Under the pieces are notes generated by a model. The model worked only from the letters and a program-made list of their open reading frames with translations. It was not told the DNA's origin and searched no databases. The position numbers and the translations under genes are program-made. Below are positions 1 through 64,000 of a DNA stretch of 64,000 nucleotides, piece after piece. Source of the DNA: Bacteroidia bacterium (GTDB taxonomy: Bacteria > Bacteroidota > Bacteroidia > B-17B0 > Aurantibacillaceae). Positions within the stretch are counted from its first letter, which is position 1. Each line of letters starts with the position of its first letter. The stretch lies in the NCBI GenBank assembly GCA_035439445.1, contig DAORKG010000020.1, positions 375 to 64,374 of the forward strand. The letters are read 5' to 3'.

Positions 1-875
1 TCTTTAGGTTTATAGGCGTTAAAATAATCCCTCAACAATTGAATTGTTTTTTCAGACAAAGGTGCAATACGATCTTTGCGTCCTTTTGATTGGCGTATTA
101 CAATCAGGCCTCTTTTTGAATTAATGTCGGTGATCTTTAAATTCAATAATTCACTACGCCTTAATCCACAACTATAAATTAAGCTTAACATGGCCTTATG
201 CTTAATATTGGTTAAGGCTTGTAAAATTAACTTTACTTCTTCTTTACTCAATACATTTGGCAATAATTTAGAACGCTTGGGGCGATGTACTAATTCTGGG
301 TTTAATTTTTTATTTTCAACTTTGCTAAAAAACAATTTAACGGCATTCACTATCTGGTTCTGAAATGAAGCAGAGAGCCCATTTTCCATAATATAATGGT
401 TATTGAATTTTATTAAATCTTCGTTAGTTATTTCAGCTATTGGTTTATCTGCATAATACCTTAAAAATGTTTTTAGTGAATCTGTATAAGTTTTAATCGT
501 ACTGTTGCTATAGCGCTTTGAGTTTAACCACAATTTAAATTCTTCTATTTTATGTAAGAATTCTTCCGGTAAATCTTGCAATATACTAGTTGGCTTAATG
601 ATTATTTCAACCTCCTTTTTCTCAACCAATGGCGCTTGATAAACTTTCAAATCAGAATAGTCCAAATAAAAATTGGGTTGCAGTAATATAAATAAATCCT
701 GTATAATGCTTTTATAAAAAGGTAAATACCAACAATTCATGGTTTTACTCCAACGCATACCTGTGTTGGCTCTTAATAAGTTATTCAACGCGTCATTTTT
801 ATTAAAAATGAGTTGAACTACTTCTTTCTCTTTATGAAAAGCGGGCTTTAGTTTAACTATTGGCAAATGATTCAT
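1..875 (-). CDS. tyrosine recombinase/integrase (XerC/D-like), 3' end cut by window edge
   Basis: Not in ORF track because it runs off the edge. Own translation from ATG (875): MNHLPIVKLKPAFHKEKEVVQLIF...KLWLNSKRYSNSTIKTYTDSLKTFLRYY...RPKRSKLLPNVLSKEEVKLILQALTNIKHKAMLSLIYSCGLRRSELLNLKITDINSKRGLIVIRQSKGRKDRIAPL. SAM-like N-domain plus start of catalytic domain. Confidence 0.85.
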   Translation of the reverse strand, partial: MNHLPIVKLKPAFHKEKEVVQLIFNKNDALNNLLRANTGMRWSKTMNCWYLPFYKSIIQDLFILLQPNFYLDYSDLKVYQAPLVEKKEVEIIIKPTSILQDLPEEFLHKIEEFKLWLNSKRYSNSTIKTYTDSLKTFLRYYADKPIAEITNEDLIKFNNHYIMENGLSASFQNQIVNAVKLFFSKVENKKLNPELVHRPKRSKLLPNVLSKEEVKLILQALTNIKHKAMLSLIYSCGLRRSELLNLKITDINSKRGLIVIRQSKGRKDRIAPLSEKTIQLLRDYFNAYKPK

Positions 876-928
876 ATACCAAAATTAAATTAAAAAATAG
901 CAATTGATTGCTATATATTGTAGCAAAT

Positions 929-960
929 AAAAAACCCTTTAAACTTTTACTTAAAGGGGT
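929..960 (-). terminator. rho-independent terminator after decayed toxin gene
   Basis: Hairpin CCCTTTAA/TTAAAGGG (935-959), followed on the - strand by a T-run. Confidence 0.5.
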
Positions 961-1013
961 TTGTAATGTATTCTCTACTTTTTAGTGTATCGCTTTTGAG
1001 AACTTCTGCCAGC

Positions 1014-1271
1014 TTAAATAACTTTATAAACTGTAATTATATTTTCTTCAACTTAAAAAATAATATGATAAGGATAAGGCTTAATTAATACTTGACGAAA
1101 ATCTTTGTACCTTTTTTGAAACAATAACGGTTCTTTTTTAATGGCTTAAATTTGTGTTTCCCAACAATCTAAAAACCGAATCCCTAAGCCTTCCTGCTTC
1201 TCTTCATAATAATCAAAAGCTTCTAAAACACCAGTTTTTGCAGTTGTTTTTACATCTATGATATACTTCAT
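1014..1271 (-). pseudogene. ParE/RelE-family toxin pseudogene (two in-frame TAA stops)
   Basis: Own translation: MKYIIDVKTTAKTGVLEAFDYYEEKQEGLGIRFLDCWETQI*AIKKEPLLFQKRYKDFRQVLIKPYPYHIIF*VEENIITVYKVI*. ParE/RelE-like layout. Its ATG overlaps the upstream gene's stop as ATGA (1268-1271). Confidence 0.6.
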
Positions 1272-1507
1272 TTTTTTACTCTGCCATACGCCTCTTTTCT
1301 AATTTGCGCTAAGCTTACAGATTTAAGTTTTCCTGCTTTATTCTGTTTTTTCAATACATCTAATTCTTTTTTATCACCATCTGTTAATTCAAAATCATAT
1401 TCTTTAGATTTATCATTTAACAACACATATATTGCTTTTAAAAAATCCTTATCATCAATCACATCAATAGCATGATGCATGCTTTTTTTAGTGGCAGTTG
1501 TGGTCAT
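1268..1507 (-). CDS. putative antitoxin (79 aa) of the decayed ParE/RelE pair
   Basis: Small charged ORF directly upstream of the toxin remnant and translationally coupled to it (ATGA overlap). Family not recognised. Confidence 0.45.
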   Translation of the reverse strand: MTTTATKKSMHHAIDVIDDKDFLKAIYVLLNDKSKEYDFELTDGDKKELDVLKKQNKAGKLKSVSLAQIRKEAYGRVKK

Positions 1508-1564
1508 AATGTATTATCAATTTATGTTTTATAGGTAATAAATATTGCTTTTTATTCCAAATGT

Positions 1565-1600
1565 CAATAAAAATCCCCCAACAATTCTGTTGAGGGATTC
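1565..1600 (-). terminator. metK terminator
   Basis: Hairpin AATCCC(C/T)CAAC..GTTGAGGGATT (1572-1599), followed on the - strand by TTTTTATT. Confidence 0.55.
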
Positions 1601-1621
1601 TTAATTTATTGAAGCTTAAAA

Positions 1622-2875
1622 TTATTTTAATTTAAAAGCTGCTTTTACTTTTGATACGTAATCTAATTTTTCCCAAGTAAATAATTCAACTTTCATTGTC
1701 TTAGTTTTTCCATCAGGAGATTTGAAAGTTTTAGTTACAACTTCGTTCTTACGCCCCATGTGTCCGTATGCTGCTGTTTCGCTATACATTGGTGTACGTA
1801 ATTTGAAACGTTGCTCAATAAAGTAAGGACGCATATCGAATACTTTTTGAACGATTTTAGCAATTTCACCATCAGTCATTTTTACTTTTGATGTACCATA
1901 AGTATCAATAAAAATACCCATTGGTTGTGCTACACCAATTGCATAAGATACCTGAACTAACACCTCATCACACACACCTGCTGCCACTAAGTTTTTAGCA
2001 ATGTGACGTGTAGCATAAGCTGCAGAACGATCAACTTTACTTGGATCTTTACCTGAGAAAGCACCACCACCGTGAGCACCTTTTCCACCGTAAGTATCTA
2101 CAATAATTTTACGACCTGTTAAACCTGTATCTCCGTGTGGTCCACCAATTACAAATTTACCTGTTGGGTTAATATGGTAGTTGATTTTGTTGTTGAATAA
2201 ATGAGCGTATTTAGGATAGTTCTTTTTAACTCTAGGAATTAAAATTTCAATGATATCTTTTTTAATTTTTGCTAACATTTTTGGCTCTGTATCAAAATCA
2301 TCATGTTGTGTAGACACAACAATGGCATCAATACGAACAGGCTCATTGTTATCATTATACTCTAATGTAACCTGAGATTTTGCATCCGGACGTAAATATT
2401 TAATTTGTTTATTTTCTCTGCGTAACGCTGCTAATTCTAATAAAATACCGTGAGCTAAATCTAATGCTAAAGGCATATAGTTTGCTGTTTCGTTAGTTGC
2501 GTAACCAAACATCATCCCTTGGTCACCTGCACCTTGCTCTTCTTTTTTCTTTCTGTCAACACCTTGATTGATATCAGCAGATTGTTCGTGAATTGCAGAT
2601 AAGATACCACAAGAGTTTGCTTCGAACATATACTCAGATTTAGTATATCCAATTTTACGAATTACTTCGCGAGCAATTTCCTGAACATCTAAATATGCTT
2701 TTGATTTTACCTCACCGGCTAATACAACTTGTCCTGTAGTTACTAATGTTTCGCAAGCTACTTTACTTTGCGGATCGAATGCTAAAAAGTTATCGATTAA
2801 AGCATCTGAAATTTGATCGGCAACCTTATCCGGATGGCCTTCTGATACTGATTCTGAGGTGAAAAGATATCCCAT
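1622..2875 (-). CDS. metK: S-adenosylmethionine synthetase
   Basis: [24 protein letters not shown]..., [19 protein letters not shown] motifs. Start moved to the internal ATG at 2875; the upstream ORF extension is AT-rich junk. Confidence 0.97.
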
Positions 2876-2916
2876 ATTTGTTTTTTTGTTTGTTTTAATT
2901 TTTAATACTAGAGCAA

Positions 2917-2924
2917 CAAATTTA
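2917..2924 (-). promoter_or_regulatory. Bacteroidetes -7 box (TAAATTTG) for metK
   Basis: Reverse complement of CAAATTTA matches the TAnnTTTG consensus, 42 nt upstream of the metK ATG. Confidence 0.4.
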
Positions 2925-2993
2925 AAGTTTTGATTTGGTAATAAAAAAAATGTTTTGAACAATGATAATTTACCAAAATAATCTTGAATTAGT

Positions 2994-3050
2994 GTCAGGC
3001 TGAGCGGAGTCGAAGCCTTTTTACACCCCTTCGACTCCGCTCAGGGTGAC
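2994..3050. repeat. GC-rich REP-like palindromic element
   Basis: GTCAGGCTGAGCGGAGTCGAAGCC-9 nt-CCCTTCGACTCCGCTCAGGGTGAC. Arms share a perfect 16-bp core. GC-rich within an AT-rich intergenic region. Confidence 0.7.
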
Positions 3051-3090
3051 AAGCTTCACGGCTTCATTTTTTTACCAACCAAACACACAA

Positions 3091-3122
3091 AAGCCTTATT
3101 CACATGTATGCGAATAAGGCTT
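3091..3122 (-). terminator. ilvE terminator
   Basis: Hairpin AAGCCTTATTC/GAATAAGGCTT, followed on the - strand by TTTTG. Confidence 0.6.
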
Positions 3123-3138
3123 TTTATATGTAAATCGA

Positions 3139-4206
3139 TTACTTCACTTTATACATCCACCCCATTTTATCTTCTAATTTACCTTTACGAATTCCTCTTA
3201 ATGTTTCATCAACTTTGTTCGAGAACTGACGTTCTGCAACCGGAGGTAATTCCATATAATCTTCTTTATAACCAATACCAATAATTGGAGCAATAGTAGC
3301 TGCTGTTCCAACACCAAATGCTTCTTTAATTTCGCCTTTAGCGTGGGCATCTAAAATTTCCTGAATAGAAATTTTGCGTTCTTCAACATTCATTCCCCAA
3401 TCTCTTGCTAGTGCTAATACGCTACGACGAGTGATTCCATCTAATATCGTATCGCTTAATGCCGGTGTAACCACTGAATTACCAATTACAAACATTAAAT
3501 TCATAGTTCCTGATTCTTCTAAAAAAGAGTGAGTCGCTCCATCAGTCCAGATTACTTGCTGGTAACCTTTTTGTTGAGCTAATTTTGTTGGGTATAAACT
3601 ACGACCGTAGTTACCGGCTGCTTTCACAAAACCAACACCGCCTTGTACCGCACGGATATAATTAGTTTCAATTAATACTTTAATTGGATCGCTATAGTAT
3701 TTACCTGCAGGACAAGTAATAATAACAAACTTATAAGTATCGCTTGGCTTAACACCAATAGCTTCATCTGTAGCTATTAAAAACGGACGAATGTATAGGG
3801 AACCTGTTTCAGAAGTTGGAACCCAAGCCGCATCTAATTTCAATAACTCTAATAATCCGCCCATGAAAATTTCTTCAGGAACTTCAGGCATTGCCATACG
3901 GATGGCAGATTTATTTAAACGATTAAAATTATCAATAGGTCTGAAAATACTTACTTCTCCTGCATCATTTTTATAGGCTTTCATTCCTTCAAAAATAGCT
4001 TGCCCATAATGTAATGCCGACATAGCATAACTCATTGGCACATCCTGGTAAGGCATAATATATGTTTTTCCCCATTTACCATCTGCATATTCTGCAATAA
4101 ACATATGGTCTGAGAAACATTTTCCAAAAGGCACATTGTTTACATCGTACTCACTTACTCTGCTGTGAGCTGTTTTTTCAATTTTAATATCAGCGTTTGC
4201 TATCAT
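3139..4206 (-). CDS. ilvE: branched-chain amino acid aminotransferase
   Basis: 355 aa. Class IV aminotransferase features: YGQAIFEGMKAY, LYIRPF, GNYGRSL, ESGTMNLMFV. Confidence 0.92.
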   Translation of the reverse strand: MIANADIKIEKTAHSRVSEYDVNNVPFGKCFSDHMFIAEYADGKWGKTYIMPYQDVPMSYAMSALHYGQAIFEGMKAYKNDAGEVSIFRPIDNFNRLNKSAIRMAMPEVPEEIFMGGLLELLKLDAAWVPTSETGSLYIRPFLIATDEAIGVKPSDTYKFVIITCPAGKYYSDPIKVLIETNYIRAVQGGVGFVKAAGNYGRSLYPTKLAQQKGYQQVIWTDGATHSFLEESGTMNLMFVIGNSVVTPALSDTILDGITRRSVLALARDWGMNVEERKISIQEILDAHAKGEIKEAFGVGTAATIAPIIGIGYKEDYMELPPVAERQFSNKVDETLRGIRKGKLEDKMGWMYKVK

Positions 4207-4333
4207 TATTTCTGTATTGTATTAAACAAATTAGCACATAATTTTTGTTAGTACAAACTTTTTAGTCGATTATTTTGGGGGATTTAAGGAAAATAGAACA
4301 ATTCTGTAATTTTTCTTTAAAAATTTGTTTTTA

Positions 4334-5341
4334 ATGAAATTTTACTATTTTCGTAAACTTATTAACATTTTGAGGTTTATTGTTCATATTCTATTTGTAG
4401 CAACTTTCATTCCTGCTATACTTAAAGCAGAAGGAGAGCCAAAAAAGGACACGACGCGCCTAAAGATTGACGCTTCCTCAATTTCCGGCAACAAAACAGA
4501 AGTCACCAAACTACAATTAGTGCATTTAGTAGATTCGCTATTAGATTTAGAGTCTATTGAAGAAAGAGATATTGAGCTAATCAGCTATTATAACAGTATC
4601 CTGATTTCTAAGGAAGCAAATTTGGCAGTTATAAAATACGGACAACTACCGGCGAGTAATTTTTATGACGATTTTGACGAGAGCACCGTTTTTAATATCA
4701 CACCGGATACTGAGTTTCCCGAATCTCAAATCATTAAAATAGAAAGTGATTCTTTAGGCGTTTACCATCACCCTCGTGTTGGCCCAGTAAACTCAAAATT
4801 TGGTTGGAGAGACGGGCGCATGCACAAAGGCATTGATATTAACTTACATAAAGGTGACCCCGTAGTAGCCGCATTTGACGGCATGGTTCGTATTGCTCAT
4901 GCAAAAGGCGCTTATGGTAATGTGGTAATCATCAGACATTATAATGGATTAGAAACTGTGTATGCGCATTTATCAAAAATAAAAGTGAAACCGGGGCAGG
5001 TTGTTTTAGCCGGACAATTAATTGGTCTAGGAGGAAACACCGGAAGAAGCAGCGGTCCACATTTGCATTTTGAAGTTCGATTTAAAGGTCAGGCATTAAA
5101 TCCGGCTTCTTTAATTTCATTTACCGAAAATAAAACTTACAACGACTCTATCATTATTAAAAAATCTCGCTATGGCATTTGCGCTTATCCCAGCAATGCA
5201 ACATTACATACCATTGAAAGAGGTGATACCTGGTATGAAGTAGCTAAACGTTATGGTTTATCAATGAAAGAATTATGTGCTTTAAATAATACAGATAAAC
5301 GCTATTATTTAAAAATCGGACAGAAATTGAGAGTGCATTAA
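4334..5341 (+). CDS. M23 family metallopeptidase with C-terminal LysM
   Basis: HKGIDI...GNVVIIRH..GLETVYAHLS...GNTGRSSGPHLHFEVR (M23 motifs). C-terminal HTIERGDTWYEVAKRYGLSMKELCALNN is LysM-like. ATG at 4334 preferred over TTG at 4325. Confidence 0.85.
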   Translation: MKFYYFRKLINILRFIVHILFVATFIPAILKAEGEPKKDTTRLKIDASSISGNKTEVTKLQLVHLVDSLLDLESIEERDIELISYYNSILISKEANLAVIKYGQLPASNFYDDFDESTVFNITPDTEFPESQIIKIESDSLGVYHHPRVGPVNSKFGWRDGRMHKGIDINLHKGDPVVAAFDGMVRIAHAKGAYGNVVIIRHYNGLETVYAHLSKIKVKPGQVVLAGQLIGLGGNTGRSSGPHLHFEVRFKGQALNPASLISFTENKTYNDSIIIKKSRYGICAYPSNATLHTIERGDTWYEVAKRYGLSMKELCALNNTDKRYYLKIGQKLRVH

Positions 5342-5346
5342 TTCCA

Positions 5347-7548
5347 TTAAGGATTTAACCAATACACAAATTTCAATACTACACCTCTGTTTTTTTCTCC
5401 AAAATTATCCGAATAGTAATTATCCGAATACACAATAAATAAATCGCTCATTGGTTTAAATCGCCACTGAAAACGCGCATTAATATTCACATTTTTAATT
5501 TGACTGTTGTACTGAATGAATGTGGTAAAAAACACACTCTTGGTAAATGACAATTCTATCTTTGGCCCAATTAAATCCAGATATACTTTCTTGGATAAAT
5601 GAGGTAATATAATTTCATCATGCGTGTAGCTGGCTGTTATAATAGCATAAGGTTGTTTTCTATAAACAAGGTCTGCATTGTAAGATAATTTGCTTCCTGT
5701 AAAATAGGATCCGAAAACAACTCCGGCAGAGGCATTTAATATTTTTCGTTGATCTGTTTTTAGCTTCAAACCAAAATCCTGATAATGATATTCGGCAATC
5801 GGTAATGCCGCATTCCCACTAAAAGTAACATCTGTTGCAAAAATTAATTTTGTGTAATAATTATGATAATCAATTGACAAACCTGATGTATTGGTTAAAT
5901 TGAAATCCCAGCCTAATTGATTCATCATATCGGTAGTTGTGAATTTATCATTGGCGTAATAATCCATATACCAACGAGGTCCCATTTTATTGATAAACGA
6001 TTTTTTTGGATAGATATAATAATTAATGCTTGGTTCTAAACGCCAATATGTGTTTCTAACAGTAATGTTTTTAGTGTAATCCAATTGAAAAATACGAGGC
6101 GTAAAACCTGTTTCGGCATTGTAGTTTTTATTAACGTACTCGTGGTTCCACTGAATATTTATTTTTTGAGTATTGAATGAAAGCCAAGTAGCATGCGCAT
6201 AAGCATCATTATTCATTGTATTAGATAATGAGTGATGATAAAAAGCTTTTCCCATCCATTTATTATTGTTGCTTATTAAATTATAATCGACACCTACTAC
6301 TCTATTAAAATTAGTTCCTGCAAATCCTAAGGTATCATATTGTTGACGATTGACAAAAATGAATGAGATATTGGAACGTTTAAACACATTTCTCTGAACG
6401 GCAGCTACAAAATAATTTTGTGCATACACATCAGTTTCCAATATTTTAGTTTGAGCAGTTTGCACATCCATCACTCCAATACGCCAGTTTTTATTAGGTT
6501 TGCCGCTTAAACGCACACCTGCAATAATAGGAACGGCACTTCCATTATTAAAACCAATTCTTCTTGAAAAAAACGGACGTATTTGTCGGAACCCAAAGTT
6601 GGCAAACAAATCACTGTTCTCTATAAAAAACTGTCGTTGTTCAGGAAAAAACAAACTGAATCTCGTTAAGTTTGTGATTTGTCTGTCTACTTCTACCTGA
6701 GAGAAATCAGGATTAAATGTAATATCTAAATTTAATGAAGATGAGAGAGCAATCTTTGCATCAGCACCAATATTACCTTCATACACTACCGGTTTTTTAG
6801 CCACAAAATCCTGACTGGCTTTAGCAATACCATAAGGAATAATCGCAATGTTTCTTCCTGCTTTTTTAGGCAAGGTATCCCAGTTTAAATTACCAACATA
6901 TGCTAAGGTTGAAACATTAAATTGACGGGGAACTTTACTCCACGATGAATTTTCGTTTTGTTTTAAATCATTTCTCGAAAAATTTATACCCCAAGTACTA
7001 ATATCATTTTTATAACGTATGGTTTTAAATGGAATTTCCATTTCAACTATCCAACAGTTTTGTTTTCTTGTAACAGCACTAAACCATTTATTGTCCCAGT
7101 TTACGGTTGCTCCTTGCCCTCCTCCACCGGCAACTAATCCTTCGCGCTGAACACCATAAGGATTCACACCAAAACTAAAGCCGTTTTGTTTATCTAAAAA
7201 AGGATCAATGGTAATGACGAAACAATCACTCACAGGATAAGCGAAATCTCTTTTTAAGGATTGCACCACATAATTACCCGGTAACGAATCATAACAAATA
7301 GCTGCCACAAAAATCGCCTTATCATTATATGTCACGTAAACCGTTGTTTTAGTTTTTGCTAAACTGGTATCATAAGGAAAATTTTGCCAAAAGTCAGTTG
7401 CCGGCACACAATACTCCCAAAACGATTCGTTTAACTCTCCATCAATCACAATAGATTCAGGTGATTTACAAATAGGTAATGTCTTATCATTTTGAGCATT
7501 TAATCTCAAAGCAATCAATATTAAAAATATGTAACCTAAAACCCTCAC
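5347..7548 (-). CDS. secreted/outer-membrane protein, CBM9-like N-domain plus DUF5916-like beta-barrel
   Basis: Signal peptide MRVLGYIFLILIALRLNAQ. Aromatic-rich beta-strand pattern ending ...VLKFVYWLNP. Family call is from memory only. Confidence 0.55.
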   Translation of the reverse strand: MRVLGYIFLILIALRLNAQNDKTLPICKSPESIVIDGELNESFWEYCVPATDFWQNFPYDTSLAKTKTTVYVTYNDKAIFVAAICYDSLPGNYVVQSLKRDFAYPVSDCFVITIDPFLDKQNGFSFGVNPYGVQREGLVAGGGGQGATVNWDNKWFSAVTRKQNCWIVEMEIPFKTIRYKNDISTWGINFSRNDLKQNENSSWSKVPRQFNVSTLAYVGNLNWDTLPKKAGRNIAIIPYGIAKASQDFVAKKPVVYEGNIGADAKIALSSSLNLDITFNPDFSQVEVDRQITNLTRFSLFFPEQRQFFIENSDLFANFGFRQIRPFFSRRIGFNNGSAVPIIAGVRLSGKPNKNWRIGVMDVQTAQTKILETDVYAQNYFVAAVQRNVFKRSNISFIFVNRQQYDTLGFAGTNFNRVVGVDYNLISNNNKWMGKAFYHHSLSNTMNNDAYAHATWLSFNTQKINIQWNHEYVNKNYNAETGFTPRIFQLDYTKNITVRNTYWRLEPSINYYIYPKKSFINKMGPRWYMDYYANDKFTTTDMMNQLGWDFNLTNTSGLSIDYHNYYTKLIFATDVTFSGNAALPIAEYHYQDFGLKLKTDQRKILNASAGVVFGSYFTGSKLSYNADLVYRKQPYAIITASYTHDEIILPHLSKKVYLDLIGPKIELSFTKSVFFTTFIQYNSQIKNVNINARFQWRFKPMSDLFIVYSDNYYSDNFGEKNRGVVLKFVYWLNP

Positions 7549-7672
7549 AACTTTATAGCAGATATCAAAACATCAAATGCTTCGATATGTTTGGGCAAAA
7601 ATACGCTATTATAGATTTTATTATAAAAATTCTTTACTTATATTTAAAACTGTAAATAACACAAAAACAGCT

Positions 7673-8605
7673 ATGCAAATTCATCCAACAACACTGAAAG
7701 ATATTGCAAACATTATTAATGCAACGTATGTTGGAAATGACAATCATGTCATAACCGGGTTCAATGAAATTCATCGAGTGGTAAAAGGTGATGTCGTTTT
7801 TGTGGACCATCCTAAATACTACGATAAAGCTTTAAACTCTGCCGCTACAACTATTATCATTAATAAACAAGTAGATTGCCCTGAAGGTAAAGCACTAATT
7901 ATTCATAACGAACCGTTTACTGCCTTTAATCAATTAACCCAACACTTTCAGCCAAAACATTATTCATCACAAGCAATTAGTGCCACAGCAATTATTGGAA
8001 AAAACACAGTGATTATGCCCGGATGTTTTATTGGCAATAATGTTAGTATTGGAGATAATTGTATTTTACATCCTCATGTGATTGTGTATGATAATTGCCA
8101 AATAGGCAACAATGTTATTATACATGCCGGAACGGTGATTGGCTCAGATGCATTTTATTTTAAAAATCGTAAAACACATTTCGAACAATTGCAAACGTGT
8201 GGTAATGTGATTATAAAAGATAACGTACACATTGGAGCTAACTGCACCTTTGATAAAGGAGTTACTTCTGACACTATTATTGGCAAAGGAACCATTATGG
8301 ATAATCTAGTGCATGTAGCGCATGACGTAGTGATTGGAGAGATGTGTTTATTTGCGGCAAATGTAGCCATTGCGGGCTGTTGCACAATTGGTAACAATGT
8401 TACCATGTGGGGACAGGTTGGCATATCTAGCGACATCACTATTGGAGATGGTGCTGTGATACAAGCGCAAAGCGGAGTTGGCGAAAATGTACCTGCAGGA
8501 AAAACTTATTTTGGTTCACCAGCTTATGATGCAAGAGCTAAAATGCGTGAAGTATTCGCCGTAAAACAATTACCTTCTTTAATTCACAAACTATACGATA
8601 AATAA
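7673..8605 (+). CDS. lpxD: UDP-3-O-acylglucosamine N-acyltransferase
   Basis: N-terminal MQIHPTTLKDIANIINATYVGN, then long left-handed beta-helix hexapeptide repeats (IGNNVSIGDNCILHPHVIVYDNCQIGNNVIIHAGTVIG...). ATG at 7673. Confidence 0.8.
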   Translation: MQIHPTTLKDIANIINATYVGNDNHVITGFNEIHRVVKGDVVFVDHPKYYDKALNSAATTIIINKQVDCPEGKALIIHNEPFTAFNQLTQHFQPKHYSSQAISATAIIGKNTVIMPGCFIGNNVSIGDNCILHPHVIVYDNCQIGNNVIIHAGTVIGSDAFYFKNRKTHFEQLQTCGNVIIKDNVHIGANCTFDKGVTSDTIIGKGTIMDNLVHVAHDVVIGEMCLFAANVAIAGCCTIGNNVTMWGQVGISSDITIGDGAVIQAQSGVGENVPAGKTYFGSPAYDARAKMREVFAVKQLPSLIHKLYDK

Positions 8606-8606
8606 C

Positions 8607-9836
8607 TTGTCTGCTCCTAAAAAAAATACACGCCCCACTTCTAGTTCTGTTAAGGATGTGAAACTAAATTCTTTGTTAGAAATGACAAAGGCGATTAACA
8701 ACAACCTCACTACTTCGCAGTTACTGGACATTTATCAGGAAATTTTAGAAAACCGACTAAAGGTGGGTAAATTGGTGTTATTTAGTTTTGCTACCGAGTG
8801 GACCTGTATTTTAAAATACGGTGTTGGAAAAGATTATAATCATATAGAATTTGAACCTGAACTATTAGATATCAAAGAAATTGAAACCATTTCCTACTCA
8901 AAAGGAAATTTAAGTCAGAAGTTTGAAATTGTGATTCCAGTATATCACAAACAAACGCCGTTGGCTTTTGTGTTACTAGGCGATATCGATGAAAAGAAAA
9001 TTGAAATGAGTTCTGCTATCAAGCATTTGCCATTTATTCAAACCTTAACGAATGTAATGGTGGTGGCTATCGAAAATAAAAAACTATACAAAACTTCTTT
9101 ACAAAAAGCGGCTATACAAAAAGAGCTGGAATTGGCACAAAGCATGCAGAAACTATTATTTCCCTCTTCGTTACCAAATATTGAAGAATTGGAAATGAAT
9201 GCTTTGTACTTACCTCACCAACAAGTAGGTGGCGACTACTATGATGTAATATGGATAAACGAAGTGGAGTTTGTGTTTTGCTTAGCAGATGTTTCAGGTA
9301 AAGGTGTTGCTGCTGCTTTACTGATGAGTAATTTACAAGCCGCATTGCGTGTGCTTTTAAAATACACACAAAACTTAACTGAGATTGTAATTGATATCAA
9401 TCAATTAATTTGTGATAATGCAAAGACTGAAAAATTCATATCTCTATTTATAGCTAAATATAACATTGGTACTCGTAAATTATCCTACATCAATGCAGGA
9501 CATAACTCTCCAATATTATTAAATAATAATCAGGCTATTGAATTAGATAAAGGCTGTACATTATTAGGCATAACCAATCCTTTAATATCACTCGAAACAG
9601 AAACATTATTAATATCTCCTCAATCTATATTATTTGCTTATACAGATGGATTAACAGATACAGTGAATAGTCACGATGATACAATTTCTGTTGAAGAATT
9701 AAAAAACATACTTAAGAATAATAAAAGTTCAAATTGCGAATTCATCAACAAAGCCATGATGTATTACCTGGAAGAATTTAAAGGCGAAATGCCATTTGTG
9801 GATGATATTGCGATGTTGACTTGTAAGTTTAATTAA
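8607..9836 (+). CDS. GAF-like sensor plus PP2C/SpoIIE serine phosphatase
   Basis: C-terminal half has QSMQKLLFP..., GGDYYDV, ADVSGKGVAAALLMS, YINAGHN, TDGLTD, DDIAMLT. Start uncertain: TTG at 8607 or ATG at 8682. Confidence 0.8.
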   Translation: MSAPKKNTRPTSSSVKDVKLNSLLEMTKAINNNLTTSQLLDIYQEILENRLKVGKLVLFSFATEWTCILKYGVGKDYNHIEFEPELLDIKEIETISYSKGNLSQKFEIVIPVYHKQTPLAFVLLGDIDEKKIEMSSAIKHLPFIQTLTNVMVVAIENKKLYKTSLQKAAIQKELELAQSMQKLLFPSSLPNIEELEMNALYLPHQQVGGDYYDVIWINEVEFVFCLADVSGKGVAAALLMSNLQAALRVLLKYTQNLTEIVIDINQLICDNAKTEKFISLFIAKYNIGTRKLSYINAGHNSPILLNNNQAIELDKGCTLLGITNPLISLETETLLISPQSILFAYTDGLTDTVNSHDDTISVEELKNILKNNKSSNCEFINKAMMYYLEEFKGEMPFVDDIAMLTCKFN

Positions 9837-10576
9837 GAATGCCAAATCTCCCAAGCTTTGTCGGCTTGTAGTTTCAACATATTTAAACCATTTATAGTTA
9901 CCGCACCATTTGCTTTACCTTTTTGTAAAAACAAGGTTTCTTCGGGATTGTAAATTAAATCGTAAAGCAAATGTTCTGAGGTAATAAACTCAAAAGAAAT
10001 ATCCGGACAGGCATCTATTGTAGGATACATGCCCAATGGAGTACAGTTAATAATGAGTTTAAATGCATTCAATACATATTCATTTAACTCAGAGTAATGA
10101 AAATAATTAGCCGATTTTTTTTCTCCGCTTGTAACATAATAAAAATCAACATCAACATTTTTCAATGCATAAGCAATGGCTTTAGACGCACCTCCTGTTC
10201 CTAATATTAATGCACGTTGGTGAATGGGTTCTAAAAAAGGCTTAATGCTTTGTGCAAATCCATAATAATCGGTATTGTATCCAACTAAATATGGGGTATT
10301 ATTTTTCCAAGTAATTTTAATACAGTTAACAGCACCAATTTCTTTGGCAGTCACATCTAATTCATTTAGAAAAGGAATTACTGATTCTTTGTATGGTTTA
10401 GTCACATTTAAACCAGATAACTTGTTATCTATAATTATTTGAAATAAATTATCTAAGTTTTCTAAATCAAAATTAGAATACTGAAAACCTTCTTTATCTT
10501 CTTTGATAAATTTTGATTCTAAATAAGATTTAGAAAAAGAGTGTGACAACGATTTGCCGATGAGACCAAAATGCAT
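9833..10576 (-). CDS. aroE: shikimate dehydrogenase
   Basis: MHFGLIGKSLSHSFSKSY..., NVTKPYK, NTDYYGF, LGTGGASKA. Confidence 0.85.
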   Translation of the reverse strand: MHFGLIGKSLSHSFSKSYLESKFIKEDKEGFQYSNFDLENLDNLFQIIIDNKLSGLNVTKPYKESVIPFLNELDVTAKEIGAVNCIKITWKNNTPYLVGYNTDYYGFAQSIKPFLEPIHQRALILGTGGASKAIAYALKNVDVDFYYVTSGEKKSANYFHYSELNEYVLNAFKLIINCTPLGMYPTIDACPDISFEFITSEHLLYDLIYNPEETLFLQKGKANGAVTINGLNMLKLQADKAWEIWHS

Positions 10577-10583
10577 TCGGTTT

Positions 10584-11246
10584 TTATAAATCTCTTTCGT
10601 CAGTAATTTGATCTGCTTTGAATGGCTTTAAATCAAACACAAATACATTATCTGCAATTTCGGCATTAGCCTTAAATGATTTAATCTCGTAACTTTGAGT
10701 ACTGCCGTCTTTCATCATCATTACCAATTTAGCGACTTGTTTTTTTGCTTTGTCAACAAACAATTTCACTGTATGAAATTTCTTTTTCTCAGGCTTGACA
10801 GATGGATATAAAGTAATAACATGACAAACAGCTACTCCTACTTTTTCCTCTTTATCATATTTATATTTATAACCCGTTTCATACATCGTGAAAATTTTAG
10901 AAGGATTTAATTGATCTTCGTTATTAGCTTCAAAATTTTTGATAGTTACTTCATTCGCATCTTTATTATGAGCCCAAATAGTTTTACCATCGCACACAAT
11001 TGTATTCCCCGGAATATCTAATTTAAACTTAGATCCTTTTACCTGAACTTTGCCTGTTTGTTTTTCTGTTTGCTTTTTATCTTTATTTAAGATAGTGAAG
11101 ATGTACTCAGAAGTAATTGTTTTATAAGCTTTGGTAACTTTACTTAATTCATCTAAAACAGATTTTGCTTTTGGGTCCTGGTCTTGAGCAAATGAACTGA
11201 ATGTTGATAGAGTGATGGTTGCTATTAATAAGAATATTTTTTTCAT
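10584..11246 (-). CDS. LolA-like outer-membrane lipoprotein carrier protein
   Basis: Signal peptide MKKIFLLIATITLSTFSSFAQ. Size and pattern (AKSVLDELSKV...FKANAEI.DNVFVFD) are typical of the LolA family. Confidence 0.65.
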   Translation of the reverse strand: MKKIFLLIATITLSTFSSFAQDQDPKAKSVLDELSKVTKAYKTITSEYIFTILNKDKKQTEKQTGKVQVKGSKFKLDIPGNTIVCDGKTIWAHNKDANEVTIKNFEANNEDQLNPSKIFTMYETGYKYKYDKEEKVGVAVCHVITLYPSVKPEKKKFHTVKLFVDKAKKQVAKLVMMMKDGSTQSYEIKSFKANAEIADNVFVFDLKPFKADQITDERDL

Positions 11247-11472
11247 AATTGTTTTCCGGTTTAAGTCTTTATTAAAGACATCATTAAATTTCACAATGCC
11301 AACAGTAAGTCAATGGCCGTGCCAAATTAGAACGCAAAAATATATAAAAAGTTTAAATCTGTTAATTTTATAAATAAACAAGGCAAATACATGTTATTAA
11401 AGATAATCCTGACTCTCGAAAAAAATAATTAAAATATTTTCGAAAAAATTTTTGTGGTTAAGAAAAATGTTT

Positions 11473-11480
11473 TAAATTTG
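11473..11480 (+). promoter_or_regulatory. -7 box TAAATTTG upstream of tRNA-Asp
   Basis: Matches TAnnTTTG, 28 nt upstream of the mature tRNA 5' end. Confidence 0.45.
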
Positions 11481-11507
11481 CACTCCCAATTCGAAAGAAG
11501 GGAAGCT

Positions 11508-11581
11508 GGTCCGGTAGTTCAGCTGGTTAGAATGCCGCCCTGTCACGGCGGAGGTCGCGGGTTCGAGTCCCGTCCGGACCG
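11508..11581 (+). tRNA. tRNA-Asp (anticodon GUC)
   Basis: Hand-folded cloverleaf. Acceptor GGTCCGG/CCGGACC plus discriminator G. Anticodon stem CCGCC/GGCGG with loop CTGTCAC. T-arm GCGGG-TTCGAGT-CCCGT. 74 nt, CCA not encoded. Confidence 0.95.
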
Positions 11582-11586
11582 CAAAA
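11568..11586. repeat. attL: 19-bp direct repeat TCCCGTCCGGACCGCAAAA (3' end of tRNA-Asp)
   Basis: Identical 19-mer recurs at 34699-34717. Confidence 0.8.
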
Positions 11587-11587
11587 A

Positions 11588-11625
11588 CCCTCTAGAAGCA
11601 TTGATTCTAGAGGGTTTTGCTTTTT
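11588..11625 (+). terminator. terminator after tRNA-Asp (island-supplied)
   Basis: CCCTCTAGAA-7 nt-TTCTAGAGGG, followed by TTTTGCTTTTT. Confidence 0.7.
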
Positions 11626-11833
11626 AGGTTAAACATAGGTAAAACATTGCTTTCTGTTCATAACTTTCACCTATTTAGTCCTCAAAACACCCAAAATAGT
11701 TCCCTAATACTTTATCCATACCTATGGTATGGATTATCTATAAGCAAACCACTTAAAAAGAGTTCTTTTTTACCCAAATTACATTGATTGGACGCAATCG
11801 CATCCGATTGATTATTAATACTTTAACTTAATT

Positions 11834-11841
11834 TACTTTTG
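11834..11841 (+). promoter_or_regulatory. -7 box TACTTTTG for the 11946-13560 operon
   Basis: Matches TAnnTTTG, ~105 nt upstream of the ATG at 11946. Confidence 0.35.
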
Positions 11842-11945
11842 TATTGTCAAACGATTTCTATTCGCGATATGAATGAAATTTGACCATTTTGAAGACTGAC
11901 TGCGCAGCAGTTGACAAAGTGCCAAATCAATTAAAAATCACAATT

Positions 11946-12695
11946 ATGGCAAGACAAAAAGGAATCATAAAGTTAAAAGGTAAAATCGGAGATTTATCCT
12001 TTTACAAAACACAGGATGGCCATTTAGCTCGTGAAAAAGGTGGTGTGGATGCCAGTCGTATAGCTAACGACCCGGCATTTATCAGAACCCGAGAAAACGG
12101 CGCTGAATTCGGTTCGTCTGCTAGCTCAGGAAAGCTAGTTAGAAATACTTTAAGACCATTGCTTATGACAGCTTCTGATAATCGTGTGACATCACGATTA
12201 ACGAAGTTGATGACTGATATTAAAAACCTTGACGCAACCTCTGTAAGAGGCAAAAGAACAGTTGGCGTTGCCATTACTCTTGCTCCTGCAAAGGCGTTGT
12301 TAAAAGGCTTTAATTTCAACGACAAAGCAATTTTAGGAAGTATTTTATTTAAACCTTTTGCAGTGACTACTGCAACTGGAGTAATTACCATTAATGGACT
12401 TATCCCTGCAAATGATATTGCGTTTCCTGCTGGAGCAACGCATATCAATATCAAAGGCGCTTGGGCTAAAGTGGATTTTGCAAACAATGTTTCTGATATT
12501 AAGTATTCAAACGTAGTGAATCTACCACTTAATGCTGTATCATCAAACGTTGTTTTAACTCCAACAGCTGCGGCAACTGGTGCAGGAACAAATTTGTTCA
12601 TGTTGCAAATTGAATTCTTACAAATGGTAAATACCGTTCAATATTCTCTTAAAAATGGCGCTTACAACGCATTAAGCGTTGTTGAGGTAGCCTAA
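11946..12695 (+). CDS. hypothetical protein (249 aa), conserved-looking N-terminus MARQKGIIKLKGKIGDLSFYKTQDGHLAREKGG
   Basis: Long ORF, no signal peptide, Ala/Thr/Asn-rich beta-type C-terminal half. ATG at 11946 preferred over TTG at 11880. Function unknown. Confidence 0.7.
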   Translation: MARQKGIIKLKGKIGDLSFYKTQDGHLAREKGGVDASRIANDPAFIRTRENGAEFGSSASSGKLVRNTLRPLLMTASDNRVTSRLTKLMTDIKNLDATSVRGKRTVGVAITLAPAKALLKGFNFNDKAILGSILFKPFAVTTATGVITINGLIPANDIAFPAGATHINIKGAWAKVDFANNVSDIKYSNVVNLPLNAVSSNVVLTPTAAATGAGTNLFMLQIEFLQMVNTVQYSLKNGAYNALSVVEVA

Positions 12696-12701
12696 CTCAA
12701 A

Positions 12702-12731
12702 AGCCCTAGGCATAAATGCCTGGGGCTTTTA
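12702..12731 (+). terminator. intra-operon hairpin (attenuator/terminator)
   Basis: AGCCCTAGGCA-TAAA-TGCCTGGGGCT (11 bp, one G-U), followed by only TTTT. Confidence 0.5.
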
Positions 12732-12766
12732 AACCAATAAAATATTAATCATTAAAAACATTCAAA

Positions 12767-12994
12767 ATGAATCTTATAGACAGATTAAAAGCACCAACTC
12801 CAAAGTTCTTTAAAATATTAAGAAATGTTGGATTAGGATTAGCTGCCGCAGGCGGCGTAATTGTGGCATCGCCAATAGCTATCCCTACAATTATTGTAAC
12901 CATAGGTGGTTATTTAATTGTAGCAGGAAGCGTAGCGACTGCTATTAGCCAAGCAGTAACAACTACTGAAGGCGAAAATGTAAAAAGTAACTGA
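12767..12994 (+). CDS. small membrane protein (75 aa, two hydrophobic helices)
   Basis: VGLGLAAAGGVIVASPIAIPTIIVTIGGYLIVAGSVATAI is Gly/Ala-rich TM sequence. Confidence 0.6.
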   Translation: MNLIDRLKAPTPKFFKILRNVGLGLAAAGGVIVASPIAIPTIIVTIGGYLIVAGSVATAISQAVTTTEGENVKSN

Positions 12995-13021
12995 ATAGTA
13001 ATTATTAAAATCATTATAAAA

Positions 13022-13360
13022 ATGACTGAAGAAAAAAATCAAACCGAAAAAACTCAAACTATTGTTGAGTTACAAGTTTTGCCATGTGCTAACGAAGTAG
13101 CAAAGGCAAAACAAAATGTTGAGGTATTGAATCATGAAAACCAAGATGATCCTCCATGCGGTAAAATTATTTTAACTGTTACTTGTAACGGTTCAAAATT
13201 AACCAAAGCAGATGCAGGTTATAATGCTGAACAAACTTATGAGATTTGGGCAGGTGCAAAACTAACAAAAGCTGATGCTGGAAAAATGCCTGACATTGAT
13301 GTTAGTGTGCATGAAAAATGTGGTTCAAAATTAACTAAAGCTGATTCAGGCAAAGCTTAA
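13022..13360 (+). CDS. hypothetical protein with three G[SA]KLTKAD[AS]G repeats
   Basis: GSKLTKADAG / GAKLTKADAG / GSKLTKADSG. The repeats are visible at DNA level at 13189-13218, 13251-13280 and 13322-13351. Confidence 0.6.
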   Translation: MTEEKNQTEKTQTIVELQVLPCANEVAKAKQNVEVLNHENQDDPPCGKIILTVTCNGSKLTKADAGYNAEQTYEIWAGAKLTKADAGKMPDIDVSVHEKCGSKLTKADSGKA

Positions 13361-13371
13361 AAAAATAGATT

Positions 13372-13560
13372 ATGTCAACACACAATAACATAGAAAGCGG
13401 AACAATCTTGGGTACTGTTTCCGGAACGGTTTTAACCGTAGCTGTGAACGTGGGTTCATCAGATATTTTAAAAACAGTTATTCTTGCTTCACTTGGTGCG
13501 GTGGTTAGTTTTAGCGTATCTTTGTTGTTGAAGTATTTAGTCAAAAGACTAAAAGAATAG
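13372..13560 (+). CDS. small membrane protein (62 aa)
   Basis: GTILGTVSGTVLTVAVNVG...VILASLGAVVSFSVSLLLKYL with a basic C-terminus. Holin-like architecture. Confidence 0.55.
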   Translation: MSTHNNIESGTILGTVSGTVLTVAVNVGSSDILKTVILASLGAVVSFSVSLLLKYLVKRLKE

Positions 13561-13581
13561 TTTTTTAATTGTTTAGGTTTA

Positions 13582-13617
13582 AGGTCGTCAGCTTGTAGTT
13601 GACGACCTTTTTTTTAT
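13582..13617 (+). terminator. operon terminator
   Basis: AGGTCGTCA-9 nt-TGACGACCT, followed by T8. Confidence 0.8.
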
Positions 13618-13714
13618 TTGGTTTTCATACAAAGCTACCAGTTATGTGCCAAAACTAACCAGTTACAAAGTGAGAGTTGCCACTTATTTGATAATTGGTA
13701 GTTTTGTGCCCCTT

Positions 13715-14101
13715 ATGCCAAAAGTCAAAACCCGAACGGCTGAAATCTATCTTGATAAGGATTTGATTTTGCATATAGTCATGTTAAATGACGTTGTTGT
13801 AGATTATGAAGATGCACTTGATAATTTTTTAGTTGTAAAACGATTCGTTAAAGAACGACATTGCTGTAAATTAATTGACATACGATGTAAATGTCATTTT
13901 GAAGCCAAAGCAAAGCAGTTTTTAGACACTAAAGATGTGCAAGGAAAAACATTATGTCGTGCACTATTAATCAATAGTAGCGTAAAGAAAATAACCTTAA
14001 ATTATTTCTTGAAATTCAACTCACAAAAAGTACCAACCAAATTTTTCACTGAATATAATGAGGCCATCAGTTGGCTGAAAAGTTACAAGCAAACTATATA
14101 G
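13715..14101 (+). CDS. hypothetical protein, STAS/SpoIIAA-like (DUF7793-like) fold suspected
   Basis: MPKVKTRTAEIYLDKDLILHIVMLND...AKAKQFL...ALLINSSVKKITLNYFLKF resembles SpoIIAA-like small domains. TAGTTTTG -7 box sits just upstream of the ATG at 13715; the ORF track starts at GTG 13646. Confidence 0.4.
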   Translation: MPKVKTRTAEIYLDKDLILHIVMLNDVVVDYEDALDNFLVVKRFVKERHCCKLIDIRCKCHFEAKAKQFLDTKDVQGKTLCRALLINSSVKKITLNYFLKFNSQKVPTKFFTEYNEAISWLKSYKQTI

Positions 14102-14524
14102 TTACTTTTTTAAATATTTATAAAACAAAGCTTTGCGCAATTGCATTAAATTAGAAAGTTGCTGTTGCAGATTAGTTTGATGCAACTCAATTTGAGCTAA
14201 AGCTTTTTGAACATCATAAAATGAGCGATTGCCAGAATTAACTGAATTTAAAACCTCATCTAAAACATCAATAACATCCCCTAAGCGAACAAACTCAATC
14301 ACTGAGCCTTTGAGATAAGGACGCAATAAACGAAGCTCCCAAATGCCTTGCAGCATGAAATAATAAAAATCCCTTTCATTTTTATCATCTGCCAGGAAAA
14401 CAAAAGAATTGCAGACATAATGCCTAAATGGCTTGCCTGAGTTGAGCCCTTTATTTAAAATAAAGAAATGTGGTTGATTGTAGATTTTACCTGATTTGTG
14501 GGTTTTGATTTTTGATTTAAGCAT
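14102..14524 (-). CDS. solitary single-TRD HsdS-like protein (140 aa)
   Basis: NSGKP...NSFVFLADDKNERDFYYFMLQG...LRPYLKGSVIEFVRLGDVIDV, then coiled coil LAQIELHQTNLQQQLSNLMQLRKALFYKYL. Pattern resembles half of a type I R-M specificity subunit. No hsdM or hsdR nearby. Confidence 0.4.
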   Translation of the reverse strand: MLKSKIKTHKSGKIYNQPHFFILNKGLNSGKPFRHYVCNSFVFLADDKNERDFYYFMLQGIWELRLLRPYLKGSVIEFVRLGDVIDVLDEVLNSVNSGNRSFYDVQKALAQIELHQTNLQQQLSNLMQLRKALFYKYLKK

Positions 14525-14898
14525 AATTATGGATTTAAAAATTATGCTGCCCGCATAGCGCTATCGCGCAAGCCCCTTAATATTTTGAAAAGAAAAAACT
14601 AAAAAAACTGAACTAAAAAGCCCAGAAAAAAATGAAAAAAGAAAGCATTTTGAAAAAGGCTTGGAACGATAGGTTGCAAGGTTTTTGCATAAAAAATACT
14701 ACCTGAATGTAGCGAGTTAAAAACTGTACCGTTAAAAAAGCGAAATGAAGTGTGGAGATTTTTTATGCAAAATTCATCTTGACCTTGCATACCAAAAGTG
14801 AAGAGCCTTAAATTGCTGCACTTTTTTTATTTTGATTAACATTTGAAGTCTCTAATTCTCTATTAGCTCCTTTTAGTTTATCAATCATAAATAAAGTT

Positions 14899-15759
14899 CT
14901 AATTACTCCAATTCAAAATGTTATCTTGAATACTAATATGATGTGCTTCAATATTTCCAATTTGTCGAAAATCAAATTTCCCTATTTCATTTTTATAGAC
15001 CTGAAATTCGTCACATAATGCATTCGTCAGTTCGATATTATCTGGTGTAATAAATGTACTAGATATAGCCCAGTTTACTCCAATTTGTTTTGAGGGAACG
15101 CTTGGATAACATATAGCGTGGGCTTTACCTTTGGCATGCAACAGAGCTAAATTACAATATGCTGTTGTAATAATATAAGTCTTCAAATCTCTTTTAGCAG
15201 GTAGTCTAAATTTATTAGCCAAGTATCTGAAAAAAGTATGATTTGCCTCTTTTAAATCTTGCTCTTGATCTTTTACTAAGTCATCATATACAGCACCATA
15301 ATATTTATCATATTCTGAAATGCGACTATCCATATCAGGAAATGTGACTATTATTGAAGACATTTGGGACTTAATCATCCATCTACCGATTGTTACCCTG
15401 AACACATCACCTACATTTTTAGTTTCAATCCAATTTTCAATTAATTCGAAATAAGAGATAGGGCGATTTTCAGAGCAATAAAAAACATTTTGACCTGGTC
15501 TATTACAGCGCGCAAAATAATTTATTGCATCCTTTGGAGGTAAGGATATTTGACTAATTTTTTCGAAAAAATCAATATCTACATGGGTTCGAGTTCTGAA
15601 AACAGGCATGTTTACTTTCTCTTCAAAAAGTATAACTGGAAAATTTATTAATTTACTATAAGCTAAAATTGCTTTTTCGTAACAGTATTCATCATTGGGA
15701 TTAAGAGCTTCTAATGAATCAATAATTTCATTTACATTTTTAACTAGCATAAAAAGCAT
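14899..15759 (-). CDS. RES-domain protein (toxin-like, NAD+-targeting family)
   Basis: ARCNRPGQNVFYCSENRPISYFEL (Arg, Tyr, Glu) and AICYPSVPSKQIGVNWAI (Ser) match the R-E-S signature spacing. 286 aa. Confidence 0.55.
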   Translation of the reverse strand: MLFMLVKNVNEIIDSLEALNPNDEYCYEKAILAYSKLINFPVILFEEKVNMPVFRTRTHVDIDFFEKISQISLPPKDAINYFARCNRPGQNVFYCSENRPISYFELIENWIETKNVGDVFRVTIGRWMIKSQMSSIIVTFPDMDSRISEYDKYYGAVYDDLVKDQEQDLKEANHTFFRYLANKFRLPAKRDLKTYIITTAYCNLALLHAKGKAHAICYPSVPSKQIGVNWAISSTFITPDNIELTNALCDEFQVYKNEIGKFDFRQIGNIEAHHISIQDNILNWSN

Positions 15760-15770
15760 TTATTGTATAA

Positions 15771-15778
15771 CAAATATA
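15771..15778 (-). promoter_or_regulatory. -7 box TATATTTG for the RES gene
   Basis: Reverse complement of CAAATATA, 12 nt upstream of the ATG at 15759. A T5 run and small GC hairpin lie immediately upstream on the - strand. Confidence 0.4.
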
Positions 15779-15780
15779 GG

Positions 15781-16535
15781 TAAAAAGCGCCTGCGGCGTG
15801 CGGTGGGATGAGGTTGCAAATAGTGAATGAAGTGAAAGTGCATCCTGAAAGGTGCGCTGAACGAAATGAATGGTTTGCAATCCGTTGTGCGGCGAGCCAC
15901 CTGCGAGTGGAGCGAGGGTGTGCAGCACGGGAGCACGAAGAGGTACGATGAGGGCGGGTGCAAACTATGTTGCCAGTGTGGCGAAATAAATAAAGCATCT
16001 GCTTTGATTTATGCCACACGATAGACAACACGAAGCAAAACTAAATGCAAGCAAAGCAATTTATTGCTTACCGCTTAGCGGCTTGCATAAGTTTTGCTGA
16101 AGCCCGAGCGACCCAGCAGGCGAGCTGAAAAGTTGGCAGCCGGTGGACTGAAAGCTGCTGAAATGAATGAAGTGAAATGGCACCCAGTGAAAGTAGTGAA
16201 ACGGATGTAACGGGTGAATAATGAAACGAAATGAATAAAGTTGCTTGAAGGACAAAGAAGGCTGCCGTGACGAAAGTACGTGCAAATTGCAAAATGTGTG
16301 ACAAACCCAAAGCCCTAAAGGGCAAAATAGCTTATGCGAAATGCCTTGAAAAGATAAAGCAGAGCATGGGCTATTTTGGTTTGGCGCATCTTTTTGCTTT
16401 GCACCTGCTGAGGAACGCCACTTTACCTGTTCGAGAAATGCGTTAGCGATTGTAGCGAATATCCTTTTTATCCTATAGGGTAAAAAGATAGTAGCGGAAA
16501 GCGCGACCGAAGGGAACGCTCAATAAAATCTATTA
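15781..16535. other. G+C/purine-rich ORF-free block: candidate structured ncRNA or REP-like repeat cluster
   Basis: Hand count ~349/740 G+C for 15781-16520, versus 19/60 in the adjacent coding line. Only mutually overlapping 62-95 aa - strand ORFs. Many local helices and an internal duplication of 14-nt and 12-nt exact motifs. Confidence 0.5.
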
Positions 16536-17060
16536 TTATAAAATTATATTTGATTTTCTAAAATAATTGTAATCATGTAACTTCTCATCTGATGTATCTG
16601 CAAATCCTAAAAATTCTATTAATCTATTCTTTTCATTACCAAATAAAAACAGTTCCATATCTATCTTGTTTTCTACAGATGTAACCCAGCCGAAAAAGGA
16701 TGCGGAATTTAAAATATCTAGTAATTTCCTTCTAACAGGGGAATCATATTTTTTAATGTTTAAATAATCAACATCAGTTTCAGTAGGGTATTTTTTTAAA
16801 TAAATATCAGAAAGAGATGAGATTCTATATTCGTTAGACATATTTTCTCTTTCATATTTACTAACAGCGTATAATACCGAGAAGCTTTTAATTGTCTTCC
16901 AAATTTGAATTTTTTCGTTAGAAGCTCTCTCTGAAGATGAAGTTGCATCTGCATTAAAACCGAAAAACATATCAGGTTCATATCCTGTTGTTAATGCTCT
17001 TCTAAAGAAATAAGTATCGGCTTTAACAAAATACTCTTTTTTATTTTCAATAATTGACAT
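16536..17060 (-). CDS. hypothetical cytoplasmic protein (174 aa)
   Basis: No signal peptide. Lies 7 nt downstream of the last T9SS cargo gene on the same strand. No recognisable motif. Confidence 0.55.
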   Translation of the reverse strand: MSIIENKKEYFVKADTYFFRRALTTGYEPDMFFGFNADATSSSERASNEKIQIWKTIKSFSVLYAVSKYERENMSNEYRISSLSDIYLKKYPTETDVDYLNIKKYDSPVRRKLLDILNSASFFGWVTSVENKIDMELFLFGNEKNRLIEFLGFADTSDEKLHDYNYFRKSNIIL

Positions 17061-17067
17061 TTAAAAC

Positions 17068-18255
17068 TTACTCTTTAATAAACTTAATGGTTTTTATTTG
17101 TTCTTTATGACGAATAGATAAAAAATACATGCCATTAGATAGATTCAATAAATTAACCTGATTATTAAAGTGACTTTCAAATACTATTTGTCCTAAATAG
17201 TTTTTAATTTCAATAGTTGCGTTTTGAAATTGATTTTGTTTATCAATAATATTTAAGATAGAATTTGTTGGATTAGGATAAATTAGTAAACTATTATCTA
17301 TTTCGGTTTCTTTTAGACCAACGAAATCAATATTTTTCCAAGTTTCCTTAATGCGAGCTTGATTTTCATTTAATCCTGTTGTTATATATAATGCTCCATT
17401 CATAGAAAAAAACATACTACCCTTTCTTCCTAAACTTGGTATACCAGAATAATTTGTCAGACTACTATCTAAAGGATTAAATACTACTAGTGTATTTGTT
17501 ATTATCCCAGTCGAATCTAAGCCTCCATATAAACATCCTTTCTTATTACATACAGATGTACCAATATAATCTTGTGCAGGCAAGGTAATATTTGAAATTT
17601 TTCTCCAACTATCAGACAAAAAATTGTATTGATAAACATAATGATTATAACTTGAATTACTATTCATGCCATAACATACATATCCAGTACTGTCAATTGA
17701 AAAAAAAGAACCACGCCAAATTGGTATTGGCAAATTGTTTTTTTGCGACCAAGTAGTTGTTATAAAATCATATTCCCAAACTTCATTTAGAGTTGTGTTA
17801 TCTGCTTTTCTGCCACCAATAATATATGCCTTATTTTTAATTATAAAGTTACCCATGCCTTGTCTTGCAGAACCTGGAAAATTTGGTAACACTGACCAAG
17901 TATTTAAAATTGGATCATATTCAAGAAAATCGTTAAAGCATGTATTGTCACATTTAAGACCTCCGAATAAATAACCCTTATTGTTATAAGAAAAAGCTGT
18001 AGCATATTGTCTTTCTTTACCAACAGGAAGATTTGCCATTGATGACCATGTTTCTGAAGTACAATCAAATATGTAGCCATTACCTGTACACTGCCAGCCA
18101 ACCTCTAAGCCACTAAAACAATATGCTTTGTTATTAATTAAAAAAGATGTACCGTCGTCTCTCTCTGTTCCAGGAAAATCAGTTAATTGAAGCCACGACT
18201 GAGAATGAAGTTTACTGAACAAGCATAAAAGAGTCAAAAAAATAATTATTCTCAT
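17068..18255 (-). CDS. Kelch-repeat protein with T9SS C-terminal sorting domain
   Basis: Signal peptide MRIIIFLTLLCLFSKLHSQ. Kelch-like NNKAYCFSGL / NNKGYLFGGL / KNKAYIIGGR. CTD LLIYPNPTNSILNI...NGMYFLSI. Confidence 0.8.
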   Translation of the reverse strand: MRIIIFLTLLCLFSKLHSQSWLQLTDFPGTERDDGTSFLINNKAYCFSGLEVGWQCTGNGYIFDCTSETWSSMANLPVGKERQYATAFSYNNKGYLFGGLKCDNTCFNDFLEYDPILNTWSVLPNFPGSARQGMGNFIIKNKAYIIGGRKADNTTLNEVWEYDFITTTWSQKNNLPIPIWRGSFFSIDSTGYVCYGMNSNSSYNHYVYQYNFLSDSWRKISNITLPAQDYIGTSVCNKKGCLYGGLDSTGIITNTLVVFNPLDSSLTNYSGIPSLGRKGSMFFSMNGALYITTGLNENQARIKETWKNIDFVGLKETEIDNSLLIYPNPTNSILNIIDKQNQFQNATIEIKNYLGQIVFESHFNNQVNLLNLSNGMYFLSIRHKEQIKTIKFIKE

Positions 18256-18256
18256 A

Positions 18257-19786
18257 TTACCTAATATTTATAGCCTTAAAATTAACGGTTGGCTTATGCT
18301 CTTGTTTTAAACTCAACACATATAATCCATTAGCTAAATGTTGTGTATTGAACTGCTTAGTCCCAAACGATTGAGTTAATTCAATATTATCAATTACTTT
18401 CTCTGAAGATAATTCAATTAACTGTAACTGTGCTTTTCCATCAAAATCTAAAATAGAGTAGTTTATATTCAACTCATCTTTAAAGGGATTGGGATAAACA
18501 GTTAAGCCAACATTAAGCGAGTTATTTTCCACTATGCCTGTTATCAAATTTTGTGGACAATTACTATTTCCAAAACATCCATTGCTATCTACCTTTAATA
18601 ACCATGTTTGTTGTAAAAGATTTAAGCTCGTACCACTAGACCAACCAACTGCTGCAATATCTTTATTAGGTAACTCTATTATATCCCATAAATAATTATC
18701 TGCCGTTGTATCTAATGGTGTAGCATCTGGACGATAATCTTTCCACCATTTTAAATTACCTAAACTATCCGTTCTTATAATAAAGCCCTTCAATTCATTA
18801 TATGAAGTTCTTCTACTCCCACTCATTATAAAATCACCGTTATTGCATTTTTTTAAACCTGTAACTCCGATATCTTGTTGTTTTAAACCGTAATACTTTT
18901 GCCATATTATATTACCATTCAAATCGAGTTTTGTTAAAGATGGACGATCCCACTTGTATGTAAAATTCCATACACTATCTACAATAGTAGTTGCTACATA
19001 AAAATTTTGATTATTACTATTAACAATACCCATATAGCCACTTCCAGATTCTGTTATTTTATAGTTCCAAATAAAATTTAAATTACTATCTAGTTTCATC
19101 AACCGCGATTCAAAGCCCCATGTACCCGATGTGGTGCTAAAACCAATTAAAAAACCTTTATCTTCAGCTAATTCAGAAGCAGTTATACTTCGATATTCAC
19201 ATGTACTTAAATATATTTTGGAGTTTATTAATACTCCATTTGTATCTACAACTCTTATGATTGGCTTATATAGACCTGAATGACCTAAACCACAAGTACT
19301 ATCTGTAGTGCCTACTAATAATAACTTATCTGTTGATTTTGAATATGGCACAATTTTTTGTGGCAAAGAATAATAACTTGTATCACCATAATAACTCGTG
19401 TGAATTGTATCTCCGTTTAATTTATATTTATAGAAGAGACTACTTATATTGTTGTAATATCCACCACCACCCGTGCAGTACAACTTATTATTGTAGTTTA
19501 AAATTGCATTTGGATAATAATAGCTATTAATAAAGGCCGTTGAATATTTATTAGTACTGATTGAAATACCATCATTTGTTATTTTACCAACAACGCCTTC
19601 ATGAGTATCTAACAATTGTAAAGGGGCATAAAAAGTATCATTAACCATAGTAAAACTCATACTCCCATTATTTTGACTGTAAAAGTCAAAACGCTTATTG
19701 AAATAATACTGTGCTTTTATACTTATTACAAAACTTAAAAAGTAAAAGAGCCATACAACTCTTATACTAAAATATCTGAACCTCAT
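18257..19786 (-). CDS. beta-propeller-like secreted protein with T9SS CTD
   Basis: Signal peptide MRFRYFSIRVVWLFYFLSFVISIKAQ (ATG at 19786). Repeats GNIIWQKYY / GNLKWWKDY. CTD TVYPNPFKDELNINY...NGLYVLSL. Confidence 0.75.
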   Translation of the reverse strand: MRFRYFSIRVVWLFYFLSFVISIKAQYYFNKRFDFYSQNNGSMSFTMVNDTFYAPLQLLDTHEGVVGKITNDGISISTNKYSTAFINSYYYPNAILNYNNKLYCTGGGGYYNNISSLFYKYKLNGDTIHTSYYGDTSYYSLPQKIVPYSKSTDKLLLVGTTDSTCGLGHSGLYKPIIRVVDTNGVLINSKIYLSTCEYRSITASELAEDKGFLIGFSTTSGTWGFESRLMKLDSNLNFIWNYKITESGSGYMGIVNSNNQNFYVATTIVDSVWNFTYKWDRPSLTKLDLNGNIIWQKYYGLKQQDIGVTGLKKCNNGDFIMSGSRRTSYNELKGFIIRTDSLGNLKWWKDYRPDATPLDTTADNYLWDIIELPNKDIAAVGWSSGTSLNLLQQTWLLKVDSNGCFGNSNCPQNLITGIVENNSLNVGLTVYPNPFKDELNINYSILDFDGKAQLQLIELSSEKVIDNIELTQSFGTKQFNTQHLANGLYVLSLKQEHKPTVNFKAINIR

Positions 19787-19787
19787 A

Positions 19788-20570
19788 TTACCTGATACTA
19801 ACAATCTTAAAGTTAACGCTTGGTTTATTACTTTGTTTTAAACTTAATAGATAAAGCCCATTAGCTAAATGTTGTGTATTAAACTGTTTTGTACCAAAAG
19901 ATTGGGTTAATTCCATATTGTCAATTATTCTTCCAGAAGATAATTCAAGTGTACTGCAACCTCCTGATAAATTAACTATTTGAGCAGAGCCATCACAACA
20001 ACTTGAGCATGTTGGTTGGGTTACCTGGATGGAATATGTTATAGGTGTTGAACATACAGTGGATGAAGATTGACCTGCTAATAAATGAATATTAGAGACA
20101 CTGGAATAGGTATTGGAATATACATACAAGGTATCAAAGCAACCTGATTGATTATCTCCAAGGAAATTTAAGTTTAAATATCCAAAAGTGGTATCTCCTG
20201 GCGCATTTAACCTATAATATCCCATATATCTTTGCCCTGTATTTAGTTGCCATGCAGGAATCCAGAAACAACCAAAAACCGATGAAGGTAACGAACATTG
20301 ATTTCCATAATTTGAAAAGGGTTGACCACTCAATTTTGGCAAATCTCCTAATTTAACATTTGCCTGTTTACTTGACGCACTGTATATAACATTATCTATG
20401 CCTACATAACGTGAAATTTTTATATCAATATTTCCATCAGCGTTAACATCAATAATAGCAGTATCTTTTGCTACTAGTACCTTATCATTAATAGCAACCG
20501 TAACAGTTTGACTATACGAAGAAATAGAAGTAAATAGTAATGCAATTTTTAATAACGCTTTATATTTCAT
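19788..20570 (-). CDS. secreted protein with truncated/chimeric T9SS CTD
   Basis: Signal peptide MKYKALLKIALLFTSISSYSQ. The last ~45 aa are near-identical to the CTD tail of the 18257 gene, but the PNP-type start of the CTD is missing. Confidence 0.65.
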   Translation of the reverse strand: MKYKALLKIALLFTSISSYSQTVTVAINDKVLVAKDTAIIDVNADGNIDIKISRYVGIDNVIYSASSKQANVKLGDLPKLSGQPFSNYGNQCSLPSSVFGCFWIPAWQLNTGQRYMGYYRLNAPGDTTFGYLNLNFLGDNQSGCFDTLYVYSNTYSSVSNIHLLAGQSSSTVCSTPITYSIQVTQPTCSSCCDGSAQIVNLSGGCSTLELSSGRIIDNMELTQSFGTKQFNTQHLANGLYLLSLKQSNKPSVNFKIVSIR

Positions 20571-20576
20571 GAGAAT

Positions 20577-22055
20577 TTATTTTTGTACTATGACTTTTTT
20601 AACCACAATTTCATTGGATTTCCTATTTTTAATTTCCATAAAATAGGCTCCATTTTCTAAATTAACATCAAGATTTATTTTACTACTAGCCAACTGCAAT
20701 TTATTTTTATATACTATTTTACCTGCTATATCACTAATATTTACTTCTATATCACTACTTTTAAAATCTTCAAATTGTAAGTTGAAATTGCCATTACTTG
20801 GGTTAGGAAATAAGACAAATTCATTGGTTACTATTTTTTTAATATCAGTAGCGAAATCACAATTAACCGAATCACAACCCAAACTATCAGTTTTAACTAA
20901 CCATAAATTTTGATAGGGTTGCCCAATGTGATTGTATTGACCCGTAAGGATAAAACCTCCATCTTGTGTTGTATTAAATCCATAGAAGTAGTTTGGTATT
21001 GTTGGTTCTCCATCATAATGACGTTTCCATATTAAATTACCATTTTTGTCTGCCTTCAATAAAAAACCTGTCCATGCTGTTGTTGTTCCATATTCTCCAG
21101 AGCCTATCATTACAAAAGATGAATCGGACAATTGTTTTACACTTGGTAACCAATCATTTGGAGTATTACCTAGAGTAAAATATTTTATCCACTTCTGAAC
21201 GCCATTTCTATCTATTTTCATGAGAGCTGCTTGATTATTATAGGAACCACACATTACAAAACCGCTATCTAACGTATATATTGCCGCTCCGCAAGGTTCA
21301 TCACCACTTGGAGTTCCATATTGATTTCTCCAAATTAAATTACCTGAAGTATCTGTTCTTACTATTCCAAAATCAAAATAAGAATTTCCACTACTATAAT
21401 AACCATACCTACCTCCTAGCAAATACTCTGTATTATTTTTTATCACTTCCAAACTCAAATATACTTCTTCATAAATAGTACCTAAAGTTTTACGCCATAT
21501 TAAATTACCAGTGGTATCTGTCTTAATTAATAGAATATCATTATAGGTTGTGTTAGGATTTGGCGATGAATTACCAAGAATAATAACTTTATTATCAGAT
21601 GTTATTTTTAATTCAGCTGATTGATCATTATTAATATTAGTATATTTTTTAAACCAAACTAAAGAACCATTTGTGTCTATTTTTGCCAAAAAAACATCAG
21701 AGTTTTGTATAGTTGAATCATAAGTAGATCCAACACATAAATAATTTTTATCAGGCAATTCTTTAACGTCTGTAAAAAAGTCTCCACCACTTAAGGAAAA
21801 ATCAAATTGCTTTTTCCAAAGCATATTACCCTGAGCATCAGACTTCACTAGATATGCCCCGATATAGTTTGTCACTATACTCATTAATGAGCCACAAGCC
21901 AAAAAATTTCCGTTTGAAAGCTCTATTACATTAACCCCACCATCTAATAATGAATCGTTACCTGTATTTAAATTAACATTAAAATTATATTGTGCTTTGG
22001 AGGTAATACTCCAAAGCATAACAACAATAATTAATATTTTTTTAAAAGATACCAT
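20577..22055 (-). CDS. beta-propeller-like secreted protein with T9SS CTD
   Basis: Signal peptide. Repeats GNMLWKKQF / GSLVWFKKY / GNLIWRKTL / GNLIWRNQY / GNLIWKRHY. CTD LFPNPSNGNFNLQF...NGAYFMEI. Confidence 0.8.
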   Translation of the reverse strand: MVSFKKILIIVVMLWSITSKAQYNFNVNLNTGNDSLLDGGVNVIELSNGNFLACGSLMSIVTNYIGAYLVKSDAQGNMLWKKQFDFSLSGGDFFTDVKELPDKNYLCVGSTYDSTIQNSDVFLAKIDTNGSLVWFKKYTNINNDQSAELKITSDNKVIILGNSSPNPNTTYNDILLIKTDTTGNLIWRKTLGTIYEEVYLSLEVIKNNTEYLLGGRYGYYSSGNSYFDFGIVRTDTSGNLIWRNQYGTPSGDEPCGAAIYTLDSGFVMCGSYNNQAALMKIDRNGVQKWIKYFTLGNTPNDWLPSVKQLSDSSFVMIGSGEYGTTTAWTGFLLKADKNGNLIWKRHYDGEPTIPNYFYGFNTTQDGGFILTGQYNHIGQPYQNLWLVKTDSLGCDSVNCDFATDIKKIVTNEFVLFPNPSNGNFNLQFEDFKSSDIEVNISDIAGKIVYKNKLQLASSKINLDVNLENGAYFMEIKNRKSNEIVVKKVIVQK

Positions 22056-22058
22056 TAA

Positions 22059-22892
22059 TTACTCAATAACTAATTTACTTTGACCTATGTTATTATTATT
22101 TTGAGTCAATGAAACTATATAAATTCCATTTACAAGTTCTTCTATATTAATTTCAATTTTAAGAGTAGATACAGATTCAAACCTTTTTGAGTAAACTGAC
22201 TGCCCCAAAAGATTAGAAACAGTAATGATAATTGGATCATCGGATTGTTGATTTTCATCGAATTCTATTTTGAAATTTCCCTTGTTTGGATTAGGGAATA
22301 TTTTAAAATTGCCAATAGTTATATAATTCTCATTGCCAATGGCTTGATATATGCCTGTTATTTCAATCCAATTTAACGTATCGCTTATTATAGGGTTATT
22401 AAATTTTTTAATTTGCGGCGTGTAGTTTAATAAATAATTATTTACACCGCTTTGGTATATTGTATTACTTGAAAAATATACACCTATGTTATTACAAGCA
22501 TATTTGAAAAAATTTCCAAACACACAGTACATTTTTAAGTAGTAATAATTCCCTAAGACTAGAGGAGTAGATAATTGAGTATGTAAATATTCTCTTAAAT
22601 TCAAAAATGAATTATCATAGCACCAAATACCTGTAAACGTATTACCTGTTCTTGGCAACTGTTTATATGTATAGGCGCTACAAGGAGACACTGTTGAAGT
22701 ACAACAAATATTAAAAACATCTGGTGTTCCATCTTGAGTAGGATTGTACCAATTTACACAAAGTGTAGCGGAATGATTACCACCAATTATTGGACAATTA
22801 CTTAATAATTCAAAACTTGAATTATTAACCAAATTTTGCCCATTTAAAAACAAATTAGATAAAACAAAAACTATTAACCCTATTTTTTTCAT
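22059..22892 (-). CDS. secreted protein with T9SS CTD (paralogue of 22939-24132)
   Basis: Signal peptide MKKIGLIVFVLSNLFLNGQ. N-domain NLVNNSSFELLSNCP. CTD FPNPNKGNFKIEF...NGIYIVSL. Confidence 0.75.
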   Translation of the reverse strand: MKKIGLIVFVLSNLFLNGQNLVNNSSFELLSNCPIIGGNHSATLCVNWYNPTQDGTPDVFNICCTSTVSPCSAYTYKQLPRTGNTFTGIWCYDNSFLNLREYLHTQLSTPLVLGNYYYLKMYCVFGNFFKYACNNIGVYFSSNTIYQSGVNNYLLNYTPQIKKFNNPIISDTLNWIEITGIYQAIGNENYITIGNFKIFPNPNKGNFKIEFDENQQSDDPIIITVSNLLGQSVYSKRFESVSTLKIEINIEELVNGIYIVSLTQNNNNIGQSKLVIE

Positions 22893-22908
22893 TTAAATAT
22901 AGATACAA

Positions 22909-22936
22909 AAAAGCCCCTACTAAAAAGAGGCTTTTT
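22909..22936 (-). terminator. weak hairpin between paralogous T9SS genes
   Basis: AGCCCCT..AGAGGCT (one mismatch), followed on the - strand by TTTTTTG. Confidence 0.35.
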
Positions 22937-22938
22937 GA

Positions 22939-24132
22939 TTATTGTTGCACCACTAATTTTTTAGTTATAGTTTTATCATTGTTAGTAATCTTAACAAGAT
23001 AAATACCACTTTTCAAATCTATATCAAAATTAGTTGACGCATCAGTAACGTGATGATTGCTACGATAAACAATTTCTCCAGCAATATCAGTTATTATAAT
23101 CGCAATATCTTCTTCTTTAAAATCAGCAAACCGCAATTTAAAATTGCCATTACTTGGGTTAGGAACTATTGACACACTATTTTGTAATTTATTATGTTCA
23201 TCAACTTTTACAGGGTTTAAAACAATAACGTTAACAGTGTGATTGTACACAGCACTATTAAATGTTTCTGTAGCTTGGTAACTTGTATTTACAGTTGGCT
23301 TTACATAAATCCCCGGCGCATTTTTTATAAAAGTATTACTCATATCATACCAATCAACATTCAAACCAGTAATTGCCGGACCAATTAAAACACTATCTCC
23401 TAAATAAACTGTTGTATCTCTATATTGCCATTGGGGAGTTGTTATATTTTCAACGCTTACATCGTCTATAAAACAACCACTACCAGGATAATTACTACCA
23501 TTTATACTTAATGTATCTGTTAATGTATCATTTTTGAAATTCCCAATTACAACGTAGTTTTCACTACCAGTTGCTTGATAAACTCCCTCTATTTTCACCC
23601 AATTAACAGTATCTTTTATAATTGGATTATTAAATTTATAAATATGAGGTATATAATTTAAGACATTATTATTTGTTGAAGTGCTATTTGTTGATGAAAA
23701 ATTATTTTGAAACGATAAAGCTATATTATTTGTCCCATATTTTCCCGAATAATTTGCGCCTGGAATATTGACATAAAAAGTAGTGTAATAAATCATGCCT
23801 GTAACTAATTGGTTATTTAGTTGTTTTTGAGCATACTCTCTATAATTTGAACCAAACCAATTAAATGTAATAATACCTATAAATGCATTCCCTGAATGAG
23901 CTGATTGATAAGAATAATTATTTTGGTTTGGCACACTATAATTAGGATTAGTCGAACATGAATTTAAATACTCAGCATCATTGTTTGGTGGTGATGACCA
24001 TCCAACTGCTTTTGTAAGTTGGCCTGCACTGGAAGGACATGAAGAATATATCTCAAAATCACCATTACCAATTAAATTTTGTGACATACAAGGTCTAAAA
24101 CTTAATAATATATATATATATACATATCTCAT
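22939..24132 (-). CDS. secreted protein with T9SS CTD
   Basis: N-domain NLIGNGDFEIYSSCP is paralogous to the 22059 gene. CTD VPNPSNGNFKLRF...SGIYLVKI. Confidence 0.75.
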   Translation of the reverse strand: MRYVYIYILLSFRPCMSQNLIGNGDFEIYSSCPSSAGQLTKAVGWSSPPNNDAEYLNSCSTNPNYSVPNQNNYSYQSAHSGNAFIGIITFNWFGSNYREYAQKQLNNQLVTGMIYYTTFYVNIPGANYSGKYGTNNIALSFQNNFSSTNSTSTNNNVLNYIPHIYKFNNPIIKDTVNWVKIEGVYQATGSENYVVIGNFKNDTLTDTLSINGSNYPGSGCFIDDVSVENITTPQWQYRDTTVYLGDSVLIGPAITGLNVDWYDMSNTFIKNAPGIYVKPTVNTSYQATETFNSAVYNHTVNVIVLNPVKVDEHNKLQNSVSIVPNPSNGNFKLRFADFKEEDIAIIITDIAGEIVYRSNHHVTDASTNFDIDLKSGIYLVKITNNDKTITKKLVVQQ

Positions 24133-24162
24133 GTTCTATACTTAAATTATTTTAACTCTTAC

Positions 24163-27100
24163 TTATTTTTGAATTACCAATTTCTTGATAATAGTTTGAT
24201 TAGAATTTATGTTATAAAATTTAACAAAATATATCCCATCTTTTGCATCAAAAACAAATTCTGTCAAAGCATTAGCGATTGAATGTTTTCCTTCATAAAT
24301 AGTTTTTCCTGCTATATCATTTACAATCACTTCAATATCACCATCTGTTACCCCAAATGTAGCAACATGAAATAAATTAACGCCAGGATTTGGGAAAATC
24401 ACAGCGTCAAAGCTATCTTCATTATCCATTGCATTGTCGTTTTGATGTGACTTAGCTAAACGTGCATTTGATTGTTCAGGGCAGTTATCAGGATATACAT
24501 TATAACTATCATACATTACATTTAGCATAACTCTTGCCTGATAAACCATTACACCATCAGTAAAAGGACAACCATATGCTAAGGTAGCCAAAGCTAAACT
24601 ATCATTAGTAGTTATAGTACCCTCTGCCTGTTTGATAGCTAAATTATAAAATGATTTATAGTTTAATTCGACAATATCTGATGATGCAATAGAGGCATTC
24701 AAATTGTTAGCAGTGGTTAAATCACCGGTAACGATATTTGTTTCTATATCTGCTAAAACTTTACGATTAGTGTTTTGGCTATTAGCATAAAATGTTTGTA
24801 AAATAGATGAATTAGCCATTAATGTAGGATCTGCCTTTAATAAGCGGTATACCTGATTTTTATTAATGGTTTTTGTTTGCTGCGCATTATTTTGATAATT
24901 AATTACATCTAATGCAATTTGTTCTAATTGATTGATTACAAAAGCAGGAGGATTACCCCCGCCATTATTTAAAACTACAGGGCAACCAATATAAAGCGGG
25001 TTACTTGTTGTAGGAACTAAATTCCCATTATTTAAACTATATAATGTTGCTAAAAAAGGCAATGTGAATGACTGAGATGACCCATCGGGATTAAATGGAC
25101 TAGCACTGTTATTATTACGAATATACATTTTAGAATATGTTGCATCTGAGCCAGATAAAATTCCTGTTTTAAAATTACCTGTCCAAGTTCCAGTCCATCG
25201 GTTATCTTGCGGGCTTGTTGCAGTACCTTGTTGCCCAATAATACCATTGTTTAATAATGCAAATCCATATTTATGGTTACTCATTACATTATTATTAAAC
25301 AATGTATTTGTGCAATTACCACTAAAAGCAATACCGTGATAGGTGTTGGTTGTTGTATTACAGTTTACATTAATTCTATCTGATATATTATCAACAATAC
25401 CATATACTTTAGAATTAGCAGTGATACCAAAACCAGTTACATTATTACTGTTTACTTGGCTTACATTAACATTTGCCTGAGCACCGCTTACAGCAATACC
25501 AAACTGTTGAGGAGTTGCGCTGCTTGGGTCAACCACTAACTTAATTGTATTGGAACTAATTTTGTTAGTTGACTTTTCCCAATTAACATAAGCAATACCA
25601 CGATACACATCTGTGATAGTATTATTAGCCGTTTGTATAACAGAGGTTGCAGATGATGAAACAGGAATAATATTGTATGGGCTACTGATAATATCGCTCA
25701 ATGCAATAGCATTTGATACATAATTGGTAGTAATAGCAGAACCACCAACTTGGGGAGAGATAATATTATTATCTACATTCACAGCACCTGCATATTGGCT
25801 ACTAGATGATGTAATAGAACCTATGTTTAATAATCCAAATGTAGCATCAAGGATTACACCGTTCTCAATATTATAAATAGTGTTATTACTTACATTATAT
25901 GTCTTGTAACGATTAGTAATAGATTTTACCCCATACTTTCCTTTAACATTTGGACCAGTTGTAGCGGTACTTTGTGAACTACGAATATCATTTAAGGTAA
26001 TTTGATGTTCAAAGTAATTAAATGTATTTATTGCTCTACTACAATCAACAAACTTATTTCCTTTACTAGCGCTATTATTTGTTGACGTTACTCGTAAACG
26101 GTTATTGTATGTTTCGTTTGGTGCAGTGGCGTTAATACCAATACCACCAGCTGTATTGCTTTTACCAAATGTTGCAGTGTTTTGATAAATAGTATTATAT
26201 GACGTAAAGTTAGAGCCAATTAAATCCACACCTATACGTTGGTTATCAATAATATTTGTATTGCTGGCACCACCTAACACAAATTCAAAATAAGTTGGAG
26301 TTGCGCTTTGAGGATTTTGCGTAACACCAACAGCTTTTAAACGGATAGCAGCAGATGGTTTTGAATTTGCAGGTGCAGGCGCTTTTAAAAATGCACCTAG
26401 AGTTCCTGTTTGCAAATAGGTTCCATTATCAATTACATTATTTGTAAAAGGTGCGCCAGGATTTGTTGCTGCTGCTCCAATAGTTGATGCAGATGGGAAA
26501 GTTTGAATACCAAATGGAATATCACGACAAGTAAAAACACAATTTGTGATACTAAAAGGATAATTTGGAACTGCTTGACTATAACTATTAATGAAAACAG
26601 AAACATCGTTACGGTTAAATGTTGAATTTATTAAATTAAAAACATTGCCAGAGGCTTGTATATTACCTGTAACATCAACAGCTACTTTAGCATCTTCTAT
26701 TAAAGAATTTGTAATAGTAAGTTGCCCCCCGTTTTGCACTTCAATTCCCTGCCACATATCTCCACAAGAATATAGATGAGAGTTTATAATACGTAAAGCT
26801 GCACCATTTGGAACAATTATTTTTACACCGGCAGCCATTTTAAAATCAGCATTAACAAATAATTTAGTTCCTACAATTGTAACACTATTATTAACACAAA
26901 ATACACTATTTACCGCGTTTGATGTAATTGAACCAGATGTTCCAATTGGATTACAATTTGAACAATATGTACACGGTGGACTAAGTGTAACAATAACACT
27001 AGAACTTTGTGTACCACATGAATTGGTAACTTCAAGAGTATATACAGTGGTAACTAAAGGTGAGGCAACAGGGCTTGGGCAAGTATAGCATGACAAACCA

Positions 27101-30100
27101 GAATTTGCTGGTAACCATTGATATGTGCCATTCCCTGTACCTGTTAAAGTTGTAAAACTATTTGGACAAATAGTTTGATTGATTCCTGCATTGGCATTTG
27201 GTGCACCTGTTTGTGTAACGTTAACATTATGAGTAATTACAATAGGGTTTGTAACAAGTGGTCCACTCAATGTAGCTGTAACAACATAGGACCCTGTATT
27301 AAAAACATGTGTGATTGATGCTCCTGTTCCATTTGGGCTACCATCACCAAAATTCCATGTTACCGTATAATTTTTATAACAGTTATTAATATCAAACTGA
27401 TAAGTAGGACATCCTGTAATCGTATTTACAAACGCAAAGTCGGGAGCAACAGGTAAGGGAACTTTAGAATCAACATTATTTACTAATGTATATTGGTTCT
27501 TCATATCAATAGGACTGCCAATAGCTCCAGCTGGTGTAATTAAATTAACACTTGCTTGTATAGCAATGTTTCCTGTAGCAGCATCCGGATTTGGTATTTC
27601 ATTTAAAAAATCTGTTTTTATCCCATCAATAAAATATAAATGGTTGTTTGGACCAATTTGCATAAATGATGGTTTTGTATTATAAGGTAATAAAATACCT
27701 GTATTCGAATTTGTTGCAACATCATGTTTCACTATAAAATCATTGATTACAATTCCACCTACGTACCCTAGACCTGTTGCATAAACATATTGACCATTTG
27801 GGCTAAAACTACAGCCTTGATAAGAAGACACGCCATTATAATGAGGTGTTATTAATTCATTTGATATGACACCTGTTGAGCTATTAAAATCATATAAAGC
27901 TAACTGACTACCAGATAAAGCAATTTTATTGCCAAAAGGCGAAGCTTTTAATTGATTAACATAACCTATATTACTGAAAGAGCCACCACATGATGGATAG
28001 GCATCTGGAGCATTACTACTAAAATTAGCATTAGTAATTCCGTTTTGTGTTACTAAATAAACATAAAATCTTTTATTTTGCACGCTATAGTATATAACCC
28101 AATAATCTTTCCCGTTACAATGCGGTATAGCAGTTATAGATTCCCAAAGTATTTCATTTGAAACACATGCTGGTAAAGGCAATAAACCTTGATTAATTAT
28201 TGTACTAGATGCCAAATCTATCAATGCGTATCCTCCTTGAAAGTTCATATTACTTGATAATTGACTAAGATTTGTTGGTTTGGGAGTATTGAAAATGTAA
28301 TATTGATTAGGGAAACCGGGTGCAGGAAAAGTGATACTATTAGAAAAACTAATATTGAAATTTTGTCCTAAATCATTTAACAATGAAGAAGATTTATACG
28401 CACTTGGTAAAGGATTGGTATTAATTTTATTAGGACTACCACTGCTTACTTTCCAAACATCCACACCATTTGCGTAATATAAATCATTTCCAGTATTATC
28501 TGAAATAGAAACACATAGAGAATTGATACCTGTAATAGATGTTTGAGGTGTAAATGTATTATCATTTTTTACGGGGATCCCTGAACTAAAATCTAATGAT
28601 ACATAATCTCCAAAATGCCAGTTTGCTTGTGAGATTTTTTCAGGGTCTAAGGTACAATCTACAACTAAAAATGAAATATTTGATGTTTGGGATGCTCCTG
28701 CCGCATCTGTTACTGTTAAACTAATATTATATGTACCAGGTGCGCCAAAAGTTACAGACGGAGGACTAGCTGTGTTACAATTTGTACTATGATACGTTGG
28801 CAATGAACTACCTGTTATATTCCATTGCCAATCAACAGCAGCATTACCGCTTAAACAAGTTAATGTTGCAAAATTTACTGGCTGACCAACACAACCATAT
28901 CCTTGCGAGGCACTAATATCAGAATTTAAAACACTTGCTGCTACACAACCAATATCACCTATTAAACCAGTAAAAATCAAATTACTGTTTGTCCATAAAT
29001 TAGACCATTTAATGTTTAAACAAGCCCACATCCTTAATTTTTGGTCATTTGTAAATGTATTCCTGCAAGGATCATCTTCATAAGCCATATAATCATTTGG
29101 TAAATCTTTTATACCACAAAGAGGAACGTATGATTCTGAACATGAATTTGGTCTGTTATTAGGATTACATTGCCCAGTAAAGCCAGACGACATAGGTGCA
29201 ATATCACATATCCCATCGCCATTTAAATCACAAGGGTCATTAGAACTTCCCGCGGCATTAGTTCCTGCACAAACTCCTGTTGGATTTTGTCCTACATTCG
29301 TGTTAGGAAAAAATGGATGCTGTAGAGATAAGAAATGACCAACCTCATGAACCAGTACTTTTCCATCTTGATTGCTAGGCCATAAATTATAAGTATTGTT
29401 TGTTAATGTATTTTCTCCAAAACATCCGGCAGACATAATTATACCTTCAGGTGTTCCAATTTGGTTACCAAAAGCATCATAAAAATAAACACCTGCCATT
29501 GGAGAGTTATTTACATATAATTGGTCAACTATCCAGATATTTAAATATTTATCTTTTGGGAACGTGTTAACACTAGCATTATTTGTTAAATTAACAAGCG
29601 CGGTTGCACTACCTTGTGTATTTATATATACCTGAATTGCCGGATCATTAATTGTTGACACATCATATCTCATGACTCCATATTCAGTATTGTTCCCTGG
29701 ATCTTGAGACCAATTTAAATTACTTGGATATGGATTTTTAGCCAAACAAAACTGAATTTTTGTATCGACACTAAATTGGCCTTGATAATTAACTTGACTT
29801 GCTGCAAAAGCTACATTTAATGCATTTATTTGAGATTGAATTTGTGCATAAGATAAGTTTGTTCCACTGCCATATGCCATGCCTGGTGTTTTAATTACAT
29901 GAACAACAACTGGAATGTTATATATAGCACTATTAGTAATTAAATTATTGTTATTATTAAGATTATTTGTTGCTAAGTATTGTTTTACTTGTTTGTTAAA
30001 AGCTAATACTAAACTATCATAATTCGGGTTAGCACTTCTATAATTTTGTTCAAGTAAATGGTTACCACAAGTTGGCGTAACTGTTTGAGCAAATAGGTTA

Positions 30101-30147
30101 CATGAAACAAAAATAAATATCCACGAAGTAATTAGAATGTTTTTCAT
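24163..30147 (-). CDS. 1994-aa secreted metzincin (M43-like) metalloprotease with PKD domains, beta-helix repeats and T9SS CTD
   Basis: Signal peptide MKNILITSWIFIFVSCNLFAQ (ATG at 30147). HEVGHFLSLQHPF zinc motif. PKD signatures (WNFGDGSP...). Long N/T/S-rich parallel beta-helix-type repeats. CTD IFPNPGVNLFHV...DGIYFVKF. Confidence 0.85.
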   Translation of the reverse strand: MKNILITSWIFIFVSCNLFAQTVTPTCGNHLLEQNYRSANPNYDSLVLAFNKQVKQYLATNNLNNNNNLITNSAIYNIPVVVHVIKTPGMAYGSGTNLSYAQIQSQINALNVAFAASQVNYQGQFSVDTKIQFCLAKNPYPSNLNWSQDPGNNTEYGVMRYDVSTINDPAIQVYINTQGSATALVNLTNNASVNTFPKDKYLNIWIVDQLYVNNSPMAGVYFYDAFGNQIGTPEGIIMSAGCFGENTLTNNTYNLWPSNQDGKVLVHEVGHFLSLQHPFFPNTNVGQNPTGVCAGTNAAGSSNDPCDLNGDGICDIAPMSSGFTGQCNPNNRPNSCSESYVPLCGIKDLPNDYMAYEDDPCRNTFTNDQKLRMWACLNIKWSNLWTNSNLIFTGLIGDIGCVAASVLNSDISASQGYGCVGQPVNFATLTCLSGNAAVDWQWNITGSSLPTYHSTNCNTASPPSVTFGAPGTYNISLTVTDAAGASQTSNISFLVVDCTLDPEKISQANWHFGDYVSLDFSSGIPVKNDNTFTPQTSITGINSLCVSISDNTGNDLYYANGVDVWKVSSGSPNKINTNPLPSAYKSSSLLNDLGQNFNISFSNSITFPAPGFPNQYYIFNTPKPTNLSQLSSNMNFQGGYALIDLASSTIINQGLLPLPACVSNEILWESITAIPHCNGKDYWVIYYSVQNKRFYVYLVTQNGITNANFSSNAPDAYPSCGGSFSNIGYVNQLKASPFGNKIALSGSQLALYDFNSSTGVISNELITPHYNGVSSYQGCSFSPNGQYVYATGLGYVGGIVINDFIVKHDVATNSNTGILLPYNTKPSFMQIGPNNHLYFIDGIKTDFLNEIPNPDAATGNIAIQASVNLITPAGAIGSPIDMKNQYTLVNNVDSKVPLPVAPDFAFVNTITGCPTYQFDINNCYKNYTVTWNFGDGSPNGTGASITHVFNTGSYVVTATLSGPLVTNPIVITHNVNVTQTGAPNANAGINQTICPNSFTTLTGTGNGTYQWLPANSGLSCYTCPSPVASPLVTTVYTLEVTNSCGTQSSSVIVTLSPPCTYCSNCNPIGTSGSITSNAVNSVFCVNNSVTIVGTKLFVNADFKMAAGVKIIVPNGAALRIINSHLYSCGDMWQGIEVQNGGQLTITNSLIEDAKVAVDVTGNIQASGNVFNLINSTFNRNDVSVFINSYSQAVPNYPFSITNCVFTCRDIPFGIQTFPSASTIGAAATNPGAPFTNNVIDNGTYLQTGTLGAFLKAPAPANSKPSAAIRLKAVGVTQNPQSATPTYFEFVLGGASNTNIIDNQRIGVDLIGSNFTSYNTIYQNTATFGKSNTAGGIGINATAPNETYNNRLRVTSTNNSASKGNKFVDCSRAINTFNYFEHQITLNDIRSSQSTATTGPNVKGKYGVKSITNRYKTYNVSNNTIYNIENGVILDATFGLLNIGSITSSSSQYAGAVNVDNNIISPQVGGSAITTNYVSNAIALSDIISSPYNIIPVSSSATSVIQTANNTITDVYRGIAYVNWEKSTNKISSNTIKLVVDPSSATPQQFGIAVSGAQANVNVSQVNSNNVTGFGITANSKVYGIVDNISDRINVNCNTTTNTYHGIAFSGNCTNTLFNNNVMSNHKYGFALLNNGIIGQQGTATSPQDNRWTGTWTGNFKTGILSGSDATYSKMYIRNNNSASPFNPDGSSQSFTLPFLATLYSLNNGNLVPTTSNPLYIGCPVVLNNGGGNPPAFVINQLEQIALDVINYQNNAQQTKTINKNQVYRLLKADPTLMANSSILQTFYANSQNTNRKVLADIETNIVTGDLTTANNLNASIASSDIVELNYKSFYNLAIKQAEGTITTNDSLALATLAYGCPFTDGVMVYQARVMLNVMYDSYNVYPDNCPEQSNARLAKSHQNDNAMDNEDSFDAVIFPNPGVNLFHVATFGVTDGDIEVIVNDIAGKTIYEGKHSIANALTEFVFDAKDGIYFVKFYNINSNQTIIKKLVIQK

Positions 30148-30270
30148 AACAGTCAATTTAAGTTTAAACGAATATATAACTATTAATTTAAAAAGCAAAT
30201 TTTTGTTAAAGGAAGTAATTGAATGAAGTTAAATTAATAATGTATGAGTAATATAACATTTAAAACTTGA

Positions 30271-30316
30271 GAGTGCAAAGTGCAAACCCATATATAAGGG
30301 TTTGCACTTTGCACTC
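30271..30316. terminator. perfect 19-bp inverted repeat (terminator/operator)
   Basis: GAGTGCAAAGTGCAAACCC-ATATATAA-GGGTTTGCACTTTGCACTC, between the ATPase gene 3' end and the protease gene 5' end. Confidence 0.6.
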
Positions 30317-30324
30317 GTGTATCT

Positions 30325-31497
30325 TTAAGTTGAATTATTTGATTTTAAAGGGTTTAAGTAGTACACAATTTCTTTATTGATAGCACGAGTGCAAAGGGTG
30401 TGGTTTACCTCATTTTGCTCTATGACAATAGCCGTATCGGTAATTTGTTTTAGGCGGCTAACGATAGTGCGCTTGCTGCAATCCAATTCTTCAGTAAGTG
30501 CCTCTATTAGTTCTTTGCGCGACATTTCCGGTTGTAATAAATGAGCTAATAATTCGGTTGTTTCAGAAAGTGCCGCTTTTTGATTTTTCTTGTCTAAAAT
30601 AGCTTGAGTTGAAAATGGGTCTGCCATTACCAATCCTTTTTCTTCGTTTGAATATTGAACATGAAATGGGTCGTGTTTTTTTGAGCTACGGCATTTTAGA
30701 AAATTGACTTTAATTAAATCAGTGTTATGATTTTGAGCGTCTTTCTCAAAACCGATTTGTAAAACGGTTGAAGCTTTGTTTAGAATTTCAGTACCTAAAT
30801 GCCCGCGAGCTTTATCCGTATTACCCGGATTCTCATGTATTAAACACAAAAAAGTAACATCGTACCGGTTAATAGATTGGTTCATCATATCTATTAATTT
30901 CATACTGTCTTTAGTGTCATTGAAGTTGAAAACACAATCGGTTATTACATCCAGTACAATAAACAAGTGCATTGGGAACTGTTTGCGGATATGCTCGAGA
31001 TAAATATTGAGCATATCAAATCGTTCTTCTCGTGCAAATTCAAGTAAAGAAATGTAGTCGAAGCCATAAGGATTATCCTGAATTGTATAACCCGCTTTTA
31101 GTTGAATTTGCTGAAGAGAATAAGGCAACTGGTCTGACAAATTTCTTTCCGTATCTACATAACAAACAGCATAACGACTTAGTAGGTTAGTTTTAAAATC
31201 TAATAAATCTCTATTACTATCGGGAGTTTTTAATAAAGCGGCGCAAATGGTTTCAGCAAGGCGTGACTTATGCACGCCTGCTTTACCTTGGATAACATTG
31301 ATTGTTTTAGGAAAGAAAACCGGGTTTTCTTTTTGCCACAAAATAGGTTGTGAGAAGTTAATCGGTTTGCTTTTGTTCTCTTTTATTTTCTTTTGAGATT
31401 CGAGCAAACGAGTGAGTTTTAATTGAGGACTTTCCAGGTTCACCGTAGGTGACTTAGAAAGTCCATTTTGGGTTGATGGTGCAGGAATATCAAACAT
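30325..31497 (-). CDS. RepA/DnaB-like P-loop ATPase (AAA_25-like) with C-terminal wHTH
   Basis: Walker A VIQGKAGVHKSRLAE. Walker B HLFIVLDVITD. LCLIHENPG. C-terminus SKRTIVSRLKQI. Typical replication/mobilisation protein of Bacteroidetes integrative elements. Confidence 0.6.
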   Translation of the reverse strand: MFDIPAPSTQNGLSKSPTVNLESPQLKLTRLLESQKKIKENKSKPINFSQPILWQKENPVFFPKTINVIQGKAGVHKSRLAETICAALLKTPDSNRDLLDFKTNLLSRYAVCYVDTERNLSDQLPYSLQQIQLKAGYTIQDNPYGFDYISLLEFAREERFDMLNIYLEHIRKQFPMHLFIVLDVITDCVFNFNDTKDSMKLIDMMNQSINRYDVTFLCLIHENPGNTDKARGHLGTEILNKASTVLQIGFEKDAQNHNTDLIKVNFLKCRSSKKHDPFHVQYSNEEKGLVMADPFSTQAILDKKNQKAALSETTELLAHLLQPEMSRKELIEALTEELDCSKRTIVSRLKQITDTAIVIEQNEVNHTLCTRAINKEIVYYLNPLKSNNST

Positions 31498-31508
31498 GTT
31501 TTAAGTTT

Positions 31509-31895
31509 TTATTGGTAATACGATAGTGCCATGAAGTACAATTTAATTTCGCCGTTTTCGAAACGAACTGTTGCAGACCAATCTTTTGGTTTACGGTTTT
31601 GTAACTCCGTTTCTTGTTGGATGCAACTTTCTAAACTCATGATCATCATTTTGTAGTTGGCCTCATCAAGTCTGATAAACAACTCAGACATATAAGCGTA
31701 ACGCAATTTATCGAGTTGCAGTTTTTCAAACAGTTTATTTAATTGGTTTTTATCGCTGTTACTATCGCTAAATAATTTCATGTAATAATTTACATTGCTC
31801 TCTAATGTTTTAGCATCACGGGCAAGGATTGCTGAAACTTGTTGAAGCAATTCAGGCCAAGTAAGGTCGTGTAAAGTCTCGTTATATTTTTCCAT
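31509..31895 (-). CDS. hypothetical protein (128 aa), island backbone
   Basis: Compact ORF in the same operon as the ATPase. No motif recognised. Confidence 0.5.
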   Translation of the reverse strand: MEKYNETLHDLTWPELLQQVSAILARDAKTLESNVNYYMKLFSDSNSDKNQLNKLFEKLQLDKLRYAYMSELFIRLDEANYKMMIMSLESCIQQETELQNRKPKDWSATVRFENGEIKLYFMALSYYQ

Positions 31896-31907
31896 GTTCT
31901 TCCCTCC

Positions 31908-32186
31908 TTACTTTTTAAATGCTTTCACATAATGCTTGTTTAATAATTCTTCAACGTCACCCATTTTGTAATAGATTTTGTTACCAACCTGAGAGAAAGA
32001 AATTTTGCCTTCATCTCTCCAGGTTTGTGCGGTGCGTTTTGAGATTTTCATCAAGAATAAAAATTCTTGATTGTCCACAAAAACCTCTTGTGGTTTTTTG
32101 TTTTGGTTGTCAATTTTTGTTTTGATTTCTTCGATTGAGCCTGCCAATGTATTGAACTGCTCTTTTGATAAGATTACTGCTTCCAT
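31908..32186 (-). CDS. excisionase-type helix-turn-helix DNA-binding protein
   Basis: FLFLMKISKRTAQTWRDEGKISFSQVGNKIYYKMGDVEELLNKH matches the HTH_17/Xis-like pattern. 92 aa. Confidence 0.65.
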   Translation of the reverse strand: MEAVILSKEQFNTLAGSIEEIKTKIDNQNKKPQEVFVDNQEFLFLMKISKRTAQTWRDEGKISFSQVGNKIYYKMGDVEELLNKHYVKAFKK

Positions 32187-32254
32187 AATTGTTTGTTTTT
32201 AAATGATTATGGGGCAAAAGTGTGCAGAGAAAAAAGGTGACTTGGTGACGGAAC

Positions 32255-32268
32255 AGTTCCCGGGAACT
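32255..32268. promoter_or_regulatory. perfect 14-bp palindrome AGTTCCCGGGAACT upstream of the Xis-like gene
   Basis: Seen directly. GC-rich palindrome in an AT-rich spacer, 69 nt upstream of the ATG at 32186. Confidence 0.4.
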
Positions 32269-32301
32269 ATTTTACATACAACATCGTGAAAATCAATGCA
32301 G

Positions 32302-33171
32302 CTATTCTAGTTTAAAACGAGAGTTCCCTTTAGGTCTTTTGTCAAAATTGGATGGTTTTAACATTGTGTAAACCGAATCAGCAGAAATTTGATTACCGTC
32401 CTTATCAATCACATTACTAGCAATAAACTCTGATATTTCTTTTAAGGGGTTGGCTATGGCTTGTTTTTCTTGAGATAGTTGAAAAAATACGTCAACAAAG
32501 TAATTGATATTACAATTAAGTTTTATGGGAGTGATAGCATTAGTTTTATTAGCAATAGAAACTGTTCCTTTTTTGAGGATGGATTTTTCTCTTAAAACTT
32601 CTTGTTTATTGAGTTTTTCAATCTCTAAAGAAATTTGTTCATCAAATGGAACGGAATGAGGGTTTAAAATTGCTGGGCGCTGTTGTTTGTATTCTGTTTC
32701 CACTTCACATAAATAAAATAATTTATCCTCTACTGTATCGTATTGCTTAAGTCTTTGCTTTACTTCCTTAATATCAAATGTATTTTTTTGAGAATTATTT
32801 TGGTGTTCGATAGCATCACGCATGACTTCAATTATCATTAAAGCTTTTTCAAATTTAACTACTTGTTCTTTTGTTGTAAATAATTCTCTATTTAGATCAA
32901 TCAGCTTTTCTAATTTATTGAGCCATACAATAGGCTCCTGCATTTTATCACACTGGTATTGAATGAATGGTTTAATTTTTGATTTTGGTATTGTAAATAG
33001 TTTGTGAAGCAAACATTTACAATACAGTTCTAAATAAAATTTACCGCCATTTAAAAAATTTGCAGGTTGCTTCTCGTCGAATATGCAAATAGCATATTCG
33101 TGCGCATCAAATTGGGTAATATCAACAATCGGATGCTCTATAAAAGGAGAACTAATAACAAACGTATACAT
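32302..33171 (-). CDS. hypothetical protein (289 aa), island backbone
   Basis: ORF between the integrase and the Xis-like gene. No motif recognised. Confidence 0.5.
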   Translation of the reverse strand: MYTFVISSPFIEHPIVDITQFDAHEYAICIFDEKQPANFLNGGKFYLELYCKCLLHKLFTIPKSKIKPFIQYQCDKMQEPIVWLNKLEKLIDLNRELFTTKEQVVKFEKALMIIEVMRDAIEHQNNSQKNTFDIKEVKQRLKQYDTVEDKLFYLCEVETEYKQQRPAILNPHSVPFDEQISLEIEKLNKQEVLREKSILKKGTVSIANKTNAITPIKLNCNINYFVDVFFQLSQEKQAIANPLKEISEFIASNVIDKDGNQISADSVYTMLKPSNFDKRPKGNSRFKLE

Positions 33172-33173
33172 AA

Positions 33174-33216
33174 CAAAAAAATAAAAACCGTTTTACTAAA
33201 TTAAAGCAAAACGGTT
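33174..33216 (-). terminator. integrase terminator
   Basis: AACCGTTTT-13 nt-AAAACGGTT, followed on the - strand by TTTTTATTTTTTT. Confidence 0.6.
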
Positions 33217-33275
33217 AAATAAAATGTTAATGTTTATAAATATAGCATTAAATTGCTATAATTTATAGCAATTTA

Positions 33276-34523
33276 TTAGGCTAATTTTAGGTTATATTGC
33301 GGTGCAGGCTCAGAGAATACATCCATTGCCTTATCAAGTTCCTCATTAACTATTTTTGCATAGCCTTGTGTAGTTTTAATATTTCCATGACCCATTAATT
33401 TGGAAACATATTCTATACGCATACCTTTTTTTAAGGCTCTTGTTGCCCAAGTATGTCGAGAAGTATGAAAAGTTAAATGTTTTTTTATTTCAGCTTTTTT
33501 AGCAATTACTTTTAATGCACTATTACACATTGAATCTTGTGAAGCTATTGCTTTAGTTAAATAATCCTCATCTGAATAATCTAAATCATTATTTAAAAAT
33601 GGGAAAATAAAGTTATTTGGATTAACATTTTCACTATGATAAATCATTAATATGTCGATAGCTTTTTGAGGTAATTTAATTGAAACCGGAACACCTTTAC
33701 ATTTTTTAGTGTAAAGAAAAATGCGCTCCCCATCGAAATTAATCCATTTTAATTTACATACATCCGAAATTCTCAAGCCTCCTGCATATGCAGACAAAAT
33801 GTAAGCGTTACGAGTATCGAAAATTCTTTTATGGCAATTAGTTAAGTTTAGATTTTCAATAGCTTCAATTTCTGACTCTACCAGGAAATTTTTCTCAACA
33901 TTTTCCCATTTATATTTGTACCATAAAAATGGATTTTCATCATATTTAATCACTCTGTCTTTGACTGCCTCATTTATTATTCTACGAATGATTTTCATAT
34001 TTGCATAAACTGTATTTGTGCAGTTATTTCTTTTATTTCTCATGTGATGCTCGTATTCTTTCAGCCAACGAGTATTAAGGGTTTCAAAGTTTAAATCTTT
34101 ACCTTGCATGTATTCCTTAACTTTACTTATAACACCTTCTGCCTTATCATAAGTTGAGCCTGCAACTTTACCTTTTACGTCCATAAAATAAAGTTTACAA
34201 TAGTCAAAAAAACTAGGCGATTCTTTACCCATTATATTTTCTTTGATAGAAGCTGCTGAAATATCTTTAGAATTATTTTCCAATTCTAAAGCTTGATTTT
34301 CTGCTTCTGCTAATTTGTTGGTAATGGTATTATTAATACGTTGGGAATTTTTCATACCCTTTTTTACACGTTTATTTTCCTCATCCCAATTATCTTTATG
34401 AACTGTAATACCCAAAGCAATATACTTTGATTGACGATTTTTGATAATCCGGAGGTACAAAGGAGCCTCCTCTTTATTGTTCATTTTCTCCTTTCTGAAG
34501 ACAATTTTTACCGATGTTGCCAT
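33276..34523 (-). CDS. tyrosine-type site-specific integrase
   Basis: N-terminal arm-binding-type MATSVKIVFRKEK...APLYLRII. Catalytic GGLRISDV...HTSRHTWATRAL...LMGHGNIKTTQGYAKI (R..H-x-x-R..H..Y). Confidence 0.92.
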   Translation of the reverse strand: MATSVKIVFRKEKMNNKEEAPLYLRIIKNRQSKYIALGITVHKDNWDEENKRVKKGMKNSQRINNTITNKLAEAENQALELENNSKDISAASIKENIMGKESPSFFDYCKLYFMDVKGKVAGSTYDKAEGVISKVKEYMQGKDLNFETLNTRWLKEYEHHMRNKRNNCTNTVYANMKIIRRIINEAVKDRVIKYDENPFLWYKYKWENVEKNFLVESEIEAIENLNLTNCHKRIFDTRNAYILSAYAGGLRISDVCKLKWINFDGERIFLYTKKCKGVPVSIKLPQKAIDILMIYHSENVNPNNFIFPFLNNDLDYSDEDYLTKAIASQDSMCNSALKVIAKKAEIKKHLTFHTSRHTWATRALKKGMRIEYVSKLMGHGNIKTTQGYAKIVNEELDKAMDVFSEPAPQYNLKLA

Positions 34524-34536
34524 ATTTTTTTTCTTT

Positions 34537-34544
34537 CAAAATTA
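34537..34544 (-). promoter_or_regulatory. -7 box TAATTTTG for the integrase
   Basis: Reverse complement of CAAAATTA, 14 nt upstream of the ATG at 34523. Confidence 0.35.
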
Positions 34545-34698
34545 CTACCGAAAGCAAAATTAAGGGTAAAACTTGGGGTTAAACATATCCACATTTCCTT
34601 TGCTTTTGGCTGCATTTTGTTGCTTTAAGAAATTGATTAAAATATTGATTTTTAAGCAATTAAGTACATGAGGCATGAAATTTTGGTTTGCCGCTTAT

Positions 34699-34717
34699 TC
34701 CCGTCCGGACCGCAAAA
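34699..34717. repeat. attR: displaced 3' fragment of tRNA-Asp (19-bp direct repeat)
   Basis: TCCCGTCCGGACCGCAAAA is identical to 11568-11586. No upstream tRNA body. Confidence 0.8.
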
Positions 34718-34745
34718 TCCTGATAAGAAATTATCAGGATTTTTC
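34717..34745 (+). terminator. native tRNA-Asp terminator, now separated from the tRNA
   Basis: ATCCTGATAA-GAAA-TTATCAGGAT plus TTTT, immediately after the attR repeat. Confidence 0.7.
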
Positions 34746-34784
34746 GTTTTATGACGTTTTTGTTTTTATTCATCTAAAAAATAA

Positions 34785-35408
34785 TTACTCCGTTGCTGAT
34801 AGAATCATCTCTTTTACAGTATAATATTGTTTCATTTTCAAACTTTTCTCTCTTCTCCACCCACTTGAAACATTTATATTGAATAAGGTCGCAACTTCCT
34901 TATAATTCATGTGATTCAAAAAAGCCTTCACGTACTCAAAATCTCCTTTTTTCCATGAATCCAAATAATCCTCATATATCATAAACAGGTTATTAAGATA
35001 CAAACTTGTTTTTTCATCACTCGTGGCAATCAAAAAACGGCAATCTGTTTTTTTTATCAAATCTAATCGTTGTCGGGCATCAATTAAACCAAAGCCTAAT
35101 CTCTCGTATGCCGTATGCTTGCTTTGAACCGACTCCAAAGTATCATGATACAATACGTGTTTTAATTTAAAATCCAGATTATTTTCGATAATACACTCTT
35201 CAATATCAAAAATCATTTCCAAGGTTCCCTGCAAACTATTGGTAATACCCTGAAATTCATTGGCCATAACCATATCTAATGACGTAATGAAATGCTTTTT
35301 ATGAATCTTGTTAATCACTCCGATGACATTTCTGAGGTCTTTTTGAATTGACTCATGAGAACTGGAACCCAAATTCCTGACCGCAGACATTAATATGAAA
35401 TGTTCCAT
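34785..35408 (-). CDS. hypothetical protein, possibly SatD-like (degenerate cyclase-like N-domain plus C-terminal HTH)
   Basis: Layout ...ANEFQGI....RLGFGLIDAR... plus C-terminal YKEVATLFNINVSSGWRREK resembles the SatD family. Recalled from memory only. Confidence 0.35.
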   Translation of the reverse strand: MEHFILMSAVRNLGSSSHESIQKDLRNVIGVINKIHKKHFITSLDMVMANEFQGITNSLQGTLEMIFDIEECIIENNLDFKLKHVLYHDTLESVQSKHTAYERLGFGLIDARQRLDLIKKTDCRFLIATSDEKTSLYLNNLFMIYEDYLDSWKKGDFEYVKAFLNHMNYKEVATLFNINVSSGWRREKSLKMKQYYTVKEMILSATE

Positions 35409-35501
35409 AGGTTAAATTTGATATTTTTGCATAAATAGCGCAAAATTAAAAAAATATTTCAAATAGTGGTTGATTTTACTTGGCAACTAGGAAAAAAGAC
35501 A

Positions 35502-35509
35502 TATATTTG
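35502..35509 (+). promoter_or_regulatory. -7 box TATATTTG (with TTG 19 nt upstream) for the rplM operon
   Basis: TTG at 35480-35482, then 19 nt, then TATATTTG. 33 nt upstream of the rplM start. Confidence 0.5.
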
Positions 35510-35541
35510 CAGCCCAATTTAGAAAATTAAAACAAATAAAC

Positions 35542-36000
35542 GTGGACGCATTAAGTTATAAAACAAAATTTGTCAACAAAGCTAACTCAGATAAAGAGTG
35601 GTTATTAGTTGACGCAGAAAACGAAGTGGTAGGTCGCCTTGCTTCGAAATTAGCGTATTTAATACGTGGAAAGCATAAAACTAACTTTACACCTCATAGT
35701 GATTGTGGTGCTAATATCGTTGTAATCAACGCTGATAAAGTTCGTTTCACAGGTGCTAAAATGGATGATAAAGAATACGTACGTTACACTGGTCACCCAG
35801 GTGGACAACGTTTCGCTACACCAAAAGAAATGTTAGCTAAAAAGCCTGAAGAAGTAATTAAACATGCTGTGCATGGAATGTTACCTAAAGGACGTTTAGG
35901 AAGAGCATTAAATACAAATTTATTTGTATTTGCCGGTGCTGAGCATACTCATGCTGCACAACAACCAAAAAAAGTAGATTTATCAACTATTATTGCATAA
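35542..36000 (+). CDS. rplM: 50S ribosomal protein L13
   Basis: MDALSYKTKFVNKA...WLLVDAENEVVGRLAS..LRGKHK..FTPH.D.G. GTG start. Confidence 0.95.
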   Translation: MDALSYKTKFVNKANSDKEWLLVDAENEVVGRLASKLAYLIRGKHKTNFTPHSDCGANIVVINADKVRFTGAKMDDKEYVRYTGHPGGQRFATPKEMLAKKPEEVIKHAVHGMLPKGRLGRALNTNLFVFAGAEHTHAAQQPKKVDLSTIIA

Positions 36001-36005
36001 TATAA

Positions 36006-36392
36006 ATGGAAGTAATTAACACATCAGGTCGCAGAAAAACTTCGGTTGCACGTGCTTACTTAACAAAAGGAAGCGGTAACATTACCATCAACGGAAGAGA
36101 TTATAAAGAATATTTTAAAACTCCAACATTACATTATTACGTATTACAATCATTAAACAACGCTAAAGCTGTTGGTGAGTATGATGTGAAAATCAATGTA
36201 AATGGTGGTGGAACTACAGGGCAAGCTCAAGCTGTGCGTTTAGCAATTGCAAAAGCTTTAGTAGAAGTAAACCCAGAATTGAAAAAAGATTTACGTGCAG
36301 AAGGATTAATTACTCGTGACCCTCGTATGGTTGAGCGTAAGAAATTCGGTCAAAAGAAAGCTCGTGCTCGTTTCCAATTCAGCAAACGTTAA
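36006..36392 (+). CDS. rpsI: 30S ribosomal protein S9
   Basis: GRRKTSVARAYL..G.G.ITINGR...GGG.TGQA.A.RLAIAKAL...TRDPRMVERKK.G..KARARFQFSKR. Confidence 0.96.
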   Translation: MEVINTSGRRKTSVARAYLTKGSGNITINGRDYKEYFKTPTLHYYVLQSLNNAKAVGEYDVKINVNGGGTTGQAQAVRLAIAKALVEVNPELKKDLRAEGLITRDPRMVERKKFGQKKARARFQFSKR

Positions 36393-36419
36393 TATTTATT
36401 TACAATACATTATACAAAC

Positions 36420-37262
36420 ATGTCAAATACATTCAACGAATTATTAGAATCAGGTGCTCATTTTGGTCACTTAAAAAGAAAATGGAATCCAGCAATGGCT
36501 CCTTATATCTATGCTGAGAAAAACGGCATTCATATCATCGACTTAAACAAAACTGTAGCTAAAATGGATGAAGCTGCAGCAGCTTTAAAACAAATTGCTC
36601 GTTCTGGTAAAAAAATATTATTTGTAGCAACAAAAAAACAAGCTAAAGATATCGTAGCTGAGAAAGTAAAAGCTGTTGGTATGCCATATGTAACTGAGCG
36701 TTGGCCAGGTGGTATGTTAACTAACTTTGCTACTATCCGTAAAGCAGTTCGTAAAATGTCTCAAATCGACAAAATGGCTACTGATGGAACATTTGATAAT
36801 ATTTCTAAAAAAGAAAAATTACAAATTTCTCGTGAGCGTGCTAAATTAGAAACTAACTTAGGTTCAGTTGCAGATTTAACTCGTTTACCTTCAGCGTTAT
36901 TTATCGTAGATATTACTAAAGAACATATCGCTGTAGCAGAAGCAAAGCGTTTAGGTATCCCTACTTTTGCAATTGTTGATACAAACTCAAACCCAAATTT
37001 TGTTGACTACGCTATTCCGGCTAATGATGATGCTTCAACTTCTGTTGCTTATATCATTAACTCAATGTGTAAAGCTATCAACGAAGGTTTAGGTGAGCGT
37101 AAAATGGATAAAGAAGCTACTGCAGCTGACGAAAAAGAAGCTAAAAATTCTAAAGAAGAAGCAGAAGAATTAGCAGCAGGCTTAAAAATCAAAGGCGCTA
37201 AAGCTGAAGAAGAAGAAGGTGCTCGCAAAACGGCTCGTAAAAGAACAACAGCGAAAAAATAA
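36420..37262 (+). CDS. rpsB: 30S ribosomal protein S2 (with Lys/Glu/Ala-rich C-terminal extension)
   Basis: LLESGAHFGHLKRKWNP.M.PYI....NGIHIIDL.KT...RWPGGMLTN. Confidence 0.96.
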   Translation: MSNTFNELLESGAHFGHLKRKWNPAMAPYIYAEKNGIHIIDLNKTVAKMDEAAAALKQIARSGKKILFVATKKQAKDIVAEKVKAVGMPYVTERWPGGMLTNFATIRKAVRKMSQIDKMATDGTFDNISKKEKLQISRERAKLETNLGSVADLTRLPSALFIVDITKEHIAVAEAKRLGIPTFAIVDTNSNPNFVDYAIPANDDASTSVAYIINSMCKAINEGLGERKMDKEATAADEKEAKNSKEEAEELAAGLKIKGAKAEEEEGARKTARKRTTAKK

Positions 37263-37281
37263 TTTTTCACTACTATAATCT

Positions 37282-37318
37282 AACGGCCGTTCCTTGAAAA
37301 GGGAAGGCCGTTTTTTTT
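37282..37318 (+). terminator. rpsB terminator/attenuator
   Basis: AACGGCC(G)TTCC..GGAAGGCCGTT plus T8. Confidence 0.7.
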
Positions 37319-37355
37319 AAACTCATTTAATAAATAATTACAAAATAATAATACA

Positions 37356-38183
37356 ATGGCAATTACAGCACAAGAAGTAAACAAATTACGCCAACAAACC
37401 GGAGCAGGTATGATGGATTGTAAAAAAGCATTAGAAGAAAATAATGGAGATTTTGAAAAAGCAGTAGATTTTTTACGTAAAAAAGGTGCTAAAGTAGCAG
37501 CTAACCGTAGCGACAGAGATGCTAAGGAAGGTGTTGTTTTAGCTAAAGTATCAGCAGACGGGAAACGCGGTATCGTTATCAGTGTTAACTGTGAAACTGA
37601 TTTCGTTGCTAAAAATGCAGATTTTATTGCATTTGCTGAAACTATCGCATCTATCGCTTTAGATAAGAATGCAGCTAACATTGATGCTATTAAAGCAGCT
37701 CCTTTCAATAACGATATTACTGTTGCTGACAAGTTCATGGAACAAGTTGGTAAAATCGGTGAGAAAATTGATATCGGATACTACGAAGCAATTTCTGCTG
37801 AGAAAGTAGTTGGATATATTCACCCAGGTAACCGTGTTTCTGTTGTTGTAGGTTTCAACCAAGCTGGTGTTGCTGACGAAGTTGGTCGTAACGTAGCTAT
37901 GCAAGCAGCTGCAATGGCTCCAGTAGCATTAGACAAAGAAGGAGTAACTCCTGAAATGTTAGAAAGAGAATTAGAAATTGCTCGTGAGCAAATCCGTGCT
38001 GAAGGTAAACCTGAGGATATGGTTGAGAAAATTGCACAAGGAAAAATCTCTAAATTTTATAAAGAGTCTACTTTATTAAACCAAGAGTATATTAAAGACA
38101 ATAAATTAAATGTTGCTCAATACTTACAAAGCGTTGATAAAGGCTTAACAGCTACAGCATTCAAACGTTATTCTTTATCTTAA
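37356..38183 (+). CDS. tsf: elongation factor Ts
   Basis: AITAQEVNKLRQQTGAGMMDCKKALEENNGDFEKAVDFLRKKG (UBA-like N-domain), ...NCETDFVAKN. Confidence 0.96.
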   Translation: MAITAQEVNKLRQQTGAGMMDCKKALEENNGDFEKAVDFLRKKGAKVAANRSDRDAKEGVVLAKVSADGKRGIVISVNCETDFVAKNADFIAFAETIASIALDKNAANIDAIKAAPFNNDITVADKFMEQVGKIGEKIDIGYYEAISAEKVVGYIHPGNRVSVVVGFNQAGVADEVGRNVAMQAAAMAPVALDKEGVTPEMLERELEIAREQIRAEGKPEDMVEKIAQGKISKFYKESTLLNQEYIKDNKLNVAQYLQSVDKGLTATAFKRYSLS

Positions 38184-38191
38184 TTTTATTA

Positions 38192-38221
38192 AAATCCCGA
38201 TTTTTAATCGGGATTTTTTTT
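38192..38221 (+). terminator. tsf terminator
   Basis: AAATCCCGA-7 nt-TCGGGATTT plus a T-run. Confidence 0.75.
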
Positions 38222-38232
38222 GTTCTTTTTTT

Positions 38233-38262
38233 CGTCATTGCGAGTGAAATGAAGCAATCTCA
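38233..38262. repeat. short GC-rich dispersed-repeat-like element (CGTCATTGCGAGTGAAATGAAGCAATCTC)
   Basis: Resembles the CGTCATTGCGAG...GAAGCAATC intergenic repeats common in Bacteroidota. Shares the GTGAAATGAAG motif with the 15.8-16.5 kb block. Confidence 0.45.
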
Positions 38263-38360
38263 AACATGACATGTGATAATCAATGCTTCAAAACTAAACA
38301 CCAATACCCTCTGTGCTCTTTGCAAATGCTTTGCGCTCTTTGGGGTTAGAAACTCAAACT

Positions 38361-39068
38361 ATGAAATACAAACGTATACTTTTAAAATTATCAGGCGAAG
38401 CCTTAATGGGTAACAAAGGATTTGGCATCGACCAAGAACGATTAATGGAATATGCCAAAGAAATTAAAGCTGCATACGATGCAGGTTGCCAGGTAGCCAT
38501 CGTAATTGGTGGGGGAAATATTTTTAGAGGTATTCAGGCAGAAAAAGGTGGTATGGATCGCGTGCACGGCGATTATATGGGAATGCTTGCTACAGTAATT
38601 AATTCGATGGCTATTCAAGCTGCTTTAGAAGGCTTAGGTGTGCAAACACGTTTACAAAGCGCTATTAAAATGGAGCAAATATGCGAACCATTTATCAGAA
38701 GAAAAGCTGTACGTCATTTAGAAAAAGGACGTGTAGTAATTTTTGGTGCAGGCTCCGGAAACCCTTATTTTACTACAGATTCGGCAGCAGCATTAAGAGC
38801 AATAGAAATTGAGGCTGAAGTTATTTTAAAAGGAACTCGTGTAGATGGAATATACACGGCAGATCCTGAGAAGGACAAAACAGCTACTAAATATGATCAA
38901 ATCAGTTTTGACGAAGTTTACTCTAAAGGTCTTGAAGTAATGGATTTAACAGCCTTTACCTTATGCAAAGAAAATAATTTACCAATTATCGTATTTGACA
39001 TGAATAAAAAAGGTAATCTTCAAAATTTATTAAAAGGAGATAAAGTTGGGACATTGGTTGTAGGATAA
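38361..39068 (+). CDS. pyrH: UMP kinase
   Basis: [22 protein letters not shown]......[11 protein letters not shown]...[13 protein letters not shown] at 38361. Confidence 0.95.
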
Positions 39069-39087
39069 TTACAATAAAGTAAATATT

Positions 39088-39124
39088 AAAGAGTGTTGTA
39101 AAAATCTACAACACTCTTTTTTTT
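39088..39124. terminator. bidirectional terminator (pyrH / convergent sensor gene)
   Basis: AAAGAGTGTTGTA-6 nt-TACAACACTCTTT, flanked by an A-run and a T-run. Confidence 0.75.
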
Positions 39125-42100
39125 ACACCCTAACACCAATTATCAATACATCATCCACCTGCTCCATCTCAGATTTCCAGTTAGCAAATTCAGATGATAA
39201 TTTTTCTTTTTGTTCATTCATTGGCAAGCTACTAAGAGATAAAAGCAACTCTTTTAATTGTTTGTACATGAATTTTTTTCCTTTAGGCCCCCCAAACTGA
39301 TCCGGCATACCATCAGTTAACGTATAAACTACATCATTTTTTTGCAATTCAAACTCCGCTTGATTAAAAGACTCAGAATCTCTGTCGTGTTTACCAACAG
39401 GCATTTTATCTGGTTTTAATTCTATTAATTCATTATTTCTAACTATCCAAATAGGATTATTAGCAGCGCTGTATGAAAACTTATTATTGATTAAATCAAA
39501 ACAAATTAAACTACAGTCCATTCCGTCCTTGCCTCCCTGCTCACTTCCATCATTAGATAAATGTTTAATAATTTTACTACGAGTGTAGTTTAAAATATCT
39601 CTAGGTTGAAGTAATTTCTGTCCTTCAATAGCTTCGTTTAAACAAGAAATATTTAGCATACTCATAATAGCACCAGGAACTCCATGCCCTGTACTATCTG
39701 CAGTTACTAATGCAAACTGACTATTTGATAATTCAGCTCCCCAATAAAAATCACCACTTACAATATCTTTAGGTTGAAAAAACACAAAATGATTTTTCAA
39801 ATTTTTGGTCAGTAAAGCATCACTGGCTAGTAAAGATTTTTGAATCCTTTGAGCATAATTAATACTATCAACAATTTCTTTATTCTTGTGTTCTAACTCG
39901 TGCTTTTGCTCAACAATAGTTTTTGTTCTTAAAGCAATAGTCTCTTCTAACATAACATTTTTTTCTTTTAAGCGCTTAGTATAAAGCCTTACAAATACAA
40001 TCACAGCACCAAGTGAAAGCAAAACGTAAACAATATAGGCAAATGTTGTTCGGTACCAAGGTGGTAAAATTGTAAATGAAAAAGATATTTCTTTTGATTC
40101 AACACCCAAAATATTTTTAGCTTTCAAATGAAAAGTATAAGTTCCTTCATGAATTTTTGGAATCTCAATAACTTTTCTTTCTTCCCACTCATTAAAACCA
40201 TCATCTGCACCCTCCAAATAGTAAGAAAACTGCAATAGTTCTGGACCGAAATAATTTGTTGCTGAAGGATAAATAGTTAGTTGATTATTTTTATAGGGTA
40301 TTTCAATTGGCTTAACAATAAAATCTTGAGAATAATTTTCAATTAAGGTTGAATCTTTCTGATTACCAAAATACCCAACTGATATTACTGCTCTATAATT
40401 CGTTGCATTATTTTTTTGAGAAAGATCATAGCAAAATAATCCTTGATTTGAACCAATAAACACTTTATTATTATCATAAAAAAAGTGCTTAGCATTTGTT
40501 CCTTGTATTCTAGTCAAAAAAGAATTGGTAATCTGAAAATTATCTTTTTCTGGTGCAATACATAGCATTTCTTCTATAGGAGCTAATTTTCCTTCATGAT
40601 TTGACTGAAACCAAATTTCGTTTTTAATCTGAGCTGCTGAGGCAATATAAGCTGAGAAGTTCTTTGGGTTAAATTTTACTGAACGAGTAACAATTTTAGG
40701 ATTTTTAGATGTCCATTCATAAAATCCTTTATCTGTTGAAAATACAATATTTCCATTATATGTAAACACATGATTTTCACTCATCACCGGTAAACCCTCT
40801 GTTGTAGTAATATGTATTTTATTCTGATTTGATGTTAATATAAAAATTCCATTATTGGCAGTAGCTGCGGCAACATTCCCTTCTTTATCAGAGTCAATAT
40901 ACCTTACCGCTCCAAGATCTTCTAATTTAGTAATGATTTCATATTTACCTTGACTAACAGTTCCCTTATATAAATTATTGTCAGTTCCTGTGTATAAATA
41001 ATTTCTAAGCGTATCATAAAACACAGAGTAGGTAAATTCTTCCAATATCAGGTTATAGTTTTTACCATCAAATAAGTATAGACCATCACCTGACGCCACA
41101 AATAGATAATCATTAGAGAAAGCCATTGAATAACATTCTATGGTAATTGGCGTTTCTTCAAATTTAGAACCTTCTTCATTTAATTTTAATAAACCTTTAT
41201 CTGTTGCAACAAATGTGCTTCCTTTAAACTGAATTACATTTTCAACCACCCCTTTAATTCCTTCTGTTTTCTTCCAAAAAGTAATTGGTGTGCTATTTTC
41301 AAAAAATGCAATTCCAAAATTTAAAGACAACCAAAGATTATTATTTGAATCTAAAAAAATATTTTTTACAGCATCGTCTTGTAAACCATTATTTGAATTT
41401 AATTTTGACAGAACTCTTAACGTTCTGTCTGTAATGATGATACCTCCTTTTAAACTACCAAAGGCGTATTTATTATCACCTATCTTTGCACCACAATACA
41501 CTTCATTTTCTTTTAACCAGTTATCTATGAGTGATTGTCTTTTTACAAATATAGATTTAGTGGGATTTTTATCGTTGTAATACAACACATAAACTCCATC
41601 ATTACGTGTAGCAACTAGATATGTATTTCCTTCCAAATTTAGAATTGCGTATACTTTTTTGTCAGCAAACTCTTCGCTACCTTTTATAAAGTTTAGTTGA
41701 CCATTTTCAAATACTTTAAATCCTTTGTCAAATTCCCTGATAAATAAATGTTTTCCAACTTTAAAGAAAGTATGAAATGCACTTCCTTCTGGTGTAAAAG
41801 ATTTTATTGTTTTTTTATTGTAGTAAAACAGTTTTTCATTGCTGCAAAAAAACACATCATTTCCTATGCAATAGGTGGCCCAAGTAATCGTAAAATCCTT
41901 ATCTTTTTGTTCTAATTTGCCGGATAACGAAACATAGTCAAACGCTCCTGAAGGCTTTTGAGTTAAATATCCAAATTCGTTATCTCCTCCTACATATATT
42001 TTATCATTAATATCTTTATCTAAAGAAAAAGCGCTAGCATTATTAGTTAATCTTAATGTTTTCCATATCCTACCATCATAGGTTATAACACCATTTAAAT

Positions 42101-42272
42101 TAGCAAAATACATTTTTCCAACTGTATCCTGAACAGCATCCCAATTTTGGTCACTTCCTTTGTATACAGATGGTGAGAAATTGTTCGTATAACCATTTCC
42201 TTGTTGGGCTTGCATCGAAAACCCACAAGTAAAGAGAAGAAAAATTAATATATATAAAAAACGTATGAACAA
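39123..42272 (-). CDS. periplasmic beta-propeller (two-component-regulator-propeller/Y_Y_Y-like) - TM - PP2C/SpoIIE phosphatase
   Basis: Signal peptide. ~720-aa repeat-rich ectodomain. TM FAYIVYVLLSLGAVIVFV. C-terminal SINYAQRIQKSLL, SGDFYW, DSTGHGVPGAIMS, TDGMPDQFGG, DDVLIIGV. Confidence 0.8.
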   Translation of the reverse strand: MFIRFLYILIFLLFTCGFSMQAQQGNGYTNNFSPSVYKGSDQNWDAVQDTVGKMYFANLNGVITYDGRIWKTLRLTNNASAFSLDKDINDKIYVGGDNEFGYLTQKPSGAFDYVSLSGKLEQKDKDFTITWATYCIGNDVFFCSNEKLFYYNKKTIKSFTPEGSAFHTFFKVGKHLFIREFDKGFKVFENGQLNFIKGSEEFADKKVYAILNLEGNTYLVATRNDGVYVLYYNDKNPTKSIFVKRQSLIDNWLKENEVYCGAKIGDNKYAFGSLKGGIIITDRTLRVLSKLNSNNGLQDDAVKNIFLDSNNNLWLSLNFGIAFFENSTPITFWKKTEGIKGVVENVIQFKGSTFVATDKGLLKLNEEGSKFEETPITIECYSMAFSNDYLFVASGDGLYLFDGKNYNLILEEFTYSVFYDTLRNYLYTGTDNNLYKGTVSQGKYEIITKLEDLGAVRYIDSDKEGNVAAATANNGIFILTSNQNKIHITTTEGLPVMSENHVFTYNGNIVFSTDKGFYEWTSKNPKIVTRSVKFNPKNFSAYIASAAQIKNEIWFQSNHEGKLAPIEEMLCIAPEKDNFQITNSFLTRIQGTNAKHFFYDNNKVFIGSNQGLFCYDLSQKNNATNYRAVISVGYFGNQKDSTLIENYSQDFIVKPIEIPYKNNQLTIYPSATNYFGPELLQFSYYLEGADDGFNEWEERKVIEIPKIHEGTYTFHLKAKNILGVESKEISFSFTILPPWYRTTFAYIVYVLLSLGAVIVFVRLYTKRLKEKNVMLEETIALRTKTIVEQKHELEHKNKEIVDSINYAQRIQKSLLASDALLTKNLKNHFVFFQPKDIVSGDFYWGAELSNSQFALVTADSTGHGVPGAIMSMLNISCLNEAIEGQKLLQPRDILNYTRSKIIKHLSNDGSEQGGKDGMDCSLICFDLINNKFSYSAANNPIWIVRNNELIELKPDKMPVGKHDRDSESFNQAEFELQKNDVVYTLTDGMPDQFGGPKGKKFMYKQLKELLLSLSSLPMNEQKEKLSSEFANWKSEMEQVDDVLIIGVRV

Positions 42273-42443
42273 TTAAATACCAAATAAATAACATAGTAAA
42301 TATAGAATTTATTATGATAAAAATCACATTTTTAAACTTCGACAAAGTACTATTTTAAAGCGATTTAATTAGTTTTTAACAAGATGATTTAACATTTTAG
42401 TTCATAAAATTGACTATTTTTGTTTAAGATTAAATCACATCCT

Positions 42444-44933
42444 ATGAAAAAACATTTATTAATTATTCTAGCATTTCTATGCTCAGGTTTTTTATTCAGT
42501 CAATCTGTTCCTAACGGAGGTTTTGAAAATTGGAATACAATTACGTATGATGACCCAAATTTTTATCAAACTTCAAATATGCACGGCAACAATGGTGCAC
42601 AAGGAACTGTAAATGCCGAGAAAACAAATGATGCTTGGCATGGAAATTACGCCATTAAATTAACAACAAAATTAGTAGGCAATGACACAATATTTGCCTA
42701 CTTCGCAGATGGTGATCCAGGTAAAAACCCTCCTCAAGGTGGGCATCCTTACAATCAAGCACCTACCGGTATCAGATTTCATTATAAAAGCAATATCATG
42801 GCAGGTGATTCAAGTTTAGTTCTTTTAATGTTCAAAAAGGCCGGTGTTTTAATAGGTCAATATATGTGGGCTATAAATTCTTCTCAATCTTCATACACAT
42901 TATTTTCAAAAAATTTAAGTCCAGCGTTACCTACAACCCCTGATACAGTTGTAATTGGTATTGCTTCTAGTTTTCCTTTTGGCGGAAATAGAGGAACGCC
43001 AGGCACAATGATACAAATTGATAGTTTAAACTTTACAGGGGTTGCTTCTCAACCAATTGCTTTTAATGGAGATTTAGAAAACTGGCAATCAATTACAAAC
43101 TCTCAAGTTGTTGGATGGAAAATCAATGGAAATAATCAAAACTTAAATTATCGAACTACAGATAAATACAGTGGTTCTTATGCTCTTGAACTTCAAACGC
43201 AACCTCCATCGTTTGGAGGAGGAAATGTAAGTGCAGCCTATGCAACCACAGGGCATTTCACGCAAAACGGACCACAAAAAGGTGGATTACCATTTTCTAA
43301 TCAAATTGATACTTTAGTTTTTTACTACAAATATTTACCCGCACATCCTATGGATAGCGCATTAATTAGTATATCATTCAGTGCTAATGGAATTAACATT
43401 GGTGGTCTACAAGAATTTTTAGGTGTATCGGGCGGATATCAAATGGTACAAATCCCAATTAATATTATGTCTGTACCTGATACAATGTTAATTACCTTAG
43501 CATCCTCATCATACACTACATATCCCCTTCCTACTTATTTCATTGGATCTGATTTTAAGATTGACAACATGTATTTAAAATCACAAAAAATGCCGGTAGC
43601 TAATTTCAGTTTACCAGTATCAGGATGTATTGGTCAAGCTATCACTTTAAATGACAACTCAGCAAATATGGTTAGTGGCTGGAACTGGATTATGCCCGGC
43701 GGAACTCCATCAAGTTCAACACTTCAAAATCCTCAGATAACTTATTCAAGTGCAGGGACAAAAACCATAACCTTATATGCAACAAACAACATTGGCGGAA
43801 GTACAAATACTAGTGCCGCCTATACAAGAACAATAGCGATTTTCCCTGTTCCAAATGTAAACTCAAACTCATCAATTATTTGCGCAGGTTCTAGTGCAAC
43901 ATTAATTGCAACAGGAGCTACTAATTACACATGGTCTTCAGGGCAAACAACAAATTCAATTGTAGTTACGCCATCTGTAACATCTTTTTACACCGTAACG
44001 GGCAGCACTAATGGTTGTTCAAATTCAGCATTCTCTGCAGTAGTAGTGCCAGCTACAACTATTCCTGAAATTTGCATGGTATCTACAGATAGCCTTTTCC
44101 AAAACAACATTATCTACTGGGATAAAACTATAACTAACAAAGTTGATAGTTTTATTATTTATAGGGAAGTAAGTTCTGGAGTGTACAAAAGAATTGGAGC
44201 GCAACCTTATGCAGCATTAAGTCGTTTTATTGACACTACAAGAAGTGTTGGCCCTGCAAATGGAGATCCTAATATCACTTCATATAGATATAAATTACAA
44301 TTACGCGATAGTTGCGGTAATTATAGTGCTTTAAGTCCTTACCATAATACATTCTTCTTTAATGCTATTCCAAATACTGGTAATTTCATTTGGAACTCGT
44401 ATTCTGTCGAAAATCTAACGTTAACTCCTGTAAGTACTTGCAATTTATTACGAGATAATTTAGGAACAAATACATGGACAGTTGTTGGTAATTGCGCTGG
44501 AACCCAAACTAATATTAGTGATCCTGCTTTTGCCTCATTCCCAAATGCTTTGTGGAGAATTGATGGTTTAGGATTTAACTGTAATCCAACATATAAGACT
44601 GCTGTTCAAATCAACAAATCAAAATCTAACGTAAAAAATAACTTTAATGTACCAGGCGGTTCATTCACATCTATTAATGCAAATGAATTAATATCATCTG
44701 TTAGTATAGCTCCAAACCCATCAACCACAGATTTAACTGTTTATTTTTCGAACACCCAGAATTTAAAAACAGAATTTGTAATTACTGATTTATTAGGGAA
44801 AGTAGTATTCATAAAAGAAGTAATCGAAGGAAATAATATTACTATTTCGGTTAACAACTTAACAAATGGCATTTATTTTATTAAAATCCAACAAGGAAAA
44901 AATTCTGTAACAAAGAAATTTATTAAAGAATAA
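42444..44933 (+). CDS. T9SS-secreted multidomain protein (PCMD-like N-domains, PKD/Ig-like, FN3-like module, CTD)
   Basis: Signal peptide MKKHLLIILAFLCSGFLFSQ. GFENWN... twice. PKD-like WNWIMPGGTP...TITLYATN. CTD IAPNPSTTDLTVYF...NGIYFIKI. Confidence 0.8.
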   Translation: MKKHLLIILAFLCSGFLFSQSVPNGGFENWNTITYDDPNFYQTSNMHGNNGAQGTVNAEKTNDAWHGNYAIKLTTKLVGNDTIFAYFADGDPGKNPPQGGHPYNQAPTGIRFHYKSNIMAGDSSLVLLMFKKAGVLIGQYMWAINSSQSSYTLFSKNLSPALPTTPDTVVIGIASSFPFGGNRGTPGTMIQIDSLNFTGVASQPIAFNGDLENWQSITNSQVVGWKINGNNQNLNYRTTDKYSGSYALELQTQPPSFGGGNVSAAYATTGHFTQNGPQKGGLPFSNQIDTLVFYYKYLPAHPMDSALISISFSANGINIGGLQEFLGVSGGYQMVQIPINIMSVPDTMLITLASSSYTTYPLPTYFIGSDFKIDNMYLKSQKMPVANFSLPVSGCIGQAITLNDNSANMVSGWNWIMPGGTPSSSTLQNPQITYSSAGTKTITLYATNNIGGSTNTSAAYTRTIAIFPVPNVNSNSSIICAGSSATLIATGATNYTWSSGQTTNSIVVTPSVTSFYTVTGSTNGCSNSAFSAVVVPATTIPEICMVSTDSLFQNNIIYWDKTITNKVDSFIIYREVSSGVYKRIGAQPYAALSRFIDTTRSVGPANGDPNITSYRYKLQLRDSCGNYSALSPYHNTFFFNAIPNTGNFIWNSYSVENLTLTPVSTCNLLRDNLGTNTWTVVGNCAGTQTNISDPAFASFPNALWRIDGLGFNCNPTYKTAVQINKSKSNVKNNFNVPGGSFTSINANELISSVSIAPNPSTTDLTVYFSNTQNLKTEFVITDLLGKVVFIKEVIEGNNITISVNNLTNGIYFIKIQQGKNSVTKKFIKE

Positions 44934-44945
44934 CTTATATATCTA

Positions 44946-44990
44946 AATAAACATCAATAAATGCACACTCAATTTGTTGATGTTTATTTT
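44946..44990 (+). terminator. AT-rich long hairpin after the 42444 gene
   Basis: AAATAAACATCAA-18 nt-TTGATGTTTATTT. Confidence 0.4.
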
Positions 44991-45031
44991 ATTAAATCTT
45001 ATAGTTGAGTGTGATAATACAAAAACAATCT

Positions 45032-48000
45032 ATGAAAATTTTTTTTACATTTCTTTGTCTGCTGTTTACCTTTATTGCTAACTCACAAAACTTTGTTTGG
45101 GCAAAAACATTTGGAAACGCAAACGATGAAAGCGCAAAGGCAAACGCAACGGATGCAAGTGGAAATATTATAACTGTAGGGACATTTGTGGGAACAGTAG
45201 ACTTTGATCCAAATGCAGGAATCTCAAATTTAGTATCAACTAGCGGAAGTATAGATATTTATTTGTCCAAACTTAATTCTAGTGGTAATTTAGTGTGGGC
45301 AAAAAAAATAGGAAATGCAAATTCTGAATCGGTGAATGATATAGTAGTTGATGCCAGCGGTAACTTTTTTATTACAGGCGAATACACTGGTACCGTAGAT
45401 TTTGATCCAAATGCAGGCATCGTTAATCTCACATCCTCGTCTTCTAGTAGAGATGTTTTTATAGCAAAATACGATGCTAATGGAAATATTTTGTGGGCAA
45501 AATCAATGGGCGGTGCAAATGTGGATATAGGACAAGAATTAGCTTTAGACGCCTCTAACAATTTATATGTTGCAGGAACTTACTCTGGAACTGTAGATTT
45601 TGATCCATCAGCATCTACACGCACGCTTACAGTATTTGGAGGTAGCGGAGATTTATTTGTCGGAAAATATGATAGTAATGGAAATTATCTTTGGGCGTGG
45701 GGCTTAGGAGGAAATGGTTCGGAAACGGCAACCGGAATTAAATATAATTCAACAAATAGCTTTGTCTATTTAACAGGAACCTTTACAGGAACTAACACTA
45801 GCATTACTCCAAATTACGCAGGAGGAACATTTAATAGCGCTGGTGGCAGCGATTGTTTTATCACAAGACTTGATGCTTCAACAGGAACAGGTTCTTTAAC
45901 TAGAGGTGTGTTTGGAGGTACAGGTTTCGAAAACACAAATGACTTAGAGATCGATAGTAATGGTAATATTTTTATTATTGGAGATTTTGGCAGCACTATA
46001 GATGTCAACATTTTTGCTGGCGTAAATAATCTTGCTCCTACAGGATTTACAGATGGTTTTATTTTAAAATATAATACTGCTCTTACTTTAATTTATGCCA
46101 AACAATTTGATCACCCTAACAATACAGGATCTGTATATTCAAATTCATTAAAATTAGATGGTATAAATAACATTTACATTGGTGGATATTTAAATGATGT
46201 AACTGACTTTGATCCAGATGCTGTTACAACTTATACTTATACAACACCTGATTGGTATGACTATGACTGTTTTGTTGCAAAATTAGATCCAAATGGAAAT
46301 TTTGTATGGGCAAAAAAATGGGGCGGTACCGATTTTTCTGCTATGAGTGAAGAAGTCACTTCTATCACACTTGATCCATCTGGCAACATTTACACTTGCG
46401 GAACATTTGGAGGAAGTACAGGTGCTGCCTGTGATTTTAATCCTGATGCAGGAACAAATAATGTCATTGCAGTTACAGGTGGAGTGGATGCTTTTATTCA
46501 TAAACTAGGTTGCACTTTGCCCTCAACTGTTACAACTACTTCAAATGTAACTCCAATATGCATAGGAACTAGTACTACAAAAACAATTTCTATATCATCA
46601 ACCATAGAAAGTGGTGTAACATACAGCTGGGGTTTTCTTGGTTCAGCTGGCGTCTCTTTCTCTCCAAATACAGGTACAAATACATCCATTTCATATACAG
46701 CAACTTCGAGTTTCAGTATAGTAGTTACAGCAACTAATGCATGCGGAACTACTACTACAATGGTCCAATCAATCACACCATATGCCTTACCTTCACTAAC
46801 AATTACAACAGATTACCCAAGTGTTTGTGCTGGTCAACCAAACGGCTTTCACGCAACAGGTGCACAAACATATACTTGGAACCCTGGCTACATTATAAAT
46901 AATATGCCTTCGGTAAACTACGGTAGCGGCATATTTACAGTTACTGCAACAGATGCCAATGGCTGCGTCAATTCAAAAACAATCAATTATACTGAGTATC
47001 CCTTACCTAATGTAACAGCAATTGCAAACCCAACAATTATATGTGCCAACAAAACAGGAACATTAACTGCAGGAGGCGCCTCAAGCTATACTTGGACAAG
47101 CGGACCAACAACACAAAACTACGTTGTTAATTCAGCAGGAATTTACACGGTTACAGGACAAGACATTAATGGTTGCGTTAACACAAAAACGGTTTCACTA
47201 TCAGTAAACCCAATACCAAATGTTGTTGCAGGTTATAATTTCCCTGTTACATTCTGTAATGGATATACTGTTACTTTAATTTCAAGTGGAGCCTCAACTT
47301 ATTCATGGACGGGTGGACCATCTACTTCAAACTACAATGTTTCAACAAGTGGAATATATACAGTAACAGGAACTGATGGTAATGGATGTTCAAATACTGC
47401 GACAATTCATCCAATTTTTAATCCTAATCCAACAGTAACAATTAGTGCTCCTAAAACAGATTTTTGCCATTTTCAAGGCGGTTCAATTACAGCCTCTGGG
47501 GCTGATAATTATGCTTGGACTCCATCGCTTGTAAATGGATTTAATAATTTCTATAATTGGGGTTCAACACCAATAGTTACTACATATACAGTTAGAGGAA
47601 CTTATTTTACTGGTTGTGCAGACTCCACAACTGTTACAATTACTGTTCATCCCAATCCAACCATCACGGTTACTGGAAATTCAATAACATGTTCAGGAGC
47701 AACAAATATATTGACGGGACATGGCGGTACAACCTATACTTGGTCTCCAGGAGCAGTAGTAAGCCCAACATATGCAGCAAATGCTACAATCTTATCTACA
47801 TATTCTGTTAGTGCTTACGATGCGTTTGGTTGTTTTGGAGATACAACTTTTACTTATAATACGGTTTTACCTCAAACACCTGAAATTTGTGAAGTTACGG
47901 TAGATTCACTATCACAATTTAATCATATCATTTGGGATAAAACAGCATATACCAATGTTGATAGTTTTATTGTATATAGAGAAGTTAGCACTAATATTTA

Positions 48001-48733
48001 CAGAAGAATCGGAGCGCAAGATAAAAATGCATTAAGTTTATTTATAGACACTGCAAGAAGTGTAGGTCCGGCAAACGGAGATCCTAACATTACATCCTAT
48101 AGATATAAATTACAAATACGAGATACATGCGGAAATTATAGTGTAAAAAGCCCTTATCATAATACTGTTTATTTCATTACTAATACACCTGGCTTGTACT
48201 CATGGAATACATATAATATTGAATTTCAAGGAAGCACCCCTGTTTCTACATTTGATTTACTCAGAGACAATAATGGAACCGGAACATGGACCGTTGTTGG
48301 TACTGCAGCAGGAACGGCTTCCTCGTTAAATGACCCAAATTATTCAAGTTATCCAAATGCGATTTATCGTGTCTATGCAAATGGCTTTAACTGTAACCCA
48401 ACTGCAAAAACAATGCAACAGGTAAATAAATCTAAATCAAACGTTAGAAATAATTTAAATATTCCTTTAGGAATTAGCGCATTTAATTTAAATGCAGAAG
48501 TTTCAATTGCACCGAATCCGGCAAACTCAAATATTAGCGTTTATTTCAAGTCCGATATCTCAGAAAAAACAGTTATATCTTTAACAGATATAATAGGTAA
48601 AGAAATAACTAATCAAACTATGACTGAAGGAAATAAAATGAATATTTCTTTAAATGATATAAGTTCCGGAGTTTACTTTATCAAAATTCAACAAGGAAAA
48701 TATACTGCAATTAAAAAATTCATTAAAGAATAA
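45032..48733 (+). CDS. T9SS-secreted SBBP-repeat / Ig-like-repeat adhesin-like protein
   Basis: Signal peptide. Repeated GTVDFDPNAG...GN(L/I)(V/L)WAKK units (SBBP beta-propeller-like). Multiple ~75-aa Ig-like repeats (YTW.PG..). C-terminal module paralogous to the 42444 gene. CTD IAPNPANSNISVYF...SGVYFIKI. Confidence 0.8.
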   Translation: MKIFFTFLCLLFTFIANSQNFVWAKTFGNANDESAKANATDASGNIITVGTFVGTVDFDPNAGISNLVSTSGSIDIYLSKLNSSGNLVWAKKIGNANSESVNDIVVDASGNFFITGEYTGTVDFDPNAGIVNLTSSSSSRDVFIAKYDANGNILWAKSMGGANVDIGQELALDASNNLYVAGTYSGTVDFDPSASTRTLTVFGGSGDLFVGKYDSNGNYLWAWGLGGNGSETATGIKYNSTNSFVYLTGTFTGTNTSITPNYAGGTFNSAGGSDCFITRLDASTGTGSLTRGVFGGTGFENTNDLEIDSNGNIFIIGDFGSTIDVNIFAGVNNLAPTGFTDGFILKYNTALTLIYAKQFDHPNNTGSVYSNSLKLDGINNIYIGGYLNDVTDFDPDAVTTYTYTTPDWYDYDCFVAKLDPNGNFVWAKKWGGTDFSAMSEEVTSITLDPSGNIYTCGTFGGSTGAACDFNPDAGTNNVIAVTGGVDAFIHKLGCTLPSTVTTTSNVTPICIGTSTTKTISISSTIESGVTYSWGFLGSAGVSFSPNTGTNTSISYTATSSFSIVVTATNACGTTTTMVQSITPYALPSLTITTDYPSVCAGQPNGFHATGAQTYTWNPGYIINNMPSVNYGSGIFTVTATDANGCVNSKTINYTEYPLPNVTAIANPTIICANKTGTLTAGGASSYTWTSGPTTQNYVVNSAGIYTVTGQDINGCVNTKTVSLSVNPIPNVVAGYNFPVTFCNGYTVTLISSGASTYSWTGGPSTSNYNVSTSGIYTVTGTDGNGCSNTATIHPIFNPNPTVTISAPKTDFCHFQGGSITASGADNYAWTPSLVNGFNNFYNWGSTPIVTTYTVRGTYFTGCADSTTVTITVHPNPTITVTGNSITCSGATNILTGHGGTTYTWSPGAVVSPTYAANATILSTYSVSAYDAFGCFGDTTFTYNTVLPQTPEICEVTVDSLSQFNHIIWDKTAYTNVDSFIVYREVSTNIYRRIGAQDKNALSLFIDTARSVGPANGDPNITSYRYKLQIRDTCGNYSVKSPYHNTVYFITNTPGLYSWNTYNIEFQGSTPVSTFDLLRDNNGTGTWTVVGTAAGTASSLNDPNYSSYPNAIYRVYANGFNCNPTAKTMQQVNKSKSNVRNNLNIPLGISAFNLNAEVSIAPNPANSNISVYFKSDISEKTVISLTDIIGKEITNQTMTEGNKMNISLNDISSGVYFIKIQQGKYTAIKKFIKE

Positions 48734-48770
48734 TTAGTGTCACTTTTCTACTGAGTTGAATTATAGAATT

Positions 48771-48905
48771 ATGAAAATAAAAAAATATATCGTTCCGATT
48801 TTAGCGTTTTTATTAACAACATCTTTTATCTGTTCCTGCAGAACTCATAAAGATTGCAGAGGAAGAAAAAAAACAGTTAAAACAGCAATGGGTGGGTGGT
48901 TGTAG
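48771..48905 (+). CDS. small (44 aa) lipoprotein-like ORF, below ORF-track cutoff
   Basis: Own translation: MKIKKYIVPILAFLLTTSFICSCRTHKDCRGRKKTVKTAMGGWL*. Signal/lipobox-like N-terminus and basic tail. Followed by a strong terminator. Confidence 0.4.
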   Translation: MKIKKYIVPILAFLLTTSFICSCRTHKDCRGRKKTVKTAMGGWL

Positions 48906-48925
48906 CATATTACACCAAAATAAAA

Positions 48926-48956
48926 AATCCCCAATTAATAATTGGGGATTTTTTTT
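48926..48956 (+). terminator. terminator
   Basis: AATCCCCAATT-AAT-AATTGGGGATT plus T8. Confidence 0.75.
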
Positions 48957-49038
48957 GTGTATATAATTTATCTAGGAATATTTCATGTATTATAATTATT
49001 ACTAATTTTGAGCATTCTAAAACCTTAAAACAACCACT

Positions 49039-50112
49039 ATGTCAAAAGTTCACAATTTTAGCGCAGGTCCCGGCATCTTACCTATAGATGTTCTAAAACA
49101 AGCTTCAGATGCATGTATCAATTTCGATAACATGAATCTGTCATTACTAGAAATTTCACATCGTAGTAAAAATTACGTGGCAGTTATGGACGAAGCTCGT
49201 GCTTTAATTAAAGAATTATTTGAAGTAGGTGATGAATACGAAGTATTATACTTGGGAGGTGGAGCTAGCACTCAGTTTGCAATGGTACCATACAACTTAT
49301 TAACTGATAGTGGTTACGCAGCCTACGTAAATACTGGAGTTTGGGCTAGTAAAGCAATTAAAGAAGCTAAGATTGTTGGTAACACAAAAGTTATTGCTTC
49401 TTCTGAAGACAAAAATTTCACATATATACCTAAAGGGTATGAAGTACCTAAAGATGCAGATTATTTACATATTACATCTAACAATACTATTTATGGTACT
49501 CAAATGAAAAGCTTTCCAAAAAGTGATATTCCTGTAGTTTGTGATATGAGTTCTGACTTGTTTAGCAGAAAAGTTAACGCGAAGGATTTTGCATTAATAT
49601 ACGCAGGTGCTCAAAAAAATATTGGTCCTGCAGGTAGCACTATGGTAATGGTAAAAAAAGACATTTTAGGAAAAACAGGCCGTAAAATGTTATCGATGTT
49701 AGATTACAACGTACATATTAAAGGTGAATCTATGTATAATACACCTCCTGTATTTCCTGTATATGTAACAATGTTAACCTTACGCTGGTTAAAGCAAAAC
49801 GGTGGTATCAGCTGGATTGAAAAAATAAATCAACAAAAAGCCGATTTATTATATGGAGAGATCGATAGAAACTCTTTATTCTATGGAACAACAGCTAAAG
49901 AAGACAGAAGTAATATGAATGTATGTTTCTTGATGAATAAACCTGAACAAGAAGCGGAATTTGATAAATTCTGGAAAGCGGCAGGAATTGATGGAATTCG
50001 TGGTCACAGAGATGTTGGCGGATACAGAGCCTCTATTTATAATGCTATGCCTATTGAAAGCGTTCAAGTGTTGGTGGATGTAATGAAGGAATTTGAAGCT
50101 AAATTTGCATAA
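49039..50112 (+). CDS. serC: phosphoserine aminotransferase
   Basis: HNFSAGPGILP..VL......EISHRSK.......GGGAS.QF..VP.NL. 357 aa. TAATTTTG -7 box ~35 nt upstream. Confidence 0.93.
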   Translation: MSKVHNFSAGPGILPIDVLKQASDACINFDNMNLSLLEISHRSKNYVAVMDEARALIKELFEVGDEYEVLYLGGGASTQFAMVPYNLLTDSGYAAYVNTGVWASKAIKEAKIVGNTKVIASSEDKNFTYIPKGYEVPKDADYLHITSNNTIYGTQMKSFPKSDIPVVCDMSSDLFSRKVNAKDFALIYAGAQKNIGPAGSTMVMVKKDILGKTGRKMLSMLDYNVHIKGESMYNTPPVFPVYVTMLTLRWLKQNGGISWIEKINQQKADLLYGEIDRNSLFYGTTAKEDRSNMNVCFLMNKPEQEAEFDKFWKAAGIDGIRGHRDVGGYRASIYNAMPIESVQVLVDVMKEFEAKFA

Positions 50113-50136
50113 ATATTAAATTATAAAATTTTCATA

Positions 50137-50165
50137 AAAGCCGCATTCACTTAAATGCGGCTTTT
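50137..50165 (+). terminator. serC terminator
   Basis: AAAGCCGCATT-6 nt-AATGCGGCTTT plus T. Confidence 0.7.
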
Positions 50166-50213
50166 ATATTTATTAGCCATTATATTATTTTAGTTATCTT
50201 AGCAATAATAAAT

Positions 50214-50903
50214 ATGATTACTCGTTACTTGTTTGTGAAACCTATTTTAATTTGCATACTTATATTGAGATGTTATTTTGGTGTAGCTCAAGATAAAGCA
50301 CCGGAGTTACCAAAATTATCTGTGCGAGCAAATGTAGGCATTCCAAAAATCGCATCCAGCAAACAATTTCGTAATTCATTTTCTGGAGTTATAACAGCCG
50401 ATGCTAATGTTAATTACAAATTATTTTCTAATTACTTTGTTGGAATTGGTTATTCTTATACTTATTACAAATGTCAAAAATATTTTAGAGATCCATTAAG
50501 AGATAATATCAATACCAATTTACAAACACATAATGGTTACGTAAAACTAGGATATGATAAATTCTTTAGCACAAATGGTTTTGCAACATTCTCAATCAAC
50601 ATGGGATATAGCTCAAGTGCTTATGCAAGTATCAGATATAAAAACGACTCACTAATTGGTAAATATCCTACAACTTACACCAACGCATTTATTGAACCAA
50701 TGATTGGTTTATATTTTATTGTTGACCCTAATTTTGCCATTGGAGGTCACCTGTCATACAATTATAATTTTGCACAATTTAATCCATTATACCCACAATT
50801 TAATGAATGGGGACCTCCTGGCTATGTTAGTTTATCTAATAAATGGGATATGAGCTTAATAACATTAGGCTTCGGTTTTTACTACGGTTTTGCTAAAAAA
50901 TAG
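50214..50903 (+). CDS. outer-membrane beta-barrel protein (porin-family-like)
   Basis: Signal peptide ending GVAQ. Alternating aromatic beta-strand pattern. C-terminal ...LGFGFYYGF. Confidence 0.6.
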   Translation: MITRYLFVKPILICILILRCYFGVAQDKAPELPKLSVRANVGIPKIASSKQFRNSFSGVITADANVNYKLFSNYFVGIGYSYTYYKCQKYFRDPLRDNINTNLQTHNGYVKLGYDKFFSTNGFATFSINMGYSSSAYASIRYKNDSLIGKYPTTYTNAFIEPMIGLYFIVDPNFAIGGHLSYNYNFAQFNPLYPQFNEWGPPGYVSLSNKWDMSLITLGFGFYYGFAKK

Positions 50904-50906
50904 CAA

Positions 50907-52148
50907 TTACTCAAATCTTAAACTTTCAATTGGATCTAAAAGAGAAGCGCGTTTTGCCGGAATATATCCGCTTATTAATCCTACAATTAAACACACTGTA
51001 AATCCTATTATGATCCATGTCCATGGCATAAAAAATGAAGAACTTAAATTAAATGAAATTAAGTTAGCAGCAATAATTCCCATTAAAATTCCGAAAAAAC
51101 CTCCACTAACACATATAACTACACTCTCAATCAGAAATTGATTTTTTATTGTTTGTGCTGTTGCTCCTAAGGCTTTTCTTAATCCTATTTCTTTTGTCCT
51201 CTCTGTTACTGAGACAAGCATAATGTTCATTAATCCAATTGATGCGCCTATTAAAGTTATAATACCAATAATAATTGCTCCCATAGAAGCCTTACTTGTT
51301 AAACCAATTAACATGCTTGCTAAACTATCTGCTCTCACAATTTCAAAATTATCATCTTCACCTAAAGGTACTCTGCGTATTTTTCTAAATAATCCATTGG
51401 CTTCTCCTAATGCCAACTCCAACCAATATGAATTTTTAGCTAATACACTAATCGTAAAACTCATATCGGGTTTACTAAAATATTGTCGAGCAGCAGTTAA
51501 AGGTATAATGCAAACTTTATCTCCACCAAACCCCATACTATTACCTTTACTAGCTAATACTCCAATTACTTTATACTTCCCACCATTAATTGTAACAAAT
51601 TTATCCAATGCTTTTTGTTTTCCTTTAAACAAAGCAAACTCAACATCCTTACCAATTATGACCATGTGAGAACCACTGATAATTTCCTGAGGAGAAAAAT
51701 TTCTTCCTTTCTCTAATTCATAACCGCTTGTTTCCAAATAATTTTCATCACCACCAAATACCTGAATATTAGGATTTGTTTTTTCTGATTCAAATTTTAA
51801 ACGTGCATTAAATGATGCCATCGTTGAGACAGCCGTTGTAACAGGAAATGTAAATTCTTCTTTAAATCGTATAGCTTCTTTATAAGTAATGGATTGGTAT
51901 TTCTTTGCTCTCTTTCCATGACGACCAACCCTCACATTCATATCCCTGTTTCGAATTGTAAATGAATTGGCCCCCATACTGGTAAAATTACTATTAATAG
52001 AACCTTTCATGGCATCAATAGCTGATGATATCCCAACCAATGCAGTGATACCAAAAAATATAATCAGCATAGTTAAAAAAGCTCTTAACTTGTTACCTTT
52101 AATTGAATCTGTTGCTACTTTAATATTTTCTTTGAGCAATAACGCCAT
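50907..52148 (-). CDS. ABC transporter permease (MacB/FtsX-like)
   Basis: N-terminal TM, periplasmic MacB_PCD-like domain, C-terminal FtsX TM bundle (ERTKEIGLRKALGA motif). Confidence 0.85.
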   Translation of the reverse strand: MALLLKENIKVATDSIKGNKLRAFLTMLIIFFGITALVGISSAIDAMKGSINSNFTSMGANSFTIRNRDMNVRVGRHGKRAKKYQSITYKEAIRFKEEFTFPVTTAVSTMASFNARLKFESEKTNPNIQVFGGDENYLETSGYELEKGRNFSPQEIISGSHMVIIGKDVEFALFKGKQKALDKFVTINGGKYKVIGVLASKGNSMGFGGDKVCIIPLTAARQYFSKPDMSFTISVLAKNSYWLELALGEANGLFRKIRRVPLGEDDNFEIVRADSLASMLIGLTSKASMGAIIIGIITLIGASIGLMNIMLVSVTERTKEIGLRKALGATAQTIKNQFLIESVVICVSGGFFGILMGIIAANLISFNLSSSFFMPWTWIIIGFTVCLIVGLISGYIPAKRASLLDPIESLRFE

Positions 52149-52296
52149 GCTGTAAAATTAACTATTAAGTCAACAATAAGTTTACCGCTTGTATAGAAAG
52201 ATTTACCTTTCATTATTCATTTTCCAAACCCAAAATAGCTAAATCGTAATTTGGTTTCTTTAACAAGGTTGTATCTATGCTTTTATCATCAATACT

Positions 52297-53592
52297 TCAA
52301 AATACATGAATATATTCTTTGGCTGTCATTCCATCGAAATCAATAATATTGTATTTATACTGAACAGTTTGAATTATACTTAATAAAACTAACAATGTAA
52401 ATCCTGCAAAGGTAATTTGACGACTCTTTTTTGGAAAACCCATAATGTAAGTTATAAATGATGCTAGAGGTAAAGACAATAATGGATAGATATCGATTAA
52501 AGAACGTTGGCTATATGAACCACCATACCACCAACACCACCAGCTAGAAACCATGTACAGATAAATCGGTAATAAAATAAAAATTGATGTTTTGAATTCT
52601 GAATTCAATTTCATTTTAAAAATGCCAAATAAAGCAAAAAACATGATAGGTGTATACACTAACCATCCTTTTCTGAAACTAAAAAGAATATCTACTAAAT
52701 GAAAATGATTGAAGTAAAAACGTTCTTTACCATATGAAAACACGAAGTAATTACCGGTTACATACTTGTAATAAAAGAATTGAAAAGATACTATAAAAAA
52801 AGAAATGATTAAAAATACTATAACAAACTTCAAGTTTTGTTTATAAAAAGAGAATCTATTTTTAATATCAGCTATAGTATTAACATTAAAAAATAAGAAA
52901 GGAATTATTAATAAAACATTTATAGGTCTAATTAATATTATCAAACCATAACATATGGCTAATATGATAGCATTTTTTAAATTCAGGTTCTGATATGCCT
53001 CAACTGAAAAATATAACATTATAGAAAACAGAGAAAATGTATAGGCATGAGACATTGCTGCTTCTACTGTTGAGTAATACAATAAATTTGTTCCAAAAAA
53101 CACTAAACAAATAGAAACAGCAGCTACCTTTTCATCATAAAATCTCAACAATAATTTACGCAAAAAATAAAAACCTAGTAAAAGGTAAAACAATCCTGAA
53201 AATTCAATAAAGAATTCATAAATATCAGAAAAACCATCAGATGCATAGCCTAAAGGAGTGGAGAGTATATGTGCTAAAAAAAAGAAAGGCGAATATAGAA
53301 TAGACATTCCCATAGAATATTTGATAATATGGTTGCCATGCACATCATCTACATAACCATATTTAATTCCTGAATAGCTGCCTTGATTTTCTGGATTAAT
53401 AAATCTCAGTGATACATCATTATCAATAAAAACAGCAGGCAAATAACTGTAATAACCAATAACATCCCACTTGATCACATCATTTGACTTATAACGAGAT
53501 AAATTTAAATGAACTTGTATTATGGTAAGACAAGCTAGTATTATGACTAGTACACTAGGAAATTTTAATACTAATGAAAAAAACTTTTTCAT
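52297..53592 (-). CDS. polytopic membrane protein, possibly ArnT/PMT-like (GT39/GT83-type) glycosyltransferase
   Basis: >=10 predicted hydrophobic helices and aromatic-rich loops. Family assignment is tentative. Confidence 0.4.
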   Translation of the reverse strand: MKKFFSLVLKFPSVLVIILACLTIIQVHLNLSRYKSNDVIKWDVIGYYSYLPAVFIDNDVSLRFINPENQGSYSGIKYGYVDDVHGNHIIKYSMGMSILYSPFFFLAHILSTPLGYASDGFSDIYEFFIEFSGLFYLLLGFYFLRKLLLRFYDEKVAAVSICLVFFGTNLLYYSTVEAAMSHAYTFSLFSIMLYFSVEAYQNLNLKNAIILAICYGLIILIRPINVLLIIPFLFFNVNTIADIKNRFSFYKQNLKFVIVFLIISFFIVSFQFFYYKYVTGNYFVFSYGKERFYFNHFHLVDILFSFRKGWLVYTPIMFFALFGIFKMKLNSEFKTSIFILLPIYLYMVSSWWCWWYGGSYSQRSLIDIYPLLSLPLASFITYIMGFPKKSRQITFAGFTLLVLLSIIQTVQYKYNIIDFDGMTAKEYIHVF

Positions 53593-53608
53593 AAAACAAA
53601 CCTTTAAA

Positions 53609-54286
53609 TTACACTAAAACACGTTCATAAAATCCACCTATTTGCTTTTCTTTGTTTACAAAATGAATTTCTAAAATCCATTCGCGTTTAGTCCCTAAAA
53701 CTCCCGGAGCAAACATATCTTTATGATTATCCGGATGAATATAATTATCCCTACTATCGCTTTCTATCTGTTCATGTGGAAAATTACCAATCAAATGTCC
53801 TGCAATGTCACCACCGAATTCCCATCCATATTTTCTAGCAAGTTCTACATTATATTGATAATACTCGGCACCAGTTATTGAGGTGTGTGTAAAAAACCAA
53901 TCACGTGATTCTTTCCAGGCTAATTCAATATCTAACTTTAATTTTTGTTTTAATGAATCGTTCCCTAGTACATAAGTTCTTCCAACGTCTGCTTCCCAAT
54001 CTTCGAAAACAGGACCAAAATCAAAAAATAAAATATCATCGTTTTGTATCATTAAATTAGGCGGATTTTCTCTATACGGATGCAAGGTGTTTTTTCCGGC
54101 ACGAACAATGCGTTTGTGCCAAAATTTTTTGATACCATATAACTCAAAAGCTAAAGCATATAATTCTTCATTTAATTGTTTTTCAGTTTTACCAGCAACA
54201 ATTAAACCTCTTGTTTCTGCGACATTAAATAGATTGAATGCTTTATCTTCTGCCTTTAATAATTCTTGAACGATTTGAGAATGCAT
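53609..54286 (-). CDS. M24-family metallopeptidase (Xaa-Pro/creatinase fold)
   Basis: DFGPVFEDWEADVGRTY, GHLIGNFPHE, LEIHF metal-ligand pattern. ATG at 54286 preferred over TTG at 54352. Confidence 0.7.
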   Translation of the reverse strand: MHSQIVQELLKAEDKAFNLFNVAETRGLIVAGKTEKQLNEELYALAFELYGIKKFWHKRIVRAGKNTLHPYRENPPNLMIQNDDILFFDFGPVFEDWEADVGRTYVLGNDSLKQKLKLDIELAWKESRDWFFTHTSITGAEYYQYNVELARKYGWEFGGDIAGHLIGNFPHEQIESDSRDNYIHPDNHKDMFAPGVLGTKREWILEIHFVNKEKQIGGFYERVLV

Positions 54287-54371
54287 CTTTAAAAAATTGC
54301 GAATAACTTTTTTTATAAGTTCTAAAATTAAACTATAATTTAAAGCATTCAAAAAAAAGAACTAACTAAAA

Positions 54372-56657
54372 GTGATCCTTTGCATTGCCGAAAAACCAAG
54401 TGTTGGAAAAGAAATTGCACGTATATTAGGTGCAACTAACCGTCGTGATGGTTTTTATGAAGGCAATAACTATTTAATCAGCTGGACATTTGGTCACTTA
54501 TGCACACTTAAAGCCCCCGATGATTATAGTGATGACTGGAAACGATGGGATTTAAATTATTTACCCATGATTCCACCTCGCTTTCAATTAAAAGTGATTG
54601 ATAATAGCGGAGTCACAAAGCAGTTTAATACCTTAAAAAACTTAATTGAACAATGTACTGAAGTAGTAAACTGCGGGGATGCCGGTATTGAAGGAGAATT
54701 AATACAACGTTGGGTATTAGCTAAAGCAGCTAATAATAAACCCGTAAAACGTTTATGGATTTCATCGATGACCGATGAAGCTATTAAAGAAGGTTTTGAA
54801 AACTTAAAAGACAGCAAAGAATATGATTTGTTGTATGCTGCCGGAAATGCTCGCGCCATAGGTGATTGGCTATTGGGCATGAATGCCAGCAGATTATATA
54901 CCGTTAAATATGCGCAAGGTCGAGGCGTTTTATCTATTGGAAGAGTACAAACTCCTACTCTAGCATTAATTGTAAATCGCTATCATGAAATACAAAATTT
55001 TAAACCTGAATTTTATTGGGAATTAAAAACCACTTATCGTGCTGTTGTTTTCAACTCTACTAAACGTAAGTTTACCAAAAAGGAAGATGCTACTCAGATT
55101 TTAGAACATATCAAAAATCATTTATTTGAAATTGTTTCAAGTACCAAAAAGAATGCAAATGAAAGTCCGCTTCCATTATTTGATTTAACCTCTTTACAAG
55201 TTGAGTGTAATAAAAAATTAAACTTCACAGCGGATGATACATTAAAACATTTGCAAAAACTTTACGAATCAAAATTAGTTACATATCCAAGGGTTGACAC
55301 CACTTATCTTCCTGAAAATATGTATCCTAAAATCAAAGGGATTTTAGAAAGTCTAAAACCTTATGAACAGTTCACAAAAGCACTTTTGGATAAGCCTATC
55401 AGAAAAAGCAAAAAAGTATTTGACGACAAAAAAATTACAGATCACCATGCTATTATTCCAACAGATGTGATGCCTCCATCAGGAATGTACTTACCTGAAA
55501 AACAAGTTTATGACATTATAACCAGACGTTTTATTGCTGCATTTTATCCAGACTGTGTAGTAAGCAATACGATTGTATTGGGAGATGTGGATGGCAATGA
55601 ATTTAGCGCCACAGGCAAAGTAATTTTAGAAGAAGGCTGGAGAGTGTTATACCCTAAAAAAGATTCTGTTAATTCAGAAGAAAAAGACAAAGAAGATGAG
55701 GAACAAATAATGCCATTGTTTGTGAAGGGTGAAAAAGGAGAACATACTCCTGACTTGCAAGAAAAACAAACACAACCTCCTAAAATGCACACCGAAGCTA
55801 CATTACTTAGAGCCATGGAAACTGCAGGAAAACAAGTGGATGATCCAGAGTTAAGAGATTTAATGAAAGAAAATGGCATTGGACGTCCATCAACCAGAGC
55901 AAATATTATTGAAACATTATTTAAGCGAAATTATATTACTCGTCAGCGAAAAAACTTAATACCAACTATTACCGGAATCGAATTAATAAAAACCATTAAT
56001 AATGAATTATTAAAATCTGTTGAGTTAACAGGTATATGGGAAAAGAAGTTAAGACAAATTGAGAAAGGAGAATACGACCCTCATTTGTTTATGAATGAAA
56101 TGAAAGAGATGGTTACCAATTTAACCAATGAGGTAAAATCTGAAAAAGGCAACTCAATTACCATTCAAGCTGATAAACCAAAAAATATTACTACAGAAAA
56201 TACTGATGCAAAAACAGAAACTGTAGCAGAAAAAAAGAAAGAAGCAAAATCTGATGCTATTACTAGCTGCCCTAAATGTAAAAACGGAACAATAATAAAA
56301 GGCAAAACAGCTTTTGGTTGCAGCGCATTTAAAGAAGGATGTAACTTTAAAATTGATTTTGAATTCGGAGGAAAGAAATTAAGCGAAAAACAATTATTTA
56401 CGCTTATTCAAAAAAAGAAATCTCCAAGCATCAAAGGATTTACCGTAAATAACAAAAAAGTAAATGGTCATTTAATTTTAAATTCAAACTTTGAAACGGA
56501 GTTTGTGGAAGAGCAAGAAAAAACAAAAACACCTGTTAGCATAGCAGAAAACCAACCATGCCCTAAATGCAAAACAGGAACTATCATTAGAGGAAAAACA
56601 GCTTTTGGATGCAATCGTTTTAGAGAAGGCTGTGATTTTAGAGCTCCAATAAATTAA
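54372..56657 (+). CDS. topB: DNA topoisomerase III with two C-terminal zinc-ribbon repeats
   Basis: Toprim ILCIAEKPSVGKEIA. ...GRVQTPTL. TYPRVDT (active-site Tyr). Duplicated CPKCK.GTII.GKTAFGC..F.EGC.F. GTG start. Confidence 0.9.
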   Translation: MILCIAEKPSVGKEIARILGATNRRDGFYEGNNYLISWTFGHLCTLKAPDDYSDDWKRWDLNYLPMIPPRFQLKVIDNSGVTKQFNTLKNLIEQCTEVVNCGDAGIEGELIQRWVLAKAANNKPVKRLWISSMTDEAIKEGFENLKDSKEYDLLYAAGNARAIGDWLLGMNASRLYTVKYAQGRGVLSIGRVQTPTLALIVNRYHEIQNFKPEFYWELKTTYRAVVFNSTKRKFTKKEDATQILEHIKNHLFEIVSSTKKNANESPLPLFDLTSLQVECNKKLNFTADDTLKHLQKLYESKLVTYPRVDTTYLPENMYPKIKGILESLKPYEQFTKALLDKPIRKSKKVFDDKKITDHHAIIPTDVMPPSGMYLPEKQVYDIITRRFIAAFYPDCVVSNTIVLGDVDGNEFSATGKVILEEGWRVLYPKKDSVNSEEKDKEDEEQIMPLFVKGEKGEHTPDLQEKQTQPPKMHTEATLLRAMETAGKQVDDPELRDLMKENGIGRPSTRANIIETLFKRNYITRQRKNLIPTITGIELIKTINNELLKSVELTGIWEKKLRQIEKGEYDPHLFMNEMKEMVTNLTNEVKSEKGNSITIQADKPKNITTENTDAKTETVAEKKKEAKSDAITSCPKCKNGTIIKGKTAFGCSAFKEGCNFKIDFEFGGKKLSEKQLFTLIQKKKSPSIKGFTVNNKKVNGHLILNSNFETEFVEEQEKTKTPVSIAENQPCPKCKTGTIIRGKTAFGCNRFREGCDFRAPIN

Positions 56658-56672
56658 AGTAAAGTAAAAGCA

Positions 56673-57233
56673 ATGATATTTTATTCATATTTAGATTCGG
56701 TAATACATGTTTCCAATGATTTGAAAACAGAGTTAGCTAAAATTGCTAAAAAGAAAACTATTGAAAAAGGAGAAACACTTATTCAAATTGGAGAGAGATG
56801 CAATGATATTTATTTTATTGAAAAAGGTTTACTAAGAGGATATTACTATTTAGAAGAAAAGGAAATTACTAATTGGTTTGCTTTAGAAGGAGAATTTGCG
56901 ACATGTTTTTATTCTTTTGTTGTACAAAAAAACTCTTTTGAAACCATACAAGCTACAGAAGATACAGAACTCATTCAAATCTCTTTTTCAGATTTGCAAG
57001 CCTTATACAAAAACTATCCTGAGACCGAAAGATTAGGAAGAATACTAACGGAGCTATATTACATTCGTTTAGAAGAACGTTTACTAAATATTCAATTTAA
57101 ATCTGCTAAAGAAAGGTATTTAGCGTTACTAGAAACAAAATCAAATTTAATAAAACGAGCTCCTCTTGGGCAAATAGCATCATATCTTGGTATCACACAA
57201 GAAACTCTAAGCCGCATGAGGGCTGAATTATAA
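56673..57233 (+). CDS. Crp/Fnr-family transcriptional regulator
   Basis: cNMP-binding beta-roll (IYFIEKGLLRGYY) plus C-terminal HTH (IASYLGITQETLSRMR). Confidence 0.8.
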   Translation: MIFYSYLDSVIHVSNDLKTELAKIAKKKTIEKGETLIQIGERCNDIYFIEKGLLRGYYYLEEKEITNWFALEGEFATCFYSFVVQKNSFETIQATEDTELIQISFSDLQALYKNYPETERLGRILTELYYIRLEERLLNIQFKSAKERYLALLETKSNLIKRAPLGQIASYLGITQETLSRMRAEL

Positions 57234-57323
57234 AATAAGTTAAAACCCTATTTTTTGATTTATATCAAAAGCCATCACTTATACCTAACATACCTTTGAC
57301 TCATAATTTTTAAAATCATTATT

Positions 57324-57752
57324 ATGAATCAAAGACCATCAAATGCTTTTATAGGAGCCGCATGGGTTGCCTTATTAGCCGGAACTGTTTCTTATTGTAT
57401 TGGATTATGGAATACCGATATGTATCTCAATGAAAAAGGTTATTATTTTACCGTACTGATGTATGGCTTATTCTCAGCTGTATCACTACAAAAAGCAGTG
57501 AGGGATCAACTGGAAGGAATCAGAGTAACAAACTTATATTATGGTATTAGTTGGTTCTCTACCTTATTATCTATATTACTTTTAATTATTGGCTTATGGA
57601 ATGCAGACCTAATGCGAAGTGAAAAAGGATTTTACGGGATGTCGTTTGTGTTAAGTTTGTTTGCGGCTGTTGCTGTTCAAAAAAATGTACGAGATGTTCA
57701 GCTAGCAGAATTTATGAGAAAAAAGAATTATGATGAAGAGGTAAATTTATAA
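57324..57752 (+). CDS. YiaA/YiaB-family inner membrane protein
   Basis: Two tandem two-helix units, each ending ...EKGYYF / EKGFYG. TACCTTTG -7 box upstream. Confidence 0.7.
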   Translation: MNQRPSNAFIGAAWVALLAGTVSYCIGLWNTDMYLNEKGYYFTVLMYGLFSAVSLQKAVRDQLEGIRVTNLYYGISWFSTLLSILLLIIGLWNADLMRSEKGFYGMSFVLSLFAAVAVQKNVRDVQLAEFMRKKNYDEEVNL

Positions 57753-57762
57753 CCCTAAAGAA

Positions 57763-57795
57763 AAAAGTTGTAGTAAATAATACTACAACTTTTTT
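57763..57795. terminator. bidirectional terminator (yiaAB-like / queA)
   Basis: AAAAGTTGTAGTA-AATAA-TACTACAACTTTT. Confidence 0.75.
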
Positions 57796-57798
57796 AAT

Positions 57799-59016
57799 TT
57801 ATTTTCTAAAAAGCAATGAGCCATCACCATAGCTCAAAAATCTATAATTGTTATCTAAAGCATACTGGTAAACCTTACGCCAATCTTCTCCAATAAAAGC
57901 AGCAACTAATAATATCAATGTACTTTCCGGTTGATGAAAATTGGTAACTAATGCATTTACCAATTTAAACTGATACCCGGGTGCTACTAAAATACTTGTT
58001 TTTGCATAAAGGGTAACAAGCTTATGTTGTTTTAAATAATCAATAATGTATTTAAGTGCTTGTTGAGCTGTTAATTGTGTTTCAGAGGAGCTGTATGGTT
58101 CCCATTGTTCAACAGTCAATTCCTCTGGTTTTATATTTTGTGATTGAGAAATTTTCTGACCAATCCAATATAAACTTTCCAACGTTCTCATCGAAGTTGT
58201 TCCAACAGCTGTTACTGTTTTATCAAAATTATGATATAAATATTCTAATGTTTCTAATGACACATCAATGTACTCACCATGCATTTCATGAGCAGCCATT
58301 GTATCTGACTTCACCGGTTTAAAAGTACCTGCTCCAACATGCAATGTAATATAGGTTGGAACAATCTTCTTGTTTTTTAATTTCTCAAAAACCTTATCAG
58401 TAAAATGCAATCCTGCTGTTGGTGCAGCCACAGAACCTTCTTTTTGAGCATAAATAGTTTGATATCTCTCTAAATCTATTTCTTCTGTATCTCTTTTTAA
58501 ATAAGGTGGGATTGGAATTGCTCCAGCAATTTGCAGTACCTCCGCAAAGCTTTTGGAATTTGGTTCCCATGTAAACTCCAAAACAAATGTACCATTTAAA
58601 CGTTCTTTTATTTCAGCTTTAATCTGTAAATCAGAAGTGTTCAAATACACAAATTGCTCTTTCCATTTAGCAGCGCCACCAACCAAACATTTCCAAGTAG
58701 AATTTCCCTGCTGCAGCATACTCGAATAAACATCGGTATGGTTTGATATTGGCTCTAAGCAAAATATTTCAATATCTTTTTGCGATGAAGTTTTAAAAAA
58801 TAACCTTGCAGGTATAACTTTAGTATTATTAAAAAATAATAATGAATCCTCGGGTAAATACTCATCAATAAACTGATACTGAGACTCAAGTATTCTCTGA
58901 TTTTTATAAACCAATAATTTTGACAAATCTCTTTCATTTAAAGGATATTTAGCAATACGTTCATTTGGCAGATCGTAGTTGTAGTCCTTAATAGATATGT
59001 GCTTTACATCATTCAT
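57799..59016 (-). CDS. queA: S-adenosylmethionine:tRNA ribosyltransferase-isomerase
   Basis: DYNYDLPNERIAKYPLNERDLSKLLV...AAPTAGLHFT...VTLHVGAGTF.PV...FLSYGDGSLLF. Confidence 0.9.
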   Translation of the reverse strand: MNDVKHISIKDYNYDLPNERIAKYPLNERDLSKLLVYKNQRILESQYQFIDEYLPEDSLLFFNNTKVIPARLFFKTSSQKDIEIFCLEPISNHTDVYSSMLQQGNSTWKCLVGGAAKWKEQFVYLNTSDLQIKAEIKERLNGTFVLEFTWEPNSKSFAEVLQIAGAIPIPPYLKRDTEEIDLERYQTIYAQKEGSVAAPTAGLHFTDKVFEKLKNKKIVPTYITLHVGAGTFKPVKSDTMAAHEMHGEYIDVSLETLEYLYHNFDKTVTAVGTTSMRTLESLYWIGQKISQSQNIKPEELTVEQWEPYSSSETQLTAQQALKYIIDYLKQHKLVTLYAKTSILVAPGYQFKLVNALVTNFHQPESTLILLVAAFIGEDWRKVYQYALDNNYRFLSYGDGSLLFRK

Positions 59017-59144
59017 TATTATATATCGGCGACAATATTATTAAAACTTTTAGTTATATCCTATCCCTTAAAAACAGTCGCAAATACTATATAAACGTCT
59101 AAATCTCTTGCAATCAAGCAAATAAATACTGACCTTTGTAACTC

Positions 59145-61007
59145 ATGAAAAAGAAAGTTGAAATTTTGGCACCTGCCAAAAATTTAGTACAAGGCATGGC
59201 TGCTATTAACGCAGGTGCCGATGCTGTTTATATTGGGGCTCCGCAATTCGGCGCTCGATCAAATGCTACCAATTCAGTGGAAGATATTGCTGCTATGGTA
59301 GAATATGCTCACTTATTTAAAGCTCAAGTTTTTGTAGTTATAAATACTATTTTATATGACCACGAATTAGAAGACTGCCAAAAATTAATTCATGAATTAT
59401 ATCACATTGGAGTGGATGCTCTGATTGTGCAAGACATGGCCATTATGGAAATGAACTTGCCTCCTATTGTTATTCATGCCAGTACACAAGCCAACAATCG
59501 TGATCCAAAACATGTGAAATTTTTGGCAGACGCAGGCATGAAACGTGTAGTATTAGCCAGAGAATTAAATCTGGATCAAATAAAAGAAATACATGAAGCA
59601 ACCGATGTTGAATTAGAATTCTTTGTTTCCGGCGCCTTATGTGTAAGTTTTAGTGGAAATTGTTACATGAGTATTGCAGGAGGAGAGCGAAGTGCTAACA
59701 GAGGCTCATGTGCTCAAAATTGTCGTTTACCATATCAATTAATTGATGGTACAGGTACTACACTGATTGCAAATAGTCATTTACTTTCAATCAAAGATTT
59801 AGATTTAAGTGATCAGTTACCCAATTTAATTGAAGCAGGTATTACATCCTTTAAAATAGAGGGCAGATTAAAAGATATGGTATATGTAAAAAACAATACA
59901 TCTTACCTCCGAAAAAAATTAGACACTTTTTTAGAAAATAACGATAAATACCAAAAAGCATCTTCAGGTAGAACCTTCTATAATTTTGATCCTGAAATGG
60001 ACAGAAGTTTTAACAGAGGTTATACTGATTACTTTGTAAACAAACGTAAAGAAAAAATAGGTTCGTGGGAGAGCCCTAAATCTCAGGGGCAATTAATTGG
60101 TAAACTAATAGAAACTAAAGCCAATGGTTACGTCATTGAAAATTATGAAAAATTAAACAATGGTGATGGCTTATATTTTATTAATGATGAGGGAGTGGCT
60201 GATGGCATGCAAATCAACATCATCGTAAATGATATTGTTGTTCCAAACACTTTCAGGCCTATAAAACCGGGAACGATTATTTATCGCAATTCAGATGCAG
60301 AGTTTAACAGGTTAGTAGAACGTAATGATAGCGCCATAAGAAAAATTGGAGTAAAATTACAATTCACAGAAACTAAAGATGGCTTTGAATTACTTGCCAT
60401 CGATGAAGATGGACATCAGAGCATATCATCCTTTGTAGCCGAAAAAGAGCTAGCGAAAAACGAAGAATCTACTATTCCTAATATTAAAAAGAATTTATTA
60501 AAAACAGGAAATACTCCTTTCATAGTAGATGATATACAGGTGGAGTTTTCTCAAAACTGGTTCCTACCTATTTCAAAAATTAATGAAATACGTCGTATTG
60601 TATTAGAACAATTAATGGACACCAGAATAAAGGATTATCACAGAGAAGAATTTCAAATACAAAAAACGGATCATCCTTATCCTGTGTCTCAATTAGATTT
60701 TACCTACAATGTTTCTAATCATATGGCGCGTGCATTTTACAAACGCCATGGTGTTACAGAAATTGAAAAAGCTTTTGAATTGCAATGGGATCCCGGAAAA
60801 TCTCGAGTAATGACTACCAAGTATTGCGTGAAATACGAATTAGGCAAATGTGCTCGTTTCCAAAGAGACACTATGGGCGAAAAAGTAGTTGAGCCATTAA
60901 CCCTCAAACATGGTGAGAACGAATACAAACTAAAATTCAATTGCAAGCCTTGCGAGATGGAAATATGGGAAAAGGACGCAGAGTTGGAATTTGAAGATGA
61001 AGATTAA
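59145..61007 (+). CDS. U32-family peptidase (YegQ/TrhP-like)
   Basis: VEILAPAKNL...GADAVYIGAPQFGAR. E..VSGALC.S.SG.C..S. SFKIEGR. 620 aa. Confidence 0.85.
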   Translation: MKKKVEILAPAKNLVQGMAAINAGADAVYIGAPQFGARSNATNSVEDIAAMVEYAHLFKAQVFVVINTILYDHELEDCQKLIHELYHIGVDALIVQDMAIMEMNLPPIVIHASTQANNRDPKHVKFLADAGMKRVVLARELNLDQIKEIHEATDVELEFFVSGALCVSFSGNCYMSIAGGERSANRGSCAQNCRLPYQLIDGTGTTLIANSHLLSIKDLDLSDQLPNLIEAGITSFKIEGRLKDMVYVKNNTSYLRKKLDTFLENNDKYQKASSGRTFYNFDPEMDRSFNRGYTDYFVNKRKEKIGSWESPKSQGQLIGKLIETKANGYVIENYEKLNNGDGLYFINDEGVADGMQINIIVNDIVVPNTFRPIKPGTIIYRNSDAEFNRLVERNDSAIRKIGVKLQFTETKDGFELLAIDEDGHQSISSFVAEKELAKNEESTIPNIKKNLLKTGNTPFIVDDIQVEFSQNWFLPISKINEIRRIVLEQLMDTRIKDYHREEFQIQKTDHPYPVSQLDFTYNVSNHMARAFYKRHGVTEIEKAFELQWDPGKSRVMTTKYCVKYELGKCARFQRDTMGEKVVEPLTLKHGENEYKLKFNCKPCEMEIWEKDAELEFEDED

Positions 61008-61138
61008 GTAAATACCGAAGATGTATCATTTTTTACAGCTTTATAAAAACACGATATATCATTTTTGTTGAAACACTGTCGCTAATTTTCACCTCATAAA
61101 ATGGCGATTAAAAGAGATAACTTTTATATTTGTTTAAT

Positions 61139-62692
61139 ATGAAAGATTTATTTCGCTTAACAATAATCATATTTCAAATTACCCTTTTTGTAACCACTAC
61201 TTTTGCGCAAGATCAAACAGAAGAAAGAATTACCGATTATTTATCGATGGGAAATTATAAAGCGGCTATTCCCTTATATCAAAAGCTGATTAAGAAAAAC
61301 CCAAACGATCTTGAGCTTAAATATAATTTGGGCAAATGTCTTTTAAAAACCAAAGGTAGTCCTAAAGAAATCATTAACTTAATTGAACCTGCTTTACCGG
61401 CACTAAAACAAGAAGCAGAACCGTATTATTATTTAGGCCAAGCCTATCAGCATGATTTACAATTTGACAAAGCCATTGAATATTATATAAAAGCGAGAAT
61501 TGATGCCGATAAAAATCTTGCTCCTATAGTTGAAAGACAAATAGAAACATGTTTACATGCTAAAGAACTAGTTAAATATCCAATTAATGTTTCGTTTACT
61601 AATCTAGGTAGCCCTATAAACACAGAGTTTCCCGACTACTACCCTATTACGCCGGATGATGAATCTTTGCTCATTTTTACATCTCGTAGAGCAGAGAGAC
61701 CCGGTGCACGACCTGAGATGGATGGCTATTATTCTTCAGATATTTTTACCGCAACTCCCAAAGATGGTAAATGGATTGAACCCAAAAGTATAGGAACAAA
61801 TATTAACACCAAATACGATGAACAAGCTGTTGGTATAAGTCCTGATGGAAAGAAACTAACAGTTTACATAGACCACATTGATAGTTTAGGTAATTTATAC
61901 TTAACTGAACCTAATCCAACAACAGGAGGATATAAAAAAATTGTTCGCTTAGATTCAAAAATTAACGAAGGTTTTGAAACCAGTGGTAGCATGAATGATG
62001 CGGGTGATGTATTTGTATTTGCTAGCAAGCGTAAAGAAGGCGCAGGGGAAAAAGACATCTACATTATCCGTAAACTTAGTAATGGTAAATGGGCAAAACC
62101 TCAAGATTTGGGAGAAAACATCAATACAAAATACAATGAAGATTTTCCACATCTCAGTAAGGATGGCAATACTCTTTATTTCGCATCAGAAGGACACTCA
62201 AGCATGGGAGGTTATGACTTGTTTAAAAGCGAGTGGAATGATGCTCAAAAAGCATGGAGCGATCCTCAAAATTTAGGTTACCCTATTAACGACACTTATG
62301 ATAATGAAAATATTTCCATAGTAAGTGGTGGAGCATATGCATATGTATCAGCTATTAGAGAAGGTGGCTTTGGAGATAGGGATATATATAAAATAAAGTT
62401 TAATGACGTTGATACACGTTATTGTATTATTACCGGATATGTTACTACCTCAGATTCAAGTGATGTCCCTATCAAGATATCTATATTAGCATCAAAACCT
62501 GAAAGTAAAGAAGTTTTAAAATTTGTACCAGTTCAAAAAACCGGGAAATACGTTATGGCTCTCACACCAGGCAACTACACCATACTTATAAAAGCCGAAG
62601 GATATGAAGAAATTCAAGCCCCTTTTGTGATTTATGATTTACCATTTCAACCTGAAAGGGCAAAAGATTTTTCACTAAAACGAAAACCTTAA
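61139..62692 (+). CDS. periplasmic TPR plus TolB-like (PD40) repeat protein with C-terminal CarboxypepD_reg-like domain
   Basis: Signal peptide. TPR region. Repeated INT.YDE..(P/V)..S.DGK.L.F motifs (PD40/WD40-like). C-terminal GKYVMALTPGNYTILIKAEGY. Confidence 0.65.
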   Translation: MKDLFRLTIIIFQITLFVTTTFAQDQTEERITDYLSMGNYKAAIPLYQKLIKKNPNDLELKYNLGKCLLKTKGSPKEIINLIEPALPALKQEAEPYYYLGQAYQHDLQFDKAIEYYIKARIDADKNLAPIVERQIETCLHAKELVKYPINVSFTNLGSPINTEFPDYYPITPDDESLLIFTSRRAERPGARPEMDGYYSSDIFTATPKDGKWIEPKSIGTNINTKYDEQAVGISPDGKKLTVYIDHIDSLGNLYLTEPNPTTGGYKKIVRLDSKINEGFETSGSMNDAGDVFVFASKRKEGAGEKDIYIIRKLSNGKWAKPQDLGENINTKYNEDFPHLSKDGNTLYFASEGHSSMGGYDLFKSEWNDAQKAWSDPQNLGYPINDTYDNENISIVSGGAYAYVSAIREGGFGDRDIYKIKFNDVDTRYCIITGYVTTSDSSDVPIKISILASKPESKEVLKFVPVQKTGKYVMALTPGNYTILIKAEGYEEIQAPFVIYDLPFQPERAKDFSLKRKP

Positions 62693-62712
62693 CTTGTCGG
62701 ATAATTTCTTTA

Positions 62713-64000
62713 TTAAAACTTAATTCCCATAATACACACATCATCCACTTGTTCTAAATTTCCTTTCCATTCTAAAAAAGAATTTTGAAAAATTTGTTGC
62801 TGTTCTGATAATTCAAGCATGTGACGTTTTAATATTAATTCGTTCAAAGAGCGGTACTTAAATTTCTTTCCTCTCTCACCTCCAAACTGATCTGCAAAAC
62901 CATCTGTGTATAAATACAAGCAATCTCCTTTTTTCAACCGTATACTAAATAACTGAAAATCTTGTACTTTCTCCCCTTTTCCAACAGGCATTCGATCATC
63001 TTTTAATAACATTAAATCCTTGTCTCTAATTAAAACAGGCTTATTATTTGCAGCCGCATATTGCAACTCCATACTTTGAGGGTCGTAACATAACAACACA
63101 CCGTCAAAACCATCCTTTTGCCCGTCTTTATTTAAATTATCAATTAAACGCTGACGAACATAATCAAACACTTTATTTGGCTGTTTAATATTTTTTTCGT
63201 TGATGGCTTCACTTAAAAAACCAATGTTCAGCAAACTCATAAAGGCTCCCGGCACACCGTGGCCTGTGCTATCACATAAGGCAAAATAAAATTTACCATC
63301 TTGCATGGTGGCCCAGTAAAAATCGCCACTCACAATGTCCTTTGGGTGATAGTATATAAAATGACCTGGTAAATGCTGTTTCAAAAAATCTTCGTGTGCC
63401 AAAAGTGTATGTTGTATGCGTTTGGCGTAATTAATACTATCTAAAATTTCTTTTTGTTTTTCTTCCACCAATAACTTTTGGTGGTACATTTCATTTTTCT
63501 GCAAGTTGATAATTTCTTTTTGTCTGACAGATACTTTATATCGCTTGTAAATTACAATAGAGAAAAATGCTACAATGATTAGTATGGCAATAAAACTAAC
63601 AATAACACCCTCTGTTTTTTTATTTCTCCATCATGCTTCAAATTACTCAACTCTATTTGCTGCACATGCAATAAACTATCGTTGGAACTTTTCTTTTTAT
63701 ACTCAGCAGTTAGCTCTATCTTTTTTAATTCAATAGATTTATCAGCCTCCAAGGCGCTATCTTTATAAATACTGTTTTGTTCTTGGAATTTAAAGGCCGT
63801 TTGATAATCACCCAAATTACTGTAAATCACTTTGAGCTGATTATATGCATCTGCAATAAAACTCAAATCATCTCCTTGCTTAACCGACTCTAAATTTTTT
63901 AAGGCAATTGGTTTAGCCTCCTGAAAACGTTTTTGTGAAATATAAATTTCAATCATGTTATAATCATTGTTTTGAATCACTTCCAGGTCTTCAATTTCTG
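62713..64000 (-). pseudogene. TPR - TM - PP2C/SpoIIE phosphatase gene, 5' end beyond window, interrupted by a 1-nt frameshift at an A7 run
   Basis: The upstream frame (open to the window edge) ends at 63579. Shifting -1 at AAAAAAA (T7 on + strand, 63615-63621) reads KKTEGVIVSFIAILIIVAFFSIVIYKRY...LQKNEMYHQ, in frame with the phosphatase domain (SGDFYW, DSTGHGVPGAFMS, TDGFADQFGG, DDVCIMGI). Confidence 0.6.

Follow-up and report, generated by a model that had tools for sequence, protein, structure and literature searches.

A probable site-specific integrative element at tRNA-Asp in an uncultured Bacteroidota bacterium, with a fixed backbone and exchangeable cargo

The Bacteroidota elements NBU1, NBU2, Tn6031, and MTnPi4 carry a tyrosine integrase, insert at tRNA 3' ends, where a short core repeat is found, and depend on several small proteins for excision; a run of small genes, one of them Xis-like, separates the integrase from a replication-type gene, and the elements have no type IV secretion system of their own (PMC5704250). 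NBU1/NBU2-type elements measure about 10–11 kb and have a defined oriT and a MobP relaxase, which is encoded by all canonical Bacteroidetes integrative mobilizable elements (IMEs) listed in that review; IMEs with an oriT alone are also documented (PMC5704250). Marine VEIMEs, which lack capsid genes and carry RepA-like and RecA-like genes (PMC9618062), are counted here with the phage satellites. Together with P4-like elements and PICIs, they have a common core of integrase, AlpA/HTH_17-type protein, and helicase, with or without a primase; phage satellites use tRNA or other conserved attachment sites and frequently carry defense cargo. Large "ornate" bacterial RNAs (ROOL, GOLLD, OLE, and HEARO) are about 600–800 nt long with many covarying helices, and some of them sit on mobile elements near tRNA genes.

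Here, we analyzed an island of 23,131 bp (repeat start to repeat start) in the 3.57-Mb assembly of an uncultured Bacteroidota bacterium, within a window of 64,000 nucleotides. The island shares with the NBU1/NBU2-type elements the host phylum, the tyrosine integrase, the tRNA 3' end with its short core repeat, the small genes, and the lack of its own type IV secretion system. In contrast to them, it has no relaxase that we could find, a RepA-fold ATPase as its replication-type gene, a second conserved module, which comprises a 249-aa protein and an RNA of about 650 nt, and a large slot for exchangeable cargo. With phage satellites, the island family shares the core genes, the type of attachment site, and the frequent defense cargo, and with marine VEIMEs the lack of capsid genes; however, the island has no packaging, capsid-size, or helper-sensing genes, and its family is larger, is more variable in size, and has next to no members in collections of viral contigs and phages. 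The features at its borders are as follows.

11508–11582, + strand: intact tRNA-Asp (GTC), the integration target (ARAGORN; Rfam tRNA, 68.8 bits)
11568–11586, + strand: attL core, 19-bp direct repeat TCCCGTCCGGACCGCAAAA, consisting of 15 nt from the tRNA 3' end and then AAAA
11584–11622, + strand: island-supplied tRNA terminator, a hairpin (11584–11618) with 17-nt arms, then a T-run
11627–11645, + strand: candidate arm-type integrase sites, GGTTAAAC and GGTAAAAC in tandem, 11 bp apart
34565–34584, + strand: candidate arm-type sites at the integrase end, GGTAAAAC and GGTTAAAC in tandem
34699–34717, + strand: attR core, second copy of TCCCGTCCGGACCGCAAAA, without a tRNA body
34711–34746, + strand: native tRNA-Asp terminator, moved 23 kb off its tRNA by the insertion

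The original prediction, made from the sequence of the window, described an exact 19-bp direct repeat at the tRNA 3' end (11568) and at 34699, and we found both copies. Because the tRNA-Asp ends at 11582, its 3' end contributes 15 nt to the 19-mer, and the remaining 4 nt (AAAA) fall outside the gene. No further match was detected in the window, even at two mismatches (chance expectation 0), and in the complete assembly the 19-mer occurs at the two island borders and nowhere else, so that the frequent recurrence that would have spoken against the prediction is absent. The second copy indeed has no tRNA body and is accompanied by a tRNA-type hairpin, which differs from the one at 11584–11618, in agreement with the proposal that the element supplied a new terminator to the intact tRNA. 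The hairpin at 34711–34746 is the native terminator because it stands directly 3' of tRNA-Asp at the unoccupied sites of relatives; the same hairpin comes immediately after tRNA-Asp in genomes G007, G021, G009, G006, and G008. In the sister island of genome G003, tRNA-Asp is followed by the same hairpin type as the island-supplied terminator. Three congeneric species (G007, G021, and G009) have an empty site, in which the tRNA runs straight into the native terminator, and the joined flanks of the island gave one continuous match (77–80%) to each of them, which was the check that had been suggested. The G+C content of the island (0.27–0.39 in 1-kb bins) is like that of its flanks.

The integrase-proximal end carries the following features.

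33276–34523, − strand: tyrosine integrase, 415 aa, with Arm-DNA-bind_5, Phage_int_SAM_5, and catalytic domains (Pfam)
32302–33171, − strand: conserved 289-aa protein, the most divergent backbone gene (27–96% identity in family members)
31908–32186, − strand: HTH_17 protein, 92 aa (HTH_17 E 7e-8), candidate excisionase (recombination directionality factor)
31509–31895, − strand: conserved 128-aa protein, 96% identical in the G066 island
30325–31497, − strand: 390-aa ATPase of RepA/RecA fold with a C-terminal winged-helix domain (AF2 pLDDT 80.5)
30271–30316, no strand assigned: 46-nt near-perfect palindrome with GTGCAAA repeats and a CCCTTATATAAGGG-like center, 9 nt past the ATPase stop

This gene order, all on the − strand, is the one originally reported. 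The integrase matched Phage_integrase (Pfam, E 7.5e-22) and PHROG 1 integrase (E 7e-43), and its translation shows GLRISD, HTSRHT, GHGN, and QGY motifs, with R, HxxR, H, and Y present; both its domains and these catalytic motifs are intact. It lies at the tRNA-distal end, as had been stated, and the sister islands G066 and G053, located at tRNA-Cys, likewise have an integrase-distal orientation. This orientation is not universal in the family, because in a Solitalea longa relative a tRNA-Met adjoins the integrase. The candidate arm motif has nine matches in the window, four of which form the two tandem pairs just inside both ends. The description of the 92-aa protein as Xis-like agrees with its HTH_17 domain and with weak matches to PHROG excisionase families (E about 3e-4). 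Neither the 128-aa protein nor the profile of the 289-aa family had a Pfam or PDB match.

The predicted fold of the 390-aa protein is of the RepA (RSF1010 helicase)/RecA type, consistent with its original designation as a RepA-like ATPase. The best PDB match, over residues of about 50–290, was the hexameric helicase RepA of RSF1010 (1nlf_A, E 1e-10, TMt 0.68; see also 1g8y), which has the RecA/Rad51/KaiC fold. The two proteins differ in that the island ATPase has only 12% sequence identity to RepA, no Pfam match, and an extra C-terminal winged-helix domain. Its P-loop, GKAGVHKS, is an atypical but invariant Walker A motif, and an hhhhD motif is also present; the replacement of the second glycine by histidine makes ATPase activity uncertain. 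In distant relatives, the ATPase is joined to a DnaG-type primase in one protein or has a Zn-ribbon/DUF6371 protein encoded after it, an arrangement like that of primase-helicase proteins. This island has no primase. In most close family members, the palindrome sequence is conserved immediately 3' of the ATPase gene; it is a candidate origin or protein-binding site.

A second set of conserved features lies next to the tRNA.

11946–12695, + strand: conserved 249-aa protein, 96% identical in the G066 island
12767–13560, + strand: three small conserved genes, for a 75-aa two-helix membrane protein, a 112-aa protein, and a 62-aa membrane protein
13646–14101, + strand: DUF7793 protein, from an accessory gene that the G066 and G053 islands lack
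14102–14524, − strand: DUF6943 protein, a conserved backbone gene (Pfam E 2e-36)
14899–15759, − strand: 286-aa protein, accessory cargo in a second slot, with a weak RES-domain match (E 0.004) below the cut-off
15779–16427, + strand: structured RNA, about 650 nt, closed by a GGUAAA/UUUACC helix

The 249-aa protein is predicted to comprise a disordered basic N-terminal arm, an Arg-rich helical domain, and a β-sandwich. Its family contains 5175 clusters (2727 representatives at 50%), nearly all of about 249 aa. The sequence had no Pfam or PDB match, and the AF2 model (pLDDT 77) had no fold match in PDB or BFVD. The 112-aa protein carries three GSKLTKADxG repeats, and the order 249-75-112-62 recurs in metagenome contigs L163 and L164. 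The DUF6943 gene was found in G066, G053, L078, L164, and L108, and the 286-aa protein had no counterpart in sister islands.

The RNA lies on the strand opposite to the integrase-ATPase module. Full-length copies with 69–81% identity occur in at least 13 congeneric genomes, and the RNA is also present, in unchanged position and orientation, in L078 and in a Solitalea agri contig. Across the 140 pairs of the predicted structure, the share of pairing cells was 96.5%, compared with 35–42% in slid controls, and double changes were observed at 46 pairs, compared with 4–11 in slid controls and 18.6 ± 2.6 in shuffled ones (0/500). This covariation strongly supports the predicted structure. The RNA is like ROOL, GOLLD, OLE, and HEARO in its size class and its covarying helices but differs from them in host phylum, in gene neighborhood, and in having no Rfam 15 match: the isolated stretch (15779–16420) matched no family even at E up to 10. 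Group I/II introns and the other large RNA families of Rfam 15 did not reach the gathering threshold, which only tRNA and Flavo-1 passed.

The island belongs to an apparently undescribed, phylum-wide family of Bacteroidota islands in which a backbone of about 7.5 kb stays constant and the cargo is exchangeable. One part of the backbone comprises the integrase, the 289-aa protein, the HTH_17 protein, the 128-aa protein, and the ATPase, followed by the conserved palindrome; beyond a variable cargo slot come the opposite-strand RNA, DUF6943, and the operon of the 249-aa protein. The order from integrase to ATPase was found again in about 30 loci of other genomes, and a Sphingobacteriaceae MAG has the full architecture, RNA included. 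Sister islands occupy tRNA-Asp, tRNA-Cys, or other sites. The one in G003, at tRNA-Asp, has an integrase 87% identical and a 289-aa protein 96% identical to those of this island; those in G066 and G053 keep both end modules and have replaced cargo. No integrase was detected next to the backbone in G053, L076, and L078. The three elements with both ends placed measure about 23 to 30.7 kb, and G053, with no integrase found, about 14 kb. Compared with the flanking core genes, the sister islands show no clear excess of identity, and recent transfer is therefore not demonstrated. The S. agri relative assembled as a 30,723-nt contig that lacks a tRNA and has identical ends of 71 nt. Its internal junction reads 249-aa homologue, arms, terminator, tRNA-like core, arms, and integrase, with the candidate arm motif on both sides of this attP-like junction; the identical ends and this junction indicate a circle or a tandem array.

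The second conserved tRNA-proximal module, the large RNA, and the family membership are observations beyond those of the original prediction.

The cargo slot of this island holds the following.

16536–30198, − strand: a 174-aa protein and seven T9SS-sorted proteins (Pfam)

The seven are an M43 peptidase/PKD protein of 2011 aa, a Kelch propeller, and five further proteins that carry a C-terminal Por_Secre_tail domain. Nothing in the G066 or G053 islands corresponds to this stretch; the G066 island carries a type I R-M system, SoFic, and PDC-M62, and anti-phage defense systems dominate the cargo of relatives.

We conclude that the island is very probably a genuine site-specific integrative element of this family, with a life cycle that can be outlined as follows. 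The tyrosine integrase would have recombined the 3' end of tRNA-Asp with an attP in which a 19-bp copy of that end was accompanied by a terminator belonging to the element and flanked by arm-type sites. At attL, this would have left an intact tRNA that is followed by the island terminator, and at attR, the 19-bp stub together with the native terminator. If this copy is active, the integrase and the Xis-like HTH_17 protein would excise a circle, possibly assisted by the 289- and 128-aa proteins. The ATPase, with its winged-helix tail, might act at the adjoining palindrome so that the circle is replicated or maintained. The best candidate for moving or protecting the element would be the tRNA-proximal module, comprising the 249-aa protein, the small membrane proteins, DUF6943, and the RNA.

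We found no match to conjugation, capsid, or terminase genes among the island ORFs scanned (Pfam, NCBIfam, PHROGs, and PADLOC), in line with the original prediction. An integrative conjugative element was rejected, as there are no type IV secretion or coupling protein genes among these ORFs, and so was a prophage, with no capsid, terminase, portal, or tail match (Pfam and PHROG). A canonical NBU1-like IME was also rejected, since a relaxase of its own (MobP/Q/V/C) was not found. The honest statement is therefore the original one, that the island is mobilizable or satellite-type, with neither route preferred.

The island could be a mobilizable element without a relaxase of its own. The relaxase of a co-resident Bacteroidota conjugative element would nick the excised circle at a cis-acting oriT, such as the palindrome, and the circle would leave through the type IV secretion system of that element. 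This is a tentative reading. It is consistent with the likeness to NBU1, NBU2, Tn6031, and MTnPi4, with the precedent of IMEs having an oriT alone, with the conserved palindrome adjoining the ATPase gene, and with the L159 element, which lies beside another integrase-plus-RteC element. However, the island ORFs matched no family of relaxases (Pfam, NCBIfam, and PHROGs), of coupling proteins, or of relaxosome accessory proteins, the profiles of the 289- and 128-aa families gave no relaxase match, the 289-aa family does not have the conserved histidine cluster typical of HUH relaxases, and the canonical Bacteroidetes IMEs of the cited review all encode MobP. It is rather unlikely that the island is instead a phage satellite, excised upon a trigger from a helper phage, replicated by its helicase module, and then carried in helper capsids, perhaps in the concatemeric form of marine VEIMEs. 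Its integrase, HTH_17 protein, and RepA-fold ATPase make up a satellite-type core, with a primase only in distant relatives, and VEIMEs offer a precedent for such genes without capsid genes. The defense systems of relatives would then serve phage interference, and distant ATPase relatives (24–29% identity) lie on 4–25-kb "Bacteriophage sp." contigs from fecal virome data. On the other hand, an ATPase relative was present in only 3 of 2.9 million IMG/VR contigs and the 249-aa protein in none, the one close IMG/VR match had no phage genes in the parts examined, and INPHARED phages matched neither the 249-aa protein nor the RNA and the ATPase only distantly, although absence from these collections is no proof against particles. 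The island also has no terS, capsid-remodeling, or phage-repressor-like genes, and the sizes in the family span a wide range and are large for a satellite.

It is improbable that the island is immobilized and domesticated, kept after one past site-specific integration only for its T9SS cargo while the backbone decays. Its composition matches the host, and some relatives have lost the adjacent integrase, but the 19-bp repeats are exact, the backbone ORFs are all full length with conserved catalytic motifs, the backbone proteins and the RNA are under strong constraint across many genomes, and congeners have an empty site.

The family might also represent an undescribed class of Bacteroidota integrative-replicative elements with a ribonucleoprotein-like core module in place of relaxase or capsid genes, a proposal that we put forward with reservation. 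If it is true, the core module consists of the ornate RNA, the Arg-rich 249-aa protein with its disordered basic arm, and the small membrane proteins, and it serves spread, maintenance, or helper exploitation. The slot beside the helicase would then be a general cargo site for defense systems and secreted proteins.

Finally, one further RNA was recognized in the island.

16421–16512, + strand: Flavo-1 RNA motif (RF01705), scoring 58 bits (gathering score, 42)

It had no match in the G066 or G053 islands and is outside the family backbone; in this island, it abuts the 3' end of the large RNA.

An exact 19-bp repeat (TCCCGTCCGGACCGCAAAA) occurs at 11568-11586 and 34699-34717, with 23,131 bp from one repeat start to the other. 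The first copy comprises the final 15 nt of tRNA-Asp(GTC) and four A's; the second has no tRNA body, and the hairpins lying 3′ of the two copies are not alike. We found no third copy in the window, even allowing two mismatches, and no further copy in the whole 3.57-Mb, 82-contig assembly. These data confirmed the original prediction that the repeat is the 3′ end of tRNA-Asp, recurring at the right end without a tRNA body, and that different terminators trail its two copies; the 19-mer is not frequent elsewhere in the genome.

Features of the island and its borders (window positions)
11508-11582: tRNA-Asp(GTC)
11584-11618: hairpin after the first repeat copy
11627/11638: tandem GGTWAAAC pair
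Left end, + strand: operon encoding 249, 75, 112, and 62 aa
16421-16512: Flavo-1 motif (RF01705, 58 bits), sharing 7 nt with the 3′ end of the large RNA
16536-30198: cargo (2011-aa M43-peptidase/PKD protein, Kelch propeller, and five more)
30325-31497, - strand: 390-aa protein (the ATPase), no family match
31509-31895, - strand: 128-aa unknown protein
31908-32186, - strand: 92-aa HTH_17 protein, weak excisionase PHROG matches
32302-33171, - strand: 289-aa unknown protein
33276-34523, - strand: tyrosine integrase with arm-binding, SAM-like, and catalytic domains
34565/34577: tandem GGTWAAAC pair
34711-34746: hairpin after the second repeat copy

Fusing the left (10584-11586) and right (34718-35700) flanks gave a query for the empty site, which we ran against 40 relatives. 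The predicted empty site was found in three congeneric species (G007, G021, and G009), where a single-piece match of 77-80% identity crossed the junction. In these species and in G006 and G008, the hairpin ATCCTGATAAGAAATTATCAGGATTTTTCG, which in the window stands after the second repeat, directly trails tRNA-Asp, indicating that the hairpin at the right end is the tRNA's own terminator, which the insertion moved away, and that the one at the left end arrived with the element. The empty sites in congeners and the displaced terminator rule out an ancient fixed region. From 34785-35408 onward, the source-contig annotation of the right flank gives a housekeeping block (SatD-family gene, rplM, rpsI, rpsB, tsf, and pyrH).

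The tRNA-Asp locus looks like a recurrent insertion hotspot. In the compared genome G002 (contig C21; locus L040, 629-3730), an insert of ~3 kb follows tRNA-Asp and is delimited by another, incomplete copy of the tRNA 3′ end; an island-type terminator stands after each copy, the insert encodes a protein with a T9SS C-terminal domain, and the usual right flank lies ~22 kb farther on. A segment of ~200 bp, containing tRNA-Asp, its upstream region, and the terminator, has the opposite orientation between the same two flanking genes in several congeners (those listed for this inversion or for terminator oddities are G006, G008, G003, G018, G022, G001, and G010), and G022 has an island-type terminator 3′ of the tRNA without an island. 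At otherwise empty sites in G009 (L006) and G013 (L010), extra tRNA T-arm-like fragments (GGTTCGAGTCCG...) lie just beyond the native terminator and may have been left by past integrations.

At the right end, the predicted backbone of integrase, 289-aa protein, Xis-like HTH protein, 128-aa protein, and RepA-like ATPase was confirmed in gene order, and the ATPase model agrees with the predicted RepA-like fold. The AlphaFold model of the ATPase (pLDDT 80.5) is closest to the hexameric helicase RepA of RSF1010 (1nlf_A, E 1e-10), followed by Rad51, RadA, RecA, and KaiC, but unlike RSF1010 RepA the protein has an additional winged-helix domain at its C terminus. The P-loop GKAGVHKS shows no variation among 27 homologues. 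Distant relatives (~50% identity) from Psychroserpens, Chryseobacterium, Porphyromonas, Ravibacter, and Telluribacter carry the ATPase either as a fusion with a DnaG-type primase or with a Zn-ribbon/DUF6371 protein encoded after it, which supports a role in replication. Family profiles of the 289-aa and 128-aa proteins matched nothing in PDB or Pfam. A 46-nt near-perfect palindrome with GTGCAAA repeats lies 9 nt past the ATPase stop codon and is kept at that position in most close relatives; we infer that it could be an origin or binding site. The motif GGTWAAAC occurs nine times in the window, and four of these occurrences form the two tandem pairs just within the island ends, which are candidate arm-type sites of the kind expected for the arm domain of the integrase.

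The left end also carries a DUF7793 gene, a DUF6943 gene, and a gene with a weak RES-like match. Reading the 140-aa gene as a half-HsdS was rejected, as it gave a full-length DUF6943 match; our literature searches on DUF6943, DUF7793, and DUF6371 returned nothing relevant. The 249-aa protein belongs to a large group (5175 clusters, 2727 representatives at 50% identity) with lengths almost all about 249 aa. Its model (pLDDT 77) combines a disordered basic arm, an Arg-rich helical domain, and a β-sandwich, with no meaningful fold match in PDB or BFVD (best E 7e-3, TM < 0.25), and its profile matched nothing in PDB or Pfam. From its conserved arginines, we would guess that it binds nucleic acid. 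The 112-aa protein (13022-13360), which is kept in the left module of the family, contains three GSKLTKADxG decapeptides, whose 33-nt coding repeats differ at synonymous positions. All seven cargo proteins carry a T9SS C-terminal sorting domain according to Pfam, the match of the 260-aa protein lying under the Pfam cut-off (E 0.0019). No PADLOC defense match was obtained among the island ORFs, unknown ORFs included.

Between the left-end genes and the cargo, a G+C-rich block with few ORFs (15779-16427) specifies a large structured RNA of ~650 nt. Full-length copies with 69-81% identity are present in at least 13 congeneric genomes, and RNAalifold gave 140 pairs with a closing helix GGUAAA/UUUACC. 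Cells that pair amounted to 96.5%, compared with 35-42% in slid and 90.5% in shuffled controls, and 46 pairs had changed on both sides, compared with 4-11 and 18.6 ± 2.6, respectively; none of 500 shuffled controls reached 46. A coding block was rejected, since its ORFs are all short and overlap one another, its tblastn matches are inconsistent, and it shows strong covariation instead. Judging by its invariant G-U pairs, the RNA lies on the + strand and is antisense to the integrase-ATPase module. We found no family match in Rfam 15 and nothing relevant in the literature on large RNAs of Bacteroidota mobile elements. An RNA profile recovered it in L078, a locus from a Sphingobacteriaceae MAG, and in a Solitalea agri contig, with position and orientation as in the window. 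The RNA is a constant part of the island family and joins a short list of very large structured RNAs in bacteria. The adjoining Flavo-1 motif was rejected as a backbone part, because it is missing from the sister islands of G066 and G053. A second copy lies in G000:C68:2252-2350, and Flavo-1-like segments are scattered independently, sometimes in tandem, across many congeneric genomes.

As a tRNA-borne, integrase-carrying element, the island is of an ordinary kind; its importance lies in the family to which it belongs. ATPase relatives with 72-94% identity were detected in about 13 of the 52 congeneric species, some genomes carrying two, and a large protein collection contained 1189, all unnamed. 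In G066 and in G053, tRNA-Cys is occupied by a sister island, that of G066 spanning ~24 kb between GAGGTCCCGAGCG repeats; both islands keep the right and left modules, although the integrase was not found in G053. Compared with the window, the right module of G066 shows 73% (integrase), 66% (289 aa), 78% (HTH), 96% (128 aa), and 93% (ATPase) identity, and the left module 96% (249 aa), 89% (75 aa), 74% (112 aa), and 89% (DUF6943). This mosaic of identities (loci L035/L036) suggests recombination between family members. The G066 integrase goes with a different tRNA target. The T9SS genes of the window had no match in either island, and G066 carries type I R-M genes, a PLD nuclease, SoFic, and a PDC-M62 pair resembling Septu as its cargo. 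In G003, a sister island occupies tRNA-Asp itself, with a near-identical left end, an 87% identical integrase, and a 96% identical 289-aa protein.

Scanning one genome per species gave 80 loci, about 30 of which have the complete integrase-to-ATPase order. In one Sphingobacteriales and one Bacteroidales MAG, the integrase has the tRNA-Asp core upstream of it. L078 has the complete architecture with VWA/PP2C/kinase cargo; L076, from another MAG, again carries T9SS cargo, including a 1609-aa S8 peptidase; and the metagenome contigs L162 and L164 contain an integrated member whose repeat is 13 bp long, whose arm repeats differ, and whose cargo is R-M/SNF2/PLD. The family ranges Bacteroidota-wide, through freshwater and wastewater MAGs and Solitalea to more distant hosts in Aquimarina, Chryseobacterium, Porphyromonas, and Mucilaginibacter, and shifts defense systems and T9SS-secreted proteases between genomes. 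Among its conserved genes, only the integrase and the HTH protein belong to described families, and we found no description of the family, which combines an RNA-bearing backbone with a lack of known transfer genes, in the libraries and literature searched.

Contig JAMWYS010000030.1 of S. agri MAHUQ-68 (30,723 nt) has 71 identical bases at both ends, carries no tRNA, and reads int-284-HTH_17-120-ATPase-cargo-RNA-...-DUF5675-267 aa, the 267-aa protein being the homologue of the 249-aa protein. Between the 267-aa gene and the integrase lie arm repeats, a hairpin, a tRNA-3′-like core, and arm repeats, in the arrangement that the attL and attR of the window predict for attP; in a second assembly, contigs break at this junction. 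This pattern is consistent with a circle or a tandem array, either of which requires integrase-mediated recombination. S. agri MAHUQ-68 is in culture and may harbor a circular copy, and the genetic setting of the RNA is now defined by att sites, arm sites, replication module, and cargo slots. The function of the RNA and the transfer route are therefore open to experiment.

We found no relaxase, T4SS, capsid, or terminase match among the island ORFs, in line with the predicted absence of conjugation and capsid genes, and a prophage or ICE was rejected on the lack of structural, terminase, or T4SS matches. The interpretation as a mobilizable or satellite-type integrative island is supported overall. 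A canonical IME is disfavored by the missing relaxase, as all canonical Bacteroidetes IMEs listed in a review carry MobP (PMC5704250); a relaxase-less IME relying on oriT only is possible. The module type and defense cargo (PMC9618062) argue weakly for a phage satellite, as do distant ATPase relatives (24-29% identity) on small virome contigs, namely unannotated 4-25-kb "Bacteriophage sp." contigs from human fecal samples (INPHARED records including MT836458, MT836227, and MT836043). However, the family is near absent from IMG/VR and INPHARED, and we found no enrichment on viral contigs. PLSDB plasmids, Bacteroidales records among them, contain only distant ATPase relatives (25-31% identity).

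Follow-up and report, generated by a model that had tools for sequence, protein, structure and literature searches.

To our knowledge, every RES-domain NAD+ toxin described so far is one half of a RES-Xre toxin-antitoxin pair, and the physiological role of RES toxins is still debated. The RES toxin of the P. putida RES-Xre pair (PDB 6gw6), VPA0770 of the Vibrio VPA0770-VPA0769 pair (PDB 8gug), and ParT of ParT-ParS all use NAD+; these are minimal proteins (145–156 aa) that are always paired with an antitoxin. MbcT (Rv1989c) of the Mycobacterium tuberculosis MbcTA module has 186 aa and is bactericidal alone, and it is blocked by the C terminus of MbcA in its active-site cleft (PMC6436930). NatT (PA1030), from the NatR-NatT RES-Xre module of Pseudomonas aeruginosa (PDB 8qnl), is encoded downstream of the Xre-type NatR, which stabilizes and controls it through a Flap. 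NatT with its Flap is not toxic by itself, which makes it a precedent for a latent RES protein, and a 2024 study stated that no RES system had so far been linked to immunity (PMC11535050).

An earlier note on the 64,000-nt stretch of Bacteroidia DNA analyzed here (the window) had pointed to a RES-like gene without an Xre/ParS-type antitoxin and had offered three options: an RNA antidote, a self-inhibited single-protein defense effector, or a non-toxic RES relative. We analyzed the protein, its family, and the locus in which the gene sits.

A divergent RES-domain protein with the catalytic signature

The gene and the box in front of it lie at the following positions.

14899 to 15750, minus strand: RES-family gene, 283 aa from the family-conserved start; extendable to an ATG at 15759, which gives 286 aa
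15771 to 15778, minus strand: TATATTTG, a −7 promoter-like box of the Bacteroidota type; the closest relative, locus L046, has both the box and the gene

The 286-aa ORF described earlier (14899 to 15759, minus strand) is real and carries RCNRPGQNVFYCSENRPISYFEL and CYPSVPS, but the start conserved in the family alignment and in L046 is the second ATG (15750), and the protein made from it has 283 aa. Between the window and L046, the gene is 78% identical at the nucleotide level and 74% at the amino acid level, with a dN/dS of 0.14, which indicates purifying selection; the ORF is a genuine gene. The −7 box that the earlier note placed 12 nt before the ATG is present, 11 nt before the first ATG and 20 nt upstream of the conserved one. 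Because TAnnTTTG occurs in the window about as often as chance predicts (120 occurrences versus 116; the motif alone is not significant), we infer rather than demonstrate a promoter here, a plausible one given the position of TATATTTG and its conservation in L046.

The window protein matched Pfam RES (PF08808) with 17.6 bits (E = 0.004), below the gathering score of 23.2, with residues 83–232 of the 286-aa ORF aligned to model positions 25–135. Scanned singly at E ≤ 0.01, however, 29 of 40 close and 36 of 46 diverse family members matched the same model (best E 2.9e-10). A homology search returned 66 close relatives of 278–290 aa, nearly all from Bacteroidota, some of them already annotated with PF08808 or named “RES domain-containing protein.” Searching 1.8 billion cluster representatives with a profile gave 2151 matches at E ≤ 1e-3 and 780 at E ≤ 1e-10, each match standing for a cluster at 50% identity. 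Among the best 150 of the 2151, full-length matches have 258–309 aa, the sole exception being a 374-aa protein with an N-terminal extension. NCBIfam holds no model that matches the RES protein, and PADLOC-DB v2 gave no match at E ≤ 1.

No solved RES structure was found by sequence when the protein and two family profiles were searched against PDB chains; fold comparison alone linked them. An AlphaFold2 model built from the family alignment (pLDDT 93.4, pTM 0.90) was compared with the PDB using Foldseek, and the top five matches were all RES toxins, with probabilities of 0.97–1.00 and modest TM-scores of 0.28–0.57. These were NatT (8qnl_C and 8qnq_C; E 5e-6, probability 1.0), the P. putida RES toxin (6gw6_A and 9r35_D), and VPA0770 (8gug_A; TM 0.57 normalized to the target). 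The P. putida toxin, VPA0770, and ParT belong to the same fold family (Foldseek E 4e-3 to 8e-3), with an identity to the window protein of ∼10–13%. Fold matches in BFVD were to uncharacterized viral proteins and gave no information.

In the family alignment, which includes sequences down to ∼20% identity, the residues R54, R81, N83, Y91, E102, and W281 never vary, and at least 90% of the sequences retain S217. The spacing R54-27-R81-10-Y91-11-E102...S217 parallels that of R27, R47, Y58, E69, and S126 in MbcT, where R27, R47, and Y58 are essential, E69 is only partly required, and S126 is dispensable (PMC6436930). This mapping of catalytic residues to MbcT and NatT is one of motif and spacing. 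The model, the Foldseek ranking, and the conserved R54, R81, Y91, E102, and S217 together bear out the earlier claim of a RES fold with an R...Y...E...S signature: the window protein is a divergent RES-domain protein that carries the catalytic signature.

In the model, a helix-loop-helix at residues 3–32 (helices 3–14 and 23–32) precedes a RES core that runs from strand 48–55 onward; there are also a ∼40-aa helical insertion and a ∼50-aa C-terminal β extension that ends in the invariant W281. The invariant R54 lies in strand 48–55, which is already part of the RES core, so the N-terminal extension is ∼45 aa long and not ∼70 aa as first estimated. NatT, the best structural match, also has a helix-loop-helix ahead of its RES core; both proteins exceed minimal RES toxins (250 aa for NatT, 283 aa here), and the catalytic Arg is R82 in NatT and R81 in the window protein, a comparison by position only. 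With two predicted helices ahead of the core and NatT as the top structural match, the window protein may be a candidate for a NatT-like subgroup, whose Flap binds the cognate antitoxin NatR; the window protein has no NatR-like partner. Unlike NatT, which comes from Proteobacteria, the window protein comes from Bacteroidota and has the C-terminal β extension and the helical insertion (TM-score 0.32–0.40).

Absence of an antitoxin partner across the family

We compared the neighborhoods of 45 genome loci, three contigs of the closest relative (L046), and eight contigs of distant members. The flanking genes differ at almost every one of these loci, and no neighbor is conserved in the 45 genome and 8 distant loci. 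All-against-all BLAST clustering gave no neighbor family in common beyond closely related loci. A Pfam scan of 40 flanking proteins found none with the Xre_MbcA_ParS_C/DUF2384 (MbcA/ParS-type) domain; a generic Xre HTH ORF lies upstream of the RES gene at one locus only (L029). The RES gene of the window has no NatR-like or MbcA-like companion, and the family likewise has no NatR-like gene. In the window itself, the cassette that contains the gene holds a single ORF, that of the RES protein, with 66 nt of spare room downstream of the gene and 29 nt upstream. The earlier observation that there is no Xre/ParS-type antitoxin was therefore confirmed at the window locus, and it extends to more than 50 other family loci. 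As no antitoxin appears in these >50 loci, its lack is a property of the whole family and not a local loss.

Several candidates for a missing partner were considered and rejected. A type II RES-Xre module (COG5654-COG5642, as in MbcTA, ParST, and NatRT) does not fit the locus, where the adjacent antitoxin gene is absent and the upstream 776 nt are noncoding. A 174-aa ORF of the window (16536–17060) was examined as a displaced antitoxin; it had no Pfam, PADLOC, or NCBIfam match and no similarity to other RES neighbors. This ORF sits beyond the large RNA described below, in a second variable region. In L046, what had been called as a 162-aa gene upstream of the RES gene is an artifact, an ORF that runs across the antisense strand of that RNA. 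Nor did the downstream RES neighbors prove to be a hidden common partner: they have no mutual similarity and no common pattern of membrane helices.

The family could still consist of classical type II toxins whose protein antitoxin has gone unrecognized, either as a fast-evolving adjacent gene or because it is encoded elsewhere. Tightly placed neighbors do occur: GYF_2 proteins have a stop/start overlap with the RES gene in six loci, a 208-aa membrane protein gene begins 19 nt downstream of it in L046, ORFs of 139–149 aa lie upstream in distant family members, and L029 has its Xre-type HTH ORF upstream. However, the coupled neighbors share no detectable similarity among themselves (the tightly coupled upstream ORFs of the distant members are likewise mutually unrelated), and none matches the MbcA/ParS toxin-binding domain. 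In the window, the 66 nt and 29 nt beside the gene leave no space for a second gene, and the 208-aa gene of L046 has left no remnant. We consider a hidden type II antitoxin improbable.

A cargo slot between conserved elements and its large structured RNA

Both flanks had been described correctly as noncoding: the 374 nt downstream (14525–14898) contain no credible ORF, and the 776 nt upstream (15760–16535) contain no conserved ORF and are GC-rich (0.41–0.53 versus ∼0.30 in the flanks). They had been read as belonging to the RES gene, but both prove to be conserved elements, the upstream one structured and the downstream one perhaps so, that exist independently of it and form part of the framework of a hotspot. 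Loci that lack the RES gene match the window up to about 14832 and again from about 15780 onward. The elements of the locus are as follows.

11508 to 11581, plus strand: tRNA gene (Rfam, 68.8 bits), at the far end of a conserved small-gene block
13646 to 14101, plus strand: DUF7793 gene (Pfam PF25056, E 1.3e-19), also present in L046 and L049
14102 to 14524, minus strand: DUF6943 gene (Pfam PF22105, E 2.3e-36), the framework gene downstream of the slot
14635 to 14827, minus strand: candidate structured leader upstream of the DUF6943 gene, in a conserved block at ∼14525–14832 that forms the other border of the slot
14833 to 15779, minus strand: single-gene cargo cassette of ∼950 bp (putative promoter, RES gene, and 66-nt tail) between two conserved framework elements
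15780 to 16427, plus strand: large structured noncoding RNA of ∼650 nt, GC- and purine-rich, pointing away from the RES gene
16421 to 16512, plus strand: Flavo-1 RNA motif (RF01705; Rfam, 58 bits versus a gathering score of 42), directly 3′ of the large RNA

The framework has the same order in all loci: tRNA, small ORFs, DUF7793 (where present), DUF6943, leader, slot, large RNA, and second variable region. The small-gene block consists of ORFs of 271, 75, 112, and 62 aa, arranged in the same way in L046. DUF6943 has 723 homologues at E ≤ 1e-10, and PADLOC and NCBIfam gave no match for the framework genes. The ∼200-nt leader begins with AAAATAAAAAAAG and is conserved in L046, L049, L051, L060–L062, L064, and L067–L072. 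Its alignment has 40 consensus pairs with 95% of cells paired, of which 7 are compensated versus 4.6 ± 1.0 in shuffles (12/500); these values are suggestive only of a conserved RNA fold.

The content of the slot changes from locus to locus.

Window: RES gene
L046: RES gene and a 208-aa gene
L049: DUF7793 paralogue
L060: 178-aa protein of unknown type
L061: long pAgo (PADLOC PprPIWI, E 1.7e-38)
L062: 213-aa and 39-aa proteins of unknown type
L064: PD-Lambda-3_B (PADLOC, E 2.7e-80)
L071: Mrr-type nuclease (Mrr_cat) and a 97-aa ORF
L070: 140-aa and 97-aa ORFs
L067 and L068: empty, ∼105 nt

Beyond the large RNA, related loci carry SoFic, a type I restriction–modification (RM) system with YgjP, caspase-like genes, or a PNP/PDC-M60C effector accompanied by GAP1. 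Within this defense hotspot, the RES gene occupies the swappable slot as a mobile single-gene cassette.

The GC-rich element on the other side of the cassette is an RNA in its own right. Homologues, recovered by one metagenome scan and from contigs encoding DUF6943 homologues, occur in 13 loci that have no RES gene (L049, L050, L051, L060, L061, L062, L064–66, L067–68, L070, and L071); together, these make up about nine distinct sites besides the window, and at least eight distinct loci have the RNA but no RES gene. RNAalifold predicted 114 consensus pairs in 14 helices from an eight-sequence alignment, with standard pairs in 93.3% of cells, and the molecule divides into domains at 15788–16122, 16135–16266, and 16267–16416. 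Compensatory double changes were found at 24 pairs versus 11.7 ± 2.2 in 500 column shuffles, none of which reached 24, and the number fell to 4–8 when partners were slid by 1–3 columns as a control. Invariant G-U pairs, such as columns 154–204 (8/8) and 616–737 (7/7), would be C-A mismatches on the opposite strand, which assigns the RNA to the plus strand of the window, opposite to the RES gene. The minimum free energy is −232 kcal/mol on the plus strand (z = −6.2) and −181 kcal/mol on the minus strand. ORFs of 62–95 aa in the region are broken differently in every homologous copy, and in each pairwise comparison, 6–11 of 7–14 indels are not multiples of three.

Rfam 15 gave no match to the large RNA at the gathering threshold or at E ≤ 1, so it was rejected as a known RNA; at E ≤ 10, there were two chance-level matches of ∼16–17 bits. 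It was also rejected as a repeat or mobile element, since it is single-copy in the window and has no match in phage or plasmid collections or in viral contigs. The stretch at 15780–16427 is, then, a well-supported large structured RNA without an Rfam family, seen so far in one Bacteroidia lineage and always between a variable defense slot and a second variable region. The Flavo-1 motif next to it is present in the window only, being absent at the corresponding position in L046, L049, L050, and L051. We know of few RNAs in the ∼650-nt size class, and each of those has proved biologically unusual. The window RNA resembles OLE, ROOL, GOLLD, and raiA in its size class of 600–700 nt, in its multiple domains with strong covariation, and in being GC-rich in an AT-rich genome; in contrast to them, it matches no Rfam 15 model. 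It is arguably more novel than the RES family.

A real, highly structured RNA that directly adjoins the RES gene, and that is better conserved between the window and L046 (83% of nucleotides, including a 100-nt invariant block) than the gene itself, could be taken for a type III-like antidote or for a cis-regulator dedicated to that gene. However, the RNA lies on the opposite strand and points away, and the GC-rich region shows only short two-copy repeats rather than ToxI-like tandem repeats. A nhmmer profile of the RNA found nothing in the other 44 RES genome loci or in the 8 distant RES loci, so apart from the window and L046 it is missing from all these RES loci, whereas the 13 loci listed above have the RNA and no RES gene. 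A ToxIN-like type III system was rejected on the same grounds: there is no tandem-repeat RNA on the same strand and no co-inheritance with RES. Because RNA and RES gene occur independently of each other, we rejected the RNA-antidote option of the earlier note, and a dedicated RNA antidote or regulator is hardly credible. Neither the large RNA nor the DUF6943 leader is a partner of the RES protein; both mark fixed borders of the hotspot.

Family context and proposed function

The wider family recurs beside known defense systems. Five Flavobacteriaceae genera share an identical RES locus, carried on an ICE-like element with TraG; it has a type III Mod-Res pair on one side and GmrSD with a Schlafen/AlbA_2 protein on the other. 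Elsewhere, copies have AbiH, a STAND NTPase, HEPN, a trypsin-like protease, or integrases as neighbors. Among 138 flanking proteins from 37 non-redundant RES loci, PADLOC detected Avs2 (twice), HEC-05 (twice), LmuB (twice), PsyrT, HerA, PtuA, DpdF, and type I, II, and III RM components, a purely descriptive tally. Some copies adjoin housekeeping genes (polA, gcvP, lpd, and rpsF-rpsR-rplI). No RES homologue was found among 50,697 phage or 72,556 plasmid records.

With about even confidence, we propose that the RES protein is a latent, self-controlled, NAD-targeting effector of the abortive-infection type. The 283-aa protein would be a cytoplasmic enzyme of the RES branch of the ADP-ribosyltransferase-like superfamily that most likely consumes NAD+, either by phosphorolysis or hydrolysis as in MbcT and NatT or by ADP-ribosyl transfer as in ParT. 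It would form a stand-alone unit of one gene with its own putative promoter and no antitoxin gene. As there is no such gene, control of the activity is probably built into the protein itself; the candidate elements are the N-terminal helix-loop-helix, placed like the NatT Flap, the ∼40-aa helical insertion, and the ∼50-aa C-terminal β extension, and autoinhibition by these extensions is pure inference on our part. The ∼950-bp cassette would have been acquired in a hotspot of gene exchange, where related genomes have known anti-phage genes, and the latent effector would be switched on by a cue of infection. It is this acquisition into an anti-phage hotspot that makes an abortive-infection-type role the most likely. 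The proposed logic, one polypeptide with a latent NAD+-consuming domain and sensing extensions at a defense-island site, would be common to the SIR2 proteins DSR1 and DSR2 and to TIR-domain effectors; the window protein differs from these in having a RES/ART-like fold and in being much smaller, and the likeness is a proposal only. Among the three options first raised, the single-protein defense effector gained the most support, through a slot shared with pAgo, PD-Lambda-3_B, and Mrr and through Avs2, Lamassu, Septu, HerA, RM, GmrSD, and AbiH neighbors elsewhere in the family.

Several observations run against this proposal: the score of the RES protein below the Pfam gathering threshold, family profiles that match no solved RES structure, modest Foldseek TM-scores, the lack of a PADLOC model, the copies beside housekeeping genes, and the statement in the NatT study that RES systems had yet to be tied to immunity (PMC11535050).

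In the main rival reading, the protein is a RES relative without toxicity that serves as an NAD-dependent enzyme or regulator, such as a specific ADP-ribosyltransferase, in a physiological, non-immune role; antitoxins would then be missing throughout the family because the protein is harmless and needs none. The RES loci flanked by housekeeping genes agree with this, as does NatT, which alone is not toxic and acts in persistence rather than immunity (PMC11535050). Moreover, because S126 of MbcT is dispensable and E69 only partly required (PMC6436930), conservation of the motif is no proof of toxicity. Such a role fits less well with a patchy distribution and a different neighborhood at nearly every locus, with identical copies on an ICE-like element in five genera beside type III RM, GmrSD, and Schlafen genes, or with a window copy whose slot shows presence/absence variation and holds pAgo, PD-Lambda-3, or Mrr elsewhere. 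We regard a harmless relative as unlikely, though a serious contender.

The same ICE-like element, with its TraG gene and its identical RES locus in five genera, and the integrases near several other copies would also suit an offensive or selfish cargo of mobile elements, serving competition between elements or as an anti-defense factor rather than host immunity. Against this stand the absence of homologues from the phage and plasmid records searched, the lack of a secretion signal or delivery domain in the RES protein, and a length fixed at ∼280 aa, which leave such a role only a small chance.

The locus might even represent an undescribed type of hotspot, in which single defense genes are swapped between two conserved structured RNAs that may aid capture or provide common regulation of the cargo, with the ∼280-aa RES family as a first antitoxin-free RES immune effector; this larger picture is improbable.

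Two questions become testable with this large Bacteroidota family (2151 clusters), whose RES proteins have a fixed length, lack an antitoxin, and are located in defense islands: whether RES enzymes act in anti-phage defense and how a potentially lethal NAD+ enzyme stays silent without an antitoxin. The flanking ∼650-nt RNA without an Rfam family is an additional result.

A structured RNA beside the defence slot

The single-gene slot that holds the RES-family gene in the window is flanked by a structured RNA of ~650 nt, which has homologues in the closest RES-bearing relative (L046) and in seven related framework loci that lack RES:

Window 15780-16427, +, ~650-nt structured RNA, three domains with covariation
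L046 5282-5993, -, homologue
L049 10323-11014, +, homologue
L060 3433-4098, -, homologue
L061 1843-2490, -, homologue
L062 3358-4024, -, homologue
L064 3193-3887, -, homologue
L067 3956-4586, -, homologue
L071 2647-3322, -, homologue
Window 16421-16512, +, Flavo-1 RNA motif (RF01705), 58 bits
Window 16536-17060, -, 174-aa ORF in the second variable region, beyond the RNA

Covariation in this RNA is strong, with 24 compensated pairs, a level reached in 0 of 500 shuffles, and Rfam 15 holds no match for it. Its position is constant, with the variable single-gene defence slot on one side and a second variable region on the other. The 174-aa ORF that occupies this second region in the window matched nothing in Pfam, PADLOC, or NCBIfam; in other genomes, its place is filled by SoFic, type I RM, or PNP-effector genes. 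We regard the ORF as a candidate for an uncharacterised defence gene. The Flavo-1 motif lies directly 3′ of the RNA in the window and is missing at the equivalent position in the four related loci examined, L046, L049, L050, and L051.

The DUF6943 leader and the tRNA-adjoining genes

Two further conserved elements lie on the DUF6943 side of the slot:

Window 14525-14832, -, conserved leader preceding the DUF6943 gene (core fold 14635-14827)
Window 11880-13560, conserved small-gene block adjoining a tRNA, also in L046, L049, L051, and L060-L071

The leader, which starts with AAAATAAAAAAAG, contains a long, partly compensated hairpin, with a U-rich tract and, at 14625-14608, a hairpin resembling a terminator on its 3′ side. 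The leader may function either in cis, as a regulatory RNA, or as an sRNA. In L067, where the slot is empty, and in L071, AAAATAAAAAAAG is present twice, the copies ~50 nt apart. Metagenomes are rich in DUF6943 homologues (75-94% identity; 723 clusters at E<=1e-10). The small-gene block encodes a 249-271-aa protein, two small proteins that look membrane-like (75 aa and 62 aa), and a 112-aa protein in which KLTKADAGK-like motifs recur; none of these proteins had matches in Pfam or NCBIfam.

Neighbours and possible spread of other RES-family genes

Across the 45 RES-family loci, the sole recurrent tight neighbour was a GYF_2-domain (PF14237) gene, found immediately upstream in six (L014, L015, L017, L022, L040, and L041). 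These genes, with products of 190-499 aa, stop at or overlap the RES-family start codon, and the GYF_2 protein is possibly an accessory partner in one sub-clade. Elsewhere (L033 5986-7946), a tandem pair of RES-family paralogues, 287 and 297 aa long, sits directly downstream of an AbiH gene.

Five Flavobacteriaceae genera share an identical ~13 kb locus (L001-L004 and L043; 3415-10059). It encodes, in order, a TraG-like coupling protein, an N6/N4 methylase, and a type III Res helicase-nuclease, followed by the RES-family gene, GmrSD, and a Schlafen/AlbA_2-HTH protein. This sharing suggests that a defence-laden ICE has recently spread by horizontal transfer.

Follow-up and report, generated by a model that had tools for sequence, protein, structure and literature searches.

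The 64-kb window, by which we mean the whole stretch of DNA that was analysed, carries at positions 15779..16427 of its + strand what is in all likelihood (a probability of roughly 0.85) the gene of a highly structured noncoding RNA of ~650 nt, from a family with no counterpart in Rfam 15. The RNA, 649 nt long as delimited here and placed in subfamily A of a wider family, is recognised by its homologues, by covariation, by its minimum free energy (MFE) and by the lack of an Rfam match. It exceeds 500 nt, is predicted to have several domains and contains many pairs supported by compensatory substitutions, the features that define large ornate noncoding RNAs. The original prediction, which proposed that a mobile element carries a large structured RNA, drew strong support from the homologues, the covariation and the absence of a coding signal. 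The block that it reported is composite, comprising the RNA at 15779-16427 and a separate Flavo-1 motif at 16421-16512.

Composition, conservation and fold of the RNA

Between 15781 and 16520, a recount gave 349 G+C in 740 nt (47.2%), identical to the earlier hand count, against 32.7% over the whole 64-kb window; in 200-nt windows, G+C peaks at 0.53 in the block versus 0.27-0.32 in the flanks. Purines make up 60% of the + strand over the same interval, and GC skew and AT skew are both strongly positive across the block, a purine richness that arises from GA-rich internal loops and junctions. The earlier remark on a G/A-rich + strand implied that this is the RNA strand, and the conserved G-U pairs together with the lower MFE (-231 vs -181 kcal/mol; z = -6.7 for the + strand) lead to the same assignment. 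The listing of open reading frames (ORFs) confirms the earlier statement that no + strand ORF attains 60 aa, with only 47, 52 and 59 aa found, and that the - strand holds overlapping ORFs of 62-95 aa in three frames. No ORF is kept in position or frame among 20 homologues. Column entropies per codon phase are flat in the RNA, at 0.79/0.84/0.84, versus 0.58/0.36/1.28 in the coding sequence of p249, a gene of the same loci described below; the RNA block has no codon periodicity and no enrichment of substitutions at third positions. With neither a conserved ORF nor a codon signal, the suggestion of a decayed protein gene loses its footing. The exact repeats noted at the outset are real, TGAATGAAGTGAAA occurring at both 15824 and 16164 and the AACGAAATGAAT pair being readable directly from the sequence. 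They had been taken as traces of two diverged ~340-nt units, a reading that we dropped: self-blast aligns just 30 nt at 83% identity, and the repeats are short purine-rich junction motifs only.

Searches by blastn and nhmmer identified homologues of ~650 nt that are collinear with the RNA at 65-78% nucleotide identity, full-length in 20 loci. Among 45 loci fetched through p249, each holding at least 9 kb downstream, at least 37 carry the RNA (33 by nhmmer and 4 by blastn linkage), always downstream of p249 and on the same strand; in 8 of the 45, no RNA was found within 10 kb. A metagenome scan seeded with the core motif of the RNA led again to the same module architecture. A second type of element, represented by loci L110 and L127, has full-length divergent homologues but no p249; in it, a primase and two small tyrosine recombinases are followed by the RNA and then by RHS-tip toxin cassettes. 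By blastn, phages gave no match, and plasmids gave only Flavo-1-like matches in Paraclostridium and a lead in Marivirga, whose circular plasmid p1 carries the module. IMG/VR scans with two short RNA motifs (an exact 17-mer and the core pattern) returned chance matches inside coding genes only, and a scan with the p249 protein returned no relative, so the module is not recognised as viral.

Alignment of the collinear homologues bore out the prediction of an RNA through covariation, with RNAalifold predicting 90 pairs, 56 of them with compensatory changes. In this model 94.8% of cells are paired, against 37-44% when the pairing partners are slid, and the 56 compensatory pairs compare with 10-20 in the same control; the observed values were reached in none of 500 shuffles (0/500). 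A 146-pair model gave 84.9% of cells paired against 37-41% slid and 92 compensatory pairs against 29-38, a lead that is inflated by the derivation of this model from the window sequence itself. Judged on the alignment, we regard the covariation support for the RNA as overwhelming.

The RNA is predicted to comprise three domains, one on the 5' side, a stem domain in the middle and a further stem domain on the 3' side, with a terminal helix joining both ends. This closing helix, P1, would pair GGUAAAA at 15779..15785 (+), where alignment conservation begins, with CUUUACC at 16421..16427 (+), the 3' end of the conserved RNA; conservation ceases right after ...UUACC(UG). P1 covaries, GGUAAAA/UUUACC becoming GGUUAUA/UAUAACC in 5 homologues, with compensation at two positions. 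From P1 and the point where conservation stops, we infer the ends of the transcript. P2, a long irregular hairpin at 15795..15898 (+) with an optional tip hairpin at 15837-15858, contains purine-rich internal loops with GAAUGAAG motifs; of the 21 pairs aligned in its long stem, 10 show compensatory changes, and pairing is kept in 78% of cells. Both the covariation scan and the MFE fold pair 15814-15820 with 15874-15880, U-A changing to C-G in 6-7 sequences. A helix formerly proposed between GTTTGCA (15873) and TGCAAAC (15959) was recovered by none of the structure analyses, the segment at 15874-15880 pairing with 15814-15820 instead. Two RNAalifold helices were dropped because the local P2 helix fits the covariation better: a long-range helix (127-133/587-593), which has no compensatory support, and helix 3, which has such support in 1 of 6 pairs.

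Downstream of P2, a hairpin GUGUGGC.../...GCCACAC at 15976..16019 (+) has 7 pairs, 6 with compensatory changes. A long hairpin with a branched tip follows at 16034..16098 (+), with 17 pairs (16034-52/16081-98) of which 16 show such changes, and its pairing is retained in other homologues though the sequence is entirely different; the helix at 16046-52/16081-87 singled out in the original prediction is part of this hairpin. The core motif AGCCCG-N9-GCAGGCGAGC resides at 16101..16125 (+); subfamilies A, B and D have it in most of their members, subfamily C in 1/5. All 20 sequences of subfamily A contain it (in L017 with GCAGGCUUGC), as do 20 of the 25 other GC-rich blocks. In L017, the tandem G.A of GCGAG (15903-07) and GCGAGC (16120-25) is replaced by A-U/A-U, as read from the alignment, which suggests a long-range or pseudoknot contact between these two segments. 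Domain 2, at 16135..16266 (+), is a stem with GGCAGCC/GGCUGCC as its closing pairs, a variable tip and GAAUGAAUGAAG purine loops in each strand; its helices 9-15 are 83-99% paired, most pairs with compensatory changes. Domain 3, a long stem at 16267..16416 (+), bears two hairpins, at 16312-16323 and 16324-16377. Its helices 16-19 comprise 28 + 14 pairs, 27 of them compensatory, and three of the four are 90-100% paired. The short GCCC/GGGC hairpin at 16312-23, already noticed in the original prediction, is 80% paired and is retained in homologues.

A gathering-threshold Rfam scan of the window returned tRNA and Flavo-1 only, with nothing over 15779-16427, and a permissive scan (E <= 10) of 15600-16700 gave chance-level matches of 14-23 bits only. 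Nor did Rfam match the RNA in 6-7 sister loci drawn from all four subfamilies (three others of A; one each of B, C and D). The families covered in Rfam 15 include GOLLD, ROOL, OLE, HEARO, raiA, RNase P, tmRNA, group I and II introns and riboswitches. We found no description of the RNA in the literature on Flavo-1, DUF6943, Crocinitomicaceae noncoding RNA, GC-IGR or large structured Bacteroidetes RNA. Sigma-70 and terminator scans were uninformative, with no fixed promoter box or terminator found, and the aligned upstream regions hold loosely placed TTG/TGTG only, with no fixed Bacteroidetes -7 box.

The Flavo-1 motif

Just 3' of the RNA, and outside its conserved part, lies a separate add-on. 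By cmscan, positions 16421-16512 (+) match the Flavo-1 RNA motif (RF01705) at 58.0 bits against a gathering score of 42, with E = 5e-10 over the full model (1-76) and a core hairpin at about 16446-16505. Of the ~755 nt reported as the block, the match accounts for 92, and 16427 is the last position of the conserved RNA. L021 is the only one of the 19 other full-length copies to have Flavo-1, at the same place; the remaining 18 lack it. The hairpin proposed at 16461-89 forms the core of the Flavo-1 match; the statement that no Rfam family is present holds for 15779-16427, where cmscan gave no match, and fails for the last ~90 nt.

Flavo-1 is a family of short hairpins with about 76 model positions, whereas the RNA described here has 649 nt. 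It ranks among the most abundant sRNA families (PMC9029176). In Flavobacterium psychrophilum its copies lie in sense or antisense orientation relative to transcribed regions, many of them being untranscribed (PMC9723704), from which we infer that Flavo-1 may be a DNA-level repeat.

Module, cargo slot and host element

The island at 11568-34717 is a 23-kb integrative element in a tRNA-Asp gene, with a tyrosine integrase. A direct repeat of the tRNA 3' end is found at both borders: the 19-nt attL core at 11568..11586 (+) recurs exactly in the attR core at 34699..34717 (+). The integrase lies inside, at 33276..34523 on the - strand, and comprises Arm-DNA-bind_5, SAM_5 and Phage_integrase domains. 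The target tRNA-Asp occupies 11508..11582 (+), and at other loci a tRNA-Arg, Phe, Cys, Glu, Lys or Met occurs at the same distance from p249. Tandem 11-mers, GGTTAAACAT-A-GGTAAAACAT, at 11627..11648 (+) are probable arm sites of the integrase, and a domain match marks an HTH_17 Xis-like gene at 31908-32186. No att repeats were found immediately right of the RNA (16.4-17.3 kb), the true attR being at 34.7 kb. Sister loci carry RteC, HTH_17 and SymE. The module lies at the end next to the tRNA in Bacteroidota integrative elements with a tyrosine integrase; compact versions of these elements have an integrase, a Xis-like gene and the p249 module, with no recognisable Rep protein, and larger ones have genes for AAA or primase-type proteins.

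The RNA is a core part of this conserved module, together with p249, small membrane proteins, DUF6943 and variable cargo. In this order, p249 comes first, followed by two small membrane proteins, accompanied in some modules by DUF5675 and a KLTKADAG-repeat protein, then DUF6943 and cargo on the opposite strand, and lastly the RNA; in minimal modules, the RNA comes directly after the last membrane-protein gene, with no cargo. In the window, the conserved 249-aa anchor p249 (11946..12695, +) is followed by a 75-aa membrane protein (F2; 12767..12994, +), a 112-aa protein with three KLTKADAG repeats (F8; 13022..13360, +) and a 62-aa two-helix membrane protein conserved in the module (F2'; 13372..13560, +). 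Further downstream are an accessory DUF7793 gene (13646..14101, +; Pfam E = 1e-19) and the DUF6943 gene (14102..14524, -; Pfam E = 2e-36), which is conserved as the final gene of the cargo operon that runs leftward. DUF6943 is the commonest nearby protein family in RNA-seeded loci, found in 14 of them and always upstream on the opposite strand. No module protein matched PHROGs, PADLOC or NCBIfam.

Homologues of p249 number 5175, forming a large family of 3250 clusters at 50% identity without a Pfam domain. An AF2 model built from 81 diverse sequences has a pLDDT of 92; an earlier one, from 19 close sequences, was poor (pLDDT 60), and the fold search on that model was meaningless. Against PDB and BFVD, the pLDDT-92 model gave no fold match at E <= 0.001, and p249 is, as modelled, a novel fold. 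It has no RNA-binding domain or fold recognisable in Pfam, PDB or BFVD.

In 18 of 19 subfamily A loci, the RNA has a divergent gene immediately on its 5' side; all genes between the last membrane-protein gene and the RNA run leftward, starting 20-300 nt from the RNA 5' end. In the window, the divergent neighbour is a 286-aa, weakly RES-like cargo ORF (14899..15759, -). Its former label of RES toxin rests on a Pfam match of 17.6 bits (E = 0.004), below the cut-off of 23.2, and a RES-Xre toxin-antitoxin assignment found no match in NCBIfam or PADLOC either. The slot is hypervariable, holding Mrr-like (Mrr_cat), CHAT, T5orf172, ImmA-like, SymE or RES-like genes or standing empty, and the RES-like neighbour is one interchangeable cargo gene. 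The RNA is conserved throughout these exchanges, which argues against its being the partner of a RES protein, as had been suggested.

Possible roles of the RNA

By analogy with OLE, GOLLD and ROOL, the RNA is most likely a stable trans-acting scaffold, or ribonucleoprotein (RNP) RNA, of the element. In the specific form that we put forward tentatively, at somewhat less than even odds, it would be transcribed from a dedicated promoter or, where the module is minimal, as the last part of the p249 operon, would accumulate as a stable trans-acting species, and would scaffold an element-encoded RNP with p249 and possibly the membrane proteins too. It would not regulate any one particular neighbour gene. 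Counted in favour of an RNP were the co-inheritance and co-orientation of the RNA with p249, its place after the last membrane-protein gene in minimal modules and the AUGAAUGAA motif common to the RNA and the conserved p249 leader; counted against it were the lack of an RNA-binding domain in p249 and the 8/45 p249 loci with no RNA within 10 kb. p249 is not an obligatory partner, because L110 and L127 hold full-length divergent RNA without it. More doubtful is a broader reading, in which the RNA would be the founding member of a new, phylum-wide Bacteroidota class of ornate RNA that assembles with p249 and holin-like small membrane proteins. The product would be an element-encoded RNA-protein machine or particle, such as a membrane-anchored RNP or an RNA-containing shell, with a role in element transfer, exclusion or defence. 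We know of no description of a comparable machine or particle. The RNA could instead act as a ribozyme.

We consider it unlikely that the RNA serves the adjacent variable cargo, whether as a general antitoxin or regulator, as a bidirectional-promoter/insulator unit or as the flank of a cassette-exchange hotspot. Such service, which generalises the earlier RES-partner idea, would fit the divergent 5' neighbours in 18/19 subfamily A loci, starting 20-300 nt from the RNA, and the toxin- or defence-like cargo (Mrr_cat, CHAT, T5orf172, ImmA-like, SymE, RES-like); the primase/recombinase elements, though unrelated, show a like arrangement, with RHS-tip toxin and immunity cassettes divergent from the RNA. 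Yet RNA sequence and structure stay constant while the cargo changes completely, minimal modules keep the RNA with zero cargo, and 650 nt of nested covarying helices exceeds the needs of any known antitoxin or promoter element. There are no ToxI-type tandem repeats, and no obvious complementarity to the neighbouring ORF was noticed by eye.

An improbable role, in our estimate, is one in the DNA life cycle of the element, as a pre-primer or origin resembling ColE1 RNA II or as an excision, transfer or packaging cofactor resembling the phi29 pRNA. Paired ends and a closed P1 are commonly seen in stable trans-acting RNAs, whereas a run-through primer would not typically have them, and no conserved DNA motif lies 3' of the RNA. 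PHROG, BFVD and PDB provide no link between p249 and capsid or packaging proteins, and exact scans of IMG/VR with two motifs gave no homologue. Compact elements that pair an integrase, a Xis-like gene and the p249 module with no recognisable Rep would suit such a role, but larger elements do encode AAA or primase-type proteins; also in its favour are the RNA's position directly after primase and recombinase genes in the other element type and the presence of the module on the circular plasmid Marivirga p1. That there is no RNA gene at all, and that the block is a decayed protein gene from a higher-G+C donor or a REP/MITE-like pile-up, is hardly credible. The block is G+C-rich relative to the host, open frames are common on its - strand, and its 3' tip is Flavo-1, a family with many untranscribed copies in Flavobacterium psychrophilum (PMC9723704). 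Against this stand the missing ORF conservation among the 20 homologues and codon periodicity, as well as compensatory changes with conserved G-U pairs that are specific to the + strand. The block occurs once in the 64-kb window, and homology in other genomes is full-length and collinear, one copy per module, and not modular, which also gives no support to the REP-like repeats once proposed.

As the stable trans-acting scaffold that we favour, the RNA is comparable with GOLLD and ROOL, which are borne by mobile or integrated elements, often beside tRNA genes. It resembles them in size class (~600-900 nt), in dense multi-domain covarying structure and in its mobile or integrated carriers, and all three are without an assigned biochemical function. 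It differs in having no sequence or structure homology to them, with no Rfam match even at E <= 10, and in its setting, a Bacteroidota integrative element of the integrase/RteC type with p249 and DUF6943 as gene partners. Homo-oligomeric cages have been reported for GOLLD and ROOL (PMC12286853). Like OLE, a structured RNA of ~600 nt, it is encoded with small membrane protein genes and a protein of an otherwise unknown family, and the shared membrane-protein neighbours suggest a membrane-associated RNP. The membrane localisation of OLE runs through a protein partner (PMC3413148). In contrast, the gene of OLE is chromosomal and belongs to anaerobic or extremophilic Firmicutes; the RNA here is on a mobile element, and Rfam gave no OLE match for it.

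HEARO/omega RNA, bridge RNA and other element guide RNAs are likewise structured, element-borne and conserved with element proteins. Unlike these, the RNA described here has no adjacent IscB, TnpB or IS110 and no Rfam match, is three to four times larger, and shows no variable guide-like segment near the element end. With ToxI and retron noncoding RNAs it shares a place beside toxin or defence effectors on mobile DNA, but it is divergent from the effector, including the RES-like ORF, and invariant while the effector varies. It also has no tandem 36-nt repeats or other tandem repeat family of the kind seen in type III (ToxI-like) toxin-antitoxin systems, and no reverse-transcriptase ORF was seen in its module, as a retron would have.

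To our knowledge, only a handful of bacterial RNAs exceed 500 nt with a rich, conserved, tertiary-style architecture. They are rRNA, RNase P, group I and II introns, OLE, GOLLD, ROOL, HEARO and raiA, and for each, unusual biochemistry has been shown or is expected. The RNA described here is linked with a very large and uncharacterised family of proteins, that of p249 with its 3250 clusters at 50% identity, and adjoins a slot in which toxin and defence genes accumulate on integrative elements of Bacteroidota. Since cultured organisms carry it (Wandonia haliotis JCM 16083 and Brumimicrobium salinarum LHR20), its function is directly testable. Even the most modest view makes it a well-supported new Rfam family and a good candidate for cryo-EM. 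If the RNA does scaffold an RNP of the element, it would represent a new kind of mobile-element machinery in a major environmental and host-associated phylum.

The block and homologues of the RNA

The G+C- and purine-rich, ORF-free block at 15781-16535 exists where the original prediction placed it, and its G+C count, skew, ORF content and exact repeated 14-mer agree with that description. Positions 15781-16520 comprise 349/740 G+C (47.2%) and 60% purines, the whole 64-kb window having 32.7% G+C; in 200-nt windows the G+C fraction peaks at 0.53 versus 0.27-0.32 in the flanks, and GC and AT skew are positive. The plus strand has ORFs of just 47, 52 and 59 aa, and those of the minus strand (62-95 aa) overlap in three frames. 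The block is a composite of a 649-nt noncoding RNA at 15779-16427 (+), hereafter the RNA, and a full-length Flavo-1 motif (RF01705) at 16421-16512 (+), which scores 58 bits against a gathering threshold of 42 in Rfam 15. Besides Flavo-1, the block had no match at Rfam 15 gathering thresholds, and a permissive scan (E <= 10) added only chance-level matches. The expectation that no known Rfam family would be found holds for the RNA and fails for its 3' appendage, the long hairpin listed at 16461-16489 being the stem of Flavo-1. Since conservation in subfamily A of the RNA ends at 16427, Flavo-1 lies outside the conserved unit; L021 is the only other locus with the motif at the 3' side of the RNA.

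Flavo-1 is supposedly a Bacteroidetes motif. It also matches the Bacillota plasmid NZ_CP094938 of Paraclostridium bifermentans at 186-261 (-) and 2999-3075 (+), with 56-58 bits, and three further Paraclostridium plasmids. The inverted pair, with ~2.7 kb between, encloses an amidase gene and an HNH endonuclease gene, a layout reminiscent of mobile-unit ends.

The first lead to homologues, from a distant blastn search against plasmids, was a 40-nt match within a 2.4-kb unannotated, ORF-free, G+C-rich gap (16059-18454) of Marivirga sp. BKB1-2 plasmid p1. The gap holds an RNA homologue, with additional fragments collinear with the block, and other hairpin-rich sequence; it is preceded by homologues of the window's two small membrane ORFs. 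The same plasmid carries a frameshifted copy (19142-19885) of p249, a 249-aa protein encoded in the window at 11946-12695 (+). By the PLSDB gene table, itself known to be incomplete, it has several other multi-kb gaps.

Through a p249 alignment we fetched 80 genomic loci, chiefly from Crocinitomicaceae and other Flavobacteriales, and also from Sphingobacteriaceae, Chitinophaga and Paludibacteraceae. Here blastn and nhmmer revealed homologues of the block of ~650 nt and 65-78% identity, invariably 3' of p249 on the same strand, 1.2-9 kb away. Among 45 loci holding at least 9 kb downstream of p249, 33 gave an nhmmer match and a further 4 contain a G+C-rich block tied to the RNA family by blastn. 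Four subfamilies were distinguished: A (the window type, 20 full-length copies), B, C and D (~900 nt). A 5' core ending AGCCYG-N8-9-GCAGGCGAGC is common to most A, B and D members and to one C member, and the 3' domains differ from subfamily to subfamily. Conservation in subfamily A starts at GGUAAAAG (15779) and ends at CUUUACC (16427).

Structure of the RNA

The 20 subfamily A copies share no ORF of conserved frame or position, and column entropy of the RNA lacks three-base periodicity (0.79/0.84/0.84, compared with 0.58/0.36/1.28 for the p249 coding sequence of the same loci). RNAalifold yielded 90 pairs, with compensatory changes in 56. In this structure 94.8% of cells are paired, versus 37-44% after sliding partners by 1-3 columns, and the 56 compensatory pairs compare with 10-20 in the slid controls; the observed values were reached by 0 of 500 shuffles. 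A 146-pair model, which is favoured relative to its slid controls because it comes from the minimum free energy (MFE) fold of the window, one of the aligned sequences, gave 84.9% versus 37-41% of cells paired and 92 versus 29-38 compensatory pairs. The RNA ends are joined by a terminal helix, P1, in which GGUAAAA/UUUACC changes to GGUUAUA/UAUAACC in five copies. We assign the RNA to the plus strand because of its conserved G-U pairs and its MFE of -231 kcal/mol (z = -6.7), lower than the -181 of the complement. In one homologue a tandem G.A between two GCGAG motifs becomes A-U/A-U, and a covarying 2-bp mini-hairpin offers GCC to an invariant GGC; we infer that these may be long-range or pseudoknot contacts.

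Homologues, covariation and the missing coding signal bear out the main interpretation of the original prediction, a large structured RNA, and a gene remnant or a repeat is made very unlikely by the lack of a conserved ORF, the lack of periodicity and the covariation. Several secondary ideas were wrong. Most of the proposed hairpins were found, but a helix between 15873-15879 and 15959-15965 is absent from all structure analyses, 15874-15880 pairing with 15814-15820 instead, and two supposed 340-nt units are simply GAAUGAAG-type purine motifs from internal loops.

One genome (L031, 4555-5331 (-) and 11934-12729 (+)) has a pair of complete modules in head-to-head orientation; in the left-hand one, the RNA is missing the 5' strand of P1 and may be decaying.

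The integrative element and the module around the RNA

Across loci, genes for tRNA-Asp, Arg, Phe, Cys, Glu, Lys or Met are found at a constant distance of 365-440 nt on the 5' side of p249. In the window, the 3' end of tRNA-Asp (11568-11586) recurs exactly at 34699-34717 as a 19-nt att repeat, which is adjoined by a tyrosine integrase gene with an arm-binding domain (33276-34523) and has related 11-mers close by; the RNA therefore sits within a 23-kb integrative element (11568-34717) in tRNA-Asp. Sister loci carry RteC, HTH_17 and AAA genes, and in RNA-seeded loci an integrase is often found ~850 nt 3' of the RNA. Tandem 11-mers of the GGTAAAACAT type occur at 11627-11648 and 34565-34590. They come directly after the tRNA terminator, a position kept in L008, L014, L016, L017, L024, L036, L042 and L053, and their copies change jointly between elements (GGGTAAACAT x2, GGTACAACAT x2). 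Probably these are arm-type integrase sites; their sequence is similar to GGUAAAAG at the RNA's 5' end and shows no covariation with it.

The ~300 nt between the arm repeats and p249 (11650-11945) are conserved across loci and contain two palindromes, a TAnnTTTG-type box (TACTTTTG) and, in the p249 leader, GAUAUGAAUGAA, a purine motif present twice in the RNA. The island's apparent cargo includes six proteins with T9SS sorting tails (17068-30198), one of them a 2011-aa ORF, and its far end carries an AAA-like 390-aa ORF, an HTH_17 Xis-like ORF and the integrase.

ORF clustering across loci and an RNA-seeded metagenome survey agree on the module, in this order: a Xis-like 66-aa gene or a tRNA gene; p249, followed in some loci by DUF5675; a small membrane protein; in some loci a KLTKADAG-repeat protein; a 62-aa membrane protein; on the opposite strand, DUF6943 (or SymE plus an HTH protein) with hypervariable cargo on its 5' side; and the RNA. 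Among the cargo genes are those for Mrr-like nuclease, CHAT, T5orf172/MUG113, ImmA-like and hydrolase proteins, and that of the window is a 286-aa, weakly RES-like ORF. Of 19 subfamily A loci, 18 have a divergent gene beside the 5' end of the RNA. DUF6943 is the most constant of the divergent neighbours. In minimal modules the RNA comes straight after the final membrane-protein gene. We show that this module of Bacteroidota integrative elements includes, among its core components, a gene for a conserved and highly structured RNA of ~650 nt.

By eye, DUF6943 (14102-14524) resembles half a type I restriction-modification specificity subunit, with what looks like a single target-recognition-like domain and then a C-terminal coiled coil. 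The 112-aa ORF at 13022-13360, with three near-identical [GS]xKLTKAD[AS]G repeats, had no family match; related ORFs of other loci (families F6 and F8) bear the same motif at their C-terminal end.

The p249 family, spread through Bacteroidota, gave 5175 homologues in one search and 3250 clusters at 50% identity in another, and its proteins are almost without exception 249 aa long. It has no Pfam domain, and PHROGs, PADLOC and NCBIfam gave no match. An AlphaFold2 model built with 81 diverse sequences (pLDDT 92) predicts an N-terminal beta-meander, a helical domain and a C-terminal beta-sandwich, with no fold match in PDB or BFVD at E <= 0.001. No relative was recovered from IMG/VR by exact scanning with peptide patterns of p249 or with two short motifs from the RNA.

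Full-length but divergent RNA homologues also occur in a second backbone (L110 and L127), ordered as primase, two small tyrosine recombinases, RNA, and RHS-tip toxin and immunity cassettes. Hence p249 often accompanies the RNA without being obligatory. L110 (metagenome contig Ga0206101_1000182) has 53% G+C, a host background unlike the window's, and its RHS-tip toxin has a Glyco_hydro_108 domain. Within a 14.3-kb stretch the primase-recombinases-RNA-toxin-immunity unit appears more than once in tandem: the RNA occurs twice, at a spacing of 8.5 kb, and another primase gene closes the stretch.

Novelty and possible function

By membership tests the RNA belongs to no Rfam family, Flavo-1 accounting for the 3' appendage alone, and a literature search returned no description of it; we therefore rate it a new RNA class within the literature and databases searched. 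It is like GOLLD and ROOL in how large and ornate it is, in being carried by mobile elements and in lying close to tRNA genes, and like OLE in being paired with small membrane proteins.

Our leading proposal, at a probability of roughly one in three, is that the RNA would be trans-acting, either a stable scaffold or the RNA of an RNP with module proteins. Service to the neighbouring cargo slot, as a regulator, an antitoxin or the flank of a cassette hotspot, seems unlikely, and a part in replication, excision or packaging of the element is a somewhat longer shot still. The remaining probability goes to functions yet unimagined, catalysis and RNA-only assemblies included. The RNA is more interesting than was proposed: large, widespread and undescribed, it is linked on mobile elements to a protein family that is itself uncharacterised.
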